From a candidate division FCPU426 bacterium (lineage in GTDB: Bacteria > Oederibacteriota > JAJYGY01 > DAIDJD01): 54,629 bases of DNA. Of this stretch, positions 1 to 54,629 are shown piece by piece (the stretch's first letter is position 1; each line of letters begins with the position of its first letter). A program made the position numbers and the translations under genes. Location of the stretch: positions 1 through 54,629 of the forward strand of contig DAIDJD010000013.1 of the NCBI GenBank assembly GCA_027451505.1. Reading direction: 5' to 3'. A model generated the notes under the pieces. It saw nothing but the letters and a program-made list of their open reading frames with translations, did no database searches and had not been told where the DNA came from.

Positions 1-1
1 C

Positions 2-139
2 CCAGCCGGCGCCATGATGGCCGAGGCCGAGGTCTGGAAGCTCGTCTGGGCCGTCTCCACCGAACAGGAGATGCGCTGGGCCAACCGCCGCATCAAGGGC
101 GCCGCCAAGGAGGCCCACCGGCTCAAGGTCGCGGCCTAG
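2..139 (+). CDS. 3' end of an unidentified CDS entering from the left edge (46 codons, TAG at 137-139)
   Basis: The frame is open from the window edge and has GC-rich third positions (...AEAEVWKLVWAVSTEQEMRWANRRIKGAAKEAHRLKVAA*). It is too short for the ORF track and I recognise no family. Confidence 0.3.
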   Translation, partial: PAGAMMAEAEVWKLVWAVSTEQEMRWANRRIKGAAKEAHRLKVAA

Positions 140-369
140 CCCGCCGCCGACATCCCTACGCCAGGGAAATTACACCCAAGGTCGTTGCATGACCCCGTGG
201 ACTGTCGGTACTTGTCGAGCGAGAGCGCCTCACAAACAAGATTCTCAGTATAATCGGCGACTGGGTTGTTCGAGCTCGATGTGATGTTCTTGTATGCCAA
301 TTGGAACATCACATCGCTGTAGAGCTTGAGTATCTCGGTGACCGAGAGTTCTTCCAAATTGAACTTCAT
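136..369 (-). pseudogene. Possible truncated gene remnant (77-aa ORF)
   Basis: ATG at 369, in lower-GC DNA. The first ~55 aa (MKFNLEELSVTEILKLYSDVM...NNPVADYTENLVCEAL) look like the N-terminus of a longer protein; this rests on unverified memory of an NNPVxDYxE motif. The last ~20 aa run into the GC-rich end of the neighbouring CDS and look like read-through. Confidence 0.3.
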
Positions 370-383
370 GTCTTCCTCAGCAC

Positions 384-632
384 TCAGGCCGCTTTGACCA
401 CATAGTCGGCGATCACGTCCCGCACCATGCGGTTGTATTTGACGCCCTTCTTCTTGGCGACCTTCTTCACGAGATCCACCAGGTCCTTGGACATGCGGAT
501 GGTCATGGTGGCGTCCTTAGGGGCGAACTTGAAGTGGCTCTTCCGCCACTTGAGCGTGCTCAGGTAGCCCGTCAGGTCTTCTGCCAGCGGGTCGTCTTCT
601 ATCTCTTTGGCGGTTGGCTTAGCCTTTTTCAT
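384..632 (-). CDS. brnA: BrnA-type antitoxin (ribbon-helix-helix/CopG-like)
   Basis: 82 aa; ATG at 632, TGA at 384. Overlaps the upstream toxin gene by 14 nt. The C-terminal part (MTIRMSKDLVDLVKKVAKKKGVKYNRMVRDVIADYV) is typical of RHH antitoxins paired with BrnT. Confidence 0.8.
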   Translation of the reverse strand: MKKAKPTAKEIEDDPLAEDLTGYLSTLKWRKSHFKFAPKDATMTIRMSKDLVDLVKKVAKKKGVKYNRMVRDVIADYVVKAA

Positions 633-918
633 AGTCTCGAACCTCCTTGGCGTGCATGTATCTGGCGCTGATAGGGCGGATGAGGCTGCGCCCCTCCTTG
701 GTCCGAAGGGTGAAGGAGACCACCATCCAGCGGCCTTCTTGGGTCACACCCACGGCCAGTTGTCGCTTCTCATGCCTGGAATGCTTGGGATCCTCGGCAA
801 GGAACGGTTTGCCTTCAAAGAAGGCCTCTATTGTCTCCCTGCTGACGCCATGCTTGGCCAGGTTCTTGGTGGCGTTGCCCTGGTCCCAGTCGAAGTCGTC
901 ATAGTCGAGTTCAGCCAT
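619..918 (-). CDS. brnT: BrnT-type ribonuclease toxin (DUF497 family)
   Basis: 99 aa; ATG at 918. N-terminal FDWDQGNATKNLAKHGVSRETIEAFF matches the F-x-WD-x-x-K-x-x-x-N-x-x-KHGV signature of BrnT. Toxin-first gene order, overlapping brnA. Confidence 0.85.
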   Translation of the reverse strand: MAELDYDDFDWDQGNATKNLAKHGVSRETIEAFFEGKPFLAEDPKHSRHEKRQLAVGVTQEGRWMVVSFTLRTKEGRSLIRPISARYMHAKEVRDYEKG

Positions 919-941
919 GTGTTAAGTCTAAGTGGGGGATA

Positions 942-966
942 ATGTAATAACAACGTGTTATTACAT
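942..966. promoter_or_regulatory. Perfect 11-bp inverted repeat (ATGTAATAACA-acg-TGTTATTACAT), candidate brnTA operator
   Basis: Read directly from the sequence. It begins 24 nt upstream of the brnT ATG, in an AT-rich intergenic stretch. RHH antitoxins typically autoregulate through palindromic operators. Confidence 0.5.
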
Positions 967-1101
967 CCTTTTGGGCGAATCCCAGAATGCCATTTTGTCC
1001 ACCGCCCCAGGATTTCCTTGGACACTCCGTAAGGCCATTCTTTCCCGACGTAAGTATCCGATGAAGAGAAATCCGCGTGGGCGAAGTCGGGGCCTGCGGA
1101 C

Positions 1102-2283
1102 TCAGACCGCCCGGCCCGCTGCCGCGCCGCTGGCCCAGGCCCATTGGAAGTTGAAGCCGCCCAGCTGGCCGGTGATGTCCACACATTCCCCCACGAAATG
1201 GAGGCCGGGCACGTCGCGGCACGCCAGGGTCCTTTGGTCGAGTTGGCGGGTCGAGACCCCGCCCCGCGTGACCTCGGCTTTGTGCCATCCCACCGTGCCC
1301 GCCGGCACGAAACGTTCGTTGTGCACGGCCTCTGCGCACAGGCGCAGGAAACGGTCGCCCAAGCGGGTCAGGTCCATCGACGGCGGCTGGAGAAGGGAAA
1401 CCCACCGTTCGGCCAGGCGTTGGGGAAGGCGGGAGGCGAGCACGGAGAGGAGGGTGGCTCCCGCATGGCTTTTTTTTGCCTCGAGGAGCACGGTTTCAAG
1501 GTCATCGGACGGCCAGAAGTCCAGGACAACGGGCTCGCCCGGCCGCCACGGGAGAGAAGCCCGCAGGGCCGCGGGACCGCTCAGGCCCCTGTGGGTGAAC
1601 AAGACGGGCTCCGGGAAGGTCCTTCGGCCCACCGTGAGCCGGGCCTCGACGGCGAGCCCGGGCAGGTCCTTCCATCGCTCCAGTTCCCGTGGCGCGAAGA
1701 GAAAGCCGTCCAGGGCCGGGGCGGTCGCCTCCACGGACAACCCGAAGCTGCGGGCGATTCGGAAGGCTAGGTCGTTGGCGCCGAGGACCGGATAACTCTG
1801 GCCCCCGAGCGCGACGACCACCCGGCCACCGAGCTCCATCCAACCGTCCCCCGACACCTGGAACCGATCCGGACCGAACCGCTCCACGCGTTGGACCGAC
1901 CGGCCGAGCGCGATCGCCACCCCGGAGGCCTTGAGATCGGCTTCCAGGAGCTCGACGATCTCCAAGGCGCTCCGGTCGCAGAAAAGCTGGCCCGCCTTCT
2001 TTTCGTGGTAGGGGATGCCCGCGCGGGCCACCCAGTCCTCCACGTCGGCGGGCGGAAAGCCGGCCAATGCGGAGCGGGCGAAGCGGGGATTGGCGCCTTC
2101 GTAGTCGGCGTCGGTGGCGTGGCGGTTGGTGAAATTGCATCGACCGCCTCCGGAGATGGGGATCTTCCCTCCCACCCGGCGGCCCTGCTCCACCAGAAGG
2201 ACCTTTCGGCCCCGCTTACCGGCTTGGATGGCCGCCATGCAGCCGGCGGCTCCGGCCCCGAGGATGATCGCGTCATAGGACAT
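1102..2283 (-). CDS. HI0933/BaiN-family FAD-dependent flavoprotein (NAD(FAD)-utilizing dehydrogenase)
   Basis: 393 aa; ATG at 2283. N-terminal dinucleotide-binding motif YDAIILGAGAAGCMAAIQAGKRG, followed by GGKIPISGGGRCNFTN, which is characteristic of the HI0933-like family. Confidence 0.85.
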   Translation of the reverse strand: MSYDAIILGAGAAGCMAAIQAGKRGRKVLLVEQGRRVGGKIPISGGGRCNFTNRHATDADYEGANPRFARSALAGFPPADVEDWVARAGIPYHEKKAGQLFCDRSALEIVELLEADLKASGVAIALGRSVQRVERFGPDRFQVSGDGWMELGGRVVVALGGQSYPVLGANDLAFRIARSFGLSVEATAPALDGFLFAPRELERWKDLPGLAVEARLTVGRRTFPEPVLFTHRGLSGPAALRASLPWRPGEPVVLDFWPSDDLETVLLEAKKSHAGATLLSVLASRLPQRLAERWVSLLQPPSMDLTRLGDRFLRLCAEAVHNERFVPAGTVGWHKAEVTRGGVSTRQLDQRTLACRDVPGLHFVGECVDITGQLGGFNFQWAWASGAAAGRAV

Positions 2284-2495
2284 CGGGGCATCCTAGCGCC
2301 CACCCGGTCCTGCCACAATAGATCCGCCGGATTCAAAGGAGGGAACGTGGCCTCGCGACACGGCAAGCTTGTTTCGTTCCTCCATGTTGGCCACCGCCCG
2401 GTGGGCTACGGCTTCATCGGCTGCGGCAGTCCATCCAGGCCTTGGGCCTCGGAAGCGCGTCCCGCAATGCCTGGCTGGGGACCTGGGCGACCGAC

Positions 2496-2501
2496 TATAA
2501 T
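2496..2501 (+). promoter_or_regulatory. Candidate -10 box (TATAAT) for the methyltransferase gene
   Basis: A perfect TATAAT lies 37 nt upstream of ATG 2538, and GGAG lies 5 nt before the ATG. No convincing -35 element. Confidence 0.3.
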
Positions 2502-2537
2502 GAGCCCACCCCGTGCACACGCCGCTTTGGAGCTGTC

Positions 2538-3152
2538 ATGGCCGACAAAAAGTCCCATTGGGAAGGGGTCTATGCGGACCGCGGGCCCGATGAAGTGAGC
2601 TGGTTCCAAGCCGACCCCGCCAAGTCCCTGGAGTTCATCCGCCTCGCCGGCCTTCCCAAGGGCGGTGCCTTCATCGACGTGGGCGGCGGGGCTTCGGTGC
2701 TCGTAGACAGGCTCCAGGAGGCCGGCTTCGAGGATCTCAGCGTCCTTGATATCTCCGCCAAGTCCCTTTCCTACTCCAAGGAACGCCTGAGCGCCGGGGC
2801 CGGTCGGGTCCATTGGTTCGAGGCCGACGTGCTTTCCTTCGCGCCGGATCGGGAGTTCGCCCTCTGGCATGACCGGGCGGTGTTCCACTTTTTGACGGAA
2901 CCCGGGGAAAGGGCCCGATACACGGCCCTGATGGGGCGGGCGGTCAAGATCGGCGGTCATGCCATCCTGGCCACCTTCGCCCCGGACGGGCCCGCGAAGT
3001 GCAGCGGCCTCGAAGTCCGCCGCTACGATGCGGCCTTGATGAAGGCCGAACTTGGGCCCGGTTTTGAACTGGTGCGCCAGGACGCCGAAACCCATGTCAC
3101 TCCCTGGGACCAGGAGCAGAGGTTCGCCTACTTCCTGTTCCGGAGGGTCTGA
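2538..3152 (+). CDS. Class I SAM-dependent methyltransferase
   Basis: The internal ATG at 2538 (MADKKSHWEGVY...) is preferred over the track start at 2442. Motif I is FIDVGGGASVLVDRL. Length is about 204 aa. Confidence 0.8.
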   Translation: MADKKSHWEGVYADRGPDEVSWFQADPAKSLEFIRLAGLPKGGAFIDVGGGASVLVDRLQEAGFEDLSVLDISAKSLSYSKERLSAGAGRVHWFEADVLSFAPDREFALWHDRAVFHFLTEPGERARYTALMGRAVKIGGHAILATFAPDGPAKCSGLEVRRYDAALMKAELGPGFELVRQDAETHVTPWDQEQRFAYFLFRRV

Positions 3153-3242
3153 AGGGCGTCCGCCCCGGCTTCCGTTTTTCTCGGCGATATGGTCGAATGG
3201 CCCGGATGCGGGAACCTCCACGATGACGGTCCGGGAGCGGCC

Positions 3243-3581
3243 ATGATGACGGCACCTATAAAAGCACCCCAAAAAACGCCCGTGAAGGCGCCGACGACGA
3301 CGCCCACGGCCCCGACGACGGTGCTGGAGGGCATTGAGATGTCCTCCCTGACCGAGCGCTGTTGTGTCGAGGCCCTGAACAACGACGTCTCCACGGTGCA
3401 GGACGTGATCCGGGTTTTTGTCCGCGTCTGCGGATACGACTTGGCCAAGGCCAAGGCCTATACCTTGAAGATCCACGTGGAGGGCAGAGCGGTCTGCTTC
3501 TGGGGGAGCAAGGAGCGCTGCCAACGGGTCATCCGGGCCTTCCGCGTCATCGGGGTGGACTGCAACCTTCTGGAGAACTGA
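3243..3581 (+). CDS. clpS: ClpS-like ATP-dependent Clp protease adaptor
   Basis: The C-terminal 80 aa (VEALNNDVSTVQDVIRVFVRVCGYDLAKAKAYTLKIHVEGRAVCFWGSKERCQRVIRAF) follow the ClpS core pattern. The start is uncertain: ATG 3243 was chosen, and the track start is 3189. Confidence 0.7.
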   Translation: MMTAPIKAPQKTPVKAPTTTPTAPTTVLEGIEMSSLTERCCVEALNNDVSTVQDVIRVFVRVCGYDLAKAKAYTLKIHVEGRAVCFWGSKERCQRVIRAFRVIGVDCNLLEN

Positions 3582-3630
3582 CCCGCCGAGGGGTGGGGGG
3601 CCTCCGAAGTCTGCTCCGTCCGGGCACGGG

Positions 3631-3660
3631 AAAAAAAAGGCCCGGCCGAGAGGCCGGGCC
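3631..3660 (-). terminator. Rho-independent terminator of the repeat-protein gene
   Basis: On the minus strand, GGCCCGGCC-tctc-GGCCGGGCC is followed directly by T8. It lies 28 nt after the stop at 3688. Confidence 0.75.
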
Positions 3661-3687
3661 TTGGGGGAACGCGTCGGTTCTTGGCGC

Positions 3688-4290
3688 TTACGGGGTGGCC
3701 GTGGCCACCGGGGTGGGCACCGCGGTGGGAGCTGCGGTGACCGTGGGCATCGGGGTCGGCGCGGTGGTCGGCGCCGCCGTCGGGGCCGGGGTTTCGTCCC
3801 CGTCGCTGTCCGCGTCCACCGGGGTCGGCCAGGGGGTTCCGTTCCAGGTCGGCCAGGGGGTCAGGACAGGCGTCGGGAAGGGCGTGCCATTCCAGGTCGG
3901 CCAGGGCGTGATCGCCGGGGTCGGGAAGGGCGTGCCGTTCCAGGTCGGCCAGGGCGTGATCGCCGGGGTCGGCTCCGGGGTCTCGGCGCTTTCGTTCTCA
4001 GTCGGCCACGGGGTGATCGCCGGGGTCGGGAAGGGCGTGCCATTCCAGGTCGGCCAAGGCGTGACCGCCGGGGTCGGGAAGGGCGTGCCGTTCCAGGTCG
4101 GCCAAGGCGTGACCGCCGGGGTCGGCCAGGGTGTGCCGTTCCAGGTGGGGAACGGCGTCACGGTGACGTTGGGGTGCGGAACAAACCGATATCCGAAATA
4201 GTCGTACGCGTGGGACAGCGAAGGCATCAGGGCCACGATCAGCCCCGCTAAGCCCAGCCATCGCACGACTTTCTTGGTGCCTTCGCGCAT
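3688..4290 (-). CDS. Secreted Trp/Pro/Thr-rich tandem-repeat protein (unknown family)
   Basis: ATG at 4290 with GGAGG 5 nt upstream. Signal-peptide-like N-terminus [28 protein letters not shown]. Seven tandem units of [15 protein letters not shown](I/V), then a Pro/Thr/Ala tail. It has its own sigma-54 promoter and terminator. Confidence 0.75.
3814..4158 (-). repeat. Coding tandem repeat: 48-nt unit x6 plus one degenerate 57-nt unit
   Basis: Near-identical units (ggccagggcgtgatcgccggggtcgggaagggcgtgccRttccaggtc) are visible directly. They encode the 16-aa protein repeat. Confidence 0.9.
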
Positions 4291-4340
4291 GGCGACCTCC
4301 ATTTTGAAACTTATGGGTGCGTTCCCCGGCCAACCGTAAG

Positions 4341-4356
4341 TGCAAGCGCCGTGCCA
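4341..4356 (-). promoter_or_regulatory. Sigma-54 (-24/-12) promoter: TGGCAC-ggcgc-TTGCA
   Basis: The reverse complement of 4341-4356 is TGGCACGGCGCTTGCA, an exact match to TGGCAC-N5-TTGCW. It lies ~50 nt upstream of ATG 4290. An NtrC-family activator with a GAFTGA motif is encoded next door. Confidence 0.7.
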
Positions 4357-4477
4357 CGCTTTGACCCATATGCACCAAGGGTTTTCCAAGAAAATTTCCC
4401 GCGACGCGTACAAATTTTTGAACCGAATGCGCTAATTTTCGAACTTCCCGTGTATTGGAATCACGCTTCCTTCCGGA

Positions 4478-5131
4478 TCAGCGCGCCGCCAAAATCTCGG
4501 CGCGCAGGGTCCAGACCCGCGCCGCCAGACTCGGATCGGTGGAGGCCGTTTCCAGGGGCTTGAGGGCCTCCAGGGCGGCGCGCCGCTTGTGGGATCCGTG
4601 CCAAAAGGCCCAGGCCAGGGCGTAACGGGCCTCGGCCAAGCGCGGCTCAAGGCTCAGGACGCTCTCGAACTCGACGGCGGCGGCCCCCGGCTGGCTGTGG
4701 GCGAGGTACACCAGGCCCAGGTAGTAATGCACCAGGGGCAGGCTGCGGTCGAGGCGGTTGGCCAGCCGCAGTTCGTTGAACGCGCTTCCCAGCTGGCCTT
4801 GGTCATAGTCCAGGCGGCCGAGGTAGTAATGGGTCGCGGGCATGGCCGGGGCCTGGGCCGCGGCGGCCTCCAGAAGGGCGCGCGCCTCGGCCAGACGGCC
4901 GAGATGGTACAGGCATTCCCCCAGGTAAAAGCGGGCCTCCAGGCTCTTGGGATCGGCCGCCAAAGCGGCGCGCAGGCCGGCCTCGGCGGCGTTGAGGCGC
5001 CCCGCCCTGAGATCGCGCACGCCGCGCAGGAAGTCGGCGCGGCCCGCGGTCTGGGCCCCGCAAAGGGGGGCGGCCAGGCAGGCGCCCAGCAGCCCCAGGA
5101 TCAGCCAACGTTCAACCGGCCTCGGAACCAT
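4478..5131 (-). CDS. Secreted TPR-repeat protein
   Basis: 217 aa; ATG at 5131. Signal-like WLILGLLGACLAAPLCGAQT. Repeated TPR-like A-x-x-x-Y/F-x-L-G helices. Overlaps the response-regulator gene by 20 nt. Confidence 0.8.
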   Translation of the reverse strand: MVPRPVERWLILGLLGACLAAPLCGAQTAGRADFLRGVRDLRAGRLNAAEAGLRAALAADPKSLEARFYLGECLYHLGRLAEARALLEAAAAQAPAMPATHYYLGRLDYDQGQLGSAFNELRLANRLDRSLPLVHYYLGLVYLAHSQPGAAAVEFESVLSLEPRLAEARYALAWAFWHGSHKRRAALEALKPLETASTDPSLAARVWTLRAEILAAR

Positions 5132-6461
5132 CGCACAGGCCCTCCAACGCGTATTTCTGGATCTTGTACTGGATGCCCGAGCGCGACAGCCCGAGCCTAC
5201 GGGCCGCCCGCGAACGGACTCCGCCGCTCTCCACGAGGGCCCGGCGGATGAGTTCGGATTCGGTGCGCTCCATGGCCTCGGCCAGGGTGAGGCCGCCCAC
5301 GGAAACGGCCCCGGCGGCGGCGTCGGGCGGCCGGGGCGCGAGCGGCTCCCCCCGGTTGAAGACCACGGCCTGCTCCACCAAATTCTGGAGCTCGCGCACG
5401 TTCCCCGGCCAGTGGTACCGCTCCAGCCCGGGCAGGCACTCCGGGTCCAGGCCCGGCCAGGGCTTTCCCTGGGCCGCGCAGAACTGGCGGCCGAAGTGCT
5501 CGGCCAGAAGGCGCACGTCGCCGCGGCGCTCGCGCAGGGGCGGCAGATGGATCCCCACGACGCCGAGGCGGTAGTAGAGGTCCCCGCGGAAGGCCCCCTG
5601 CGCGGCCAGGGCGGCCAGGTCTCGGTTGGTCGCCGCCACCAGGCGGAAGTCGGCCCGCAGCGTGCGCACGCCGCCCACGCGCTCGAATTCGCGCTCCTGA
5701 AGCACGCGCAGGAGCTTCACCTGCACCTCGGGGGGGATCTCGCCCACCTCATCGAGGAAGAGCACCCCTCCCCGGGCCATTTCAAAGCGCCCGGCGCGGG
5801 CCGCCACCGCCCCGGTGAAGGCGCCCTTTTCGTGCCCGAACAGTTCGCTCTCGAGCACGCCCGGGGCCAGGGCCGCGCAATGGACGCTCACGAAGGGCCC
5901 ATCGCGCCGGGGTCCCAGCCGGTGGAGGGCGCGGGCGGCCAGCTCCTTGCCGGTCCCGGACTCGCCGGTCAGCAGCACCGTGCTGGGGGCGGGCGCGGCC
6001 TGGCGCAGGGCCTCCAGGACGGAGGCCAGGGCCGGGCTGGAGCCCAGAAGGGCCCGCGGGCCCAGGTCCTCCTCGAGGCTGCGGCGCTTGCCCTCCTGGG
6101 CCCTCCGCCCCAGGGCCTTGCCCAGCTTCAGTTCGAGCTCCTCCATCAGGAAGGGCTTCACCAGGAAGTCCTCGGCGCCCAGGCGCATGGCGCGCACCGC
6201 CTCCTCCACCCCGCCGTGGGCCGTCACCACGAACACGGGCAGGTCCGGGTCGTTGCGGTGGATCTCCTCGAGCAGGCCGAGGCCGTCGAGTCCCGGCATG
6301 CGCAGGTCGGTCACCACCGCGTCGGCTCCGCGCCGGCCGAGCCATTCCAGGGCGCCCCGCCCGTCCGCGGCCTCGGCCACCTCGTGCCCGGCGGCGCCGA
6401 GCCAACTGCTCAGGGTCGCCCGCATTCCGGGGTCGTCGTCCACCACCAAAAGGGTGCTCAC
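5112..6461 (-). CDS. Sigma-54-dependent response regulator (NtrC family: REC + AAA+ + Fis-type HTH)
   Basis: GTG at 6461 with AGGAGG 5 nt upstream. REC domain (LLVVDDDPGMR...DLRMPGLDG), Walker A GESGTGKE, GAFTGA motif (GHEKGAFTGA), and a C-terminal HTH (AARRLGLSRSGIQYKIQKY). Confidence 0.92.
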   Translation of the reverse strand: MSTLLVVDDDPGMRATLSSWLGAAGHEVAEAADGRGALEWLGRRGADAVVTDLRMPGLDGLGLLEEIHRNDPDLPVFVVTAHGGVEEAVRAMRLGAEDFLVKPFLMEELELKLGKALGRRAQEGKRRSLEEDLGPRALLGSSPALASVLEALRQAAPAPSTVLLTGESGTGKELAARALHRLGPRRDGPFVSVHCAALAPGVLESELFGHEKGAFTGAVAARAGRFEMARGGVLFLDEVGEIPPEVQVKLLRVLQEREFERVGGVRTLRADFRLVAATNRDLAALAAQGAFRGDLYYRLGVVGIHLPPLRERRGDVRLLAEHFGRQFCAAQGKPWPGLDPECLPGLERYHWPGNVRELQNLVEQAVVFNRGEPLAPRPPDAAAGAVSVGGLTLAEAMERTESELIRRALVESGGVRSRAARRLGLSRSGIQYKIQKYALEGLCDGSEAG

Positions 6462-6470
6462 GCGTCCTCC

Positions 6471-7937
6471 TTAGGTCCCGCCGCGGGGCAGCCGCATGCG
6501 GAAAAGGGCGCCCCCTCCGGGGGCCGCGTCCGCCTCGAGGTCCCCGCCGTGGGCCTGGGCCGCCCGGCGCGCCAGCGCCAAGCCCAACCCGGTGCCCGCG
6601 GCCTTGGTGGTGAAGAAGGGCTCGAAGAGGCGGCCCCGGGCCTCCGGGGCCACGCCCGGGCCCTGGTCGGCGACCTCCAGGAGCGCGTCGCCGCCCTCGT
6701 GGCGCAGCCTGAGTGAGACGCGCCCGCCCGCGGGCATGGCCTGCAGCGCGTTCAGGCCCAGGTTGAGCAGGGCGCCCTCCAGAAGGGCCGGGTCGCAGCG
6801 CAGGATCCGCGGTTCCTCCGACAACGCTTCGACTTCGTGCGCCGACCCGGCGGTTTGGCGCAGGTCCTGCGCCAGGCGCTCGAGCAGGGCCCCCAAGTCG
6901 GCCTCGCGCAGGTCGGGTTTGGGCACCCGGCCGAGTTCGAGGAAGCGGCTGACCATGCGCTCCAGGCGCGCGACCTGGGAACGGATGTGGCCCAGGGGCC
7001 CCTCCGCTTCCGGTCGGGGCCCCAGCGCGCGCTCCAGCAGGTCGGCCTGCCCCCGGATCACGGTGAGGGGATTGCGCACCTCGTGGGCGATGGCCGAGGC
7101 CACCCGGCGCATCTCCTCGCTCCGGCTTTCGGCATGGTCCTTCTCCAGGCGCGCCTCCAGGTTGGCCAAGGTGAGGCTGCGCAGCGAGGCCGCCGCCGCG
7201 CTCAAGGCGCGGCTGAGTTCGTGGCCGCCGGGCCCGGGCCGGCCGGGCGGGGGCCCCCCGCCAAGGGCGCCTTCGAGCCAGCCCAGGGGCGAAAGAAGCC
7301 AGGCCGCCAGCCCCGCGCCCAGCACTAGGCACAGACCCAGCCCCAGGGCCCCCGCGGCCAGGCTGGCCCTGCGGAAGCCCGCCAGGACCTGCAGGTACGC
7401 CGGGTCCACAAGCATCTGCAGGATGAGGCCCCGGCCCAGCGGGGTGAACACCGACTGGTCGCGGGTGCCGAAGCTGGTCGGCCGCGGCGGATGCACCAAG
7501 GTCCAGCCCGCGCGCAACCGGGCCCAGTCGTCCGGTCCCAGTTCCGGGGTGAGGAACCCCGGCACGCGGTCTCCGGTGGCGTCGATCAGCACCAGGCCGC
7601 GGGAGTCCAGCACGGCCAGATCCCGGGCCAGGCCGGCCGAACGCGAGCCGTCCAGCGCCGCCTCCAGGACGCGGTCGCGCGTCCCGGCGGGCCCGGGCGC
7701 CGTGGCCAGGGCCCCACCCAGGCGCGCGGCCAGGAGCCGCGCCTCCACGGCGAGTTGCCGGTCCATCGCCGCGCGCAGCCCCCGGGCCACGCGGAGGTAC
7801 ACCCAAACGCCGGCGCCCGCCGACAGAAGGGTCCACAGCCCGGCCAAGCCTATGGCCAACTGCCAGCGCAACGACAGCCACCAAGGCGCTCCGGCGCGGG
7901 CCCGGCGGGCCGTCCCAACGGCGCTCAGCGTCCCCAT
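6471..7937 (-). CDS. Sensor histidine kinase (two TM segments, periplasmic domain, HisKA + HATPase_c)
   Basis: ATG at 7937 is preferred; it overlaps the upstream stop by 13 nt (the track start is 8006). H-box ASAIAHEVRNPL; G-boxes DQGPGV and GTGLGLA. Confidence 0.85.
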   Translation of the reverse strand: MGTLSAVGTARRARAGAPWWLSLRWQLAIGLAGLWTLLSAGAGVWVYLRVARGLRAAMDRQLAVEARLLAARLGGALATAPGPAGTRDRVLEAALDGSRSAGLARDLAVLDSRGLVLIDATGDRVPGFLTPELGPDDWARLRAGWTLVHPPRPTSFGTRDQSVFTPLGRGLILQMLVDPAYLQVLAGFRRASLAAGALGLGLCLVLGAGLAAWLLSPLGWLEGALGGGPPPGRPGPGGHELSRALSAAAASLRSLTLANLEARLEKDHAESRSEEMRRVASAIAHEVRNPLTVIRGQADLLERALGPRPEAEGPLGHIRSQVARLERMVSRFLELGRVPKPDLREADLGALLERLAQDLRQTAGSAHEVEALSEEPRILRCDPALLEGALLNLGLNALQAMPAGGRVSLRLRHEGGDALLEVADQGPGVAPEARGRLFEPFFTTKAAGTGLGLALARRAAQAHGGDLEADAAPGGGALFRMRLPRGGT

Positions 7938-9811
7938 CCTATCCCCGCGTACCCCAGCATGGTGGCGTTGCTGAAGGCCTGGATGTTGCTGGTGTCGGCG
8001 GCCCACTGGGCGCCGACGAACACGGAGAAGCCGCCCGGCAGCCCGCGGTCGAGTTCCAGGTCGGCGTAGCCCTGCTCGTCAAGGCGCCCGCCCGCGGGCA
8101 GGTTGGGCGGCGAGGCCGGCCACCAGAGGTAGGCCTGGGGGGTCCACACCCCGGTGAAGGACACGTAAAAGCCCTTGGGCAGCATCAGGCGCGCGTTGAT
8201 CGAGGCGAAGGCGTTGTCGTAGCCCCACATCGTGTCCCCGGGCCACACGGGCCGGGCCAGGCGGCCGCCCAGGATCAGTCCGAGCAGGTCGCCCCGACGC
8301 GACATCCAGGTGGCCCCCAGGGTGGGCAGAAGGCTGTTGTCGTCGTAGGGCGCGTAGGTGGGGAAGCGCTCGGCCAAGGCCTGGATCCCCAGGGAAAACG
8401 GCTGCATCCCCAGGACGCGGCCGTCGAGCTCGGTGCGCGCGGAGACGACTTCGTAGTTGGCGGGCGCGTTGTTCCAATGGATGAAGTTCTGGCGCACCCC
8501 GCCGTTGCCGTCCAGGAGGGCGCTCCAGCGCGGATTGAAGGTGTAGCGCACCAGGGCGTCCAGGCTGGAAAGGGGTTGCCCGACGTTGAGGGGCTGGCCC
8601 GGGTACTGGTAGGGAACGATGAACATGCCGTAGGACAAGGTCGCGGCCACGCGCTTGCCCAAGGCCAGTCCGTAGCTGAGGTTGAGTTCGTCCTGGCTTC
8701 CCAGGGAGCGGGTCCGCACAACGCCGGCGGCGGTGTCGCTCTGGTTCACCTGGGGCCCGGCCATGAGGCGCACCGAGCCGTGCAGGCCCATGCCGGCCTG
8801 GGCCGGTACCTGGCCCAGCTCGGACTGGGCCAGGAGGCCGAACCCTCCGGCCGGCCCCAGCGCCGCGAGCGAGGCCAGGGTGTCCCGGGCCGCGGCGGCC
8901 TGGCCGGTGCGCTGCTGGTATTTGGCCTTGAGGTAGAGCCCTCCGGGATGGCGTGGATCCAGGGCCAGGCAACGTTCCAGCGCCCGGAGCATGCCCGGCC
9001 CGTCTTTGAGGCGGTAGCGGGCCAGGGCCAGGCTATACCAGCAGTCCGGCGCCTCGGGCGAGACCGCGCAGGCCCCGCGGAAACAGGCCTCGGCCCGTTT
9101 GGCGTCCCCGCGCTTGAGCCAGGCGTTGCCCCAGGCGATGTCCCGGGCGGCCTCCGGTCCCGGCGTCTGGATCCCGGGCCGGGCCAGGACACGCGCCAGG
9201 GAGGCGTCCTGGGGATCCAGGGCGCGGGCCCGGGCCAGGGCCTTGCGCGCCTCCTGGTCGCGTCCCAGGCGCTCCAGGCAGATGGCTTCGCCCTTCCATC
9301 CCAGGGGGCTGCGCGGATCCTGCCGCACCGCGGCGCCGAAGGCGGCCAACGCATAGGTGACTTGGCCGGCCTGGAGGCCCTGCTCGCCCACGGCCAGGGC
9401 ATAGGGCTCCCCCAACCTGAGCAGCAGCGCGGCGCTGGCGTGGTCGCTGGGCGAACGCTCCAGCGCCGCCTCGGCCCAGCGCCGCGCGGAGCGGCGCCGG
9501 CCCAAGACAAAGGCGCACGCGGCCACCCCGTAGTAGGCGGCGCCTTCGCCGGGTTCGCATTGCGCGGCCAGGACAAAGGCCCGCATGGCTTGGACATAGG
9601 CGTGGCGCAGGTACCAGGCGCGCCCCTGGGCCAGGAAGTCTTGGGCGCAAGGCGTCGCGGCCCGCGCGCTGCCTGAGAACACCAAAACCACCAGCACCCA
9701 AAACCACAATCGTTTGTATTTTTTAAGATAAAGCTCGCGCGCGCTTCTGAACTCAAAATCCTTTAAAAAACGATTGTCTGTGGCCTGCGCACCGCTGGGA
9801 CTTCCTGGCAA
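7925..9811 (-). CDS. TPR-repeat protein with a predicted C-terminal outer-membrane beta-barrel
   Basis: The N-terminal ~300 aa hold multiple TPR-like helical pairs after a signal-like KKYKRLWFWVLVVLVFSGSARA. The C-terminal ~300 aa have an alternating-hydrophobic strand pattern rich in G/Y/W/N and end ...MLGYAGIGWGR. The start is uncertain: TTG at 9811 in the track, with no in-frame ATG before the signal peptide. Confidence 0.65.
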   Translation of the reverse strand: MPGSPSGAQATDNRFLKDFEFRSARELYLKKYKRLWFWVLVVLVFSGSARAATPCAQDFLAQGRAWYLRHAYVQAMRAFVLAAQCEPGEGAAYYGVAACAFVLGRRRSARRWAEAALERSPSDHASAALLLRLGEPYALAVGEQGLQAGQVTYALAAFGAAVRQDPRSPLGWKGEAICLERLGRDQEARKALARARALDPQDASLARVLARPGIQTPGPEAARDIAWGNAWLKRGDAKRAEACFRGACAVSPEAPDCWYSLALARYRLKDGPGMLRALERCLALDPRHPGGLYLKAKYQQRTGQAAAARDTLASLAALGPAGGFGLLAQSELGQVPAQAGMGLHGSVRLMAGPQVNQSDTAAGVVRTRSLGSQDELNLSYGLALGKRVAATLSYGMFIVPYQYPGQPLNVGQPLSSLDALVRYTFNPRWSALLDGNGGVRQNFIHWNNAPANYEVVSARTELDGRVLGMQPFSLGIQALAERFPTYAPYDDNSLLPTLGATWMSRRGDLLGLILGGRLARPVWPGDTMWGYDNAFASINARLMLPKGFYVSFTGVWTPQAYLWWPASPPNLPAGGRLDEQGYADLELDRGLPGGFSVFVGAQWAADTSNIQAFSNATMLGYAGIGWGR

Positions 9812-9915
9812 CCGCCACCTCGAGGGCCGTCTTGGTCCGTACCCAAGGATACCTAATTTTCAAAGCGAAAGCGGCGTGGCGCCAAAAAAAGATTCCCCCC
9901 AAGACTCTGCGCGGC

Positions 9916-9982
9916 GCCGCGGGGCGAGAAAGGCGCCTCGCCCCGCGGCCAGAGCCGGGGGCCGATCCGATCCGGCCCCCGG
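9916..9982 (-). terminator. Two GC-rich hairpins downstream of the AT-hook gene
   Basis: Hairpin 9955-9982 has a 10-bp stem (CCGGGGGCCG/CGGCCCCCGG). Hairpin 9916-9949 has a 13-bp stem (GCCGCGGGGCGAG/CTCGCCCCGCGGC). A T7 run follows on the minus strand but is ~20 nt away, so this is not a textbook terminator. Confidence 0.45.
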
Positions 9983-9992
9983 GACGCGACCC

Positions 9993-10373
9993 CTACCTCA
10001 AAAGTTTTTTCAACTCACGGGTGATGAGCTTGGGCAGCTTGGCTTTGAACGCGGCCACCGCATCCTTGGCGATGCGTCGGGCTTCGCGCTGCTTCACATA
10101 ACCCTTCAAAGGAACCGCGGAGGCCGAGACGCCTTTGGGGCGGCCGGATCCACGCTTCGCGGCACCCTCCTTCGTCGGCCGGGGTCCCTTGGGCCGTCCC
10201 GGCTTGTTCTTGGATCCCTTGGGCCGACCTGGCTTGTTCTTGGATCCCTTGGGCCGACCCGGCTTGTTCTTGGATCCCTTGGGCCGTCCCGGCCCGCGCT
10301 TGCCGCGGCCACGACGCGGGCGTTCGGCGCCGACTTCGTGCTTGGGAGTGATTTCCGTGGACATTTCCGCCAT
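9993..10373 (-). CDS. AT-hook repeat DNA-binding protein (HMGA-like GRPKGSKNK repeats)
   Basis: 126 aa; ATG at 10373 with AGGAG 6 nt upstream. Contains RGRGKRGPGRPKGSKNKPGRPKGSKNKPGRPKGSKNKPGRPKGPRP...GSGRPKG, which gives five GRP cores. Basic helical C-terminus. Confidence 0.75.
   Translation of the reverse strand: MAEMSTEITPKHEVGAERPRRGRGKRGPGRPKGSKNKPGRPKGSKNKPGRPKGSKNKPGRPKGPRPTKEGAAKRGSGRPKGVSASAVPLKGYVKQREARRIAKDAVAAFKAKLPKLITRELKKLLR
10186..10295 (-). repeat. Coding 30-nt tandem repeat (3 full copies plus a partial one)
   Basis: The unit cccttgggccgNccYggcttgttcttggat is visible directly. It encodes KPGRPKGSKN. Confidence 0.85.
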
Positions 10374-10637
10374 CGAATCTCCTGAAGATAATGGTTCCGT
10401 CTAGATTCTTGGGGCATCCAGCCCGCGCCGCAAGGGAAATTCGGAGGCGTCCCGGTTCATCCCGGGGTCGACCGGGCCCGGAACGCACCCGCCGAATTGC
10501 GGCGGCAAGTGTTTCTGCGGGGCGGGATGGGGCGCGGGGGTTGATAAAAGGGGGCGCCAAGCCCAAGATCGGAAGGTCCGGCCGCGCCCCAGCGGGCGCC
10601 GCGGACCTCGCGGACGGTTCCCACTCCAAGGTGCCCC

Positions 10638-11198
10638 ATGCAGATCAACAGCCTCATCCCCGACTTCAAGGCCATGGCCTTCCACAACGGCGAATTCAAG
10701 GCCGTGACCCGCGCCGACCTCAAGGGCAAGTGGACGGTGTTCTTCTTCTACCCCGCCGACTTCACCTTCGTCTGCCCCACCGAACTGGGCGACCTCGCCG
10801 ACCAATACCCGGCCCTGAAGGCCCTGGGCGTGGAGGTGCTTTCCGTGAGCACGGACACCCACTTCACCCACAAGGCTTGGCACGACGCCTCCGAGACCAT
10901 CCGCAAGATCCGCTTCCCGATGCTGGGCGACCCGACCGGGCACCTGAGCCGGTCCTTCGGCGTCCACATCGAGGAGGAGGGGCTGGCGTACCGCGGCACC
11001 TTCGTGGTCGACCCGGAGGGGCGCCTGAAGATCTCCGAGGTCCACGACAACGGCATAGGCCGCAACGCCGAGGAGCTGCTGCGCAAGGTCCAGGCCGCCC
11101 AGTACGTGGCGACCCACGACGGCGAGGTCTGCCCGGCCAAATGGAAGCCCGGCGCCAAGACGCTGCGGCCCGGCCTGGATTTGGTGGGCAAGATCTGA
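10638..11198 (+). CDS. ahpC: Alkyl hydroperoxide reductase subunit C (typical 2-Cys peroxiredoxin)
   Basis: 186 aa. Near-colinear with E. coli AhpC as I remember it ([24 protein letters not shown]...[12 protein letters not shown]...[11 protein letters not shown]...LDLVGKI). Confidence 0.95.
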
Positions 11199-11208
11199 GC
11201 GCGGCCTC

Positions 11209-11805
11209 GTGAGCCGCTTCGACGACGCGTACCGCTCGGGCGCCGCGCCCTGGGACACGGGCCGGCCCCAGCCCGAGCTTCTGGGGCTGCTCCGGGAGGG
11301 GGCCCTGAAGGGCCGCATCCTCGACGCCGGCTGCGGCACCGGCGAGGCGGTGCTGCTGCTGCTGGCGCGCGGCCTGGACGCCCGCGGATACGACGCCTCG
11401 CCCCTGGCCGTGGAGCGGGCCCGCGCCAAGGCCGTGGAACGGGGCCTCGACCCCTCCCGCGTGGAGCTGCGGGATCTGCTCGACCCGGGCCACGGGGCCG
11501 GGCCCTTCGACACGGTGGTGGACCTGGCGGTCCTGCACACCTTCGACGACGCCCAGTGGCCCCGCTATGTCCGTTCCCTGGGCTCGCTGCTTACGCCCGG
11601 GGGCGCGTATTTCGGGCTGGCCTTCAGCGAGCGGGAACCCGCGGACTGGGGCGGACCGCGCCGGGTCACCCAGGAGCAGATCCGCGCCCTCTTCGCCGAA
11701 GGCTGGGACCTGGAATGGATCCGGGAGGCGAAGTATGAACTGGCGTTTAGGCCCGAGCCGGCCAAGGCGTGGATGGTGAAGGCGACGCTCCGGGGAATGC
11801 CTTGA
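11209..11805 (+). CDS. Class I SAM-dependent methyltransferase (TPMT/TehB-like)
   Basis: GTG at 11209. Motif I ILDAGCGTGEAVLLLL; N-terminal APWDTGRPQPEL is typical of this subgroup. Confidence 0.8.
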   Translation: MSRFDDAYRSGAAPWDTGRPQPELLGLLREGALKGRILDAGCGTGEAVLLLLARGLDARGYDASPLAVERARAKAVERGLDPSRVELRDLLDPGHGAGPFDTVVDLAVLHTFDDAQWPRYVRSLGSLLTPGGAYFGLAFSEREPADWGGPRRVTQEQIRALFAEGWDLEWIREAKYELAFRPEPAKAWMVKATLRGMP

Positions 11806-12377
11806 GGCGCGGGCGCGGGGCGCTGGCGTCCGCGGTCCTGGGCGCCTGGGCCGCGCTGGGGGCGGCCCAGGCAGGGGCCGGGGCTCCGGCCGGCGGGGCG
11901 CCGCCGGCGCTGGCCCTGAGGGACCTCGCCGGCGCCGCGGCGAACCTGGACGCCGTGGCGGTGGGGGCGCCTTGCGCCCTGATCTGCGGCTTCAGCCGGG
12001 CGTCCTCGGACCCCTGCCAGCGCCTGGAGGACCTCCTCTGGTCCCGCTACCCGGCGGGCTCGGCCTGCCGCGTCGTCGCGGTCCTGGAGCTGCAGGAGGC
12101 CCCGGGCTTCGTGGTCCCCTTCATCCGCTCCGGGGTGCGCTCCAAGACCCCCCGGGAGCGCTGGGGACGGGTCCTGATCGATCGCGGGGGGGAGTCCGCG
12201 CTCAAGGCCTGGATCGGCTACGATCCCAAGGACCCGGACGACACCTACGCCGCCGTGCTGGACGCCCGTGGCCGGCCCCTGTGGCGCGGCCACGCCCGCG
12301 GGGCCCCCGCGCTCCTAGCGGCGATGCGCGGCCTTCCCCGCCCGGCTCAGTCCCCGAGCTCCCCGAATTTGCGGTAG
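11802..12377 (+). CDS. Hypothetical secreted protein (possible thioredoxin-like fold)
   Basis: The TTG at 11802 overlaps the upstream TGA (TTGA). Signal-like RRGRGALASAVLGAWAALGAAQA. GC-rich third positions throughout. The 3' end overlaps the convergent aquaporin gene by 31 nt. I recognise no family. Confidence 0.5.
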   Translation: MRRGRGALASAVLGAWAALGAAQAGAGAPAGGAPPALALRDLAGAAANLDAVAVGAPCALICGFSRASSDPCQRLEDLLWSRYPAGSACRVVAVLELQEAPGFVVPFIRSGVRSKTPRERWGRVLIDRGGESALKAWIGYDPKDPDDTYAAVLDARGRPLWRGHARGAPALLAAMRGLPRPAQSPSSPNLR

Positions 12378-13033
12378 GCGGCCGCGGCGCCGGCCGCCCC
12401 CGCCAGGGGCCCGATCAGGTAGATCCACAGGCCGCTCATTTCCCAGGACGCCAGCGCCGGTCCCAGCGAACGGGCCGGGTTCATGGAGGCCCCGCTGAGG
12501 GGCCCGGCCCAGAACACGCCCCCGGCCAGGGCCGCGGCGGTGCCCAGCGCCGCGTGCATGGCCGGCACCCCGGGCTCCGTGACCGCGAGGTACACCCAGG
12601 TCAGCCAAAACGTCAGCGCGGCCTCGAGCAGAAGGGCGGCCGCCGGGTTCATCTGGGTGGAGCTCACCCCCAGAAGGCTGCTGCGCAGCAGCACCCTCAG
12701 AAGGACCCCCGCGGCCAGGGCCCCGATGCACTGGGCCCCGGCGTAGGGCAGGGCCAGGGACTTGGGGATGCGCCCGGCCAGCGCCATGCCTAAGCTCACG
12801 GCGGGGTTGAAGTGCCCCTGGGACACCGGCCCGAAAACCAGCATCAGGGCCATCAGGGTCAACCCCGAAGCCAGCCCCGCCTGCGTCCAATTGACCACGC
12901 CCCCGAACGCCCCGAAGGACGAGCCGGCCCCGGCCGAGACCAGGACCAGGACGCAGGTGCCCAGGGCCTCCGCGGCCAGCGCCTTCAGCGGCGCCGCCTT
13001 GGGCCGCCACTCTTCCACGAGTTCCTCGCGCAT
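12347..13033 (-). CDS. MIP-family channel (aquaporin/glycerol-facilitator-like)
   Basis: 228 aa; ATG at 13033 with GGAGG 7 nt upstream. Two NPA boxes (HFNPAVS, SMNPARS) and a six-TM pattern. Confidence 0.9.
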   Translation of the reverse strand: MREELVEEWRPKAAPLKALAAEALGTCVLVLVSAGAGSSFGAFGGVVNWTQAGLASGLTLMALMLVFGPVSQGHFNPAVSLGMALAGRIPKSLALPYAGAQCIGALAAGVLLRVLLRSSLLGVSSTQMNPAAALLLEAALTFWLTWVYLAVTEPGVPAMHAALGTAAALAGGVFWAGPLSGASMNPARSLGPALASWEMSGLWIYLIGPLAGAAGAAAAYRKFGELGD

Positions 13034-13063
13034 CCATATCCTCCCGGGCCCGGCGCGGGCCGT

Positions 13064-13954
13064 TCAACTCAGCAGTTCGCCCTGCTCGGCCGTGCCCGAG
13101 GCCTGCAGGGACCAATTCAGGATGGCCTGGCGCAGGCGCGAGCCGGGCCGGTAGTCGGCCTCGAACCATTCGTGGGCCCGTCCCTGCTCCACGGCGTAGG
13201 CCCGGGCGCGGGCCTCCGAGGCCGCGTCCCCGGGCGCGTGCACCGCGAAGGAGGTCCCCCCGAATTGGCGCAGCAGCGCGAAGGCGGCCACGTCGCTGTA
13301 CCCGTCGCCGAGGTAGAGCATGCGGCTGAAGGGCACCCTCAGGTCCCCGGGCTTGAGCTTGGCGTTGACGTCCGGCCGGCTGGGCAGGTAGGAGCCCTTG
13401 CTGATGGCGAAGAGCTTCTGGGTCTTCGCGGTGAACCCCACCGTCTCCTTGGGGAAGGACAGCCGGGGCCCCAGGCCGTCGCCGGGGTCCTCCTCATCCA
13501 TGCGGCACGCGAAGACGGCCTTGAAGCGGTCGGCCAGGCCGCGGGACTCCAGGCAGCCCTCGATGAGGGGCTGGATGCCGCCGGAGACGATGAAGGCCTC
13601 CAACCGCCCGGGTCCCAGCCGCGCCTGGAGCGCGGTGAAAAGCCCGGGCCCCTCCGGCCCGTCCGTGAGGCCGGGATAGAGGCGCACGTCCGAACCCAAT
13701 GCGCGCAGGCGTTCCCGCCCCAAGCGGCGGGACGCGTCGGCCCGGCCCATGTCGGCGAGCAGGGCCAGGTAGCTGTGCTCCAGGTCGTAGGGGTCCGGGC
13801 CCGCCTGGAGCCGCGCGCAGTCGCCCCAGAAGCGCTCCGGCGGGACGCCCCAGCGCCGCAGCACCGGCTCGATCATGATCTCGGGGGACAGCGTCAGGTC
13901 GAAGTCGAAGACCAGCGCCAGGCGCCGCGGCTCCGGCGCCGGGGAGGCCCTCAC
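13064..13954 (-). CDS. HAD-superfamily hydrolase
   Basis: The GTG at 13954 overlaps the nadE stop (GTGA). Motif I is LVFDFDLTLS and motif IV is YLGDGYSDVAAF. The track ORF 13064-14353 is over-extended. Confidence 0.75.
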   Translation of the reverse strand: MRASPAPEPRRLALVFDFDLTLSPEIMIEPVLRRWGVPPERFWGDCARLQAGPDPYDLEHSYLALLADMGRADASRRLGRERLRALGSDVRLYPGLTDGPEGPGLFTALQARLGPGRLEAFIVSGGIQPLIEGCLESRGLADRFKAVFACRMDEEDPGDGLGPRLSFPKETVGFTAKTQKLFAISKGSYLPSRPDVNAKLKPGDLRVPFSRMLYLGDGYSDVAAFALLRQFGGTSFAVHAPGDAASEARARAYAVEQGRAHEWFEADYRPGSRLRQAILNWSLQASGTAEQGELLS

Positions 13955-15885
13955 GCCCCGGACCCCGGTCCGAAGCCGCCGTTGAGGACGGGCCAGCGGC
14001 ACCAGGTGCGCGGATCGACGCTGTGGTCGTCCAGGTGCAGGGACACCGCCAGGCGCTCGCGCTTCCACTGGGAGCCCGACCACAGCGCGTAGAAGGAGCG
14101 CGTCCACTCCGCGAGGTCGTCCCCGGGTTCGCCGGGGAAGTCGCCGCGCAGGGCCTCCAGCGCGCCCTCGGGGGGCAGGCGCCGGACCACGGCGGAGCGC
14201 TCCAGCGCGTCGAGCACCGCGTAGGGCATCAGGTCGTCCTCGTCGGTCTGGCGGTCCTCCAGGGGCCGCAGCTCGGCGGTGGGAGCCTGGTCGTTGACCG
14301 CCTTGAGGGCCGGGACCGGCCCCAACTCCCGCGGACCCCGCTCCTCCATCCACCGCAGCCAGCCCCTGAGGAAGTCCTTGCCCACCCCGGCCACCGGGGC
14401 CAGGCCGCCGCTGGTGTCACCGTCCATGGAGGTGTACCCCGTGGCCGCCTCGCTGCGGTTGTTCGTCGCCAGCAGAAGCCGGCCCTCGGCGTTGGCCAGG
14501 GTCCACACCGCGGGGGACCGCACCCGGGCCTGGAGGTTCTGCAGCGTGAGGTCGTCCTCGGGCCAGCCCAAGGGCCGCCCCAGGACGCCTTCGGCCAGGC
14601 TCCGGTAGGCGTCGACGAGGTGTTGCACCTCCACGGCGGCGTGGGCCGAGCCCACGGCGCGGGCCACCCCCTCGGCCGCGGACCGGGTCGTGGCCGAGGA
14701 GTGCGCCGTGGCTTGGTAGAGGGTGCGCAGCAGCACGGGCATGGCCGCGGCTTGGCCGCCGGCGGCCGCGATCCCGGGAACGTCCGGAAGCCGCGCGGCG
14801 AAGCCCTCGAAGCCGAGCTCGTCGACGGCGAAAGCGGCCATCAGCCGGACCAGCAGCGCGCAGGCGGCCGAGTCCGCGCCCCCGGAAAGGCTCAGGCAGA
14901 ACCCGCGGGCCCGGCTTTTGCGGAGGTAGTCGAAGATCCCCAGGGCCCCGGCCCGCGCGAAGTCCTCGCGCGGATCGGCAGCCTCGTGGGCGGCCGGGTC
15001 GCCCAGGGACGGCGGGGGGGGGGAGGCCGGCAGGGCCGGCGGGAAGGGGTCCCGCACCAGACCCGCACCCTCCACCGGGGCGGCGCGCCGGACTTCGACG
15101 TCGGCGCAGACCAGCCCCACGTCGCGGTAGCTGAAGCGCGCTCCGCGGGCCGCCACCGCCCCGTCCGGGTGGAGGAGGAAGGCGCCCCCGTCGTAGACCG
15201 CGCGCCCGCTTTCGTTGCCCATGAGGTTGGCGTAGGCGTAGGCCAAGCCGTGGTCCGCGGCCGCCCCGACCCCCAGGCCCAGACGGACCGCCTGCTTTCC
15301 CGGGGCGTAGTGGCTCGCCGCCGGGCCGAAGATGAGGTTGGCCCCGCGCCGGGCCAGGCGCGGGGCGGGCCTTTCCGGCCCGCCCCAGGCGTCCTCGCAG
15401 ATCTCGAAACCCAGCACGGCCCCGCCGCAGGCGAAGAGCAGGTCCCCCACGGGGACCTCGCGCCCCAGAACCTCCGCGCGCTCCACCCGGCCCGGCTCCC
15501 AGGCCCGGAACCAGCGCGGCTCGTAGTGGATGCCGTCCCGGGCCAGGCGCTGCTTGGGCACCAGGCCCAAAAGGCGGCCGTCCGCGCACACCGCGACCGT
15601 GTTGTAGAGCGCCCCCCCCAGCTCGAAGGGCAGCCCAAAGGCCGTGCACAGCCCCTGGGTGCGCCCCACCAGGACGCCCAGTTCGGCCAGGGCCCTCTCC
15701 CGCAGGAACGGGGCGAGGAAGAGGTCTTCGCAGCCGTAACCCGTGACGGCCAGTTCGGGAAGGCAGAGGTGGGAGACGCCCGCGGCCCGGGCGAGGTCGA
15801 GGGCCCGGGCGAGGTTCCCCCGGTTGGCGGCCCAGGCCAGCGGCGTCTGGTTCACGAACGCCGCGCCCAAGCGCACGGTGCTCAC
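13951..15885 (-). CDS. nadE: Glutamine-dependent NAD+ synthetase (CN-hydrolase domain + NAD synthetase domain)
   Basis: The GTG at 15885 overlaps the upstream stop (GTGA); 644 aa. The N-terminal nitrilase-like domain has LCLPELAVTGY and FEICEDAW. The C-terminal domain has the PP-loop LSLSGGADSA. The 1370-aa track ORF is an artefactual upstream extension. Confidence 0.9.
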   Translation of the reverse strand: MSTVRLGAAFVNQTPLAWAANRGNLARALDLARAAGVSHLCLPELAVTGYGCEDLFLAPFLRERALAELGVLVGRTQGLCTAFGLPFELGGALYNTVAVCADGRLLGLVPKQRLARDGIHYEPRWFRAWEPGRVERAEVLGREVPVGDLLFACGGAVLGFEICEDAWGGPERPAPRLARRGANLIFGPAASHYAPGKQAVRLGLGVGAAADHGLAYAYANLMGNESGRAVYDGGAFLLHPDGAVAARGARFSYRDVGLVCADVEVRRAAPVEGAGLVRDPFPPALPASPPPPSLGDPAAHEAADPREDFARAGALGIFDYLRKSRARGFCLSLSGGADSAACALLVRLMAAFAVDELGFEGFAARLPDVPGIAAAGGQAAAMPVLLRTLYQATAHSSATTRSAAEGVARAVGSAHAAVEVQHLVDAYRSLAEGVLGRPLGWPEDDLTLQNLQARVRSPAVWTLANAEGRLLLATNNRSEAATGYTSMDGDTSGGLAPVAGVGKDFLRGWLRWMEERGPRELGPVPALKAVNDQAPTAELRPLEDRQTDEDDLMPYAVLDALERSAVVRRLPPEGALEALRGDFPGEPGDDLAEWTRSFYALWSGSQWKRERLAVSLHLDDHSVDPRTWCRWPVLNGGFGPGSGA

Positions 15886-17324
15886 CCCAGCCCCACCAGG
15901 GAAAGGGAGGAGATGGTGTCCCCCATGCCCACCAGCGTCACCGGCTTGTCGATGAGGATGGTGGGCACCGCCACCACATGGAAGTCCGCGCAGGAGCCCA
16001 TGCCGGTCTCGGCCAGGGCGTCCAGCCCGTGGGCCGCGGCCAGGTGCGCGGCCAGGGCCTTCAACTCGGACAGGCTGTGCTCCGACACTTCGCGCCCGTG
16101 CGCCCACAGGAGGTTTTCGGCGCGGTCCAGGCTTCCGGTGCCGGCCTTGGCCGCCGCCACCGTGGCCGCGAAGGCCATGCCGTCGCGGTTGGCGCGGGGC
16201 TCGAACACCGGGCCCCGGGCGGCCTCGGCGGGCCGGATCAGGGTGATGTAAAGGCCGAACATGTGCAGTTGGACGCGCTTGAGCCCGAGCGCCTGGTAGA
16301 CCTTGAGGAGCCCCTTGAACAGGTTCACCGCGCCCAGGGACTGGCACTCGCGCGCCAGGGACTGCTCGCCCAGGACCTCGAGGATGCCGATGAGCTCCTG
16401 CTCGTTGCAGCCCACGCTGTCGGCGCGGGGGGCCAGGAAGCGGGCCAGCTCCTCGCGGATCTTCAGGTCCTGGGTGCTGGCGAACTCGAAATGGACCACC
16501 GCGCCGGGGTGGGCCTCCTTCCACCTTGAGACCCGGGCCCACGAGTCCGCGATGCGCGCCAGCCCGGAGCCGGGGGCGCCGCCCGTTAGCGGCTCGGTGA
16601 GCATCTGATAGCCGCTGAGCAGGATGAAGTCGAGGGGGTGCCCCGGCCGGGAAAGCGCCGCGTCGAAGGCGTCGTCCAGTTCCAGGCGGAAGTTGAGGGG
16701 GTCGTAGGTGGCGATGAAGCGGTTGCTCTTGGGGCAGGTGAGTTTCAGGCCGCCCAGCTCCAGCTCCGCGCCCTTGTCGAACTCGAGGATCCAATGGATG
16801 AGCGGGCGGTCGCCGGGCCTGTCCACGCCCCGGGCCGGGACCAGGGCCCCCGCGGAGTCCGTGCTGACCAAGCTGTCGTGGTCCAGGAAGAGGCCGGCCT
16901 GCTGGGCGGGCAGGCTGGCGCAGTGCACATAGACCCTGCGGGCGCCGGCCACGGCCAGGACATTGGCGATGATGCCCCCCTGGCCGCCCATCTGCAGGCG
17001 GTCGTAGCCCAGGCGTGCGGCCATCCAATCGAAAGTGGACTCGCGGGCCACCAGCCATTCCTGGGCCACGCCCTTGGAGAAGCACTCCACGAAGCCGCGC
17101 AGCAGGTCCACGGGTTCGTCGATGCGCCGGGCCCCCTTGTTGAGGACCTGCCATTCGTCCGCGCCCAGGTCGCCCATCCATTCCACCACCCGCCCCGGGG
17201 CCACCTTGAGCACGGCGTCGATGTTGGCGTTGAAGACGCTGGCCACCCCGGAGACGCGCCGGAAGCGCTCCAGGTGTCCGGGCACGTGGGCGTAATGTTC
17301 CTTCCAGGCGCGCTTGAGATCCAT
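15882..17324 (-). CDS. ADP-dependent sugar kinase (ADP-dependent glucokinase/phosphofructokinase family)
   Basis: 480 aa; ATG at 17324. Block-by-block match to Pyrococcus ADP-GK as I remember it: FNANIDAV, RLQMGGQGGIIANVL, VHFEFASTQDLKIREE...VGCNEQELIGILEVLGE, RVQLHMFGLYITL, and the C-terminal VGMGDTISSLSLVG. Confidence 0.85.
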   Translation of the reverse strand: MDLKRAWKEHYAHVPGHLERFRRVSGVASVFNANIDAVLKVAPGRVVEWMGDLGADEWQVLNKGARRIDEPVDLLRGFVECFSKGVAQEWLVARESTFDWMAARLGYDRLQMGGQGGIIANVLAVAGARRVYVHCASLPAQQAGLFLDHDSLVSTDSAGALVPARGVDRPGDRPLIHWILEFDKGAELELGGLKLTCPKSNRFIATYDPLNFRLELDDAFDAALSRPGHPLDFILLSGYQMLTEPLTGGAPGSGLARIADSWARVSRWKEAHPGAVVHFEFASTQDLKIREELARFLAPRADSVGCNEQELIGILEVLGEQSLARECQSLGAVNLFKGLLKVYQALGLKRVQLHMFGLYITLIRPAEAARGPVFEPRANRDGMAFAATVAAAKAGTGSLDRAENLLWAHGREVSEHSLSELKALAAHLAAAHGLDALAETGMGSCADFHVVAVPTILIDKPVTLVGMGDTISSLSLVGLG

Positions 17325-17357
17325 AGGGTCCCTTCGGCTGCGGGGAGGGCGACGGCA

Positions 17358-18317
17358 TCAAGCCGCGGCCCGCTCCAGGCGGTCGGAGATGGCCAAGCCC
17401 AGCCCGGCGGTGGGCACGGGCTCGGCCTCGATGAGGTCCAGGTCCCGGGCGTCCAGGCGGTGCAGGCACTCGAACAGACGCGCGGCGGCCTCGGCAAGGT
17501 CCCCGGAGGGGCTCAGGATCTCGACGGCGGCGTGCCCCGGGTGGGTCGGGGCGGCGCGGAAGGCCAGCAATCCCACGCGCCCGGGCGCCCCGGGTCCCCC
17601 TTGGGAGGGTCCCGGGAGCAGCCGCAGACGGGTGCGGGGGGCGTAATGGCTTTTGAGCTGCCCGGGGGCCAGGGGACGGTCCTGGGAACCGCCAACGGCC
17701 TCCAGGGGGTGCCCCAGCAGGGCCTCGAGGCGCTCGACCGGGAGGCCCCCCGGGCGCAGCAGGCGGGGTTGGGGCCCGCTGAGGTCCACGATGGTCGACT
17801 CCACGCCGACGGAGCAGGGGCCCCCGTCCAGGACGCAGGCCACCCTCTCCCCCAGGGAGGCCTCGACATGCTCGGCCCGGGTGGGGCTGAGCCCGCCGAA
17901 GCGGTTGGCGCTGGGCGCGGCCAGGGGCCGGTCCACGAGGCGGAGCAGGGCCCGGGCCACGGGATGGGCCGGGACGCGCACGGCCACCGTGTCGAGCCCG
18001 GCCGTGACGATGCCCGGAACCGCGCGGCGGCGCGGCAGGACCAGGGTCAGGGGCCCCGGCCAAAAGGCCTCGGCCAGCCGGAGGGCCAGGGCGTTGGGTT
18101 CGGCCGCGTCCCCGAGCCGGGACGCGTCGGCCAGGTGCACGATGAGGGGATCGAAGGCGGGGCGGCCCTTGATCTCGAAGACCTTGGCGCAGGCCAGCGG
18201 GTTGAAGGCGTCGGCGGCCAAGCCGTACACGGTCTCGGTGGGCATGGCCACCACCGAACCCTCTCGGATCAGGCGGGCGGCCCGTTCCAGGCCCGGCCCG
18301 TCCGGGGCCAGGATCAA
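17358..18317 (-). CDS. sua5: L-threonylcarbamoyladenylate synthase, long form (Sua5/YwlC: YrdC domain + Sua5 C-terminal domain)
   Basis: The TTG at 18317 overlaps the upstream TGA (TTGA). Motifs VAMPTETVYGLAADA, KGRPAFDPLIVH, WPGPLTLVL and APSANRFG. Confidence 0.85.
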   Translation of the reverse strand: MILAPDGPGLERAARLIREGSVVAMPTETVYGLAADAFNPLACAKVFEIKGRPAFDPLIVHLADASRLGDAAEPNALALRLAEAFWPGPLTLVLPRRRAVPGIVTAGLDTVAVRVPAHPVARALLRLVDRPLAAPSANRFGGLSPTRAEHVEASLGERVACVLDGGPCSVGVESTIVDLSGPQPRLLRPGGLPVERLEALLGHPLEAVGGSQDRPLAPGQLKSHYAPRTRLRLLPGPSQGGPGAPGRVGLLAFRAAPTHPGHAAVEILSPSGDLAEAAARLFECLHRLDARDLDLIEAEPVPTAGLGLAISDRLERAAA

Positions 18318-18865
18318 GCCCGCCGTCCGGCGAACCAGAGGCCGGCGTAGATCTTGGGATCCAGCAGGCGGCCCTCCCGGCGGCGGGCCTCCAGCCACTC
18401 GGCGATGCCCCGCATCGGCACGACGTGGACCGTGATGTCCTCGTCCGCGTCGCCGCCGCCGGGGCCCACCCGCTCGAGCCCGGTGGCCAGGAAAAGCGTC
18501 ATGAGGGAGGCGCTCGAGCCGGCCGCGTTGGGGCCCTCGGTGAGCGGTTCAAGGCGGGCGGCCCGGAAGCCCGTCTCCTCCTCGAGCTCGCGCCGGGCGG
18601 CGTCCTCGAGGCTCTCCCCGGCCTGGCTTTCCTTGTCGCCGACCAGCCCGGCGGGCAGCTCCACCACGGGCGCGGCGCAGGGAACCCGGAACTGCTCGAC
18701 CAGGACCAGCTCGCCGGCGTCCGTCACGGGCACGATGCCCACGATGCCGGTGGTGCCCGGGCGCTCCACGTACTCCCAGGTCCCCTGGCGCACCAGCCTG
18801 AGGAAGCTCCCGGAATACAGGATCTCCCTCGGCAGCGCCGCGGCGCCGCGGGGACCCTGCCTCAA
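18314..18865 (-). CDS. NUDIX hydrolase, ADP-ribose pyrophosphatase-like
   Basis: The TTG at 18865 overlaps the upstream TGA (TTGA). NUDIX box GLVGDKESQAGESLEDAARRELEEETG. The N-terminal ILYSGSFLRL is typical of the NudF type. Confidence 0.8.
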   Translation of the reverse strand: MRQGPRGAAALPREILYSGSFLRLVRQGTWEYVERPGTTGIVGIVPVTDAGELVLVEQFRVPCAAPVVELPAGLVGDKESQAGESLEDAARRELEEETGFRAARLEPLTEGPNAAGSSASLMTLFLATGLERVGPGGGDADEDITVHVVPMRGIAEWLEARRREGRLLDPKIYAGLWFAGRRA

Positions 18866-19272
18866 GACCGGGCCTTGCGGCGCTCGGCCCCCGTGGGGCT
18901 GCGGCCCTCGGCCCTGCGGCGGTCCCGGCTGTAGAGCACGTAGGCTCCCGAGCGGAACTGGTAGACGGCGTTCTGGTCGGGGTCCCAGAACAGGCCGCCC
19001 TGGATGAGGCGCATGCGCCCGGTCTCGGCCTGCGCCGGGGTCATGCGCTGGGTGCGCCGGCGGTCGTGGCGCACGAAGACGTACTGGCTGCCGACGCGCC
19101 GCAGGATCTCGCGGGTCTGGGGGTCGAAATAGTATCCCACCTTGAGCTTGATCAGGCGGGACAGGCGCGCCCGCTCCTCCTCCAGGAGGGCGGCGCGGCG
19201 GCCCTTGAGTTGTTCGGCCAAGTCGCCGGAGGCCCGGTCCAAGTCCCTGCGGATGCTGAACAGGTCTGCCAT
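18862..19272 (-). CDS. Hypothetical protein with an internal duplication
   Basis: ATG at 19272 with GAGGTGG upstream (the track TTG at 19302 is less likely). Two related ~30-aa segments: GYYFDPQTREILRRVGSQYVFVRHDRRR and GLFWDPDQNAVYQFRSGAYVLYSRDRRR. It is the first gene of the NUDIX-sua5-kinase-nadE operon. Confidence 0.55.
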   Translation of the reverse strand: MADLFSIRRDLDRASGDLAEQLKGRRAALLEEERARLSRLIKLKVGYYFDPQTREILRRVGSQYVFVRHDRRRTQRMTPAQAETGRMRLIQGGLFWDPDQNAVYQFRSGAYVLYSRDRRRAEGRSPTGAERRKARS

Positions 19273-19368
19273 CGCCACCTCGCTGCGCGCGGGCCCCGAC
19301 AAGGGGTCCGAACCTCAAGTGTATGCAAAAGGCGGCGCCGCGTCGAGTTCACCGGCCGGCCCCGGCGC

Positions 19369-20643
19369 TCAGGCCCCCGCGCCCCAGCGGATGAGGGCCG
19401 CGGCGGCCCCCCCCGCCCCGGGGTCGGCGCGTACCCGCTGCGCCAGGGCCGCGGCGCCCTCGACGACGGGTTCGCCCAGCGCCGCGGCCACGGCCCGAGC
19501 CAGGGACCCCGGCCCCAGGCGCCGGGCCGGCAGCACCACCCCGGCCCCGGCGGCCCGCACCCGGCGCGCCCAGAACGGCTGGTCGGCGAACACCGGGCAC
19601 ACGACCTGGGGCAGCCCGGAGGCGGAGGCCGCGTGGGTCGTGCCGGCCCCGCCGTGGTGCACCACGGCGCAGCAGCGCTCGAAGAGCCATTCGTGGGAGC
19701 AGTCCTGCGCCACGGCCACGCCCTCGGGAAGGTCGCAGTCGGGCCCCTCCAGGTTGGTCCAACCCGCGCCCAGGACCACGCGCAGGTCCAGCGCTTCGGC
19801 CAGGTCCCCGGCGAGCTCCAGGAGCGCGGAGTCCGCGAACACGGGCATGGAGCCGAAGCCCAGGTACACCGGCGGGGGCCCGTCCTCGAGCCAGGCCGCG
19901 AAGCCCGGGTCCCCATGGTCCCCCTCGATCGCCAGGGCGTCTTCGGCCGACAGGCGCCAGGCGCCGGTGAGCGGGTCGCGCTCCGGGTCCCAGTCGGCGG
20001 GTTTAGGGAACAGGGCCGGGCTGTAGGCGTGGAGGGTGCGGGCGCCGGAACGCAGGGCCGCGGCGACCGGGGATCCCGAAGGGACCGGGACGCCCAGGAC
20101 CCGGGCCAGCTCGGCGCAGGCGGCGCGCTGGAGCAGCCACCAGGCGCGGCGTTCCCAGGCGTGGCTGGGGCCGTTGAAGGGGCCCAGGTTCCCGCCGCCC
20201 AAGGCGATGGAGGCGTAGCTCCGTGAGGGCGTGAAGGGCAGCAGTTCGCCGTAGACCACGGGCTTGCCCAAGACCCGGCCCAGCAGCGTGACGGCCTCGT
20301 CCGTGGTGGTGGCGCTCACGAGCACGTCGGCGCCTTCGGCGGCGGCGGCCCAGGCCCGGGCGACGCCCTCCCCGCGCTCCAGGAAGCCCTCCCGAAGCCT
20401 GCGGAAAAATCCCAGGGTGCGGCCCCGAAGCAGGCGCGAGCGCAGCAGCGGATCCGACTCGAGGGCGCTGCGGGTGTCCCAAGGCAGGGGGACCAGGTCC
20501 GGTCCGGCTTGCCCCAGGATGGAACCGAAATTCGAGGGCGCGCTGACGGTGACGGATTGCCCGCGGGCGGCGAGGGCGCGCGCCAGGGCGGCATAGGGCT
20601 GGACGTCGCCCCGGGAACCGAGGGTGAAGAGGGCGAAACGCAG
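19369..20643 (-). CDS. GT1-family (MGT/UDP-glycosyltransferase-like) glycosyltransferase
   Basis: N-terminal RFALFTLGSRGDVQPY and C-terminal VVHHGGAGTTHAASASGLPQVVCPVFADQPFWA are signature GT1 blocks. No ATG, GTG or TTG lies between the lpd stop and this conserved N-terminus, so a CTG at 20643 is proposed. The start is uncertain. Confidence 0.75.
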   Translation of the reverse strand: MRFALFTLGSRGDVQPYAALARALAARGQSVTVSAPSNFGSILGQAGPDLVPLPWDTRSALESDPLLRSRLLRGRTLGFFRRLREGFLERGEGVARAWAAAAEGADVLVSATTTDEAVTLLGRVLGKPVVYGELLPFTPSRSYASIALGGGNLGPFNGPSHAWERRAWWLLQRAACAELARVLGVPVPSGSPVAAALRSGARTLHAYSPALFPKPADWDPERDPLTGAWRLSAEDALAIEGDHGDPGFAAWLEDGPPPVYLGFGSMPVFADSALLELAGDLAEALDLRVVLGAGWTNLEGPDCDLPEGVAVAQDCSHEWLFERCCAVVHHGGAGTTHAASASGLPQVVCPVFADQPFWARRVRAAGAGVVLPARRLGPGSLARAVAAALGEPVVEGAAALAQRVRADPGAGGAAAALIRWGAGA

Positions 20644-20678
20644 GGAACCGTCCCCTTTCGCGGAGCGGCGGCCGGCCG

Positions 20679-22529
20679 CTACTTTCTCTTGGGCCTGAAG
20701 ATGTCGGTGGCGTGTCCGAGGTGGACGTCGACGGCGCCCAGCAGGGTCTCGTTGAGCGTGGGGTGGGGATGCACGGTCAGGCTGACGTCCTCGGCCAGGG
20801 CGCCCATCTCCACGGCCAGGGCGTATTCGCTGATGAGTGCGCCGGCCTCCCAGCCCACGGCCCCGGCCCCCAGGATGCGCCCGGTGGCCTTCTCCACGAT
20901 GACCTTGCTCAGGCCCTCGGTGCGGCCCAAGGCGTGGGCCTTGCCGTTGGCGGCCCAGGGGTAGCGGCCGATCCCGACGTCGAGGCCCTTCTGCTTGGCC
21001 TCCTCCTCGGTGACGCCCACCCACGCCAGCTCCGGGTCCGTGAAGACCACCGCGGGCATGGCCCGCACATCGTAGACGGTGCGGCGGCCGGCGATGGCCT
21101 CGACCGCCACGCGGGCCTCGGCGTGGGCTTTGTGCGCGAGCATGGGCTCGCCGGCGATGTCCCCGATCACGAAGATGGAGGGCTCCGCCGTGCGCATCTG
21201 GGCGTCGTGTTCGATGAAGCCCTTGGCGTCGACCCGCACCCGGGTGCGGTCCAGGCCCAGGGAATCCGAGACCGGCCGGCGGCCCACCGACACCAGCACC
21301 CGGTCGAAGACCTGGACCGGCTCCACGCCCTCCCCGGAGAGGGTCGCCGTGACGCCCCCCGGGCCGGGTTCGAGCTTCTCGACCTTGGTGTTGAGGTGGA
21401 TGGCCTTGAACTGCCCGCGCAGGTGGGCCTCCAACGGGCGCACCAGATCCCGGTCGGCGGCCATGAGCAGGCCGGGCATGAATTCGACGACCGTGACCTC
21501 GGAGCCCAGGGCCGCGTAGACGCAGGCCATCTCCAGGCCTATGTACCCGCCGCCCACGGCCAGCAGGCGCTTCGGCACGTCCCGGAGCTCCAGGGCCCCG
21601 GTGGAATCCATGATGCGCGGGTCGCCCAGGGCCTTCCAGGGCCCGGGCATGGCCGGGACGCTGCCCGTGGCGATGACGCAAAAGTCGAAGGCCACTTCGG
21701 TCCGCGCCGGGGCCTTGCCGCCCTCCCCGGGGGACACGGACAGGGTGTGCGCATCCTTGAAGCGCGCCTCCCCCTCGATGACCTCGACCTTGCGGGCCGC
21801 CGCCACCTGGGCGATGCCGGTCCCCAGGGTGCCGACGAACCCGTCCTTGTGGGCGCGCAGTCGGTCCAGGTCGATCTTGGGCGCGCCGAAGTCCACCCCG
21901 ATGGAGGGCGCGTGGCGCGCCTCGTTGATGAGCTTGGCGACGTGCAGCAGGCCCTTGCTGGGGATGCAGCCGCGCAGGGTGCACACGCCGCCCAGGCGCG
22001 TCTCCTTGTTGATCAAGGTGACCCGGAACCCGAGGTCCGCGGCGTAGAAGGCCGCCGCGTAGCCGCCCGGTCCGGCGCCGATGACGGCCACGCGCAGCTT
22101 GGAGGCCTCCTCAGGGCTGAGCCCGGCGTGGCCGTGGCCCGGGACGGGGGCCTCCTGGGTGGGCGCGGGAGCCGCCGCGATCGGAGCCGCCGCCGCCGGT
22201 GCCGGGGGCGCCGGAGAGGGCGCCGGTGCGGGGGAGGGAACGGGCGCGGAGGCCGCCGGCGCTGGGATGGCCTTCGGAGCCGCCGGGGCTTCGGCCGCGT
22301 CGGGCTCGTAGGACACGATGGGCTGGCCCGGCCGGACCTTGTCCCCGGGCTTGATGTGGACCACGGACACGCGCCCGGAAAAGTTCGCGGCCACGTCCAT
22401 CACGGCCTTGTTGGTCTCGATCTCGGCCAAGCTCTGGCCCTTGGAGACGGCCTCTCCCGCCTTCACCGAGACGCCGACCACCTCGCCGGAGTCCACCCCC
22501 TCGCCCAGGTTCGGTAGCTTGAAGTCCAT
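20679..22529 (-). CDS. lpdA: Dihydrolipoyl dehydrogenase (E3) with an N-terminal lipoyl domain
   Basis: 616 aa. Lipoyl domain (LAEIETNKAVMDV), an Ala/Pro linker, then the E3 core (VIGAGPGGYAAAF, GGVCTLRGCIPSK, C-terminal HPHPTLNE). Confidence 0.92.
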   Translation of the reverse strand: MDFKLPNLGEGVDSGEVVGVSVKAGEAVSKGQSLAEIETNKAVMDVAANFSGRVSVVHIKPGDKVRPGQPIVSYEPDAAEAPAAPKAIPAPAASAPVPSPAPAPSPAPPAPAAAAPIAAAPAPTQEAPVPGHGHAGLSPEEASKLRVAVIGAGPGGYAAAFYAADLGFRVTLINKETRLGGVCTLRGCIPSKGLLHVAKLINEARHAPSIGVDFGAPKIDLDRLRAHKDGFVGTLGTGIAQVAAARKVEVIEGEARFKDAHTLSVSPGEGGKAPARTEVAFDFCVIATGSVPAMPGPWKALGDPRIMDSTGALELRDVPKRLLAVGGGYIGLEMACVYAALGSEVTVVEFMPGLLMAADRDLVRPLEAHLRGQFKAIHLNTKVEKLEPGPGGVTATLSGEGVEPVQVFDRVLVSVGRRPVSDSLGLDRTRVRVDAKGFIEHDAQMRTAEPSIFVIGDIAGEPMLAHKAHAEARVAVEAIAGRRTVYDVRAMPAVVFTDPELAWVGVTEEEAKQKGLDVGIGRYPWAANGKAHALGRTEGLSKVIVEKATGRILGAGAVGWEAGALISEYALAVEMGALAEDVSLTVHPHPTLNETLLGAVDVHLGHATDIFRPKRK

Positions 22530-22532
22530 GGC

Positions 22533-23834
22533 TCAGTTCACCAGTTCGAACGGGTTGCCCAGCACCTCGCAGACGCGCTTCAGGAAGCGCGCCCCGTCGG
22601 CGCCGTCGATCACGCGGTGGTCGTAGCTCAACGAGAGCCCCAGCATCAAGCGCGCCTCGATCTTGCCGTCGACCATCTGCAGCTCCTCGCGCGCGCGGGA
22701 GATCCCCAGGATGGCCACCTCGGGCCAGTTGACGATGGGGGTGAAGAAGGTCCCCCCTATGCCGCCGAGGTTGCTGATGGTGAAGACCCCGCCCTGCATC
22801 TCCTCCAGGGAGATGCGGCGGCTGCGCACCTTCTCCGCGAGGCCCTCGAGGTCCCGGGCCAGCTCGACGATGCCCTTCTTGTCGGCGTCCCTCAGCACGG
22901 GGACCATCAGCCCGGACGGGCTGTCCACGGCGATTCCGATGTGGCGCCACGGCTTGGTGACGATCTCCCCGCGGGCCATGTCGACCGAGCTGGCGAAATG
23001 GGGGAACTCGTCCAGGACCCTGGTGACCGCCTTCACCGCCAGCACGGTCATGGTCACCTTGCCCGGCTGCCCCTTGCGGCCGTCGCTGAAGCGTTTGCGG
23101 GCCGATTCGGTGCCGGTGATGTCGGCCAGGTCGAATTGGGTGACCCTGGGGGACTGGGCCCAGGCCCTGGCCATGCCCTCGGCGGTGGCCCGGCGCACGC
23201 CCTTGAGCGGGCTGCGCTCGACGGCACCCCACTTCGAGAAGTCCGGCAGGGGGGGCGGAGCGGCCGACCCGGCCGCGGGACCCGCGGCGAGGGCCCGCTT
23301 GACGTGGGCCTTCACGTCGGCCTCCAGCACCCGCCCCTGGGGGCCCGAAGCCGCCACCAGGCTTAAGTCCACCCCCAGTTCGCGGGCGAATTTGCGCACC
23401 GCGGGCGAAGCGGGCACGACCCGCCCCGGGGCGGCCTCGGAAGCCGCGACCGGACGGGGCGGGTCCGGGGGAAGCGGCGCCGCGGCTGGGGGGCCGGCCG
23501 GCGCGGGGGCCGGTCGCGGAGCCCGCTCCGGGGGCGCCGCCGGCGCGGAAGCAGGGACAGGGGCGGGAGCCGGGGAGGAAGCCGGGGCCGCTCCGGAGGC
23601 GGGCTCGTAGGCCACCACGACCTGCCCGGGGCGCACCTTGTCGCCCGGCTTCACGGGCACGGACGTGATCACGCCGTCCTCGGGGGCGGGGACGTCCATG
23701 ACGGCCTTGTTGGTCTCCACCTCGAGCATGCCCTGCCCCTTGGCGACACGGTCCCCGGGCTTGACCGAAACCCCGACCACGTCCCCGGAATCGACGCCTT
23801 CGCCCAGGGCGGGCAGTTTGAATTCCTTGGCCAT
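22533..23834 (-). CDS. aceF: Dihydrolipoamide acetyltransferase (E2)
   Basis: 433 aa. One lipoyl domain (MLEVETNKAVMDV), an E3-binding domain (ASPAVRKFARELGVDLSLVAASGPQGRV) and a catalytic domain with SLSYDHRVIDGADGARFL. Confidence 0.92.
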   Translation of the reverse strand: MAKEFKLPALGEGVDSGDVVGVSVKPGDRVAKGQGMLEVETNKAVMDVPAPEDGVITSVPVKPGDKVRPGQVVVAYEPASGAAPASSPAPAPVPASAPAAPPERAPRPAPAPAGPPAAAPLPPDPPRPVAASEAAPGRVVPASPAVRKFARELGVDLSLVAASGPQGRVLEADVKAHVKRALAAGPAAGSAAPPPLPDFSKWGAVERSPLKGVRRATAEGMARAWAQSPRVTQFDLADITGTESARKRFSDGRKGQPGKVTMTVLAVKAVTRVLDEFPHFASSVDMARGEIVTKPWRHIGIAVDSPSGLMVPVLRDADKKGIVELARDLEGLAEKVRSRRISLEEMQGGVFTISNLGGIGGTFFTPIVNWPEVAILGISRAREELQMVDGKIEARLMLGLSLSYDHRVIDGADGARFLKRVCEVLGNPFELVN

Positions 23835-23843
23835 GCTCTGCTC

Positions 23844-26528
23844 CTAGTCCTTCAACGGGCTTTTGCGCGGCTCGGCCAGCCCCAGCTCGCGCACCGCGCC
23901 GGCGACCTCGGCGGCGTCCACCTTTCCGCGGCGCTGGAGGGCGCGCAGGGCCTCCAGGACGATGTTCTCGGCGTCCACCTCGAAGAAGCGGCGCAGCTCC
24001 TCGCGGCCCTCGCTGCGGCCGAAACCGTCGGTGCCCAGGGCCGTGAAGTCGCGGATCCAGGGCTTCACCTGCTCGGCCACCAGCCGCACGTAGTCGCTGC
24101 TGGCCACCACGGGGTGCTCCAGGCCCTGCGCCACCTGGTGCAGGTAGCTGGAGCGGGGCGCCTCCCCTGGGTGCAGCCGGTTCCAGCGCTCGGCCTCGAG
24201 GGCCTCCCAGCGCAGGGTCTTGTAGCTGGTGGCGGACCAGACGTCGGACCCGATGCCGTACTTCTCGGCCAGGATCGCGGAGGCCCGCAGGGCCTCGCGG
24301 AAGATGGAGCCGGACCCGAAGAGGTGGACCCTCCCCCGTTCCTTGCCCTTGGCCTGGACCGTGGCGTAACGGTAGAGGCCCCGGCGTATCCCCTCCTCGC
24401 AGCCCTCGGGCTTGGCCGGATGCTCGTAGTTCTCGTTGCACAGGGTCAGGTAGTAGAAGATCTGCTCGTCCTCGGCGTACATGCGCCGCAGGCCGTCCTG
24501 GAGGATGACGGCGATCTCGTAGAGGTAGGCCGGGTCGTAGGCCACCAGGTTCGGCACGGCCGAGGCGGCCAAGTGGCTGTGGCCGTCCTCGTGCTGGAGC
24601 CCCTCGCCGTTGAGCGTGGTCCGGCCGGCCGTCCCGCCGAGCAGGAAGCCCTTCACGCGGCTGTCGGCGGCCTGCCAGATCTGGTCCCCCACCCGCTGGA
24701 AGCCGAACATCGAGTAGTAGATGTAGAACGGGATGGTGTTGACGCCGTAGACGCTGTAGGCGGTCCCCGCCGCCAGGAAGCTGGCCATGGCCCCGGCCTC
24801 GTTGATGCCCTCCTGCAGGATTTGGCCGTTGCGGGCCTCGCGGTAGTAGGCCACGTTGTCGGCGTCCACGGGGTCGTAGAGCTGGCCCTGGCTGGCGTAG
24901 ATCCCGATCTGGGAGAAGAGCGGGTCGAGTCCGAAGGTGCGGGCCTCGTCCGGGATGATGGGCACGATGAGCTTGCCGATGTCCCGGTTCTTCAGCAGTT
25001 TGGCCAGGACCATGTTGAAGGCCATCGTGGTGCTGACCGCACGGCCCTTGGACCCGGAGAAGAACTCCGCGAACTCCTCCAGCGCCGGCGTCTTGAGGCG
25101 CCCCGCCATGGGAAGGCGCTGCGGCACGGGGCCGCCCAAGGCCTCGCGGCGCGCGCGCAGGTACCGCATTTCGGGGCTGTCCTCGGCGGGCTTGTAGAAG
25201 GGCAGGATGGCCACCTGCTCGTCGGACAGGGGGATCGAGAAGCGGGTGCGGAATTCCTTGAGCTGCTCCTCGTTGAGCTTCTTGCTGTTGTGGGCCACGT
25301 TGCGCCCCTCGCCGGCCTCGCCGAGGCCGTACCCCTTGATGGTCTTGGCCAGGATGACCGTGGGGCGGCCGGTCTCGGCCGCGGCCGCGGCGTAAGCGGC
25401 GTAGACCTTCTCCGGGTCGTGGCCGCCCCGCTTGATCTTGTGGATCTGCTCATCGGAGAGGTGCTCGACGAGCTTGCGCAGCTTGGGGCTGTTGAAGAAA
25501 TGCTCCCGCACCTCGGCGCCCTTGGCCACGGTGTACTTCTGGTACTGCCCGTCGACCACCTCGCCCATGCGCGCCACCAGCTCGCCGTCGTCGGCCGCCA
25601 GGATGGGGTCCCATTCGCCGCCCCAGATCACCTTGATCACGTTCCAACCGGCGCCGCGGAAGATGCGCTCGAGCTCCTGGATGATCTTCCCGTTGCCCCG
25701 CACCGGGCCGTCCAGGCGCTGCAGGTTGCAGTTGACCACCCACACCAAGTTGTCGAGGCGCTCGCGGACCGCGAGGTTGATCGCCCCCAAGGTCTCGGGC
25801 TCGTCGCTCTCGCCGTCGCCCACGAAGCTCCACACCTTCTCGCCGCCGGGCTGCTTGAGGCCCCGGTGCTCGAGGTAGCGCATGAAACGCGCCTGGTAGA
25901 TGCTGGAGATGGGGCCCAGCCCCATGCTCACCGTGGGGAACTGCCAGAATTCCGGCATGAGCCAAGGGTGCGGGTAGCTGCTCAGGCCCGGCGTCGCCTT
26001 GAGCTCGCGCCGGAAGTTGACGAGATGCTCCTCACCGAGGCGCCCCTCCAGGAAGGCGCGCGCGTAGATGCCGGGGGCGGCGTGCCCCTGGTAGTAGACG
26101 ATGTCCCCGGCGAAGCCCTTGGCGCGGTCCGGAGCCCTGAAGAAATGGTTGAATCCGATCTCGTAGAGGGTCGCCGAGCTGGCGAAGGTGCCGATGTGCC
26201 CGCCCGGAGCCGCGGGCTCGTGGTTCGCCCGGACGACCATCGCCATGGCGTTCCAGCGCACCGCGTTCTTGATGCGGCGCTCGAGCTCGCGGTCGCCCGG
26301 GAACGCGGTCTGCTTCTCCAGCGGGATGGTGTTGATGTAGGGGGTGTTGGCCGTGAAGGGCATGTGGATGCCCTCCTTGAAGGCCCGTTCCTGGAGATAG
26401 GCCAGGATGAGCCCGGCCCTCTCGGCGCCATAGCGCGCCTTGAGGTCGGCCAACGAATCGACCCATTCGCTGATCTCCTGCTGGTCCACGGAGGGGTCTT
26501 CGCTCAGCGTCCGAAGTATCTCGCCCAT
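23844..26528 (-). CDS. aceE: Pyruvate dehydrogenase E1 component, homodimeric type
   Basis: ATG at 26528 with GAGGAA upstream; 894 aa. Colinear with AceE-type E1 (GGHIGTFASSATLYEIGFNHFF, GDGESDEPE...). The track start at 26756 is over-extended. Confidence 0.92.
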   Translation of the reverse strand: MGEILRTLSEDPSVDQQEISEWVDSLADLKARYGAERAGLILAYLQERAFKEGIHMPFTANTPYINTIPLEKQTAFPGDRELERRIKNAVRWNAMAMVVRANHEPAAPGGHIGTFASSATLYEIGFNHFFRAPDRAKGFAGDIVYYQGHAAPGIYARAFLEGRLGEEHLVNFRRELKATPGLSSYPHPWLMPEFWQFPTVSMGLGPISSIYQARFMRYLEHRGLKQPGGEKVWSFVGDGESDEPETLGAINLAVRERLDNLVWVVNCNLQRLDGPVRGNGKIIQELERIFRGAGWNVIKVIWGGEWDPILAADDGELVARMGEVVDGQYQKYTVAKGAEVREHFFNSPKLRKLVEHLSDEQIHKIKRGGHDPEKVYAAYAAAAAETGRPTVILAKTIKGYGLGEAGEGRNVAHNSKKLNEEQLKEFRTRFSIPLSDEQVAILPFYKPAEDSPEMRYLRARREALGGPVPQRLPMAGRLKTPALEEFAEFFSGSKGRAVSTTMAFNMVLAKLLKNRDIGKLIVPIIPDEARTFGLDPLFSQIGIYASQGQLYDPVDADNVAYYREARNGQILQEGINEAGAMASFLAAGTAYSVYGVNTIPFYIYYSMFGFQRVGDQIWQAADSRVKGFLLGGTAGRTTLNGEGLQHEDGHSHLAASAVPNLVAYDPAYLYEIAVILQDGLRRMYAEDEQIFYYLTLCNENYEHPAKPEGCEEGIRRGLYRYATVQAKGKERGRVHLFGSGSIFREALRASAILAEKYGIGSDVWSATSYKTLRWEALEAERWNRLHPGEAPRSSYLHQVAQGLEHPVVASSDYVRLVAEQVKPWIRDFTALGTDGFGRSEGREELRRFFEVDAENIVLEALRALQRRGKVDAAEVAGAVRELGLAEPRKSPLKD

Positions 26529-26662
26529 GATTCCTCGCCGTCGCGGGACAGATGCCGCCTTCCCGGGAGGCCGCGGGCGGCTCCGGGAGTCCCAAAAGAA
26601 CATCATTTCAAGGATTTTTCGTCGCACCGGGCGGTCTCGGACCGGGCCCGGTGCAGCCCCAA

Positions 26663-26691
26663 ATTGTACCTTACCAGGGGGCCCTTGACCA
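26663..26691 (-). promoter_or_regulatory. Candidate sigma-70 promoter for aceE (TGGTCA-17 nt-TACAAT)
   Basis: Read on the minus strand. It sits ~135 nt upstream of the aceE ATG and just downstream of the preceding terminator. This is a hexamer match only. Confidence 0.35.
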
Positions 26692-26709
26692 CCCCCGTAG
26701 GCCCCCCAC

Positions 26710-26740
26710 AAAAAAACGGGGTCCCCCTTGGGGGACCCCG
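26710..26740 (-). terminator. Rho-independent terminator of the SpoVG-like gene
   Basis: On the minus strand, CGGGGTCCCCC-aa-GGGGGACCCCG is followed directly by T7. Confidence 0.8.
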
Positions 26741-26790
26741 CATGTCTGAACACCACCCATGGGGTCAGTACTCGTAGATTTTCGGATTCT

Positions 26791-27666
26791 TCACTCTTCT
26801 CCTTCGTCTCCTTGAGCTTTCGATGGTTGCGACGGCTCGGAGCCCGGCTTTTCGGGCTGCAACAGGCCGTCGATGCCTGTGTAGGGGTTGAACCGGCTGC
26901 TCAACGGCCGGTTGGCCAAGTTGGCTCCGGTGGGGAACCCGAAACCGTTGCGGCCATCGTCGTAGCCGCGGTAGCCGACCCGGTTGCCGAAGTCGTCGCC
27001 GCGGTTGCCGGCGGCGCCCCGGTCCCGGTACCCGCCGCCGCCGCCGTTGTTGCCGCCGCGGTACCCGCCTCCACCTCCGCCGCCGCGGTAGTCGTAGCCG
27101 TTGCCCATGGTCACCGGGCGGGATTCGTTGCGGAAAGGCTGACGCGTCTGCGGTTCGCGGGGTTCCCGCCCCTCGCGCGGCTCCCGCGGCTCCCGCGGCT
27201 GGCGGGGTTCCCTGGCGTCGCGTCCTTCCCGTCCCTCACGCCCGTCGCGTCCCTCCCTCGCTTCGCGCCCATCGCGCCCCTCCCGGGGCTCGCGGTGTTC
27301 GCGGAACTCGCGGTCCTCATCCTCGTCACCGCTGCCGTGCTGCCCGGGAGGCAAGGGCGCGCAGGCCTTCTCCGCGTCCACGCCGAGCTCCTCGCAGCGC
27401 TTCCTGAATTCCTCGATGGCGTTGGCCTGCACCAGTTCCTTCAGGCCGCGCTCCATGTAGTAATAGTCCTCGAAGCCCTTGACCGGCTGGCCCTCCCGCT
27501 TGCGGCTGGGAAAGCTGAGGTAGAGGCCGTTGGCGCCCCGCACCAGGGCCATGCTGTTCAGGAACAGCGCGCCGGCCTCGGTGATGATTTTGCAGCTGAC
27601 GAACGCCGCGGTCTTGCTGTTCTCCCCGTGCACCATGTGGATGCGGAGGTTTTCAAAAGCAGGCAT
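26791..27666 (-). CDS. SpoVG-like N-terminal domain fused to an RE-triplet/RGG-YG low-complexity tail
   Basis: ATG at 27666 with GGGAG upstream; 291 aa. The first ~95 aa follow the SpoVG pattern (…AFVSCKI…ALVRGANGLYLSFPSRK…). Residues ~119-172 are (R-E/D-x)n, and residues ~186-244 are GGGGGGGYRGG…GYRGYDDGRNGFGF. Confidence 0.6.
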   Translation of the reverse strand: MPAFENLRIHMVHGENSKTAAFVSCKIITEAGALFLNSMALVRGANGLYLSFPSRKREGQPVKGFEDYYYMERGLKELVQANAIEEFRKRCEELGVDAEKACAPLPPGQHGSGDEDEDREFREHREPREGRDGREAREGRDGREGREGRDAREPRQPREPREPREGREPREPQTRQPFRNESRPVTMGNGYDYRGGGGGGGYRGGNNGGGGGYRDRGAAGNRGDDFGNRVGYRGYDDGRNGFGFPTGANLANRPLSSRFNPYTGIDGLLQPEKPGSEPSQPSKAQGDEGEE

Positions 27667-27833
27667 GGCTGCTCCCAACAATGATGGACGCGTCCAGACA
27701 TAAGGTTCCGGACCCCACCGCCGCGAAAACCGCGGCGGGCCTTCCAAACGCCCCGGGCCACCGGCCCAGGGCGTGCCCACCGATCAACGCATGGATCGCC
27801 TCCTGGGGTCCCCTCCGCGGCCCGGATGGGCGC

Positions 27834-28223
27834 CTAAAGAGGGGCCCGGCCTTTGACGCCGGTGTCCAGCGGATGCCACCAGGCGATGTTGGGCTCCCCG
27901 TCCATCCAGCACAGGTACACCACCTCGTTCCCGCGGACGCTGCGGAAATCCACCAACCCCTTGTCGATATCCTTGAGTTCGCACCCCAGGCCCTGGAGCT
28001 CGTCGAGGGCCAGGTGGAACTCCCGCGTGGCCTCCTCCACCCGCGCCAAATGGCCGGAGGATCCGCCGGAGCCGGTGATCTCCTCCACATCCGAAAGGGC
28101 TTGGGCCGCGAACACGCCCTTGCGGGCCCCGCGCAGGCGGGACAGAAGTCCGCGCACCCGGGGAAGGAGGGCGTTCGCCTCGTCGAGGCTGAACAGGCGT
28201 ATGGGGTATCCGGGTTCGGACAT
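27834..28223 (-). CDS. DUF2203-family protein
   Basis: ATG at 28223; 129 aa. FSLDEANALLPRVRGLL…GCELKDIDKGLVDFRS…VYLCWMDGEPNIAWWH matches my memory of the DUF2203 pattern. Confidence 0.7.
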   Translation of the reverse strand: MSEPGYPIRLFSLDEANALLPRVRGLLSRLRGARKGVFAAQALSDVEEITGSGGSSGHLARVEEATREFHLALDELQGLGCELKDIDKGLVDFRSVRGNEVVYLCWMDGEPNIAWWHPLDTGVKGRAPL

Positions 28224-28237
28224 CGGCTGGCGGAAGA

Positions 28238-28654
28238 TCAGTTCTGGTCTGCCCTTTTCGCGAGGCGCCCCACCAGGTCGCGGTCGGCCTTGGGGAATTG
28301 ATAGTAGATGAGTTCGTTCGGGTGGACCCAACGAAAATCCTGAACCTCAAGCGCCTTCGGTTCGCCGCCTTCCAGGGTGCAGGAATAAAAGCGCAGCTCC
28401 AGGCGCCGATCCGGATAGCTGTAGCGGATGGTCTCCAGGTGGCCGCCCGCCTTGACTTCGATGCCGAGTTCCTCGCGCAGCTCGCGTTCGATGCAGGCCC
28501 GGTCATCCTCTTCGGGGCGCTTCTTGCCCCCGGGGAACTCCCAGACCCCACCCAAATGGTCGTCGTACCTGCGTTGGGTGATGAGGAGCTTGCCGCCCTT
28601 CTCCACCACCCCCACACCTACGATTTTGAAGCCGTCTTTGGTCTCTTCACTCAT
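28238..28654 (-). CDS. NUDIX hydrolase, MutT/(d)NTP pyrophosphohydrolase-like
   Basis: 138 aa. NUDIX box GGVWEFPGGKKRPEEDDRACIERELREELGI. Confidence 0.85.
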   Translation of the reverse strand: MSEETKDGFKIVGVGVVEKGGKLLITQRRYDDHLGGVWEFPGGKKRPEEDDRACIERELREELGIEVKAGGHLETIRYSYPDRRLELRFYSCTLEGGEPKALEVQDFRWVHPNELIYYQFPKADRDLVGRLAKRADQN

Positions 28655-28762
28655 AGCGGCACGCGTACCCCAAGGGACCCCCTATCTTGAGGCATGGCCG
28701 GGCCGCGGGCAAGGGCAATCTGGCCTCGGAATGCCTTCCTTCCGGCGCTTGGCCCCGGGGCC

Positions 28763-29872
28763 TCAACGCCCGGCTCCCCGGCCCGCCGGGGGCGGGGAGC
28801 GCTCCAACGCCAGCATGCGCTTCAAGATGGCGATGCGCTTGGCGATTTCCGCGGCCCTCCGGCTGGCCGGGAACAGCCGTTCATACTTCTCCCAATAGGC
28901 CAGGGCCTCCCGCTTGCGGTCGAGGCGTTCCAGGACCACGGCCGCGTTGACGTAGGCCGCCGCGTCCCAGGGCGCCACCTGCAGGGCGAGCTGGTACATG
29001 TTCAAGGCGTGCTCGATGCGGTCCTCCCGGTCGTAGATCAGCCCCAGGTTGAAGTAGGCGTTCTCGAGCGTGTCCTCGTCCTTGGGATGGCGGCGCACCA
29101 CCCAGGCGTTGAGCCGCTCGGCCGCCTTGAGCCGGCCCTCGAGGAAGTACACGGCCGCCAGGTTCTGGGCGGCCCCGAGGTCGTCGGGGTCGAGCTTCAG
29201 GACGCGGTGGTAGTCCTTCTCGGCCGCGCCGAGGTCCTTGAGCTTCAGGTAGACGCCGCCCCGGTTGAAGCGGGTGATGGTGTCGCGGGGGTTGATCTCA
29301 AGGGCGTCGGCGTACTGCTTCAGGGAGGCGTTCTCCTTGCCCTCGTCGTCGTAGACGTTCCCGAGGCTGGAATGCAGGCCCCCATGCCGGGGGGCCAGGG
29401 CCAACCCCTTGAGCGCCGCCTTCTCGGCCTGCGGCAGGCTGCCCTTCCAGCCCTCCACCACGCTGAGGTCGTAGAGGCTCTTGGTGTCCTTGGGATCACG
29501 GCGGATCGCGCTTTGGAAGCAGGAGATCGCGGCGTCGAAATCGTCGTCCAGGGCGTAGGACGAGCCGAGGTTGCGCCACAGGGTTGCGTTGGCGGGGTCC
29601 TTCTTCACCGCATCGGCCAGGAGCTGGATGCTGCGGCGGAAATCCCCGCGCCGGTAAAAATACGCGCCCCAAGCCGCCTCGCCCTGGGGAGCGGTCGCCG
29701 TCGGCGCCGCGCCGGGGGCCGTCCCGAAGCGCACGATGCGCTGGTCCGGCGCAGGGGCGGAGGGGCCCGCCGCCGCGGGGACGGGCCGCTGCAAGGTGGT
29801 GCACCCCGTCCCGACGAGGGCCACGCAACCCGCGGCGAACGCGGCTCCGGCGGCGCGCAGGGAAACCCTCAC
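28763..29872 (-). CDS. TPR-repeat lipoprotein
   Basis: The GTG at 29872 overlaps the upstream TGA (GTGA). Lipobox-like ALVGTGC. At least 7 TPR-like units (…A..Y..ALE.NP…). Confidence 0.75.
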   Translation of the reverse strand: MRVSLRAAGAAFAAGCVALVGTGCTTLQRPVPAAAGPSAPAPDQRIVRFGTAPGAAPTATAPQGEAAWGAYFYRRGDFRRSIQLLADAVKKDPANATLWRNLGSSYALDDDFDAAISCFQSAIRRDPKDTKSLYDLSVVEGWKGSLPQAEKAALKGLALAPRHGGLHSSLGNVYDDEGKENASLKQYADALEINPRDTITRFNRGGVYLKLKDLGAAEKDYHRVLKLDPDDLGAAQNLAAVYFLEGRLKAAERLNAWVVRRHPKDEDTLENAYFNLGLIYDREDRIEHALNMYQLALQVAPWDAAAYVNAAVVLERLDRKREALAYWEKYERLFPASRRAAEIAKRIAILKRMLALERSPPPAGRGAGR

Positions 29873-30405
29873 CTGGCCCCCTGTCCCGGCCCGCTTCGGC
29901 CCACTTCGGTGAGGGCCCCGATGAACCGGGAATGCATGTCGCGGCAACCGTCCAGGCAAAGGTGCACCAGGGCACGGTCGTCGGCGGCGCCGCACAGGCG
30001 CGTGAACGCATCGGCCACGGCGAGATGTGGGTCCTCCGGGTGGAGCCCTTCCCGGAGCGCTTTGGAATAGGCCTTCATGCGCCCTCCCAGGACCATCACC
30101 GCGGTCTCTCCCTCGGCGGCGAACCGCTCCAGGAGGCCCTCGGCCAGCCTACGCACGTAGAGAACATGGTACTGCTCCAGGCCTTCGGGCCTCAGTCCCA
30201 GGCGCTCCAGCATGCCGGTCCCGTACTCCAATCCGAGGGCCGCCTTCAGCATGAAGAACTCGTGCAGCACTCGGGCCGGGTCGAGCCCGCCGGCGGCGAA
30301 GGCCGCCGCGTCGCACCGGCGCACCTCCTCCTCGGAGGGGGGCAGCCAGGCCATGACGCCCTCGACCGCGTCCAGGGTGCTGAAATCATCCTTGAGAAAG
30401 CCCAT
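29869..30405 (-). CDS. Hypothetical helical protein
   Basis: I recognise no family. GC-rich third positions, embedded in the operon. The start is either ATG 30405 or GTG 30420. Confidence 0.5.
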   Translation of the reverse strand: MGFLKDDFSTLDAVEGVMAWLPPSEEEVRRCDAAAFAAGGLDPARVLHEFFMLKAALGLEYGTGMLERLGLRPEGLEQYHVLYVRRLAEGLLERFAAEGETAVMVLGGRMKAYSKALREGLHPEDPHLAVADAFTRLCGAADDRALVHLCLDGCRDMHSRFIGALTEVGRSGPGQGAR

Positions 30406-30413
30406 GCCACAGT

Positions 30414-31625
30414 CTACCACGCTCGGCGGCGCGCGCCAGCGAGCAGGGACCCCTCCAGCACCCGGACGTTCCGGTCCCAGTCGTAGGAGGAGCGCACGAG
30501 CGCCAAGGCCCTCCGGGCCAGGGCCGGTCCCGGGGATCCCGGCGCCATCAGCCTTAGGACCGCAGCCGCGAAGGCCTCCGGATCACGGGCCACCAGCAGG
30601 TGCCGCCCGTCGTCCGCCTCGGCACCCTCCGCGGCCAGGGGCGTGGCCACGCTGGGCAGGCCCGCGGCGAAGGCCTCGAGGAGCTTATTCTGGCGGCCGG
30701 CGCCCCCCAGAACCGGACACAAGCCCACCCCCGCCCCCCACAACAGCGGGCGGGTATCCGGGACAAACCCCAGGAAACGTACCCCGGGGCGTCCCGCCAG
30801 GCGGGCCAGGCGGGACGGCGCGCCGCCCCCGGCCACGGACAGACGCGCGCCGGGCTGGCCCCGAAGCACGCGCGGGAGAACCCGCTCGACGAACCACTCC
30901 ACGGCCTCGGAGTTGGGGCGGTAGGCCAGGTTCCCCACGAACACCATGGACCTCGGGTCGCGGCGGTTCGCCGGGGGCGGGGCGAAACCGGCCGCGTCGA
31001 CCCCGTTGGCGGCCACCAGCAGCCGGCCCGCCGCCTGCGGCGCCATCGCGGCCACCGCGTCCCGGTCGCCGCAGGCGTTGAAGAATCCCCCGTCGAACTG
31101 GACGGCGCAGAAGGCCTCCAACGCGGCCAGGCGGCGCGCCTGCGCCTGGGCGAAGGCCGCGGCCAGGGGCCTACCCGAGGCGACATGGGCCGCGGCCTCG
31201 CGTTCGGCGACCCGGGTCATGGAATCGGTGTAGTCGAGGAAGCGCGGACCCCTCCAGCGCAGGGCATAGGGCGCCATTTTCAGGCGGTAGGCCAGGACCG
31301 CGTCGAAGCGGGGCCCGTTCCGGGCCAACGCGTCGATCCAACGGCGCATCCCGGCGTCGGAATCCGCGGCCACCGACACGGGCCAGGGGCCGGCCAAGGC
31401 CAGCGCCGCGGCCAAGCGACGGTCCCAGACCCCGCGCGGGAAACGCCGGACCGAGGCCGTTCCGGCAGGAGGAACTGAGGAGGCCCCGGCCGCCCCGGAA
31501 ACGTCCAGGCAGGCGAGGTGGATTTCATGCCGATGCGACAGACGTTCCAACCAATGGAACAGGCGCAGCCTATCCCCATCGCTGGGAGCGTCCGGTACCA
31601 CCGGTGCCAGCACCAGGAGCCTCAT
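30414..31625 (-). CDS. GT4-family glycosyltransferase
   Basis: 403 aa. The N-terminal MRLLVLAPVVP…GDRLR and the C-terminal EAFAAGLPSVATPLAAEG (E-x7-E region) are typical of GT4. Confidence 0.85.
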   Translation of the reverse strand: MRLLVLAPVVPDAPSDGDRLRLFHWLERLSHRHEIHLACLDVSGAAGASSVPPAGTASVRRFPRGVWDRRLAAALALAGPWPVSVAADSDAGMRRWIDALARNGPRFDAVLAYRLKMAPYALRWRGPRFLDYTDSMTRVAEREAAAHVASGRPLAAAFAQAQARRLAALEAFCAVQFDGGFFNACGDRDAVAAMAPQAAGRLLVAANGVDAAGFAPPPANRRDPRSMVFVGNLAYRPNSEAVEWFVERVLPRVLRGQPGARLSVAGGGAPSRLARLAGRPGVRFLGFVPDTRPLLWGAGVGLCPVLGGAGRQNKLLEAFAAGLPSVATPLAAEGAEADDGRHLLVARDPEAFAAAVLRLMAPGSPGPALARRALALVRSSYDWDRNVRVLEGSLLAGARRRAW

Positions 31626-31658
31626 GCCCGCCCCCAGGATCGGACCGCGGACCCGGCC

Positions 31659-32792
31659 TCACCCACCGTACAGCTCCGCGCTGCGGCGGACCATGGCATC
31701 GTAGGAGAATTCCGGCGCCACACCGGCCCGGGCCGCGCGGCCCATGCGGCGCCTCAACCCGGAGTCGTCCAGAAGCTCACCCACGCGGTCGGCCAAGGCC
31801 TCGGGATCCCTGGGCTGGCAGAGGTAGCCATTGACGCCTTCGCGCACGATCTCCGCGGCCCCGTCGACCTGGGTGGCCACCACCGGGATGCCCAGGCTCA
31901 GCGCCTGGGGCAGGACGCACGGCAGCCCCTCGAACAGGGAACACAGCAGGAACACGTCGAAGCCCGCGGCCAGGCGCCGGGGATCGTCCCGCCAGCCCAG
32001 GAAGCGCACCCGGTCCCCCACGCCCAGGTCGACGGCCAGCGCCCGGGCCGCCTCCAGCAGCGGCCCGCCGCCCACGTACACGAAATCGACGTCCCGCCGG
32101 TCCGCGGCCACCAGGGCGGCCGTCCTCACGAAGTCGAGGGGGGCCTTCTGGGGCTTGAGGTTGGCCACCACGCCGACGACCCTGGGGCGCAGCCCCGGCA
32201 CCGCGGCGGCCAGGAACGCCCGGGAACGCCGGGTTCCGGACCAGGCCGCCAGGTCCACGCCCGCGCGCACCAGGGCGTAACGGTCGCTGCGCCCGATCCC
32301 GTGGAAGAGCCCTTTTTCACGCAGGCTCGCGGCCACCACCACCAGGACGTCCGTGGCCCGGGCCAGGACCCGCTCCAAGGCCACGAAGAAGCCGAACACG
32401 GGCGCGCTCTGGAAGTCGTTGAAGGACCATCCGTGGACCGTGTGCAGGACCTTGGGGGTCCGCGCGAGCCAGGCGGCGGCCCGTCCCAGAAGTCCGGCCT
32501 TGCTGGAATGGGTGTGCACGATCTCGATCCGGTGGCGGATGAGGTAGGCCCACAGCCACGCCGCCGCCAGGAAGTCCCTCAGCGGGGAGACCGGATGCAC
32601 CATCCACGGGACCGGCACCAGGCGCTTCCCCAGGGCGCCGGAGGCCCGGGCATCCAAGGCGCCCCCGCGGCCCGCCAGCAGGCGCACATCGAAGCGGCCC
32701 GGATCCAGGCGCAGGGCCGTTTCCAGGGCCGCCTCCTGGGCCCCGCCCAGGTCCAGACGGGTGACGATGATGGCGATGCGGATGGGGCTCAT
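31659..32792 (-). CDS. GT4-family glycosyltransferase
   Basis: ATG at 32792 (IRIAIIVTRLDLGGAQ…). C-terminal SLFEGLPCVLPQALSLGIPVVATQVDGAAEIV. The track start at 32993 is over-extended. Confidence 0.85.
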   Translation of the reverse strand: MSPIRIAIIVTRLDLGGAQEAALETALRLDPGRFDVRLLAGRGGALDARASGALGKRLVPVPWMVHPVSPLRDFLAAAWLWAYLIRHRIEIVHTHSSKAGLLGRAAAWLARTPKVLHTVHGWSFNDFQSAPVFGFFVALERVLARATDVLVVVAASLREKGLFHGIGRSDRYALVRAGVDLAAWSGTRRSRAFLAAAVPGLRPRVVGVVANLKPQKAPLDFVRTAALVAADRRDVDFVYVGGGPLLEAARALAVDLGVGDRVRFLGWRDDPRRLAAGFDVFLLCSLFEGLPCVLPQALSLGIPVVATQVDGAAEIVREGVNGYLCQPRDPEALADRVGELLDDSGLRRRMGRAARAGVAPEFSYDAMVRRSAELYGG

Positions 32793-33035
32793 CGGGACCT
32801 TGCCGACGAAAAGGGGGCCCGGAAGCTTGCCCGGAACAGGGGGGAGGTATAGGTTGGATGGGTCGCGGGAACTGGGGCCGGCGGAAGGTGGTCGTCCCCA
32901 GATTGCGCGAGCCGGGCCGGTTCCGCCAACCCCTCCCACCCGGCGGAGCCGGTCCGGTACCAATCGAGTTCCGTTGAATGGTACGGAATCCAAATTCGTC
33001 CATTCCTCGCTCTTTGATACCGCCTATTAAAATTC

Positions 33036-34340
33036 TTAGGCCCGGGCCGCAGCTTCGACTCCCTGCCAGATCGCGTCCTCCATGGCCGAATATTCCCAAC
33101 GCCCCCAGCGCCCCACGCTGAGAATGCCCTGGGATTTCAACCAAGCCTGGATCAGCCCCACGCTCGGCCCGCGGTCGGCGTCGTAGACGACGTAGGCATC
33201 GCGGATGTCGGCCACCCATTGGGCCGCGATCCGGTCCCCCGGCCGCAGCAATCCCATGCTCCGCAGGCCCCGAACCACCCTCCCGGGTGCCGCGGCCTTG
33301 TCGATGGGCCGGCCCGGGCCGTAGCTGATTTCGGCGTAGAGGCTGGAGCCGCCCCGGGGAGCCAGGGCCCGGCTGAAATTGTGGTAGAAGCCCACCCGGT
33401 AGAACGGCAAGCCGGGGTCGGGCACGTAGATCCACTGCTTCGAGCAGATGTCCCGGTTGGACACCCCCAGGTTCACGTTCAGCACGCTCGAGGCGCGCAG
33501 CCGGGCGGCCGCCCTGCGCACCGAGGCCGGGGCGCCCCGGACCATCGCCACCAGCCGCGGGAGCGGCATGGTGGAGACTAGGCGGCCGTAGCCGACCGTC
33601 CCGCCGTCGGCGAAATGGACGCGCCGCCGGGACGGGTCCACCCGGACCGCTTCGGTCCGGGTGCGCGTCTCCACGCGGTCGGCGAAGGCCCGCGCGAGCA
33701 CCTCGATGCCCGTGTGCCGGGGATAGAGAAAGTCCGCGTTGTAGCCAGTGGGCCGGGGCAGGTCGAACAAGGCCCCCTCGAAGATCTCCGAAAGCCCGGG
33801 GCGGGGCACGAAGCGCCCCATGAATTCGGTGGTCATGGCCGACGGGTGCACGCCCCAGAGCTTGGCGTTGTAGGGCTCCATGAAGCGGCGGTAGATGCCC
33901 TCGCCGAAGTGCTCCAGGTTGAACGCCTCGAAGCTTCCTTTGGGCCCCTCCGCGCGGGGCCCGGGAAGCGCCCGATGGGCGCGCAACGCGCCTTCCAGGC
34001 ACTCGCGGACCACGTCCGGTGGGAGCCCGTGGAGCCGGGACTGGAACGGGGCGCGGGTGGTGCGTCCGTGGGAATAGACCCACGCGTCCCTGCGGACCGG
34101 GACGAAATCGCGCCGCAGCCCCAGTTCGTCGAGGACCAGGGCCCGCGTCTCGGGCCTGCTCAGGTGCAAAAGATGGCCGGTGTAGTCGAAGCAGAATCCC
34201 CCGACCCGCTCGCTGCGCACCAGGCCGCCAGGACGGGATTCCTTCTCGAAGAGCAGGCAGGCCGTTCCGGCCTTGCGGGCGTGGTAGGCCGCGGACAGGC
34301 CGGCCAGTCCGGCGCCGAGCACGACCAAGGGACCGCGCAC
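33036..34340 (-). CDS. FAD-dependent oxidoreductase (amine-oxidase/protoporphyrinogen-oxidase/UDP-galactopyranose-mutase-like fold)
   Basis: GTG at 34340. VVLGAGLAGLSAAYHARKAG…EKESRPGGL dinucleotide-binding motif; 434 aa. The substrate cannot be inferred by eye. Confidence 0.75.
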   Translation of the reverse strand: MRGPLVVLGAGLAGLSAAYHARKAGTACLLFEKESRPGGLVRSERVGGFCFDYTGHLLHLSRPETRALVLDELGLRRDFVPVRRDAWVYSHGRTTRAPFQSRLHGLPPDVVRECLEGALRAHRALPGPRAEGPKGSFEAFNLEHFGEGIYRRFMEPYNAKLWGVHPSAMTTEFMGRFVPRPGLSEIFEGALFDLPRPTGYNADFLYPRHTGIEVLARAFADRVETRTRTEAVRVDPSRRRVHFADGGTVGYGRLVSTMPLPRLVAMVRGAPASVRRAAARLRASSVLNVNLGVSNRDICSKQWIYVPDPGLPFYRVGFYHNFSRALAPRGGSSLYAEISYGPGRPIDKAAAPGRVVRGLRSMGLLRPGDRIAAQWVADIRDAYVVYDADRGPSVGLIQAWLKSQGILSVGRWGRWEYSAMEDAIWQGVEAAARA

Positions 34341-34346
34341 AGGCGC

Positions 34347-35273
34347 CTAGGGCTTCGCCGGGCCGGGCGCCGGCGCAGGCTGGTCGGCGGGGGCCGGGGC
34401 CTCCTCCGCGTCCTGCATGCCCGGGGACAAAAGCCTGAGGCGCATGCCCACGATGGTGCCGGGGAAGTGCGCCACCCGGCTCTGCCTCAGCTCCCCGCCT
34501 CGAAGGGCCACCGAGGCGTCCCCGGAGAGGCACACCAGCTCCCCTCCCGTCTTGCTGGCGGTCGCCAACAGGGTGTTGAGCAGGCCCGGGCGCAGGGTGC
34601 CGTCGGGATTGCGCACCTTCAGCATCAGCGCCGCCACGATGGCGTCCGCGTCCCCCCGGATCGACTCGCGCACCCCCGGGAGCCGGGACAGGCTGGCGCG
34701 CACGCCCTGGCCGTAGTCGGCCACGGCCAACTCGACGACCCCGTTCTTCGGGAAGGCCTGGCCGCAGAGCATGGCCCCGCTGTGTCCCTTGGCGTGGCGG
34801 AAGACGTTGTCGCCCAGGCCGAGGAAGATCTGCATCACCCGTTCGAAGTCCGCCCGCGTGGCCGGGAGAACCCCGCGCAGCAGGTTCACCAGGCGCGGGA
34901 TGGCGCCCTCCAGTTCCTCGGGGCGCGCCACCAACCAGAGCTCCTGGGGGCGCTCGGCCATCTTCTCGCCGGTGAAGACGTTGACGCTGCCCTCCTGAAG
35001 CAGCCGGTACAGCCCCATGCGCATGAGGTCGTTGCTGACGCGGCCGTTCTCGGGGCGTCGGATGACGCTTCCCGAGGCCAGCCGCTGCCGGGACACGAGG
35101 TGGGCCAGGCAGGCACCCAAGCCGGCCACGCCGAACGCCGAAAGCTTCTGCGTGTCGGTCAGGTCCACCGTGAGGCTTTCCCCCTGCGGGACCGAGAGCA
35201 TGCGGGACAGGGCCTCGCTGACGAACCCTGGGTGCTCCATCGCCAACACCGACGGGAAATGGATCTCCTTCAT
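34347..35273 (-). CDS. GHKL-type (HATPase_c-like) ATP-binding protein with an uncharacterised N-terminal domain
   Basis: The ATG at 35273 (GGAG upstream) overlaps the upstream TGA (ATGA). N-box-like LGDNVFRHA, G1-like VADYGQGV; 308 aa with a Pro/Ala-rich tail. No His phospho-acceptor domain seen. Confidence 0.55.
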   Translation of the reverse strand: MKEIHFPSVLAMEHPGFVSEALSRMLSVPQGESLTVDLTDTQKLSAFGVAGLGACLAHLVSRQRLASGSVIRRPENGRVSNDLMRMGLYRLLQEGSVNVFTGEKMAERPQELWLVARPEELEGAIPRLVNLLRGVLPATRADFERVMQIFLGLGDNVFRHAKGHSGAMLCGQAFPKNGVVELAVADYGQGVRASLSRLPGVRESIRGDADAIVAALMLKVRNPDGTLRPGLLNTLLATASKTGGELVCLSGDASVALRGGELRQSRVAHFPGTIVGMRLRLLSPGMQDAEEAPAPADQPAPAPGPAKP

Positions 35274-36358
35274 AGGCTCCTCTTGGGTGCGCCCCGGACC
35301 GCGGCGGGCGGGGCGGCGTCGTGGGGCATGGGAATCCCCATGAGCCCGACGGCCGCCGCCAGGGCCGCCAGGCAAAGCAGGGACCACACCAGTGCGGCGG
35401 GTCCGGGGTCCAGGAACGAGGCCCCATAGACCAGCAGGCCGACGGACAGGGTGAGCGCCGACGACGCGACTGCCACGACCGGCACCGAAAGGCCCAGGGC
35501 CCGCAGCCTCAGGGCGGTGTGGTCCGGGCTCCCCTTCCAGGGGGGCAGCCCCCGCCGCGTCCGGATCACGATCATCAGCGCCAGGTCGAACAGCGGCAGG
35601 AACAGGATGGCCAGGGGGGACAGCACCGCCAGCACGTTCTGGTGGGAATAGCGCAGGTTCAGGCTGAGCGCGGCCAGGGTGAATCCGAGGAAGTGCGAAC
35701 CGGCGTCCCCCATGTAGATGCGCGCGGGCCTCCAGTTGTGCGGCAGGAACCCGAGGCAGGCCCCGGCCAGCGCCGCGGACGCCAGGGCGTCGTCGGCGCG
35801 CCCGGCGTGGAGCGCGAAGGCGAGCAGGGCCAGGGCCGCGGACAGGCAGACGCTGGCCGCCAGCCCGTCGAGGATGTCCACGAAATTGAGGGCATTGGTC
35901 ACCGTGACCACCCACAGCACCGTGAGCACGATGCTGAGCCAGCTCTGGTGCACGAAACGCACGCGCAATCCGCAGGCCGCCAGCACCAGGGCCCCCAGGA
36001 CCTGGCCCGCGAGCTTGGCCCCGGGCGTCAGGGCCCGCCGGTCGTCGAGCAGACCCAGCACCAGGGCCAGGCAGCCGCCCAGGCCTATGGCGTAGACGCC
36101 GCGGCCCCGCTCCAGGCCCAGGGGCCAGGGGGCGAAGCCCCGGCTTCGCGCGACCGTGAACTTCAACGCCAGCACCGCCGCCCCGAAGGCCGCGGCGATG
36201 GCCACCCCGCCGAGATAGGCCACCGGCTCGCGCTGCACCTTCAGCGGCGTGTTGGGGCGGTCCAGGAAGCCGGTGCGCCAAGCCACCCGGATGGCCACCG
36301 GGGTGAGGAGACCCGACAGCAGGGCCGCGGCGGCGAAGGCGGTCAGAGGGATGGGCAT
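35270..36358 (-). CDS. MraY/WecA-family polyprenyl-phosphate sugar-1-phosphate transferase
   Basis: ATG at 36358; 362 aa, multi-TM. Motifs LLDDRRAL, VTNALNFVDILDGLA and PARIYMGDAGSHFLGF. Confidence 0.85.
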   Translation of the reverse strand: MPIPLTAFAAAALLSGLLTPVAIRVAWRTGFLDRPNTPLKVQREPVAYLGGVAIAAAFGAAVLALKFTVARSRGFAPWPLGLERGRGVYAIGLGGCLALVLGLLDDRRALTPGAKLAGQVLGALVLAACGLRVRFVHQSWLSIVLTVLWVVTVTNALNFVDILDGLAASVCLSAALALLAFALHAGRADDALASAALAGACLGFLPHNWRPARIYMGDAGSHFLGFTLAALSLNLRYSHQNVLAVLSPLAILFLPLFDLALMIVIRTRRGLPPWKGSPDHTALRLRALGLSVPVVAVASSALTLSVGLLVYGASFLDPGPAALVWSLLCLAALAAAVGLMGIPMPHDAAPPAAVRGAPKRSL

Positions 36359-36393
36359 GCGGGGATCGCGGGCCTCCAGGTCGGCGTCGCGGC

Positions 36394-38406
36394 TCAGCGG
36401 ATGCGCGCCACGAAGGCGCCGCCGAGGTCGAGGCGTTGCGTCCGCGGCAGCGCGCGGAGCGCCGCGACCCACGCCATAAAGCGGGCCTCGGCTTGGGCGT
36501 CGCCGACGGGCCAGTAGGGTTGCTCGGATCCGGTTCGCAACTGGCCCATCCAGGGTCCGAAGTTGAAATACACGAAATCATACCCCTTCGCCCGCACCCT
36601 GGCATCCACCTCCTGGGGCGAGCGCGCCCGTCCCACCCACTCGGCGAGGGGATGCCGGTCGTAGACGCTGGCCGCCAGGCAATCCGGGGGCAGGTACGCC
36701 GTGCGTTCGTCCCCCAGGACCAGGACCCCGGCCCCTTCGGGTTTCTGCGCCAGGATCCAGGCCCCGACGGCGGCCTGGGGCACCCCCATGCGCCCGAGGT
36801 AAGCCTCCGGCGCCTCCAAGCCCAGGGCCACGGGCAGGGGATCGAAATCCTTCACCGCGATGGCCAAGGTCTGGGCCGCGGTGAACAGCAGGCCGGCCAC
36901 CACGAGCCCCTGCCAAAGGCGCGCCCATCCGCGGGAGGCGGCCCTGGTTTCGGCTTCCGAAACCCCATGCGCCGCCAAAAGCGCGGCCGCGGGAACCAGG
37001 CAGACGCCGTAACGCAGGACATGGGGACCGAGAAGCCAGCCCAGGCATCCCAGCCCAAGGTAGGCCAGGATCCAACGCAAGGGTCGGTCCAGCCGCCCCG
37101 TGAGGCAGGCCGGCGCCAGGGCCAACAGGAGCACCCCCAAGATGCCGTCCGCGCCGAGGCTGCCCGCGTCGAAAAACGCGGCCCAGGGGAGGCGCACCCA
37201 AGCCCACAACCCGCGCCCGCCGAAGCCGCCCACGTGCCGGAAGTAGGAGGCCGGCCCCCCGTCGAAGAACGTCAGCCCGAACAGGCGCAGGGGGAACGGA
37301 TAAAAGGGCTGCCCCTTGAGCGCCAGGCCCTGGGCCATCCAGGGGACCAAGGGCACCAGGAAAAGGCCGACCGCCGTGAACAGCAGGCCGGGACGGCGCC
37401 AGGACCGTTCCCGCCAGGCCAAGGTCCCCAGCAGCGCCAGCAACGCGGCGGCGTGGATGAGCGCCACGGGCTTGCACGCCACCGCGGCGCCGGCCAGCAG
37501 GGCGCTGAGCAGGATCCAGGAGTCCTGGGTCCGGCGGACCGGGTCCACCAACCCCAGCAGGAAGGCGTCCAGGGAGGCGAAGGCGAAGAACACGGACCAG
37601 GCGTCGGGGGAGAAGACCCCGAAGCTGAGGGCGAGGAGGGGCTGGGTCAGGGCCAGAGCCGGCGCCATCCAGATGCGTCGTTCCTGGAAGAGCCGCGCCG
37701 AGGCATCCACGAGCAGCAGGCCCAAGGCCCCATAAAGGGCCAGGTCCAGCAGCCCGGCGGCCTGGGCCGAGACCCTGGGGGAGCCGTCCACGGCGAGGGC
37801 CCAGGCCCACACCGGCGTGGGCAGGGAGGGCAGCCAGGTGAAAAGGACATGGTCCTGGGGCCTCAGCCAACCGGAAGCGGCCGCGTGCTGGGCCTGGGCC
37901 AGGTGGTAGACCAGCGCATCGAAGAATTTCGGGGGGGCCAGGCACATCGCCGCCACCGGAAGCGCGGCCAGGGCCAGGGCCAGGACGGTGGCCACCTCGA
38001 GGCTCGAGCCGGACCACGGGCGCTTGGAGCGCAGGCTGCGGCGCAGCGTCTCGCCCAGGGACTCGGCGTGGCCCCAGCACACCAGGCAGATGACGCCCAA
38101 CAGGGCCCGGCACAGCCACGGATAGAGGGCCCCGGCCGCGCCGATGGCCGAACCCAGCAGCGACAGCGCCAACAAACCCAGCGCCAGGCTGAGGACTGCC
38201 TCCTCCACGAGGGAACCGTGGAACAGCCGGAACCGGCGCAGGGCCAGGCGCCCCAGAAGCAGGGCCGTGAGCAGCACGCCCCCGGCGGAGGCGGCGGCGC
38301 CCGCCAACGCCGCGGCGCCGCCCAAGGGTACGGGATAGCGCCAAGCCTCCACGGCCAGGAGGCCCGCCAACCAGGCCAGCAGGATCAGGAATTTGAGCCG
38401 CCGCAT
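36394..38406 (-). CDS. Large polytopic membrane protein, GT-C-like, with a C-terminal soluble domain
   Basis: 670 aa; at least 12 predicted hydrophobic segments. Early-loop motif PPKFFDALVYHL. The C-terminal ~130 aa are soluble. The family assignment is tentative. Confidence 0.6.
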   Translation of the reverse strand: MRRLKFLILLAWLAGLLAVEAWRYPVPLGGAAALAGAAASAGGVLLTALLLGRLALRRFRLFHGSLVEEAVLSLALGLLALSLLGSAIGAAGALYPWLCRALLGVICLVCWGHAESLGETLRRSLRSKRPWSGSSLEVATVLALALAALPVAAMCLAPPKFFDALVYHLAQAQHAAASGWLRPQDHVLFTWLPSLPTPVWAWALAVDGSPRVSAQAAGLLDLALYGALGLLLVDASARLFQERRIWMAPALALTQPLLALSFGVFSPDAWSVFFAFASLDAFLLGLVDPVRRTQDSWILLSALLAGAAVACKPVALIHAAALLALLGTLAWRERSWRRPGLLFTAVGLFLVPLVPWMAQGLALKGQPFYPFPLRLFGLTFFDGGPASYFRHVGGFGGRGLWAWVRLPWAAFFDAGSLGADGILGVLLLALAPACLTGRLDRPLRWILAYLGLGCLGWLLGPHVLRYGVCLVPAAALLAAHGVSEAETRAASRGWARLWQGLVVAGLLFTAAQTLAIAVKDFDPLPVALGLEAPEAYLGRMGVPQAAVGAWILAQKPEGAGVLVLGDERTAYLPPDCLAASVYDRHPLAEWVGRARSPQEVDARVRAKGYDFVYFNFGPWMGQLRTGSEQPYWPVGDAQAEARFMAWVAALRALPRTQRLDLGGAFVARIR

Positions 38407-38418
38407 CGGGCCCCCGTT

Positions 38419-39633
38419 CTAGCCGCCGGCCCGGGCCGCGCGGACGTTGAGGACTTTGAGCCGGCGCCATTGGCCCGCCGACCAAGCCCACCATGCGAGA
38501 TTGGCCGCGGCCCACGCGAACATGAGGCCCGGGATCGGCCTGGGTGGGGCCCAGGCCGCGGAACCGGCCAGCACACCGGGCAGGACCAGCGCGTAGAAGC
38601 CGGCGGCCAGCGCCAGGGCCGGGACGCTCAACCGCAGGCACAGGCCCGGCGACCAAGCCAGGGCCAGGGCCGGCGCCCACAGCAGGTATTGCGGGGAAAG
38701 CCCGGGCGCCAGGAGCGCCAGGGTCAGCCCCGCCCAGGGGAGCGCCGCCGCCAGGCGCAGGTCGCGGGGGTGGGACACGGCCCAGGCGAAAGCCGCCGCG
38801 ATCAGCGCCAACGCCGCGTCCCGGTAGCCCGCGTCGGCGGCGCGCCACAAAGCCGGGTCCACCCTCAAGGCGAAGCAGGCGGCCCGCAGGGCCCCGGAGG
38901 GACCCAGGGCGTTGGCCCCGGTGTAGGCTAGGCGCTCCCACACCGGACGAAACCCGTCCGCGGCGATCCAGGGCAAAGGCAGCACCGCGGGCAGCGCCAG
39001 GGTCTTGGCTGCGAACCGCAGGCGGTCCCGCGGGGCCGGAAAGACGCCCATGAAGGCGGGCAGCAGGAGCGCGGGCCAAGTCTTGAGGGCCACCGCCAGG
39101 CCCAGGCACAGCGCCGCCCTCGACTCGCCGCGAGGATGGGGCGAATACTCCAGGAGCCAGGCCGCGGCCAGGACCAGGGCCAGGACCAGGGAGTCGAATT
39201 GCCCGTGGCCGGCGCCCACGATCCAGGCCAGGGGGTTGAGGACCCACACGGCGCCGGCGGCGAGCCCGGCGCGCCGGGGGTCGCCCATCGGCGTGGGGCC
39301 GGGAAGGCCCGCCCGGCGCGCCGCGAACAGATAGGCCAGGCAGGCCACGGCCGAATCCCCGGCCACCGCGGGAAGGCGGAACCAGACGCCCGGATCGCCC
39401 CCCCACCGGGAGGCCAGCCGGCCCAGGAGACGCACCAGGGCCCACCACGCCGGGAGGTAGGGATAGCGGCCCGCCAGGGCGGGCGAGACGTAGAGCCCGG
39501 CGGCGGGACAGGCCGCCACGCGGGCGTAGCTTTCCAGGTCGAACGGCGCGCCCCGGCTCAGGACCAACAACGGAAGGCGGACGCAGGCCGAGGCCAGGGC
39601 CAGCAGCGCGAGGTCGCGCGCCTTGGGACTCAC
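38419..39633 (-). CDS. Polytopic membrane glycosyltransferase-like protein (DUF2029/GT87-like)
   Basis: The GTG at 39633 overlaps the upstream TGA (GTGA). 404 aa, multi-TM, with an early acidic loop motif GAPFDLESYARV. Tentative. Confidence 0.6.
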   Translation of the reverse strand: MSPKARDLALLALASACVRLPLLVLSRGAPFDLESYARVAACPAAGLYVSPALAGRYPYLPAWWALVRLLGRLASRWGGDPGVWFRLPAVAGDSAVACLAYLFAARRAGLPGPTPMGDPRRAGLAAGAVWVLNPLAWIVGAGHGQFDSLVLALVLAAAWLLEYSPHPRGESRAALCLGLAVALKTWPALLLPAFMGVFPAPRDRLRFAAKTLALPAVLPLPWIAADGFRPVWERLAYTGANALGPSGALRAACFALRVDPALWRAADAGYRDAALALIAAAFAWAVSHPRDLRLAAALPWAGLTLALLAPGLSPQYLLWAPALALAWSPGLCLRLSVPALALAAGFYALVLPGVLAGSAAWAPPRPIPGLMFAWAAANLAWWAWSAGQWRRLKVLNVRAARAGG

Positions 39634-41141
39634 CTGCGTCGCGCCCCCAACAGGAACCCGGGCACCCCGGGGTCGGGGACGTACTGGGCCTCAAGCCCGT
39701 CCAAAAGGGCCTTTTGGAGCGGGACCTCACCCTTCAAGGGAAGGGTCAGCGCCGCCGCGCCCGTGGAGGGCGCCAGAAGCGAACCCAGCAGTTCCTCCTC
39801 CCCGCCGGGCCAGGGGGGCGCCTCGCCGGTGAAGGGATAGACGAACAGGAACCGATTGGCCGGCCGGCGCCGGGCGAGGTAATAGAGTTCCGCGTCGTCG
39901 CCCCAGAGGAACAGCGCCTTGTCCGCGGGGCACAGCCTCCGGATCCGGGCCGCGGCCTCCGGGGCGTTGGCGAAGCTGGTCACCCCGTAAAGCCGCAGGG
40001 TCCGTTGGGCGGCGCCGGGGCGCAGCCACAGGCCCGCGTCGCAATGCACATACCCGAGCACGGCCCAGGCCAACAGGCCCACCCGCAGGAACCTCGGGAA
40101 GCGCCGTGGGCTCCATCCCGGAAGCCCTTCGAGCAGACCGGCCAAGCCCAGACCGGCAAGCACGGCGACCGGAGGGGCCAGGGTGAGGGCGTAGTGCGGG
40201 TAAAAACGGCCCGAGGCGGCCAGGGAAACCAGTCCGACGCCCAGCCAGGCGGCCCAGGGTCCGCGCGGCGCGCCCGCGCGCCCGAGCGCGCGCCAGCCCA
40301 ACCAGGCCAGGGCGGCGAAAGCGCCCCACTCCGGGAGCAGCCAGCGGGCCAGCCCGAGGGCCCGGGGCAGGGCCCCGGAGATCCCCTGGAGCACGTACCC
40401 TCGGTCATAGACCAGCACGCAATCCAGGAAATCGGAGCCCGCCCCCCAGCGCTGGAGCAGGGCCCAGGCCGCGACCCAGGGCAGCAGGGCGCCCGCGGCG
40501 ATCCAAGCCGCGGCCCGGCCCCGGCCCCGGGGGCCCATGGCCCAAGGCAACAGGGCCACGCCGCAAAGGACGGGCTGCTTGAACAGCGAGGCGGCGCCCA
40601 GGCAGGCCCCCGCGCCCAGCAGCCGCACAGCCCCGGGGTCCGCATCCCCCGCGAAGGCCAGGGCGAAGGCCCCGGTCAGGGGCAGGGCCTGCCAGGATTC
40701 CGTGTTGGCGGCCAGGCCCTGGGCCCGGGCGCAGGAGAACAGCGCGCCCGCGGCCAAGGCCCCGAAACCGGCCGCGGCGGCGCGCGCACGCGGGTCCCGC
40801 GCCATCCGCTCCCCCAGGCGACCGCGCTCCCCCAGGCGCTCGACCAGCAGGAACAAGGCCACCGCGGCGGCCGCGGTCCAGCCCGCGGAAAGGATCCTCA
40901 GGCCGTGGACCCCGTCCCGGAACAGCGCCTGGGCCAGGGCGTACATGGCCGTGGCCAGCGGCGGTTTCTGCTCCAGGAAGTCCCGGTAGGGCACCCCCAG
41001 GCCCCTGCGCCAAAGCCACGCCAAGGTGGCGTATTCGCCCTCGTCGCGGTCCAGCAGCAGGTTCAACGACGGCAGGCGCAGGGCCAGCGCGAAGGCCGCC
41101 GCGGCCGCGGCCCAGACGAAACGCCGCAGGCGCGGGGTCAC
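39630..41141 (-). CDS. GT-C glycosyltransferase, ArnT/PMT (GT39/GT83)-like
   Basis: The GTG at 41141 overlaps the upstream TGA (GTGA). 503 aa, multi-TM. The first-loop motif LLDRDEGEYATLAW resembles the DE-x-x-Y motif of this superfamily. Confidence 0.72.
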   Translation of the reverse strand: MTPRLRRFVWAAAAAAFALALRLPSLNLLLDRDEGEYATLAWLWRRGLGVPYRDFLEQKPPLATAMYALAQALFRDGVHGLRILSAGWTAAAAVALFLLVERLGERGRLGERMARDPRARAAAAGFGALAAGALFSCARAQGLAANTESWQALPLTGAFALAFAGDADPGAVRLLGAGACLGAASLFKQPVLCGVALLPWAMGPRGRGRAAAWIAAGALLPWVAAWALLQRWGAGSDFLDCVLVYDRGYVLQGISGALPRALGLARWLLPEWGAFAALAWLGWRALGRAGAPRGPWAAWLGVGLVSLAASGRFYPHYALTLAPPVAVLAGLGLAGLLEGLPGWSPRRFPRFLRVGLLAWAVLGYVHCDAGLWLRPGAAQRTLRLYGVTSFANAPEAAARIRRLCPADKALFLWGDDAELYYLARRRPANRFLFVYPFTGEAPPWPGGEEELLGSLLAPSTGAAALTLPLKGEVPLQKALLDGLEAQYVPDPGVPGFLLGARRR

Positions 41142-42061
41142 GGCGCGCTTCCCCGCGGCTCCTGGCCCGGCCCGGGAAGCCCGGGCGCGTCCGGAAGGTA
41201 GGGGGCCGGGACCTCAATGCCCCGGGCCCGCCGCCCCAGATCCTCGCGGGTCTCCTCCGCGTCCCTGCGGCGCGCGGCTTGGAAATAACGGGCCAAGTCG
41301 CGGCGCGCGTCGTCCGGGCGGCCGAGGGCCGCGTCGGCCTTGCTCATCCCCCACCAGGCCTCGGGCCGCCAGGCCGGCAAGGCCAGGCAGCGGCGGTAGT
41401 CCCGCCGGGCGTCGCGGACCCGCCCCGAGTCCAGGAGCAGTTCGCCCCTGCGCAACAGGACTTCCCCGTTGTCCGGGTCGGCGGCGAGCGAACGCCCGTA
41501 ACAGATGAGCGCCCGGTCGTTCCTGCCGGCCAGCTCCCAGATCTGGCCGAGGTTCTCCCAGGCTCCGGCGTAATGCGGGTCCAGGCGCACGGCCTCACCG
41601 TAGCAGCGCCCGGCAAGTTCCAGCCGGCGGGCGTCCTCCTCCAGCATGCCCAAAAGGTTCCAGGCCCCGGCGTAGCGCGGCATCAGGCGCTCCCCCCGGC
41701 GGGCCGCCCACAGCGCCAGCGGGCGGTCGCCGCCTTGGCGTTCGTCCAGGGCGAGGGCGCAGTACGCCGGACCCAGACTGGGGTCGTGGCCCACCGCCAG
41801 GCGCTGGGCGTCCGCGGCGGCGCGGTAGTCCCCCAGCGCCGCCCGCGCCAGCCCCAGCCAATACCACGCCAGGGCCGAGGAGGGGGACCGCCGGGTGAGC
41901 GCCTCGAAGCGCTCCTGGGCAAGCTCCAGGCGTCCCGCGGCGAACAGGCGGGCTCCCTCCTCGCGCAGGGACCCGGCGGCGGGGCCGCGCCCCGCGCCGG
42001 GGGCGGCGGGAAGGGCGGCGCTGCCCAGCGCGGCCCATGCCAGCAACGCCCCGCGGATCAT
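41138..42061 (-). CDS. Secreted TPR-repeat protein
   Basis: 307 aa; ATG at 42061. Signal-like ALLAWAALGSAALPAAPG. Multiple TPR-like units (AWYWLGLARAALGDYRAA…, AGAWNLLGML…, AGAWENLGQIWE…). Confidence 0.75.
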   Translation of the reverse strand: MIRGALLAWAALGSAALPAAPGAGRGPAAGSLREEGARLFAAGRLELAQERFEALTRRSPSSALAWYWLGLARAALGDYRAAADAQRLAVGHDPSLGPAYCALALDERQGGDRPLALWAARRGERLMPRYAGAWNLLGMLEEDARRLELAGRCYGEAVRLDPHYAGAWENLGQIWELAGRNDRALICYGRSLAADPDNGEVLLRRGELLLDSGRVRDARRDYRRCLALPAWRPEAWWGMSKADAALGRPDDARRDLARYFQAARRRDAEETREDLGRRARGIEVPAPYLPDAPGLPGPGQEPRGSAP

Positions 42062-42405
42062 CAGCTTTTTTTGGATTGGGTCTGGTAGGCCTGCGCGGCC
42101 AGGCGTCCGAGCAGGGGCAGGTTGGGGTCTTCCTTGTCCAGGCCGGCCGCCTTGACGTAGCGCTCCTGGAGGTCCTTCAAAAGCGTGTCCAGGACGCGCT
42201 CCTCCTGGGGGCTGCGGCGGCCCTCGGTCTTGCGCTTGAGCCCGCTGAGCAGGTTGATGAACTGGCGGGCCCGGGGAAGGTTGACCGTGCCGTCGGGCTT
42301 GCCGGCCTTGCGTTCGCCCAATTCAGCGGCCGCCGTCGAGGCCACCAGGGTCACCAAGTTGATGAACTCGAGGTCTTCCGGTTCCTCGGGGACGGTCTCG
42401 GGCAT
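42061..42405 (-). CDS. DUF1844-family protein
   Basis: ATG at 42405 with GAGGG upstream; 114 aa. The pattern FINLVTLVASTAAAELG…ARQFINLLSGLKRKTEGRRSPQEERVLDTLLKDLQERY fits my memory of DUF1844. Confidence 0.65.
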   Translation of the reverse strand: MPETVPEEPEDLEFINLVTLVASTAAAELGERKAGKPDGTVNLPRARQFINLLSGLKRKTEGRRSPQEERVLDTLLKDLQERYVKAAGLDKEDPNLPLLGRLAAQAYQTQSKKS

Positions 42406-42491
42406 GGCACCCTCAGGGCTTCGGTTCCCGGCGCCCGGGACGCACCCGGACCGGCGGGGCCATGCTACCACAGCGACGCGGCCCCCAAAAG

Positions 42492-42527
42492 CCGGGGCGG
42501 GGGGGCCCTCCGGCCCCCCCGCCCCGG
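42492..42527 (-). terminator. GC-rich 16-bp hairpin downstream of cspA
   Basis: CCGGGGCGGGGGGGCC / GGCCCCCCCGCCCCGG arms, followed on the minus strand by CTTTTG (a short U-run). Confidence 0.55.
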
Positions 42528-42552
42528 AGATCGCCCGTGACGGGCGGCGAAA

Positions 42553-42762
42553 CTACTTGGCGGCCTCGACGTTGGCGGCCTGCGGACCCTTCTGCCCCTG
42601 CTCGATGTCGAAGGTGACCTCCTGCCCTTCGTTGAGCGTACGGAACCCCTGGCCCTTGATCGCCGAGAAGTGGACGAACACGTCCGGGCCCCCGTTCTGC
42701 TCCAGGAAGCCGAAGCCCTTCTTCTCGTTGAACCATTTGACCTTGCCCTTGACCGCGCCCAT
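42553..42762 (-). CDS. cspA: Cold-shock protein (CspA family)
   Basis: 69 aa. [15 protein letters not shown] (RNP1) and DVFVHFSAI (RNP2). Confidence 0.95.
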
Positions 42763-42908
42763 CGTGCCCTACCTCCTGCCGGTTGCCCCGCGTGCCGCTT
42801 TCGCGTCGCGCCCTGCCCCTATGGTCCCGGGCCCGCCGCGTGCCCGGTGAAAACCGGGACCCATTTTCACGCCCGGCGGGGCCTTTGGCAAAGCCAATTT
42901 TTGGGCCC

Positions 42909-44783
42909 TCAACGCCGCAGGCGGACCTCCGGAAGCAGGGCGTCCAGCACCTGGGCCACGCAGGCCTGGACCCCGGATTGGGCCGTGCGCAGGACCACCT
43001 CGGGCTCCTCGGGGGGTTCGTAAGGGCTGTCGATTCCGGTGAAGCGGGCGATCTCCCCGCGGCGCGCCTTGGCGTAGAGCCCCTTGGGGTCCCGGCCTTC
43101 GCAGACCTCCAGCGGGGCGTCGACGAAGACCTCCAGGAAGGGCACCCCGCGCTCGCGGGCCAACGCCCGCGCCCGCTGCCGGTCCTCCCGGAAGGGGGAG
43201 ATCAGGCTGGCGACCACCACGGTGGCGCTGTCGGCGAAGAGCAGGGCCACCTCGGCGGCCCGGCGGATGTTCTCCCGCCGGTCGGCGTCCCCGAAGGCCA
43301 GGTCGCGGTTGAGTCCGAAGCGCAGGTTGTCGCCGTCAAGCTGGTAGCAGTGCACCTGGCGCAGCGTCAACTCCCGCTCCAGGGCGTTGGCGATCGTGCT
43401 TTTGCCGCTGCCGCTGAGGCCCGTGAACCAGACCACGGCCCCGCGGTGGCCCTTGAGGGCCCAGCGTTCGGGGGCGCTCACCGACGCGGTGTTGTAGTGG
43501 AGGTCGGTGCTGGCGTGTTCGGCGTAGGCGTGCCCGATGACCACCCCGCCCCCCGCCATGTCGTTGCCGTCCACCAGCACGAAGCGCCCCGTGGCCGCGC
43601 AGGCGTCATGGTTGTCGAAGGCCACCGGCACCCGGGTGGCGAGGACCAGGTCCGCCACCTCGTTGCGCTGCACCGCCGAGGAGGGCCCGCGGGACTCCAG
43701 GGAGCCGGAGTCCAGGGTCGAACGCACCTCCTTGACCTGGACCTCCGCCTCCTGGGTGGCCAGCTTCAGCTTGTAGCGGCGCCCGGTTTCCAGGGGCCGT
43801 TTGCCCAGCCAGAACACGCGGGCGTGCACCTCGTGGGACTGGATCAGGGGCGTCTCGGCGCGGGTGGCGATGTGCCCGCGTTCCACGAAGATCTGCTCCG
43901 TCAACGTGAGCCCCACGCTCTCCCCGGCCGCCGCGCTGGTGGATTCGGGCGCGGACCAGCGCTCGATCGAGGCCACCCGGCTGCGCTTGCCCCCGGGCCA
44001 GAACACCAGCTCGTCGCCGACCTTGACGGAGCCGCTCTCGACCCTGCCGGCCAGGATGCGCCTGGCGTCGAACCGGTAGACGTCCTGGACCGGGAAGCGC
44101 AGCGCCGCCTCGGTGGGCGGGGCCGGGGCCTCGAAGCGGTCGAGCTGTTCGAGGACCGTGGGCCCCCGGTACCAGCCCAACCCCGGCTCCCCGGACGCGG
44201 GAGCGGCGACGTTGGCGCCCCCGCGCGCGCTCATGGGCAGGAAGGCCATGGGCTCCACGCCCAGGCCCTTCAGGAAAGCCCGGTACTCGCGCTCGATGCC
44301 CTCGAAGACGCCGCGGTCGTAGCCCACCAGGTCCATCTTGTTGACGAGCACCGCCACCTGCCGGATCCCCAGGAGGGACAGGAGGGTCCCGTGCCTGCGG
44401 CTCTGCTCCTGGACCCCCTCGTTGGCCGCGATCAACAGGAACGCCGCGTCGGCCTGGGCCGCGCCCGTGACCATGTTCTTGATGAATTCCTTGTGCCCCG
44501 GGGCGTCGATGATGACGTACTGGCGCTTGGGCGTGCGGAACCAGATCTGGGCCGTGTCGATGGTGATGTTCTGGTCGCGCTCGCTCTGGAGCGCGTCCAT
44601 GAGGAAGGCGAACTCGAAGTCCACCCCCCGGCGCCGGCAGCTCGCCTGGATGGCCTCAAGCTTGCCCTCGGGCAGGCTGCCCGTGTCGTGGAGCAGCCGG
44701 CCCACGAAGGTGGACTTGCCGTGGTCCACGTGGCCGACGATGACGATGCGGAGCTGGCGCTCCCCCTCCGCGAACGCGCTCAC
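42909..44783 (-). CDS. cysNC: Bifunctional sulfate adenylyltransferase subunit 1 / adenylylsulfate kinase (CysN-CysC fusion)
   Basis: The GTG at 44783 overlaps the cysD stop (GTGA); 624 aa. GTPase motifs [14 protein letters not shown] and NKMD. The C-terminal APS kinase has the P-loop GLSGSGKST. Confidence 0.92.
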
Positions 44784-45607
44784 ATGTACCCCTGCGCGCG
44801 CAGCTGCTCGAAGGCGTGCTCGCTCTCGGAGTCCTGGGCCCGGGTGCTGCGCTCGGCCACCTTGGTGTGGCGGAGCTCCTCCAGGATCTGGGGGATCGTC
44901 ACCGCGTGGCTCTCGACCGGGCTGGTGCAGGGCGCGCATCCGAGGCTGCGGTAGCGCCGACCGTCGCGGGCGAAATACAGGTCCGTGATGGGGATGCGCT
45001 CCCGTTCGATGTACTCCCAGATGTTGATCTCGGTCCAGTGCAGCAGGGGGTGGATGCGGATGTGCGTGCCCGGCTCGAAGTCGGTCTTGAACTGGTCCCA
45101 CAACTCCGGCGGCTGGTCCTTGAAGTCCCACTCGAAATTCTTGTCCCGCGGCGAGAAGTACCGTTCCTTGGCCCGGGTGCCCTCCTCGTCGCGGCGGATG
45201 CCCACGAAGACGGCCGTGTAGCCCTTGGCGTGCAGGGTTTCCTGGAGGGCGTCCTTCTTCAGGCGCCCGCAGCACTCGACCCGGGTCGCCTTGCCGTTGG
45301 GGAAGGTGAGCCCGGAGCGCAGCGCCTCGGTGTTCTGGCCGACGACCAGGTCGAGCCCCCATTCCTTGGCCATGCGGTCGCGGAATGCGATCATCTCGGG
45401 GATCTTGTAGCTGGTGTCCACGTGCACGCAGGGGAAGGGGACGCTCCCCAGGAAGGCCTTGCGCGCCAGCCAAAGGAGCACGCTGGAGTCCTTGCCGATG
45501 CTCCAGAGCATGGCCAGGTTCTCGAACTTGGCGAAGGCCTCGCGGATGATGTAGACGGACTGGGCCTCCAGTCGGTCCAGGTGCTCGTAACGGGGACTGG
45601 CGTTCAC
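44780..45607 (-). CDS. cysD: Sulfate adenylyltransferase subunit 2
   Basis: GTG at 45607 is proposed ([23 protein letters not shown]… aligns with the E. coli CysD N-terminus). [14 protein letters not shown]-loop; ends …LRAQGYM. The track start at 45868 is over-extended. Confidence 0.88.
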
Positions 45608-45690
45608 GGTAGGCGCGACCTCGAAAGGGTGGATGGCGCGCCGCGGAAGGGCGCTTAGACTCGTCGGCGCGGCGACGCAAGGCGCGGGAT

Positions 45691-46674
45691 TCAGGGCCGC
45701 GCCCCCGGCACCGCGGGCCGTTCCTCGAACAGGCCGCTGTAGAGCACGGTGCTGACGTAGCGGTCGCCGGCGTCCGGAAGCACCGCCACGATGCTGCGCC
45801 CGGCGAAGGCCGGTTCCGCGGCCAGGCGCGCCGCGGCCGCCACGGCGGCCCCGCTGCTGATCCCGCACAGCAGGCCCTCCTCGCGGGCCAGCCGCCGGGT
45901 CATGACCAGGGCGTCGCGGTCCTTGACCGTCTCGATCCGATCGATCACGGAGAAGTCGAGCACCTTGGGAACGAAGCCCGCCCCTATGCCCTGGATGAGG
46001 GTCCCGGCGGGCTCCAGGGGCCGCCCCTCCAGGTGCCGGGTCAGCGCGGGAAGGCTGGCGGGTTCCACGGCCACCACGGTCACGTCGGCCCCCCGGTCCC
46101 GCTTGAAGTAGGTCCCCAGCCCGGTGACCGTGCCCCCCGTGCCGACCGAGGCCACCACGGCGGCGGGGGGGCCGCCCAGGTCGGCCTCCAGCTCCGGCCC
46201 GGTGGTGCGGCGGTGGATGAGCGGGTTGGCCGGGTTCTCGAACTGGCGCGTGTAGTAGTAGGCCCCCGGGCGCTCCCGCTCCAGTCGCTCGGCCTCCTCC
46301 ACCGCCCCCTGCATGCCGCGCCCCGGGTCGGTGAGCGCCACCTCGGCCCCGAGCATGCGCAGGAGCTTCATGCGCTCCTCGCTCATGCCCTCCTGCATGA
46401 CCAGGGTCAGCTTGTATCCCTTGGCCGCGGCGACCGCCGCCAACCCGATGCCGGTGTTCCCGCTGCTGGCCTCGAGCAGCCGCATGCCGGGGCGCAGCAA
46501 CCCGGCCCGTTCGGCCTCCAGGACCATTCCGGCGGCCACGCGGTCCTTGAGGCTGTAGGCGGGGTTGCGCCCCTCCACCTTCCCGAACACCGCCGCGCCC
46601 CCGGGCGCCACGCGGTTGAGGCGCACCAGGGGCGTGCCGCCTATGGCCAGGGAGTTGTCCCCGAACATGCCCAT
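45691..46674 (-). CDS. cysK: Cysteine synthase (O-acetylserine sulfhydrylase; CysK versus CysM not distinguishable by eye)
   Basis: ATG at 46674; 327 aa. PLP-lysine region NPAYSLKDR, plus [10 protein letters not shown] and GTGGTVTG. Confidence 0.88.
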
Positions 46675-46685
46675 GCCCGGCACCC

Positions 46686-47330
46686 TCAGGCCTTGGCCGA
46701 CGGGTCCTTGACCAGGCGCAGGTAGGGCTTCACCACCTTGACCCCCCCGGGAAAGCGCCTCTGGATCTCGGCCTCGTCCTTGAGCGCGGGGACGATGATG
46801 ACGTCCTCGCCCTTCCTCCAGTTCACGGGCGTGGCGACCTTGTGCTGCTGGGTGAGCTGGAGGCTGTCGATCACCCGCAGGATCTCGTCGAAGTTCCTGC
46901 CCGTGCTGGCGGGATAGGTGATGATGGCCTTGACCTTCTTGTCGGGCCCGATGAAGAAGACGCTGCGCACCGTGGTCTTGTCGTCGGCGTTGGGGTGGAT
47001 CATGTCGTAGAGGGCGGCCACTTTGCGGTCCGGGTCCGCCAGGACGGGGAAGTTCACGGCCGTGCCCTGGGTCTCGGCGATGTCCGGGAGCCAGCCGTCG
47101 TGGCTCCGGCGGTCGTCCACGCTCAGGGCCAGGACCTTGACGTCGCGCTTGTCGAATTCCGGCTTCAGGCGCGCGGTGACGCCCAGCTCCGTGGTGCACA
47201 CCGGGGTGAAGTCGGCGGGGTGTGAGAACAGCAGCCCCCAGCTTTGGCCCAGGTATTCATGGAAGCGGATGCGTCCTTGGGTGGAATCCTGCTCGAAATC
47301 GGGGGCGATGTCCCCGAGGCGAAGCGCCAT
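46686..47330 (-). CDS. 1-Cys peroxiredoxin (Prx6 subfamily)
   Basis: ATG at 47330 with GGAGG 6 nt upstream; 214 aa. [13 protein letters not shown]…[20 protein letters not shown]. Confidence 0.9.
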
Positions 47331-47394
47331 GGCGACCTCCGGATCTTGGATGGCGGGGGCGTCCGCCGACGAAGGACCGTAGCTGTGTCCTTGC

Positions 47395-47513
47395 ACTAAT
47401 CTACGATATTTTTAAATATAAGTTTACTAAAAAAGTATGATTACTTTTAATTTTTATTTATTACCCAGTTGTACCAAGAAAATCCAATTTAAAATAAAAA
47501 TATTGTATTTTTG
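47395..47513 (-). promoter_or_regulatory. Extreme AT-rich island between tyrS and the prx-cys operon (probable promoter/regulatory region)
   Basis: By my count there are 20 G/C in the 120 nt 47401-47520, inside ~70% GC DNA. Several -35/-10-like hexamers occur on the minus strand (for example TTGGAT-17 nt-GTAATA). Contains the small dyad ATATTT-tt-AAATAT at 47406-47419. The exact promoter is not resolved. Confidence 0.4.
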
Positions 47514-48851
47514 TTAATTTATGGATTTGCTTTCAAACCGAAGGTATTGGCGCTTGCCTACCTTCACCACCTTGCCGGCCAAGTCTTCCGATGGCCGCAG
47601 AAGGGCCGCTTCCTCCATGGGGACATAGGCCTCCCCCTCCAGCACCTGGATCCCCTTCTGCTGGATGAGGCGGCGCACTTGGCTCGCGCTCTCGCCCGTG
47701 GCCGCGCGCAGCGCGTCCAGCACTTTGACCCCGGCTTCCAGACGCAGGGACCGGGTGTCGTCGGGCACCAGCACCTTGCGGGCGCCGAACTTCTGGTCAA
47801 AGGCCTCCTCGGCGTCGCGCGCGGCGGAGCGCTCACCGCGCGCGAAGAGCGTCGTGACCACCCTCGCCAGAAGGCGCTTGGCGTCCTTGGGATGGACGTC
47901 CCCGCGCTCGGCCGCGGCCCGTAGCTCCGCCAGCTCACCCGACCGGATCTCGGTGAGCTCGCGGTACCAGATCCACATCACCTCGTCGGGCACCGACAGC
48001 ACCTTGGCGTAGTGCTCGGCCGGGTCCGCCGCCACGGGGATGTGGTTGGCCCCGGTCTTGGACATCTTCTTGAGGCGGCCCTGGGCGTCGCGCTCCCCGG
48101 TCGTGCCGGGCAGCAGGTCGAAGCACACGAAGCTCTCAGGCCGCTGCCCGGCGGCCTCCATCATGCCCCGGCAAATGTGGAAATTCAGGAACTGGTCGAT
48201 GCCGCCGACCTCCACGTCGGTGCGCAGGGTCACCGAGTCGTAGCCCATCAGGAGCGGGTATTCCGCCTCGGCCAGGCTCAGGGCCGCCCCCGCATCCAGG
48301 CGCCGGCGGAAGTCCTCGCGCTGCAGAAGGGAGCCCATGCCGATCCCCCGCGTGACCTTGAGCCAGTCCGAGAGGGAAAGCTTGCCCAGCCAGGAGCTGT
48401 TGTAATGGACCGTCACCTGGGGGGAGGCCAGGTCCAGGACGCGGGCCGCTTGCCCCGTGAAGACCCCCGCGTTGGCCCGGACCTGAGCCTCGTCCAGCGC
48501 CGGGCGCTCCTCGACCCGGCCGCTGGGATCGCCCACCATGGCCGTGAAATCCCCGAAGATGAGGTCGAGCCGATGGCCCATGCGCAGGATGCGGCGCAGG
48601 TTGACCAGGGGAATGGCATGGCCCAGATGGATGGACGCGGCGGTGGCGTCGATGCCGAGCTTGAAGCGCAGCGGCCGCCCTTGGGCGCGGCTCTCCTTGA
48701 GGCGCTCCAGGAGGCCGGAGGGCGTGACGATGCTCTCCCCGGACCCGGCCTTCTCCCGGATCAGGTCGAACTGCTCCTGGGGCGAAAGGCCGGAAAGGTC
48801 GGGAAGGGGCGCCAGGAGGCGCTCCTCAAGGGCGGCGAGATCGAAGGCCAT
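47514..48851 (-). CDS. tyrS: Tyrosyl-tRNA synthetase
   Basis: ATG at 48851; 445 aa. HIGH motif (SIHLGHAIPL), KMSKS motif (KKMSKTG) and a C-terminal S4-like domain. Confidence 0.88.
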   Translation of the reverse strand: MAFDLAALEERLLAPLPDLSGLSPQEQFDLIREKAGSGESIVTPSGLLERLKESRAQGRPLRFKLGIDATAASIHLGHAIPLVNLRRILRMGHRLDLIFGDFTAMVGDPSGRVEERPALDEAQVRANAGVFTGQAARVLDLASPQVTVHYNSSWLGKLSLSDWLKVTRGIGMGSLLQREDFRRRLDAGAALSLAEAEYPLLMGYDSVTLRTDVEVGGIDQFLNFHICRGMMEAAGQRPESFVCFDLLPGTTGERDAQGRLKKMSKTGANHIPVAADPAEHYAKVLSVPDEVMWIWYRELTEIRSGELAELRAAAERGDVHPKDAKRLLARVVTTLFARGERSAARDAEEAFDQKFGARKVLVPDDTRSLRLEAGVKVLDALRAATGESASQVRRLIQQKGIQVLEGEAYVPMEEAALLRPSEDLAGKVVKVGKRQYLRFESKSIN

Positions 48852-48926
48852 GGGGGTCCGTATCGGCAAGGGTCGGGGAAGCACTTTGCCCAAGGCGCGG
48901 CGAAAACGCAAGGCCGGGGCGGCGGA

Positions 48927-49823
48927 TCAAAGGAGGTGGTTCAAAGCCTCGCCGATGTAGGGGTGCTCCCAATCGAAACCGGCCTCCCGCAGGCGGCGGG
49001 GAGCGGCCCGCTGGCCCGAAAGGAGCAGCGCATCGGCCATTTCGCCGAAGGCCGCCCTGAGCAGGGCGGCCGGCACGGGCAGCAGGGCCGGACGGCTGAG
49101 GGCCCGGCCAAGGCTTTGGGTGAGGACGCGGTTGGTGACCGGGTTCGGCGCGCAGAGGTTGTAGGGCCCGGCGGCCTCCGCGGACTCCAACAGGAAGAGC
49201 GCCGCGCGCACCGCGTCGGGCAGCGAGATCCAGCTCATCCACTGGCGCCCGGAGCCCAGGCGTCCGCCCAGACCCAGACGGAAAGCCGGTAGCATCCGCC
49301 CCAGCACCCCTCCCCCGGGGCCCAGCACCACCCCGAACCTGAGGTGGAGCACGCGGATCCCGGAATCCCCTGCGCGGGCGGCCTCGGCCTCCCAGCGACC
49401 GCACAACGAGGCCAGGAACCCGGCTCCGGCGGCGCTGGATTCGTCCAATTCCTCGTCGCCACGGTCGCCGTAGTAGCCCACGGCGGAGGCCGCCAGGAGA
49501 ACCCGCGGACGGGCCCTTGCGGCGGCGAGGGAATCCACCAGCAGGCGCGTGGCGCGGATGCGGCTGTGCTCGATGCGCAGCTTCACCGCCTCGCTCCACT
49601 TAGGTCCGGCGATGCCCTCCCCGGCCAGGTGGATGACGGCGTCCAAACCCTCCAGGGCCCCGGGATCGAGGCGCCCCTGCTGGGGGTCCCAGGACAGGAG
49701 CCGGGGATCGGAAGGGTCGAGAGGACCGCGGGTGAGGCGCAACACTTCGTGGCGCTTGCGCCCCAGGGCCGCCACCACGTGACGCCCCAGGAACCCGGTC
49801 GCCCCGGTCACCAAAATGCGCAT
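48927..49823 (-). CDS. TIGR01777-type SDR/epimerase-family protein (NAD-binding domain + DUF1731)
   Basis: ATG at 49823 with GGAGG 6 nt upstream. MRILVTGATGFLGRHVV…; the C-terminal part (…QRAAPRRLREAGFDWEHP) is typical of YfcH-like proteins. Confidence 0.85.
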   Translation of the reverse strand: MRILVTGATGFLGRHVVAALGRKRHEVLRLTRGPLDPSDPRLLSWDPQQGRLDPGALEGLDAVIHLAGEGIAGPKWSEAVKLRIEHSRIRATRLLVDSLAAARARPRVLLAASAVGYYGDRGDEELDESSAAGAGFLASLCGRWEAEAARAGDSGIRVLHLRFGVVLGPGGGVLGRMLPAFRLGLGGRLGSGRQWMSWISLPDAVRAALFLLESAEAAGPYNLCAPNPVTNRVLTQSLGRALSRPALLPVPAALLRAAFGEMADALLLSGQRAAPRRLREAGFDWEHPYIGEALNHLL

Positions 49824-49941
49824 GGGAGCCTCCGCGGGCGCGCCCACCCCCCGGGGCGCCCTTAGCGACCATGTTCCCACGCCGCATGTCCCCTGTCACC
49901 CCCGGCCCCGGACCCGGGTTCCGCAAGGCCCTGGTCGCGCC

Positions 49942-49947
49942 TATAAT
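49942..49947 (+). promoter_or_regulatory. Candidate -10 box (TATAAT) for tRNA-Ser
   Basis: A perfect TATAAT ends 11 nt before the tRNA 5' end. The -35 (TTCCGC) at 17-nt spacing is weak. Confidence 0.4.
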
Positions 49948-49958
49948 GGCGCCCTTAG

Positions 49959-50045
49959 GGAAGGGTGGCCGAGCGGTTTAAGGCAGCAGACTTGAAATCT
50001 GCCGTGGGGGCGACCCCACCGTGAGTTCGAATCTCACCCCTTCCG
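49959..50045 (+). tRNA. tRNA-Ser (anticodon UGA)
   Basis: The 7-bp acceptor stem GGAAGGG/CCCTTCC, anticodon loop CUUGAAA, long variable arm and T-arm GTGAG-TTCGAAT-CTCAC were all folded by eye. Very similar to E. coli tRNA-Ser(UGA). CCA is not encoded. Confidence 0.9.
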
Positions 50046-50097
50046 GACTTTTACGGACCCACGCCCGGGGCGGGCCGCGCCGGGGCGCCTTGGCCCC

Positions 50098-50781
50098 TCA
50101 GCCCCGCAGGCGGTAGCCCACCCCGGGTTCGGTGAGGATCCATTCGGGCTGGGCGGGATCGGCCTCAAGTTTCTTCCTCAAACTGGCGGCGTAGATGCGC
50201 AGATAGTGGCTGTGTTCGACCGCGTTCGGCCCCCAAACGCGCTTGAGCAGCTCGCGCTGGGTCACCACCTTGCCCAGGTTCAGCGCCAAGACCCTCAGGA
50301 AATCGAACTCCGTCGCGGTCAGCTTGACCGGCGCCCCGGAACGCTCCACCAAGTGCCCGGCTAGGTCGATGCGCAAGGGCCCCGCCTGGACCACGGGCTC
50401 GGGCCGCTCCCCCCGGCTGTGGCGCTCCAGTACCCTCAGCCGGGCCAGCAACTCGGGCACGCTGAAGGGCTTGGTCAGGTAGTCGTCGGCCCCCGCGTCC
50501 AAAAGGGCCACCTTGTCGGCCTCGGAATCCTGCACCGTGAGGATGAGCACGGGCACCTGGCTCCATTGGCGCAGGCGCTCGAGGACGCGCAGGCCGGGGG
50601 TGTCGGGCAGCCCCAGGTCCAGGACCACCAGTTCGGGGGCCTGGGTGGCGGCCTGGCGCAGGCCCGCCTCCCCGTCGGATGCCTCCACCACGGCGTAGCC
50701 GGCGCCCTCAAGGCCGGCGCGAAGGAGACGCCGTATGGCCGTCTCGTCGTCCACGACCAGCACCCTTCGGGCGTTCTTCAT
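50098..50781 (-). CDS. kdpE: KdpE response regulator (OmpR family)
   Basis: 227 aa. The ATG at 50781 overlaps the kdpD stop (ATGA). REC domain plus a winged helix (…LTEPGVGYRL). Confidence 0.9.
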   Translation of the reverse strand: MKNARRVLVVDDETAIRRLLRAGLEGAGYAVVEASDGEAGLRQAATQAPELVVLDLGLPDTPGLRVLERLRQWSQVPVLILTVQDSEADKVALLDAGADDYLTKPFSVPELLARLRVLERHSRGERPEPVVQAGPLRIDLAGHLVERSGAPVKLTATEFDFLRVLALNLGKVVTQRELLKRVWGPNAVEHSHYLRIYAASLRKKLEADPAQPEWILTEPGVGYRLRG

Positions 50782-53453
50782 GGCGCCTCCTCGACGGGCC
50801 CCGGTGGCGCCTGCTCCGCCGGCAGTTCCAGGGTGAAGACGGCCCCCCCACCCTCGCGGTTGGCGGCGTAGGCGTCGCCGCCGTGGGCCCGCGCCAAGCT
50901 GCGCGCGATGTGGAGGCCCAGGCCCGTCCCGCCGGCCGGCGACCCGGGCACCCGGTAGAACTTCTCGAAGACCCGCTCCAGGTCCGCGGCGGGCAGGCCC
51001 GGGCCGCGGTCCCCGACCGCCACGCGCAGCCGGCCGTCCCGCACCGCCAGGGACACCTCCACGGGGGTGCCCGGGGGGGTATAGGCCGCGGCGTTGAGCA
51101 GCAGGTTGGCCAGGGCCTGCTCCATGAGCCGAAAGTCGAAGCGCACCAGCGGGGGCTCCGGGGGGATGTCCAGCGCCACGCTGCGGCCCTCCAGCGCGGA
51201 TTTAAGGCCCCGGACCGTCAGGCGCACCCATTCACCGGGATCATTCCACTCCGGCCTGGGGGCCAGGACCCCGCTGTTGAGCCGGGCCATGTCCAGGAGG
51301 TTCTCCACCACCCGGTTGAGGCGCTCGCCCGCCTCGGCCACGGCCCGCAGGTGGGCGTCCCGCCTCCCGGTGTCCGCCACGGTGGCGGGATCCAGGAGCG
51401 CCTCGGCCGAGCCCAGCAGGGAGGTCAGCGGGGTGCGCAGCTCGTGGGACACGGAATTGAGCAGGGCCTGGTGCAGGGCCTCGCTTTCCCGCAGGCGGTC
51501 GGCCTCGCGGGAGCTGCGCTCCAGGTCCACCCGCTCCAAGGCTCGGGTGAGCTCGCGGGCGGCCTCCTTGAGCAAGGCCTCGTCCTCCACGCTCAAAGGG
51601 GCCTTGCGCCCGCGGCAGGCCAGGACCCCATAGCCCCCCCTGGGGCCCACCAGGGGCAGGAACAGGATGTCGCCGGAGGGCAGGCTGTCCGTGCCCCAGC
51701 CCGCGGGCTTCCCGCTGCGCAGCGCCCATTCTGCCACCGCCTCCTCCTTGGAGCCCAGCCCGAAGGATTGCCCCGAAACCTGCGGCAGGGGCTTGCCGTC
51801 CGCGCCCACCGGGAAGACCGCGCAGGGCCGGCCCAGGGCGTGCTCCAGGAGCCTCGCGGCCTCCCCCAGGCGGGCGTCGGCGTCCTCCCCCGACATGGCG
51901 TTCACCAGGCGGTAGAGCAATTCGGTGCGGCGTTCACGCTCCTCCAGGATGCGCTGGTTGGCGCGGACGCGCCGGGTGAGCAGGCCCGTGGTCACGGCGG
52001 CCAAGAAGTAGGCGAAGATCATGAGGTAGTCTTCGCCGCTGTTGATGGTGAAGGTGAACCGCGGGGGAATGAAAAAAAAGTCCCAAACCAAGGCGCTGGC
52101 CGAGGCCGCGAACAGGACCGGACCCAGCGAGGTGAACAGGCTCAGGGAGAGCAGGCCCAGAAGGAAGAGGAAACCCACGGAACGGTAGCCGAGGACCAGG
52201 TCCGCCGGGGCGCCCAAGGCGGCCATGCCCGCCACCAGCCAAAGGGCGACCCAGTACTGGGAGGGCGTCGCCTCGAAGCGCCCCCCGGTCCCACGAGGGG
52301 TTCCGCGCTCCTCCTCCAGACGCACCACATGCACGTCGAAATCCCCGGCCTCCCGGGCCAGGCGCGCCAGCAGGGAACCCCCAGCCAGCACGTTCCCGAG
52401 CAGGCCCCGGCTGGGGCGCCCCAGGACCACCTGGGAGACGTCGCGCTTCGCCGCCACCCTCCGCAGCCCGCGCACCAGGTCATCGTCCGAAACGGTCACG
52501 ACCTCGGCGCCCAACTCCTCGGCCAGGGCCAGGTTGCGCCGGAGCTGTTCGCGGCCCTTCGGGTCCAAATCCACGCCCCGGTTCACGTGCACGGCCAGCC
52601 AGGGGGCCCTGAGGCTGAAGGCCAGGCGCCGGGCGGTCCGGATCAGGCGCTCCCCGGAGGCCCGGTGGTCGACCGCGACCATGATGCGCTCGTTGGTGTT
52701 CCAGGCCCCCTTGCCCCCGGCCACGCTGCTGAAGGCCTGCAGGTCGCGGTCCACCCGTTCGGCCGTCACCCTCAGGGCGATCTCGCGCAAGGCGGTGAGG
52801 GGCCCGGGCTTGAAGAAGTTCTCTGCCGCGCGCTGGGCCTTCTCCCCCGGGTAGACCTTGCCCTCGGAGAGGCGCTGCAGCAGTTCGTCCGGGCTGATGT
52901 CGATGACCTCGACCTGGTCGGCGCGCTCCAGGATCGAGTCGGGGACGGTCTCGCGCACCCCGATCCCGGTGATGGCCTCGACGGACTCCTTGCGGCTCTC
53001 CAAGTGCTGGACGTTGACCGTGGTGAAGACATCGATGCCGTTGTCGAGAAGCTCCTCGACGTCCTGCCAGCGCTTGGGATGGCGCGAGCCCTCCACGTTG
53101 GTGTGGGCCAGCTCGTCGACCAGGACCAATTTGGGTCGGCGGGCCAGGATCGCGTCCAGGTCCATCTCCAGGAGGTCGACCCCGCGGTGCCTCCACGCGC
53201 GGCGGGGGATGACGGGCAGGCTGTCCACCAGGGCCGCGGTCTCGAAGCGGCCGTGGGTCTCGACCAGGCCGATGACCGCGTCGACGCCCTCCCAACGGGC
53301 CTTGGCGCCCGCCTCCAGCATGGCGTAGGTCTTGCCCACGCCCGCGCACATGCCCATGAAGACCCTCAGGCGCCCCTTGCCCAGGCGCGCCTCGTCGTGC
53401 TTGAGGGACGCCAAAAGGGCGTCCGGATCGGGCCGTTCGGTTCGTTCGGGCAC
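50778..53453 (-). CDS. kdpD: KdpD sensor kinase (KdpD N-terminal domain + USP-like + 4 TM + GAF-like + HisKA/HATPase)
   Basis: GTG at 53453; 891 aa. The N-terminal RPDPDALL…GRLRVFMGMCAGVGKTYAML is diagnostic. H-box SVSHELRTPLTS. Confidence 0.92.
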   Translation of the reverse strand: MPERTERPDPDALLASLKHDEARLGKGRLRVFMGMCAGVGKTYAMLEAGAKARWEGVDAVIGLVETHGRFETAALVDSLPVIPRRAWRHRGVDLLEMDLDAILARRPKLVLVDELAHTNVEGSRHPKRWQDVEELLDNGIDVFTTVNVQHLESRKESVEAITGIGVRETVPDSILERADQVEVIDISPDELLQRLSEGKVYPGEKAQRAAENFFKPGPLTALREIALRVTAERVDRDLQAFSSVAGGKGAWNTNERIMVAVDHRASGERLIRTARRLAFSLRAPWLAVHVNRGVDLDPKGREQLRRNLALAEELGAEVVTVSDDDLVRGLRRVAAKRDVSQVVLGRPSRGLLGNVLAGGSLLARLAREAGDFDVHVVRLEEERGTPRGTGGRFEATPSQYWVALWLVAGMAALGAPADLVLGYRSVGFLFLLGLLSLSLFTSLGPVLFAASASALVWDFFFIPPRFTFTINSGEDYLMIFAYFLAAVTTGLLTRRVRANQRILEERERRTELLYRLVNAMSGEDADARLGEAARLLEHALGRPCAVFPVGADGKPLPQVSGQSFGLGSKEEAVAEWALRSGKPAGWGTDSLPSGDILFLPLVGPRGGYGVLACRGRKAPLSVEDEALLKEAARELTRALERVDLERSSREADRLRESEALHQALLNSVSHELRTPLTSLLGSAEALLDPATVADTGRRDAHLRAVAEAGERLNRVVENLLDMARLNSGVLAPRPEWNDPGEWVRLTVRGLKSALEGRSVALDIPPEPPLVRFDFRLMEQALANLLLNAAAYTPPGTPVEVSLAVRDGRLRVAVGDRGPGLPAADLERVFEKFYRVPGSPAGGTGLGLHIARSLARAHGGDAYAANREGGGAVFTLELPAEQAPPGPVEEAP

Positions 53454-53587
53454 GTCGCGCGCTCCGTGAAAGTGGCCGAGCCCATCTTAAGGCAGCCAGG
53501 GCCGCGGCTGAAGCGCCCCGATGGCGGCTTCCCCGGGCCTCCGCGGCGCGCGACGGACCGGCGGGCGGCGCGGTGGGACCGAAAGGG

Positions 53588-54160
53588 TCAGGGCCTGTCC
53601 ATAGCGTCCAAGGCCAGGTTGAGCTTGAGCACGTTGACCCTGGGCTCCCCGAGAAGGCCCCACTGGGGGCCCTCCACGGCCGCCTCGACCAGGGTCCGGA
53701 GCCGGGCGGTCCGCGCGGGGCCAAAGCCGCGGGCCTGGGCCACCCGGTCCACCTGGTACAAGGCGGCCGCCGGGCTGATGTCGGGATCCAGGCCGCTGGC
53801 CGAGGCGAAGAGCAGGTCCTGGGGGGGCTCCCCCTCGCCGGGATCGGCCTTCTCCAGCGCCACCCGGCGCTGGTCCACGGCCTGCTTCAGGGCCGCCGAG
53901 GTCGGGCCCAGGTTCGAGCCGCCGGAGGGCTGGGGATTGTAGTCCACGGCCGAGGGACGTTCCCAGAAGTAGCGCTGGGAGGTGAATTTCTGCGCGATCA
54001 GCGCGGATCCCACCACGACGCCGCCGCGCTCGATGAGGCTTCCCTCGGCACTATCCCGGAACGCCCACCGGCTGGCCCCGGTCACGGCGAGAGTGTAGAG
54101 GCCCCCGCACAGCAGGGTCATCCAGGCGGTCATGCGCAAGGCGGCGGTGAGGTCCTTCAC
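53588..54160 (-). CDS. kdpC: Potassium-transporting ATPase subunit C
   Basis: GTG at 54160 with GGGAG upstream; 190 aa. One N-terminal TM segment; SGGSNLGPTS and ASGLDPDISP motifs. Confidence 0.9.
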   Translation of the reverse strand: MKDLTAALRMTAWMTLLCGGLYTLAVTGASRWAFRDSAEGSLIERGGVVVGSALIAQKFTSQRYFWERPSAVDYNPQPSGGSNLGPTSAALKQAVDQRRVALEKADPGEGEPPQDLLFASASGLDPDISPAAALYQVDRVAQARGFGPARTARLRTLVEAAVEGPQWGLLGEPRVNVLKLNLALDAMDRP

Positions 54161-54230
54161 GGCGTTCTCCCAGCTGGAATTCGGCGCGGCAGCGGAACCC
54201 AGCGCCTTTTAAAGGTTCCGGCGGCCGGCG

Positions 54231-54629
54231 TCAGGCCGCCCAATGCAAGGCCACGATGGCCATATCGAGAAGCTTGATCCCCACAAAGGGGGCGGCGACG
54301 CCCCCCAGACCGTACACGAGCAGGTTGCGGCGCAGCAGGGCGGAGGCCCCCAGGGCCTCGTACTTGACCCCCTTCAGGGCCAGGGGGATGAGCGCGACGA
54401 TGATGAGGGCGTTGAAGATCACCGCCGACAGGATGGCGCTCTGGGGGGAATGCAGGCCCATGACGTTGAGCGCGGCCAGGGGCCCGCCGGCGGCGCCCTT
54501 GGCTATGTAGAGGGCGCCGAACATGGCCGGGAGGATGGCGAAGTATTTGGCCACATCGTTGGCCACGCTGAAGGTGGTCAGGGCCCCCCGCGTCATCAGC
54601 AATTGCTTCCCCACCTCGACGATTTCGAT
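54231..54629 (-). CDS. kdpB: Potassium-transporting ATPase subunit B, C-terminal fragment (continues beyond the right edge)
   Basis: …[37 protein letters not shown]… matches the KdpB C-terminus. The frame is open to the window end. Confidence 0.9.

Follow-up and report, generated by a model that had tools for sequence, protein, structure and literature searches.

A bacterial ADP-dependent sugar kinase with a glucokinase-type residue signature in a lineage-specific gene array

The window, i.e. the whole 54,629-nucleotide stretch of DNA that was analysed, contains an array of genes on one strand that runs in the order aceE, E2, lpd, GT1, hyp146, NUDIX, sua5, ADP-GK, nadE, HAD and MIP. Coordinates, strand and the matches on which each assignment is based are as follows:
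20679..26756 (-), pyruvate dehydrogenase complex genes (aceE, E2 and lpd), at the head of the same-strand array
23844-26756 (-), aceE, start uncertain; TIGR00759 at 1348 bits (cut-off 860)
22533-23834 (-), E2; E2 domains present
20679-22529 (-), lpd with an N-terminal lipoyl domain; TIGR01350 at 451 (cut-off 409)
19369..20670 (-), GT1-family glycosyltransferase (EryCIII/MGT/Rgt-like), start approximate; Pfam EryCIII-like_C, UDPGT and Glyco_transf_28, with Rgt and MGT sub-threshold in NCBIfam
18862..19302 (-), hyp146, a 146-aa protein with no Pfam or NCBIfam match that accompanies NUDIX in related contigs
18314..18865 (-), NUDIX hydrolase of the ADP-ribose/ADP-sugar pyrophosphatase type; Pfam NUDIX E 1.5e-12, with NudE, YffH and ADPRase matches sub-threshold
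17358..18317 (-), Sua5/TsaC threonylcarbamoyl-AMP synthase; Sua5_yciO_yrdC and Sua5_C domains, TIGR00057 at 185 bits (cut-off 123)
15882..17324 (-), ADP-dependent sugar kinase of 480 aa with a glucokinase-type residue signature; PF04587, solved-structure matches, AF2 model and 19-site signature
13951..15885 (-), NadE, glutamine-dependent NAD+ synthetase; CN_hydrolase and NAD_synthase domains, TIGR00552 above cut-off, GTG start
13064..13954 (-), HAD-like hydrolase; Pfam HAD E 2.9e-5, under the cut-off, GTG start
12347..13033 (-), MIP-family channel (aquaporin-like), the final gene of the array; Pfam MIP E 1.2e-38

The array is tightly packed, and the start/stop overlaps and the gap described in an earlier note on this DNA are all real. 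The hyp146/NUDIX and NUDIX/Sua5 junctions overlap by 4 nt (TTGA), as do the kinase/NadE junction, where the GTG start of NadE lies on the kinase stop, and the NadE/HAD junction (both GTGA). Sua5 and the kinase are separated by 33 nt, and a short gap with a GGGAGGA motif lies between HAD and MIP. It should be noted that none of the overlapping genes begins with ATG; their TTG or GTG starts were inferred from the overlaps themselves and from the gene calls of relatives; for Sua5, the TTG overlapping the NUDIX stop was taken as the start, with an alternative GTG at 18398. The kinase itself starts with ATG, 6 nt downstream of a Shine-Dalgarno-like GAAGGGA motif, and is probably translationally coupled to nadE. 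Upstream of aceE, a terminator-like hairpin (26741-26716) and a promoter-like site (26691-26663) were found. Our terminator and promoter scan, which used simple consensus patterns, revealed no convincing terminator within the array, an absence that is weak evidence in DNA with 72% GC. A search of the whole window against Rfam gave tRNA only and no riboswitch. As the HAD-like protein and hyp146 matched nothing in the PDB or NCBIfam, both add nothing on function, while the best PDB matches of the NUDIX protein were ADP-ribose pyrophosphatases (3.5e-13 to 1e-8).

Both its sequence and its predicted fold make the kinase a genuine member of the ADP-dependent sugar kinase family; it does not belong to the ATP-dependent PfkB group. 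Pfam PF04587 (ADP_PFK_GK) matches it with an E-value of 1.3e-67 and 228.8 bits, above the curated cut-off of 27, with residues 27-477 covering profile positions 3-429 of 430, so that the Pfam search suggested in the earlier note returned a full-length match. When compared by sequence with the PDB, the protein matched only ADP-dependent glucokinases (ADP-GKs), ADP-dependent phosphofructokinases (ADP-PFKs) or reconstructed ancestors (1.9e-59 to 9e-35). The AF2 model (pLDDT 89.6, pTM 0.89) gave a target-normalised TM (TMt) of 0.85-0.86 against the glucokinase structures PfGK, PhGK and TlGK, as compared with 0.56 or less against ATP-dependent adenosine kinases, guanosine kinase and ribokinases. 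The archaeal/eukaryotic-type family call of the earlier note is thus borne out. We also considered the family motif set NxNxD, GG(Q), the catalytic Arg (R206 of the ancestral Methanosarcinales enzyme AncMsPFK), HxE, NxxE and GxGD with the catalytic Asp, the functions of which are given in PMC7948494 and PMC6028617. All catalytic motifs are intact: FNANID (N32, N34, D36) and VGMGDTISS (G466, G468, D469), the two that had been pointed out earlier, are both present, together with G113, G114 and Q115, R202, H278 and E280, and N307 and E310. Given family membership and these conserved nucleotide-site motifs, the phosphate donor would be ADP. A bacterial clade that had switched to ATP, another NDP or polyphosphate seems most improbable, since the nucleotide and Mg motifs of the ADP family (R202, HxE, NxxE, GxGD) are all conserved and since the predicted fold is far closer to the ADP-dependent than to the ATP-dependent members of the ribokinase superfamily.

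For sugar specificity, residues were compared in AncMsPFK numbering. E90 is conserved in glucokinases and bifunctional enzymes, and K179, N181 and R212 are conserved in phosphofructokinases and bifunctional enzymes only (PMC7948494). K179 contacts the phosphate of fructose-6-phosphate (F6P), the N181 position is occupied by His in specific glucokinases, and replacing the K179, N181 and R212 equivalents with Ala raises the KM for F6P by 200- to 1000-fold (PMC7948494). Reported glucose contacts are D36, E90, G114, G115, Q116, the His at the 181 position, Q244 and the catalytic Asp (PMC7948494). At the E90, K179, N181 and R212 equivalents, the window kinase presents E89, L175, H177 and D208, as does TlGK; the ADP-GK subtype residues, i.e. 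the E90-type Glu and the His at the N181 position, are thus found, while neither Lys nor Arg occupies the K179 and R212 positions. Indeed, over 19 functional sites (NxNxD, E, GGQ, L, H, R, D, Q, HxE, NxxE, GxGD), the protein is identical throughout to the ADP-glucokinase of Thermococcus litoralis. Judged by these residues, the signature of the kinase is of the glucokinase type and not of the phosphofructokinase type. As the glucose-type E89, H177 and D208 are present and the F6P-binding Lys, Asn and Arg are missing, glucose is predicted as the substrate rather than a ribose-derived sugar. The specificity-residue comparison proposed in the earlier note thus placed the protein with the glucose-specific type, and the idea of a non-glucose, ribose-derived substrate advanced there found no support, as the protein has no counterpart of the residues through which a phosphosugar's phosphate is bound.

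The best match in the PDB is, nonetheless, the ancestral Methanosarcinales ADP-PFK and not a glucokinase (204.8 bits, E 1.9e-59), and the top NCBIfam match is TIGR02045, the ADP-PFK family. Both would fit an ADP-PFK or a bifunctional PFK/GK (EC 2.7.1.146) like the Methanosarcinales and Methanococcales enzymes, a reading to which we assign a very low probability, as L175, H177 and D208 replace the K, N and R equivalents, as the TIGR02045 score of 202.4 bits lies well under its cut-off of 408.1, and as the kinase falls outside the clade carrying K, N and R in our tree. The scores for the NCBIfam archaeal ADP-GK equivalogs were likewise far below the cut-offs (NF010641, 179.8 bits vs 554; NF010642, 197.8 bits vs 387), which places the kinase outside those archaeal orthologue groups; it belongs to a clade of its own that shares their residue signature.

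Comparison with known systems shows the same pattern. The Thermococcales ADP-GKs (T. litoralis 4B8R/1GC5, Pyrococcus furiosus 1UA4 and P. horikoshii 1L2L/5O0I) belong to the same Pfam family and share the two-domain fold, and the 19 positions examined for catalysis and for the binding of Mg/nucleotide and glucose, among them the glucokinase-specific Glu and His, are all identical in the window kinase; both also lack the F6P-binding Lys and Arg. They differ, however, in overall sequence (27-29% identity) and in origin, as they come from hyperthermophilic archaea, while the window kinase comes from an uncultured high-GC bacterium that is probably a mesophile. AncMsPFK (6C8Z/6XIO), representing the Methanosarcinales ADP-PFK/GK group and the highest-scoring sequence among solved structures, shares NxNxD, E90, GGQ, R206, HxE and GxGD with the window kinase. 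It carries, like AncMT, K, N and R at the F6P-binding positions and has DxxE where the window kinase has NxxE, and the two lie in different parts of the tree. The ADPGKs of Asgard archaea (Heimdallarchaeota) and eukaryotes present the glucokinase-type signature (E, H, D) as does the window kinase, but at an identity of only about 30-35%, and the mouse ADPGK is far more remote (25.5 bits, TMt 0.65). The points that we counted against the glucokinase reading were the 27-29% identity to archaeal glucokinases, the sub-cut-off NCBIfam scores, the PFK ancestor as top match, the lack of any assayed bacterial member in the literature searched and the persistence of the kinase-nadE pair described below.

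The closest relatives are bacterial. Matching loci numbered at least 349 among species-representative genomes, and the best 80 of these, which represent about nine phyla, belong without exception to bacteria, with cultured Marinifilaceae among them. The view that the family is uncommon in bacteria is thus only roughly right and overstates its rarity, as many homologues already carry the name "ADP-dependent glucokinase/phosphofructokinase" in NCBI and JGI annotation. Annotated members from Ancylomarina longa, Labilibaculum, Marinifilum, Melioribacteraceae and gut Alphaproteobacteria MAGs belong to the same clade, with 47-55% identity, the same length and the same invariant residues, and in 20 bacterial homologues (48-76% identity) the functional residues vary little or not at all, the family motif residues given above being invariant. 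Our distance tree recovered the bacterial clade in 199 of 200 bootstraps and places it in the glucokinase-signature part, outside the K-N-R part. By these comparisons, the clade is monophyletic, strongly conserved and present in many bacterial phyla; it is widespread and already annotated, and the existing annotation describes the window gene correctly. No biochemically characterised bacterial member was found in the literature searched. Of the earlier note's condition that close bacterial homologues be common and already characterised, the first part applies, and no case of the second came up in that literature. As for transfer from archaea, the group nearest to the bacterial clade in the tree contains a Heimdallarchaeota protein, but their pairing is poorly supported (61 of 200 bootstraps).

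The gene context was studied by tblastn of the window's seven neighbors against 80 species-representative loci, after which every ORF lying no more than 6 kb from the kinase was compared with the others and clustered. NUDIX, hyp146 and NadE were found near the kinase in only 3 of the 80 loci, all with at least 64% identity, and Sua5, HAD and MIP in only 1; among the loci checked, HAD was near the kinase in L001 and L002 only. When metagenome contigs were considered along with the species-representative loci, kinase-NadE adjacency was found in 7 of the 12 loci with at least 58% identity and in none of the 73 with 55% or less. NadE lies directly downstream of the kinase in six other related contigs, with a 123-aa ORF intervening in one, and the upstream genes vary among related loci while the kinase-nadE pair stays. 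A hyp146 homologue precedes NUDIX in L002, L004 and L006, and an unannotated ORF of similar size does so in L082 and L083. Across the 80 loci, no neighborhood conserved across phyla was seen, only antisense shadow ORFs and lineage-specific neighbors, such as TsaD, Nth, XerD and AroK in gut Alphaproteobacteria, or peroxiredoxin, OsmC, citrate lyase and ClpB in Marinifilaceae. In nine other lineages, the immediate neighbors by Pfam were unrelated: HEPN, porin, OmpA, HI0933-like, Nfu, UbiA, BirA, HtpG and carboxylesterase. TsaD of the gut Alphaproteobacteria was considered as a link to the window's Sua5, but as it is encoded on the opposite strand and is clade-specific, we judged this a coincidence.

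These data bear on the functional NAD/ADP-ribose operon that the earlier note had proposed, in which the kinase, with ADP as donor, would act on an intermediate other than glucose, such as one derived from ribose. The tight packing with 4-nt overlaps at the kinase/nadE and nadE/HAD junctions, the ADP-ribose pyrophosphatase type of the NUDIX protein and the kinase-nadE adjacency in closely related loci are all in its favor. We nonetheless regard it as very unlikely: the sugar pocket equals that of glucose-specific ADP-GKs residue for residue, NUDIX, Sua5 and HAD are missing near the kinase in 76 of the 80 species-representative loci, and the NUDIX/NadE/Sua5/HAD context is missing even in related contigs with 58-69% identity (L003, L005, L007, L008 and L084), as are NadE, NUDIX and Sua5 in the annotated bacterial members named above. 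It also counts against this operon that Sua5 is not known to be connected with the metabolism of NAD or ADP-ribose. Outside the window's own lineage, NUDIX and hyp146 do not occur alongside the kinase, and the array reflects synteny inherited within a single uncultured, high-GC lineage close to candidate division FCPU426 rather than a dedicated NAD/ADP-ribose pathway. The persistence of the kinase-nadE pair amid changing upstream genes could, however, reflect selection for co-expression. In a wider reading, the clade would be a distinct ADP-dependent hexokinase that was taken over from archaea of an Asgard-like lineage and has since spread through anaerobic or low-energy bacteria, and its persistent translational coupling to the glutamine-dependent NAD synthetase in the FCPU426-like lineage would be a real regulatory or metabolic link, e.g. 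coordinated AMP-forming reactions or NAD supply matched to glycolytic entry; we consider this improbable.

The kinase is rather likely a bacterial ADP-dependent glucokinase of the EC 2.7.1.147 type. Such an enzyme would phosphorylate glucose with the beta-phosphate of ADP, yielding glucose-6-phosphate and AMP, and in this way would channel free glucose within the cell into central carbon metabolism. Glucose would be the main substrate and the role would be a housekeeping glycolytic one; a context without cross-phylum conservation and with lineage-specific housekeeping neighbors fits such a stand-alone enzyme of central metabolism. As the clade branches separately with good support, far from all of the assayed enzymes (27-29% identity), and as position 240 is Q, H or N among related clusters, an ADP-dependent hexose kinase acting mainly on mannose, glucosamine or fructose, or a broad hexokinase, should also be considered. 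We think this unlikely, as all of the reported glucose-contact residues are conserved in the window protein.

Textbooks know ADP-dependent glucokinases as enzymes of hyperthermophilic archaea and of animals. For the window itself, the gain is small, as the annotation was already right and the new function proposed for it is unsupported: the gene is of a known kind, and its NAD/ADP-ribose neighbors are local synteny and not a family-wide functional link. For the family, the presence of an ADP-GK-type clade in bacteria means that metabolic reconstructions restricted to Glk, ROK or PTS enzymes could overlook how glucose enters metabolism in these organisms. As culturable carriers exist and no assayed member was found in the literature searched, the clade is an easy biochemical target. 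With a tightly conserved clade spread over many phyla of mesophilic bacteria, the activation of glucose without ATP may be quite ordinary among fermenting bacteria and in low-energy habitats.

The kinase gene is an ORF with an ATG start, found in a window with a G+C content of about 72% and preceded, 6 nt 5' of its ATG, by the ribosome-binding-like GAAGGGA:

15882..17324, minus strand: ADP-dependent sugar kinase, 480 aa

Pfam PF04587 (ADP_PFK_GK) spans the protein end to end (profile positions 3-429 of 430, E-value 1.3e-67, 228.8 bits with a gathering score of 27), and both motifs named in the earlier note, FNANID (N32, N34 and D36) and VGMGDTISS (G466, G468 and D469), are found in it. When the PDB was searched with the sequence, the matches were exclusively ADP-dependent glucokinases (GK), phosphofructokinases (PFK) and reconstructed ancestors, namely the ancestral enzyme AncMsPFK (6C8Z; 1.9e-59), T. 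litoralis GK (8.7e-46), P. horikoshii PFK (4.3e-38), M. jannaschii PFK/GK (9.1e-35) and mouse ADPGK (4.7e-5). An AlphaFold2 model based on 20 homologues (mean pLDDT 89.6, pTM 0.89) was compared with known structures using Foldseek. Archaeal ADP-GK structures gave target-normalised TM values of 0.85-0.86, whereas the best ATP-dependent members of the ribokinase superfamily (adenosine, guanosine and ribokinases) did not exceed 0.56. Assignment to the ATP-dependent PfkB family, the outcome against which the earlier note had set its own reading, is thus excluded. Given the full-length Pfam match, the PDB matches and the fold, the kinase was correctly placed in the ADP-dependent family, and this observation holds far beyond chance.

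Sugar specificity was considered in light of the structure reported by Munoz et al., in which an ADP-dependent kinase has fructose-6-phosphate (F6P) bound and whose active site was mutated (PMC7948494). N32, D36 and R206 are conserved family-wide, E90 is kept in glucokinases and bifunctional enzymes, and conservation of K179, N181 and R212 is limited to PFK and bifunctional enzymes. K179 is in contact with the phosphate of F6P, the KM for which rises about 1000-fold in K179A; specific glucokinases have His in place of N181 (PMC7948494). According to pairwise alignments and a 136-sequence alignment, the window protein equivalents of AncMsPFK E90, K179, N181, R206, R212 and Q244 are E89, L175, H177, R202, D208 and Q240, respectively. 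At the three positions tied to specificity, the reconstructed PFK and bifunctional ancestors AncMsPFK and AncMT have K, N and R, and the window protein has L175, H177 and D208; T. litoralis ADP-GK is the same as the window protein at all 19 sites of its signature (NND-E-GGQ-L-H-R-D-Q-HE-NE-GGD). Across 20 bacterial homologues these residues show little or no variation, even though overall identity is just 48-76%. From the signature and its conservation, we predict that the window protein is a glucose-type ADP-GK. It should be considered that its overall identity to the assayed enzymes is only 27-29% and that, at about 180-200 bits, it does not reach the NCBIfam archaeal equivalog thresholds of 387-554. 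The sugar-phosphate binding site appears to be absent, and no sign of a pocket remodelled for pentoses is apparent in the sequence. A role beyond glucose, perhaps with a ribose-derived sugar, had been speculated upon; this is not supported, because the residues point to what would be ordinary glucose phosphorylation with ADP.

ADP-dependent glucokinase and phosphofructokinase show a wider distribution in archaeal species (PMC12525153). A word-indexed search with the window protein yielded at least 989 homologues, many of which NCBI or JGI already annotates as "ADP-dependent glucokinase/phosphofructokinase"; the best 120 all appear bacterial or metagenomic. Scanning one genome per GTDB species revealed at least 349 loci encoding relatives, a lower bound for the clade, as the scan relied on two exact peptides. 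The best 80 of these loci belong to candidate division FCPU426, Planctomycetota, Bacteroidota, Ignavibacteriota, Fibrobacterota, Spirochaetota, Myxococcota, Alphaproteobacteria and Bacteriovoracaceae, and include the cultured Ancylomarina, Labilibaculum and Marinifilum. The closest relatives are found in unclassified high-GC MAGs and FCPU426 MAGs. The supposed rarity in bacteria was overstated: homologues there are numerous and already annotated, one part of what the earlier note itself had listed as evidence against its reading.

Exhaustive searching of 50%-identity representatives gave 609 clusters family-wide, about a dozen of them in the kinase's clade. By neighbour joining, the window protein's clade was recovered in 199 of 200 bootstraps and lies among glucokinase-signature sequences, apart from the K-N-R clade of AncMsPFK and AncMT. 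Its nearest outgroup includes a Candidatus Heimdallarchaeota protein; as this sister relation is found in only 61 of 200 bootstraps, an archaeal, Asgard-like origin of the bacterial clade can be called plausible at most. A separate PF04587 subgroup (P0139, P0141, P0146, P0147, P0157, P0159, P0160, P0164, P0181, P0200, P0212 and P0217) bears a third active-site signature, with H-[VT]-D replacing NxNxD, Gln replacing the glucose Glu, GGT replacing GGQ, Ala-x-His, and Asn at the 208 position. The signature is neither that of glucokinases nor that of phosphofructokinases and suggests a different substrate.

The kinase lies in a same-strand array that includes, from upstream to downstream:

within 26663-26741, minus strand: terminator-like hairpin and promoter-like site, just 5' of aceE, within the ORF mechanically listed for it
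minus strand: aceE, E2 and lpd (pyruvate dehydrogenase)
19369-20670, minus strand: GT1-family glycosyltransferase (sub-threshold Rgt, MGT and OleI matches)
18862..19302, minus strand: hyp146, a 146-aa protein
minus strand: NUDIX hydrolase, closest solved structures ADP-ribose pyrophosphatases
minus strand: Sua5/TsaC, followed by the kinase
minus strand: glutamine-dependent NAD synthetase (NadE)
minus strand: HAD-like hydrolase (weak match)
minus strand: MIP channel

The junctions are as previously described: hyp146/NUDIX and NUDIX/Sua5 overlap by TTGA, kinase/NadE and NadE/HAD by GTGA, and Sua5 and the kinase are spaced by 33 nt. The start codons in these overlaps are TTG or GTG, backed by gene calls in relatives. 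The array reaches further upstream than had been noted, through the GT1 gene to the pyruvate dehydrogenase genes. The hairpin 5' of aceE is strong (11 pairs, 9 of them G-C, then a T-run), and the promoter-like site directly after it is the only one in a 15-kb scan; as both lie inside the listed ORF, the true aceE start is probably downstream of 26663. A terminator scan found no convincing minus-strand terminator between aceE and the end of the MIP gene. The GT1 protein resembles macrolide- and rifamycin-inactivating glycosyltransferases, and its position between lpd and the hyp146-NUDIX pair is kept in the homologous loci L002, L004 and L006.

Conservation of this neighbourhood was assessed by tblastn against 80 species-representative loci, with flanks of up to 8 kb each. 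Only L002 (75% kinase identity), L004 (66%) and L006 (64%) have NUDIX, hyp146 and NadE close to the kinase, and Sua5, HAD and MIP were found there in L002 only. Among four added metagenome contigs, NadE is directly 3' of the kinase in L082 (70%), L083 (71%) and the P0036 contig (66%) and was not found at the kinase in L084 (58%). In total, of 12 loci with at least 58% kinase identity, 7 carry the kinase-nadE pair (missing in L003, L005, L007, L008 and L084), as do none of the 73 loci at 55% or less. Even in nadE-positive loci the upstream partner varies (Sua5 plus a 165-aa ORF, Band_7, Pirin or TPR). When the neighbouring ORFs were clustered all against all, no partner common to different phyla emerged, and Pfam scans of neighbours from nine other lineages pointed to unrelated functions. 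The "NAD/ADP-ribose operon" is therefore not borne out and is synteny confined to a single lineage. Adjacency to nadE alone is persistent enough to hint, with low probability, at kinase-nadE co-expression.

In loci of gut Alphaproteobacteria (L034, L040, L049, L055 and others), the kinase has tsaD, encoding the t6A transferase, about 1-2.5 kb upstream, and the sua5/tsaC adjoining the kinase in the window encodes the first enzyme of the t6A pathway. The alphaproteobacterial genes are on opposite strands; the link was judged coincidental. An HI0933-like flavoprotein gene (1102-2283, minus strand) lies about 14 kb from the kinase, and a gene of this type adjoins the kinase on its upstream side, on the opposite strand, in the FCPU426 bog MAG locus L008 (6419-7627, minus strand), probably by coincidence. 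In the closest relative's contig, L001, the conserved array gives way, shortly after MIP, to a toxin-antitoxin pair (VapB/PIN) and a tyrosine recombinase (16719-17328, 17404-18396); these may mark an integration point or a break in synteny, which the window lacks. Elsewhere in the window are:

30414-42061, minus strand: GT4/GT1-type glycosyltransferases and an amine-oxidase-like flavoprotein, next a run of three membrane proteins (404-670 aa) that are rich in Leu/Ala and apparently polytopic, then a TPR-like protein
49959-50045, plus strand: tRNA-Ser (anticodon TGA); no other RNA gene was detected in the window

The former region, where AT skew is unusually strong (up to 0.42) and the three membrane proteins have no Pfam match, looks like a cell-envelope glycosylation or polysaccharide cluster.

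No biochemically characterised bacterial member was found in the literature searched, which covered sources other than subscription journals. Of modest interest is that the entire bacterial clade, culturable species included, seems never to have been assayed.

Follow-up and report, generated by a model that had tools for sequence, protein, structure and literature searches.

We found a block of 12 genes, all on the minus strand (positions 28763 to 42405), in a 54,629-nucleotide stretch of DNA from a candidate division FCPU426 bacterium, hereafter the window. The block is a conserved operon of an uncultured high-GC bacterium. Our check of ORFs and coordinates agreed with the gene order given in a preliminary description of the sequence, with its five start/stop overlaps of 1-4 nt (four of 4 nt, one of 1 nt) and with its 243-nt non-coding spacer of lower GC content (32793..33035, assigned to neither strand; 62.6% vs 72.9% GC for the locus); family searches likewise upheld its calls for DUF1844, both TPR proteins, a PF00953 transferase and two GT4 glycosyltransferases. 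From the DUF1844 gene to the gene for a UDP-galactopyranose-mutase (UGM)-like flavoenzyme, each pair of neighbours is joined by an overlap or a short gap. The spacer is a variable slot of the operon, occupied by a GNAT gene and a small ORF in two related loci (L043, L044) and by a gene for a secreted 175-aa protein in another (L001); in the window, its first 80 nt have a GC content of 43.8%, no gene remnants are left in it, and no sigma-70 consensus site was found there. A comparison of neighbourhoods across relatives, which the preliminary description had proposed, recovered the whole block in at least nine related metagenome or MAG contigs, with collinear gene order in L001-L005, L043-L046 and the P0047 contig at 37-70% identity.

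The block opens with the gene for a 114-aa DUF1844 protein (42061..42405; PF08899, 56 bits), in which neither a signal peptide nor a transmembrane segment was detected and which is therefore presumably cytoplasmic. This gene is syntenic in L001-L005, L043, L044 and L046, is absent from Elusimicrobia-type loci, and overlaps by 1 nt the gene for a 307-aa exported TPR protein (41138..42061) with multiple TPR Pfam matches. The N-termini of the TPR protein and its orthologues resemble signal peptides. Its gene invariably lies upstream of mem503 in the relatives, overlaps it by 4 nt in the window, and is predicted to be translationally coupled to it.

The next three genes encode the membrane proteins mem503 (39630..41141), mem404 (38419..39633) and mem670 (36394..38406). 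None of the three reached a Pfam or NCBIfam threshold, so that their assignment required family alignments and a structure model. These sources agree that all three are GT-C glycosyltransferases, as had been proposed from the sequence: mem503 was modelled and compared by Foldseek, members of the families have Pfam matches, and the three families match each other in profile-profile alignments (hhalign probabilities of 96.9, 94.5 and 68%), in which the loop Asp and a Lys farther downstream coincide. For the ArnT-like mem503, the AF2 model (pLDDT 96.3, pTM 0.93) sustained the GT-C fold, with ArnT as best Foldseek match (E 1.4e-7, TM 0.60/0.56) and STT3A, PglB, ALG9, AftB and EmbB as further matches. 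Its family of about 50 proteins shares an invariant DRDEGE motif (D31-E36 in mem503, which also has a C-terminal soluble domain), and 11 of 43 members match PMT_2 in Pfam. The family of mem404, with 354 representative relatives, has an invariant Asp (D32, in the motif FDLESY) and aligns with that of mem503 (96.9%, E 1.7e-10), the Asp motifs coinciding; GT87 was matched by 34 of 50 relatives and PIG-M by 9 of 50. This gene is missing from L004.

The third membrane protein, mem670, belongs to a PMT/PMT_2/DUF8201-type family whose C-terminal domain is shared with the mem503 family (94.5%). Its distant relatives carry PMT or PMT_2 domains (PMT_2 in 7/38 and PMT in 5/38, with TMEM260-like matches as well) and are annotated as ArnT-family or phospholipid-carrier-dependent glycosyltransferases; the homologue P0087 carries fused TPR repeats. 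Residues P158, D163 and H168 are invariant. By their family profiles, mem404 can be classified as a GT87-like and mem670 as a PMT/DUF8201-like GT-C. The acidic motifs earlier noticed in the first predicted loops (DRDEGEY, FDLESY and FFDALVYH) are present, with an Asp invariant in each family, but in mem670 the position needs correction: FFDALVYH lies at about residue 160, behind an N-terminal extension of about four helices, and occupies the first loop not of the protein but of its GT-C core.

Downstream of mem670 lies the gene for a polyprenyl-phosphate sugar-1-phosphate transferase (PGT) of the PNPT (MraY/WecA) family (35270..36358; PF00953, 122.6 bits). The best PDB matches of the protein are MraY and GPT, and it contains D105-D106 and the motifs NALNFVDILDG and MGDAGS. 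The description of this protein as a WecA-type initiator thus stands at the level of the family and not for WecA itself, since the protein reaches 75 bits with the WecA equivalog model (cut-off 326) and lacks the HIHH motif. We predict that the PGT is the initiating enzyme of the locus. A 4-nt overlap connects its gene to that of a cytoplasmic 308-aa protein (34347..35273) seen in the window's lineage only. This protein has no family match in Pfam or NCBIfam, yet its earlier reading as a GHKL ATPase was borne out at the level of the fold: the AF2 model (pLDDT 81.6) retrieved histidine kinase CA domains, CheA P4 and SpoIIAB by Foldseek (TMt 0.62-0.66), and the C-terminal half has a SpoIIAB-like GHKL/Bergerat ATP-binding fold. 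The N-terminal portion of about 105 aa forms an alpha/beta domain in which Ser45 is invariant. Across 62 homologues, each at least 48% identical, N156/H160, D186-x-G-x-G and G272-T-x-x-G-x-R are invariant, the N and G1 boxes being conserved.

The flavoenzyme (33036..34340), described so far as an FAD oxidoreductase, is indeed an Amino_oxidase flavoprotein, but its actual identity is that of a homologue of eukaryote-type UGM. It aligns over its full length with the T. cruzi enzyme (E 6.3e-48) and matches that of A. fumigatus (AfUGM) at about 1e-35, compared with only 3e-3 for bacterial Glf. Of 21 ligand contacts in AfUGM, 14 are identical, including H63, Y317, R327, Y419 and Y453, and the retained contacts are invariant in the orthologues. 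The locus consequently does contain a nucleotide-sugar-modifying gene, contrary to the initial report that nucleotide-sugar synthesis genes were lacking. With the UDP and flavin contacts conserved, the enzyme probably makes a UDP-furanose, and a furanose, probably Galf-like, is predicted as a component of the product. The sugar may not be galactose, because two residues by which AfUGM contacts Galp are altered, N457 by deletion and R182 by a shift of one position, and Y104 is substituted. These altered sugar contacts also bear on a highly improbable alternative, in which the flavoprotein is an oxidoreductase whose substrate is a lipid-linked sugar, much like DprE1 in decaprenyl-phospho-arabinose synthesis, and makes the GT-C donor together with the PGT. 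The Amino_oxidase superfamily consists mostly of redox enzymes, and the flavoenzyme is tied to a carrier-charging enzyme, which is a PGT in 27 of 48 loci and, in Rokubacteria, a GT2. However, it has no similarity to DprE1-type FAD_binding_4 enzymes, and its retained uridine/diphosphate contacts (F106, Q107, F158, Y317, R327, Y419 and Y453) and catalytic histidine loop point to a UDP-sugar substrate and UGM chemistry.

Beyond the spacer follow the two GT4 glycosyltransferase genes: GT4a (31659..32792; Glycos_transf_1 and Glyco_transf_4), encoding a cytoplasmic GT-B enzyme, and GT4b (30414..31625; Glyco_trans_1_4, 92.9 bits), which the window shares with L001, L043-L045 and the P0047 contig. The 178-aa hypothetical protein encoded next (29869..30405) is likewise conserved, with 64% identity to a 176-aa ORF in L043 and 43% to a 174-aa ORF in L044; its most likely start, ATG 30405, leaves an 8-nt gap and not an overlap. 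It has no match in Pfam, NCBIfam or PDB and is presumably cytoplasmic, since neither a signal peptide nor a transmembrane segment was detected. A 4-nt overlap leads from this gene to the one that closes the block, encoding a 369-aa TPR lipoprotein (28763..29872; TPR Pfam matches) with a lipobox Cys followed by TTLQRP, conserved in relatives (VGTGC, MLGAC, FSAC). The best NCBIfam matches of GT4b, GT4a and this lipoprotein, namely stp1 (TIGR03087), stp2 and PrsT, recall PEP-CTERM/XrtA exopolysaccharide loci, but the scores are well under the cut-offs (205 vs 316, 132 vs 409 and 92 vs 312 bits, respectively), and exosortase, EpsI and Wzx/Wzy genes and a PEP-CTERM protein were not seen in the window.

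The core of the block, a WecA-like transferase with a mutase-like gene and a GT4, is a widespread cassette in other bacteria. The UGM-like gene is abutted by the PGT in 27 of 48 loci and by a GT4a homologue in 23 of 52 informative metagenome loci, and the full PGT-UGM-GT4 cassette occurs in 17 of 37 informative loci outside the window's lineage. The preliminary description had not recognised the locus type, and as a whole it indeed belongs to no named pathway in curated family libraries or the searchable literature, so that nothing found there overturns that view; its core, in contrast, is common and, in other phyla, often accompanied by PMT-type GT-Cs. The parts come from known enzyme families, and it is their combination that is without description in the searchable literature. 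Co-linearity within the lineage is by itself no proof of a functional unit, since synteny there extends over the whole region, CysNC, CSD and DUF2203 included.

These equally syntenic housekeeping flanks could suggest that two units merely lie side by side, a GT-C/TPR group and an ordinary PGT-UGM-GT4 polysaccharide cassette kept adjacent by regional synteny. The block is also divided by the variable slot and its low-GC spacer, and no GT-C was detectable within 6-8 kb of most such cassettes elsewhere. We nevertheless consider this arrangement improbable. In at least eight loci outside the lineage (L039, L042, L084, L092, L093, L104, L116 and L118; L039 is an NCBI Elusimicrobia MAG), a mem670-like or PMT_2 GT-C adjoins the cassette on the same strand, and in all of these except L092 a mem670-like gene lies directly upstream of the PGT, where mem670 is the most frequent GT-C in other lineages. 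Rokubacteria moreover couple tandem PMT_2 genes with a GT2 and a UGM-like gene, and in the window the overlaps and short gaps run unbroken from DUF1844 across the GT-C and PGT genes to the UGM-like gene.

We therefore propose, with about an even chance of being right, that the locus is a single operon, interrupted by the variable slot, which would build an envelope glycoconjugate on a polyprenyl-phosphate carrier. The UGM-like enzyme would convert a UDP-pyranose, which is probably UDP-Gal or a closely similar compound, to the UDP-furanose, while on the cytoplasmic face the PGT would transfer a sugar-1-phosphate to polyprenyl phosphate; this primer could be lengthened by GT4a and next by GT4b, with the furanose donor used in at least one step. 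A flippase encoded elsewhere would carry this short glycan, on its lipid, across to the periplasmic side, where mem670, of the GT-Cs the commonest companion of the cassette in other lineages, may receive it and either transfer it to an acceptor or add the first periplasmic sugar. Elongation or branching by mem503 and mem404 would draw on polyprenyl-phosphate sugars from an unlinked GT2, the exported TPR protein and the TPR lipoprotein may act as periplasmic scaffolds or acceptor-binding modules, and the GHKL protein, whose translation is coupled to that of the PGT, could exert ATP-dependent regulation of initiation. The product had been called unpredictable, which no longer applies to its predicted furanose component; the final acceptor may be a lipid, a wall polymer or a protein.

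The periplasmic half of this model would depend on unlinked genes, because no flippase, GtrA-like protein, GT2 polyprenyl-phosphate-sugar synthase, polymerase or exporter was found among the scanned ORFs of the window. The observation that exporter and polymerase genes are missing was thus borne out for these ORFs, in which Wzx, Wzy, ABC exporter, OPX and GT2 proteins were looked for (about 14.4-15.9 kb, 19.3-20.7 kb and a frame at about 45.7-46.7 kb, which yielded no clean ORF, lie outside the scan). The association of TPR proteins with GT-Cs, through predicted export signals, the 4-nt overlap of the TPR and mem503 genes and the TPR fusion of P0087, counts in favour of the model.

A block flanked by exported TPR proteins, one of them coupled to a GT-C, and a mem670 homologue fused to TPR repeats would also fit PMT/TMTC-type protein O-glycosylation, in which the GT-Cs move lipid-linked sugars straight onto Ser/Thr of exported proteins and the TPRs recognise substrates, as TPR domains do in eukaryotic TMTC enzymes. 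This reading, which we regard as unlikely, gains from the matches of mem670 relatives to PMT, PMT_2 and TMEM260-like families and from a secreted repeat protein, rich in Thr and Pro and with N-G-T sequons, in the same window (3688-4290). The repeat protein, a candidate substrate, sits 24 kb off, however, and neither a MIR domain nor another PMT hallmark was found outside the membrane core; known PMT systems moreover depend on a GT2 polyprenyl-phosphate-mannose synthase instead of a PNPT and GT4 cassette, and no such synthase occurs in the scanned ORFs. With PMT (GT39), TMTC1-4 and TMEM260, mem670 has in common a conserved D-x-x-x-Y-H-type loop motif and the association with TPR repeats, which are fused in the homologue P0087 and encoded by separate genes at the locus. 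It differs from them in staying below the Pfam threshold, in its additional N-terminal four-helix extension, and in being linked to a cassette of PNPT and UGM genes and not to a polyprenyl-phosphate-mannose synthase. Protein O-glycosylation would be a special case of the main model with the acceptor fixed as protein.

The top Foldseek match of mem503, ArnT, is a lipid-acceptor enzyme, which speaks against direct protein glycosylation and might instead indicate an LPS-related locus. The GT-Cs would then be ArnT-like modifiers of lipid A or core, or Gtr-like enzymes of the kind that glucosylate O-antigen, and the PGT and GT4s would make an O-antigen or core unit, with Wzx/Wzy/WaaL or ABC genes elsewhere. 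JGI names some homologues 4-amino-4-deoxy-L-arabinose transferase-like, and O-unit synthesis usually begins with a PNPT initiator and GT4 genes. Still, a tandem of three different GT-Cs is neither an arn nor a gtr layout, arnA-F, Gtr, WaaL, Wzx, Wzy, Wzz and ABC genes are absent from the scanned ORFs of the window and from the related loci inspected, and no NCBIfam equivalog for LPS enzymes was reached, which makes this option distinctly improbable.

Three-component systems combine a GT-A polyprenyl-phosphate-sugar synthase, a GtrA-type or ArnE/F flippase and a GT-C, as in GtrABC, ArnC/ArnEF/ArnT and teichoic-acid glycosylation. A prototype of three-component periplasmic glycosylation has been described (PMC13390465). 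Our envelope-glycoconjugate locus resembles such systems in its GT-Cs, which have a conserved acidic loop motif and presumably use lipid-phosphate-linked donors at the outer face, and in the likeness of mem503 to ArnT. It differs in that neither a GT-A/GT2 synthase nor a GtrA- or EmrE-like flippase is present in the block or the scanned window, in that the carrier is charged by a PNPT to give a diphosphate-linked product, and in having three different tandem GT-Cs with a UGM-like gene, two GT4s, TPR proteins and a GHKL protein.

Mycobacterial and corynebacterial assembly of arabinogalactan and lipoarabinomannan likewise involves a WecA-type initiator, mutase-made UDP-Galf, cytoplasmic extension on polyprenyl diphosphate and several GT-Cs outside the membrane (AftA-D, Emb and PimE/GT87), and AftB and EmbB are among the mem503 matches while mem404 is GT87-like. 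This likeness is one of logic, not orthology: the UGM is eukaryote-type and not bacterial Glf, GT2 galactofuranosyltransferases, the DPA pathway (UbiA, DprE1/2) and an ABC exporter are absent here, and a predicted lipoprotein and TPR periplasmic proteins are added. A similar progression, from a PNPT via cytoplasmic GT4 extension to several far-side GT-Cs, characterises the eukaryotic and archaeal dolichol-linked oligosaccharide pathway, with ALG7/GPT, the GT4 enzymes ALG2/ALG11, the luminal GT-Cs ALG3/9/12/6/8/10 and STT3. The locus, in contrast, lacks a WWDYG-type oligosaccharyltransferase motif and includes a furanose mutase, and the likeness shown is in the order of enzyme classes, not orthology to individual ALG enzymes. 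GPT, ALG9 and STT3 are nevertheless among the matches, and relatives of the GT-Cs match the Alg6_Alg8, Alg9-like and PIG-M families.

The locus is real and conserved. We found its 12 genes, all on the minus strand (28763-42405), in the order given by the preliminary description, and the short overlaps reported there, of 1-4 nt at five junctions, held as well; coding frames were chosen by third-position GC, because the window has a GC content of about 72%. The block opens with a DUF1844 gene (42061-42405) and a TPR protein (41138-42061), followed by three large membrane proteins, mem503 (39630-41141), mem404 (38419-39633) and mem670 (36394-38406), and it ends with a 178-aa hypothetical protein (29869-30405) and a second TPR protein (28763-29872). 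The hypothetical protein has no family or PDB match in Pfam, NCBIfam and PDB searches and is 64% identical to its counterpart in the related locus L043, an alignment that supports its start at ATG 30405. The flanking genes are housekeeping genes: a cold-shock protein, CysNC, a peroxiredoxin, an aminoacyl-tRNA synthetase and KdpDE on one side, and DUF2203, pyruvate dehydrogenase E1/E2/E3, Sua5 and an ADP-dependent sugar kinase on the other. A gene of the ADP-dependent phosphofructokinase/glucokinase family (15882-17357, minus strand; PF04587, 229 bits), best known from archaea, here lies in a bacterial housekeeping context.

Within the lineage, the block is collinear in L001/L002, L003, L004, L005 (partial), L043, L044, L045, L046 and the contig of protein P0047, with identities of 37-70%. 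This collinearity alone is not evidence of function, because the flanking genes are syntenic too. The cytoplasmic side is the better conserved one, with enzymes 66-70% identical in L001 versus 49-58% for the GT-C proteins, and L004 (1396-4896), a relative of 40% identity, lacks the GT87-like mem404, with mem670 coming straight after mem503, so that the middle GT-C is dispensable in part of the lineage. The slot between the flavoprotein and the first GT4 gene, GT4a, also varies. It holds a GNAT acetyltransferase and a small ORF in L043 (12215-13251) and L044 (12180-12896), a 175-aa secreted protein in L001 (18064-18591), an insertion of about 2.2 kb in L003 (18168-20434) and, in the window, only a spacer of 243 nt (32793-33035). 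The low GC content ascribed to this spacer was confirmed (62.6% versus 72.9% for the locus, and 43.8% in its first 80 nt). It does not appear to be a decayed gene, as tblastn detected in it no remnant of the GNAT, small-ORF or other slot genes of L043, L044 and L001; it contains no sigma-70 consensus, and terminator-like sites were not enriched (10 found, 8.1 expected).

The cytoplasmic core of the locus consists of a PF00953 transferase (PGT; 35270-36358), a flavoprotein (33036-34340) and GT4a (31659-32792), a combination that we refer to as the cassette. Judged by its sequence, the PGT is a member of the PNPT family: it scores 122.6 bits against PF00953 (cut-off 27), carries the motifs D105-D106, NALNFVDILDG (155-165) and MGDAGS (216-221), and has MraY and GPT as its closest solved relatives. 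Its description as a WecA-type initiator was right as to the WecA/MraY family and wrong as to WecA proper, the UDP-GlcNAc:Und-P GlcNAc-1-P transferase. Because the protein reaches only 75 bits against the WecA equivalog TIGR02380 (cut-off 326) and has SPDHTAL in place of the HIHH motif for HexNAc recognition, we label it as WecA/MraY family only.

The main correction concerns the flavoprotein, previously labelled an FAD oxidoreductase, which we recognize as a homologue of eukaryote-type UDP-galactopyranose mutases (UGM). It aligns over its full length with the enzymes of Trypanosoma cruzi (4dsg, E 6.3e-48) and Aspergillus fumigatus (AfUGM, about 1e-35), versus only about 3e-3 for bacterial Glf, and its 21.7 bits against the Glf equivalog TIGR00031 (cut-off 303.75) exclude it from the bacterial type. 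Of the 21 ligand contacts of AfUGM listed in Table 3 of PMC3624792, whose numbering we validated against the PDB chain, 14 are identical. These include the histidine loop (G62-H63), the uracil contacts F106, Q107 and F158, the diphosphate contacts Y317, R327, Y419 and Y453, and further N163, W167, N207 and R447. Differences are found at R182, which is displaced by one residue, at G456 and N457, which are deleted, and at Y104, which is replaced; R182 and N457 are the galactose-specific contacts. The conserved contacts are invariant in the orthologues of the locus and nearly all kept in versions from Elusimicrobia and Rokubacteria. Given this conservation, it is very probable that the enzyme binds a UDP-sugar and works by UGM chemistry, and its substrate sugar may not be exactly galactose.

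This cassette is widespread. A metagenome scan anchored on the UGM-like alignment yielded at least 579 relatives, from which we analysed the best 80 loci without two from the window's own lineage, counting only loci with enough flank. A PGT homologue abuts the UGM-like gene upstream on the same strand in 27 of 48 loci, a GT4a homologue abuts it downstream in 23 of 52, and the full same-strand PGT-UGM-GT4 cassette is present in 17 of 37. As the scan shows, environmental bacteria commonly carry homologues of eukaryote-type UGM, usually with a phosphoglycosyl transferase gene as neighbour. Most of the cassettes outside the GT-C-linked loci described below adjoin soluble GT4 or GT2 enzymes, methyltransferases, DegT aminotransferases, B12-radical-SAM enzymes and Asn-synthase-like proteins. 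In several unrelated cassettes, a gene for a B12-binding radical SAM protein directly follows the GT4 gene (L058 10719-12104, L066 10478-11887, L072 10435-11811), which suggests further glycan modification, for example methylation, in these lineages.

By their own sequences, the three large membrane proteins all stay below the Pfam and NCBIfam thresholds, and the family labels first given to them were therefore guesses made ahead of any test. Profile searches of PDB sequences with the three families likewise found nothing, and only the fold, or relatives that match Pfam, connect them with GT-C enzymes of solved structure. For mem503, whose family comprises about 50 proteins, all of metagenome or MAG origin, with matches to PMT_2 in 11 of 43 members and to GT87 in 6, an AlphaFold (AF2) model built from the family alignment (A1) has a pLDDT of 96.3 and a pTM of 0.93. 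Foldseek ranks ArnT first for this model (E 1.4e-7, TM 0.60/0.56), followed by STT3A, PglB, ALG9, AftB and EmbB, all with probability 1.00, before the list falls sharply to unrelated transporters; PglB and STT3 match in the membrane core only. The modelled mem503 thus has a polytopic core that superposes on solved GT-C enzymes. The window protein has no Pfam PMT or PMT_2 match that would make it an ArnT (GT83), and neither the window nor the related loci contain arn genes (ArnA-F). GT-C enzymes build envelope structures such as mycobacterial arabinogalactan, lipid A modifications and protein N- and O-glycans; an LPS-related role of the locus, towards which the top rank of ArnT could point and to which the missing arn genes run counter, seems improbable.

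For mem404 and mem670, the prediction as GT-C enzymes draws on indirect support, namely Pfam matches in relatives and profile alignment with the mem503 family. The protein mem404, with 354 representative relatives, scores 18.5 bits against GT87 (PF09594, cut-off 25), and 34 of its 50 aligned relatives match GT87 (best 5e-12) and 9 match PIG-M. About 30 close relatives were found for mem670, which is linked, with E-values of 1e-12 to 1e-24, to proteins with PMT, PMT_2 and DUF8201 domains, some of them named 'phospholipid carrier-dependent glycosyltransferase' or 'ArnT family glycosyltransferase'. In comparisons of family profiles by hhalign, mem503 aligns with mem404 (A1-A4) at a probability of 96.9% and with mem670 (A1-A2) at 94.5%, and mem670 with mem404 (A2-A4) at 68%; the loop Asp and a downstream Lys of the three families fall in register, and mem503 and mem670 have a C-terminal soluble domain in common.

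In all three proteins, the first extracytoplasmic loop of the core carries a conserved acidic residue: D31-R-D-E-G-E36 is invariant in mem503, including D31, D33 and E34 throughout A1, as are D32 of FDLESY in mem404 (A4) and P158, D163 and H168 in mem670 (A2). The preliminary description had placed such a motif in the first loop of each protein, which needs amendment for mem670, where it is found near residue 160 in all members, behind an N-terminal extension of roughly four helices, and belongs to the first loop of the GT-C core rather than of the protein. Kyte-Doolittle counting, which under-calls Ala-rich helices, was relied on for this extension only. Assignment of mem670 to PMT (GT39), which requires PF02366 and luminal MIR domains, was rejected: the window protein has no Pfam match, PMT is found in 5 of 38 family members, and none of the 38 matches MIR. 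The WWD motif is absent from all three proteins, so that none is an STT3/PglB-type enzyme, and an oligosaccharyltransferase of the STT3/PglB/AglB type (GT66), with its WWDYG-type motif, was rejected as well.

Outside the lineage, GT-C genes recur beside the cassette enzymes. In the Elusimicrobia MAG locus L039 and the related contig L042, a GT2 gene, a mem670-like gene, a PF00953 transferase (40% identity, E 1e-50) and a UGM-like gene (41%, E 3e-84) follow each other, with further PMT_2 genes, one GT4 gene and sugar-nucleotide genes upstream. The PGT gene is also immediately preceded by a mem670-like GT-C in L084, L093, L104, L116 and L118 (295-504 bits, A2 profile), and PMT/PMT_2 genes come after the cassette in L118 and in L092. 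In the Rokubacteria locus L011, a GT2 + UGM-like pair has a DUF2142 GT-C and PMT_2 genes in tandem nearby, among them one like mem503. Beside these recurrent linkages, a mere juxtaposition of two units in the locus is improbable. The module is absent around distant mem670 relatives (P0089 in L038, P0099 in L040, a Polarisedimenticolia MAG, and P0101 in L041), and distant mem503 homologues (24-30% identity, mostly Rokubacteria/Methylomirabilota) occur without the rest of the block. In L042 (2590-5615), SIS, nucleotidyltransferase, GHMP-kinase and GT2 genes upstream of the module are reminiscent of a nucleotide-heptose pathway.

The 308-aa protein (34347-35273), described as a GHKL ATPase, matches no Pfam family, including HATPase, and no NCBIfam family; its homologues number only 62, none of them less than 48% identical. 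The GHKL assignment nevertheless proved sound, with an N box (N156...H160), a G1 box (D186-x-G188-x-G190) and a C-terminal G-T-x-x-G-x-R, all invariant, and with a model (pLDDT 81.6) that Foldseek matches to the ATP-binding (CA) domains of histidine kinases, CheA P4 and SpoIIAB (probability up to 1.00), most compactly to SpoIIAB (TMt 0.62-0.66). The N-terminal residues, about 105, resemble a STAS domain by motif (VDLTDTQKVSAFGVAALG, with invariant S45) and beta-alpha-beta topology, a resemblance only; a profile of residues 1-112 found no STAS entry in the PDB. The gene occurs only in the window's lineage and overlaps the PGT gene by 4 nt, and the protein would most simply be read as a regulator of glycan initiation.

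How these parts might work together can be approached from known systems. The locus is alike in logic to mycobacterial arabinogalactan/LAM assembly, to the eukaryotic ALG/OST pathway and to bacterial three-component systems of GT-A, GtrA and GT-C proteins (PMC13390465). It differs from the latter in that their adjacent GT2 synthase and small flippase are absent: the scanned ORFs of the window contain no GT2 polyprenyl-phosphate-sugar synthase and no small flippase, nor Wzx, Wzy, Wzz, an ABC transporter or OPX, and a Wzx/Wzy- or ABC-dependent polysaccharide locus was rejected on these grounds. The 25 families that are commonest across 108 ORFs neighbouring 13 cassette loci include no flippase or polymerase family and no Wzx, Wzy, Wzz, ABC transporter or OPX. 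A PEP-CTERM/XrtA EPS system was rejected too, with stp1, stp2 and PrsT all below cut-offs and no exosortase in the window. The locus lacks the defining features of all specific families tested (ArnT operon, PMT, STT3, WecA proper, bacterial Glf, PEP-CTERM and Wzx/Wzy), and all families involved are known already. In a literature search of incomplete coverage, we found no published account of DUF8201, of this gene combination or of bacterial eukaryote-type UGM homologues in such a cassette.

For this uncultured host, we infer all functional steps of the locus, and a two-compartment glycan pathway on a polyprenyl carrier has, in our view, about an even chance of being its general function. In the cytoplasm, the cassette and the second GT4 enzyme, GT4b (30414-31625), would build a short diphosphate-linked glycan containing a furanose; in the periplasm, the three predicted GT-C enzymes would act with exported TPR partners, and a flippase and any synthase of a monophosphate-sugar donor would be encoded elsewhere. 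In L039 and L042, the loci of Elusimicrobia type, a GT2 gene adjoins the module. For acting on the cassette product, mem670 would be the best candidate, because in seven loci of other lineages it is a homologue of this protein that immediately precedes the PGT gene. Both TPR proteins look exported, the upstream one judging by N-termini that resemble signal peptides throughout its orthologues, the downstream one by a conserved lipobox Cys with TTLQRP after it. The pairing of TPR and GT-C proteins is like that in TMTC-type enzymes, and the metagenomic protein P0087 (847 aa), a mem670 homologue (E 5.6e-24) with TPR_1/TPR_2 repeats and DUF8201, is a predicted fusion tying this GT-C family to TPR domains.

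To our knowledge, most bacterial GT-C genes are without a known donor, acceptor or partner. The locus ties three of them to a defined and widespread cytoplasmic cassette of PNPT initiator, eukaryote-type UGM homologue and GT4, and this link allows a testable guess on the lipid-linked substrate of orphan GT-C enzymes, including a furanose sugar, a type that is, as far as we know, absent from mammals; the lineage-specific GHKL protein adds a possible regulator of glycan initiation. More specifically, and as a speculation that we hold rather doubtful as a whole, the PNPT-UGM-like-GT4 cassette could be an unrecognised widespread module providing a furanose-containing polyprenyl-diphosphate donor or primer for PMT-like GT-C enzymes, a bacterial counterpart in ALG/OST logic without a dedicated Wzx/Wzy or ABC route, expanded here to three GT-C enzymes with split TPR subunits for acceptor recognition and with a SpoIIAB-like GHKL switch, confined to this lineage, that gates initiation.

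The most attractive specific version of the pathway, protein O-glycosylation with a protein as acceptor, is unlikely. The window offers a possible glycoprotein acceptor, a secreted protein (3688-4290, minus strand) without a Pfam match that has a signal peptide, about seven tandem repeats each with an N-G-T sequon and a Pro/Thr/Ala-rich tail; this gene lies 24 kb from the locus. Elsewhere on the minus strand (5112-9859), the gene of a third TPR protein (644 aa, 7925-9859) is followed directly by those of a histidine kinase (6471-8078) and a sigma-54-dependent response regulator (5112-6470). The protein encoded at 26791-27783 (minus strand) has no Pfam match at E 1e-3 and combines a SpoVG-like N-terminal segment (...ALVRGANGLYLSFPSRK...) with a long low-complexity tail rich in Arg-Glu, Arg-Gly and Gly-Gly-Tyr, and the sole Rfam match in the window is one tRNA gene (49959-50045, plus strand).
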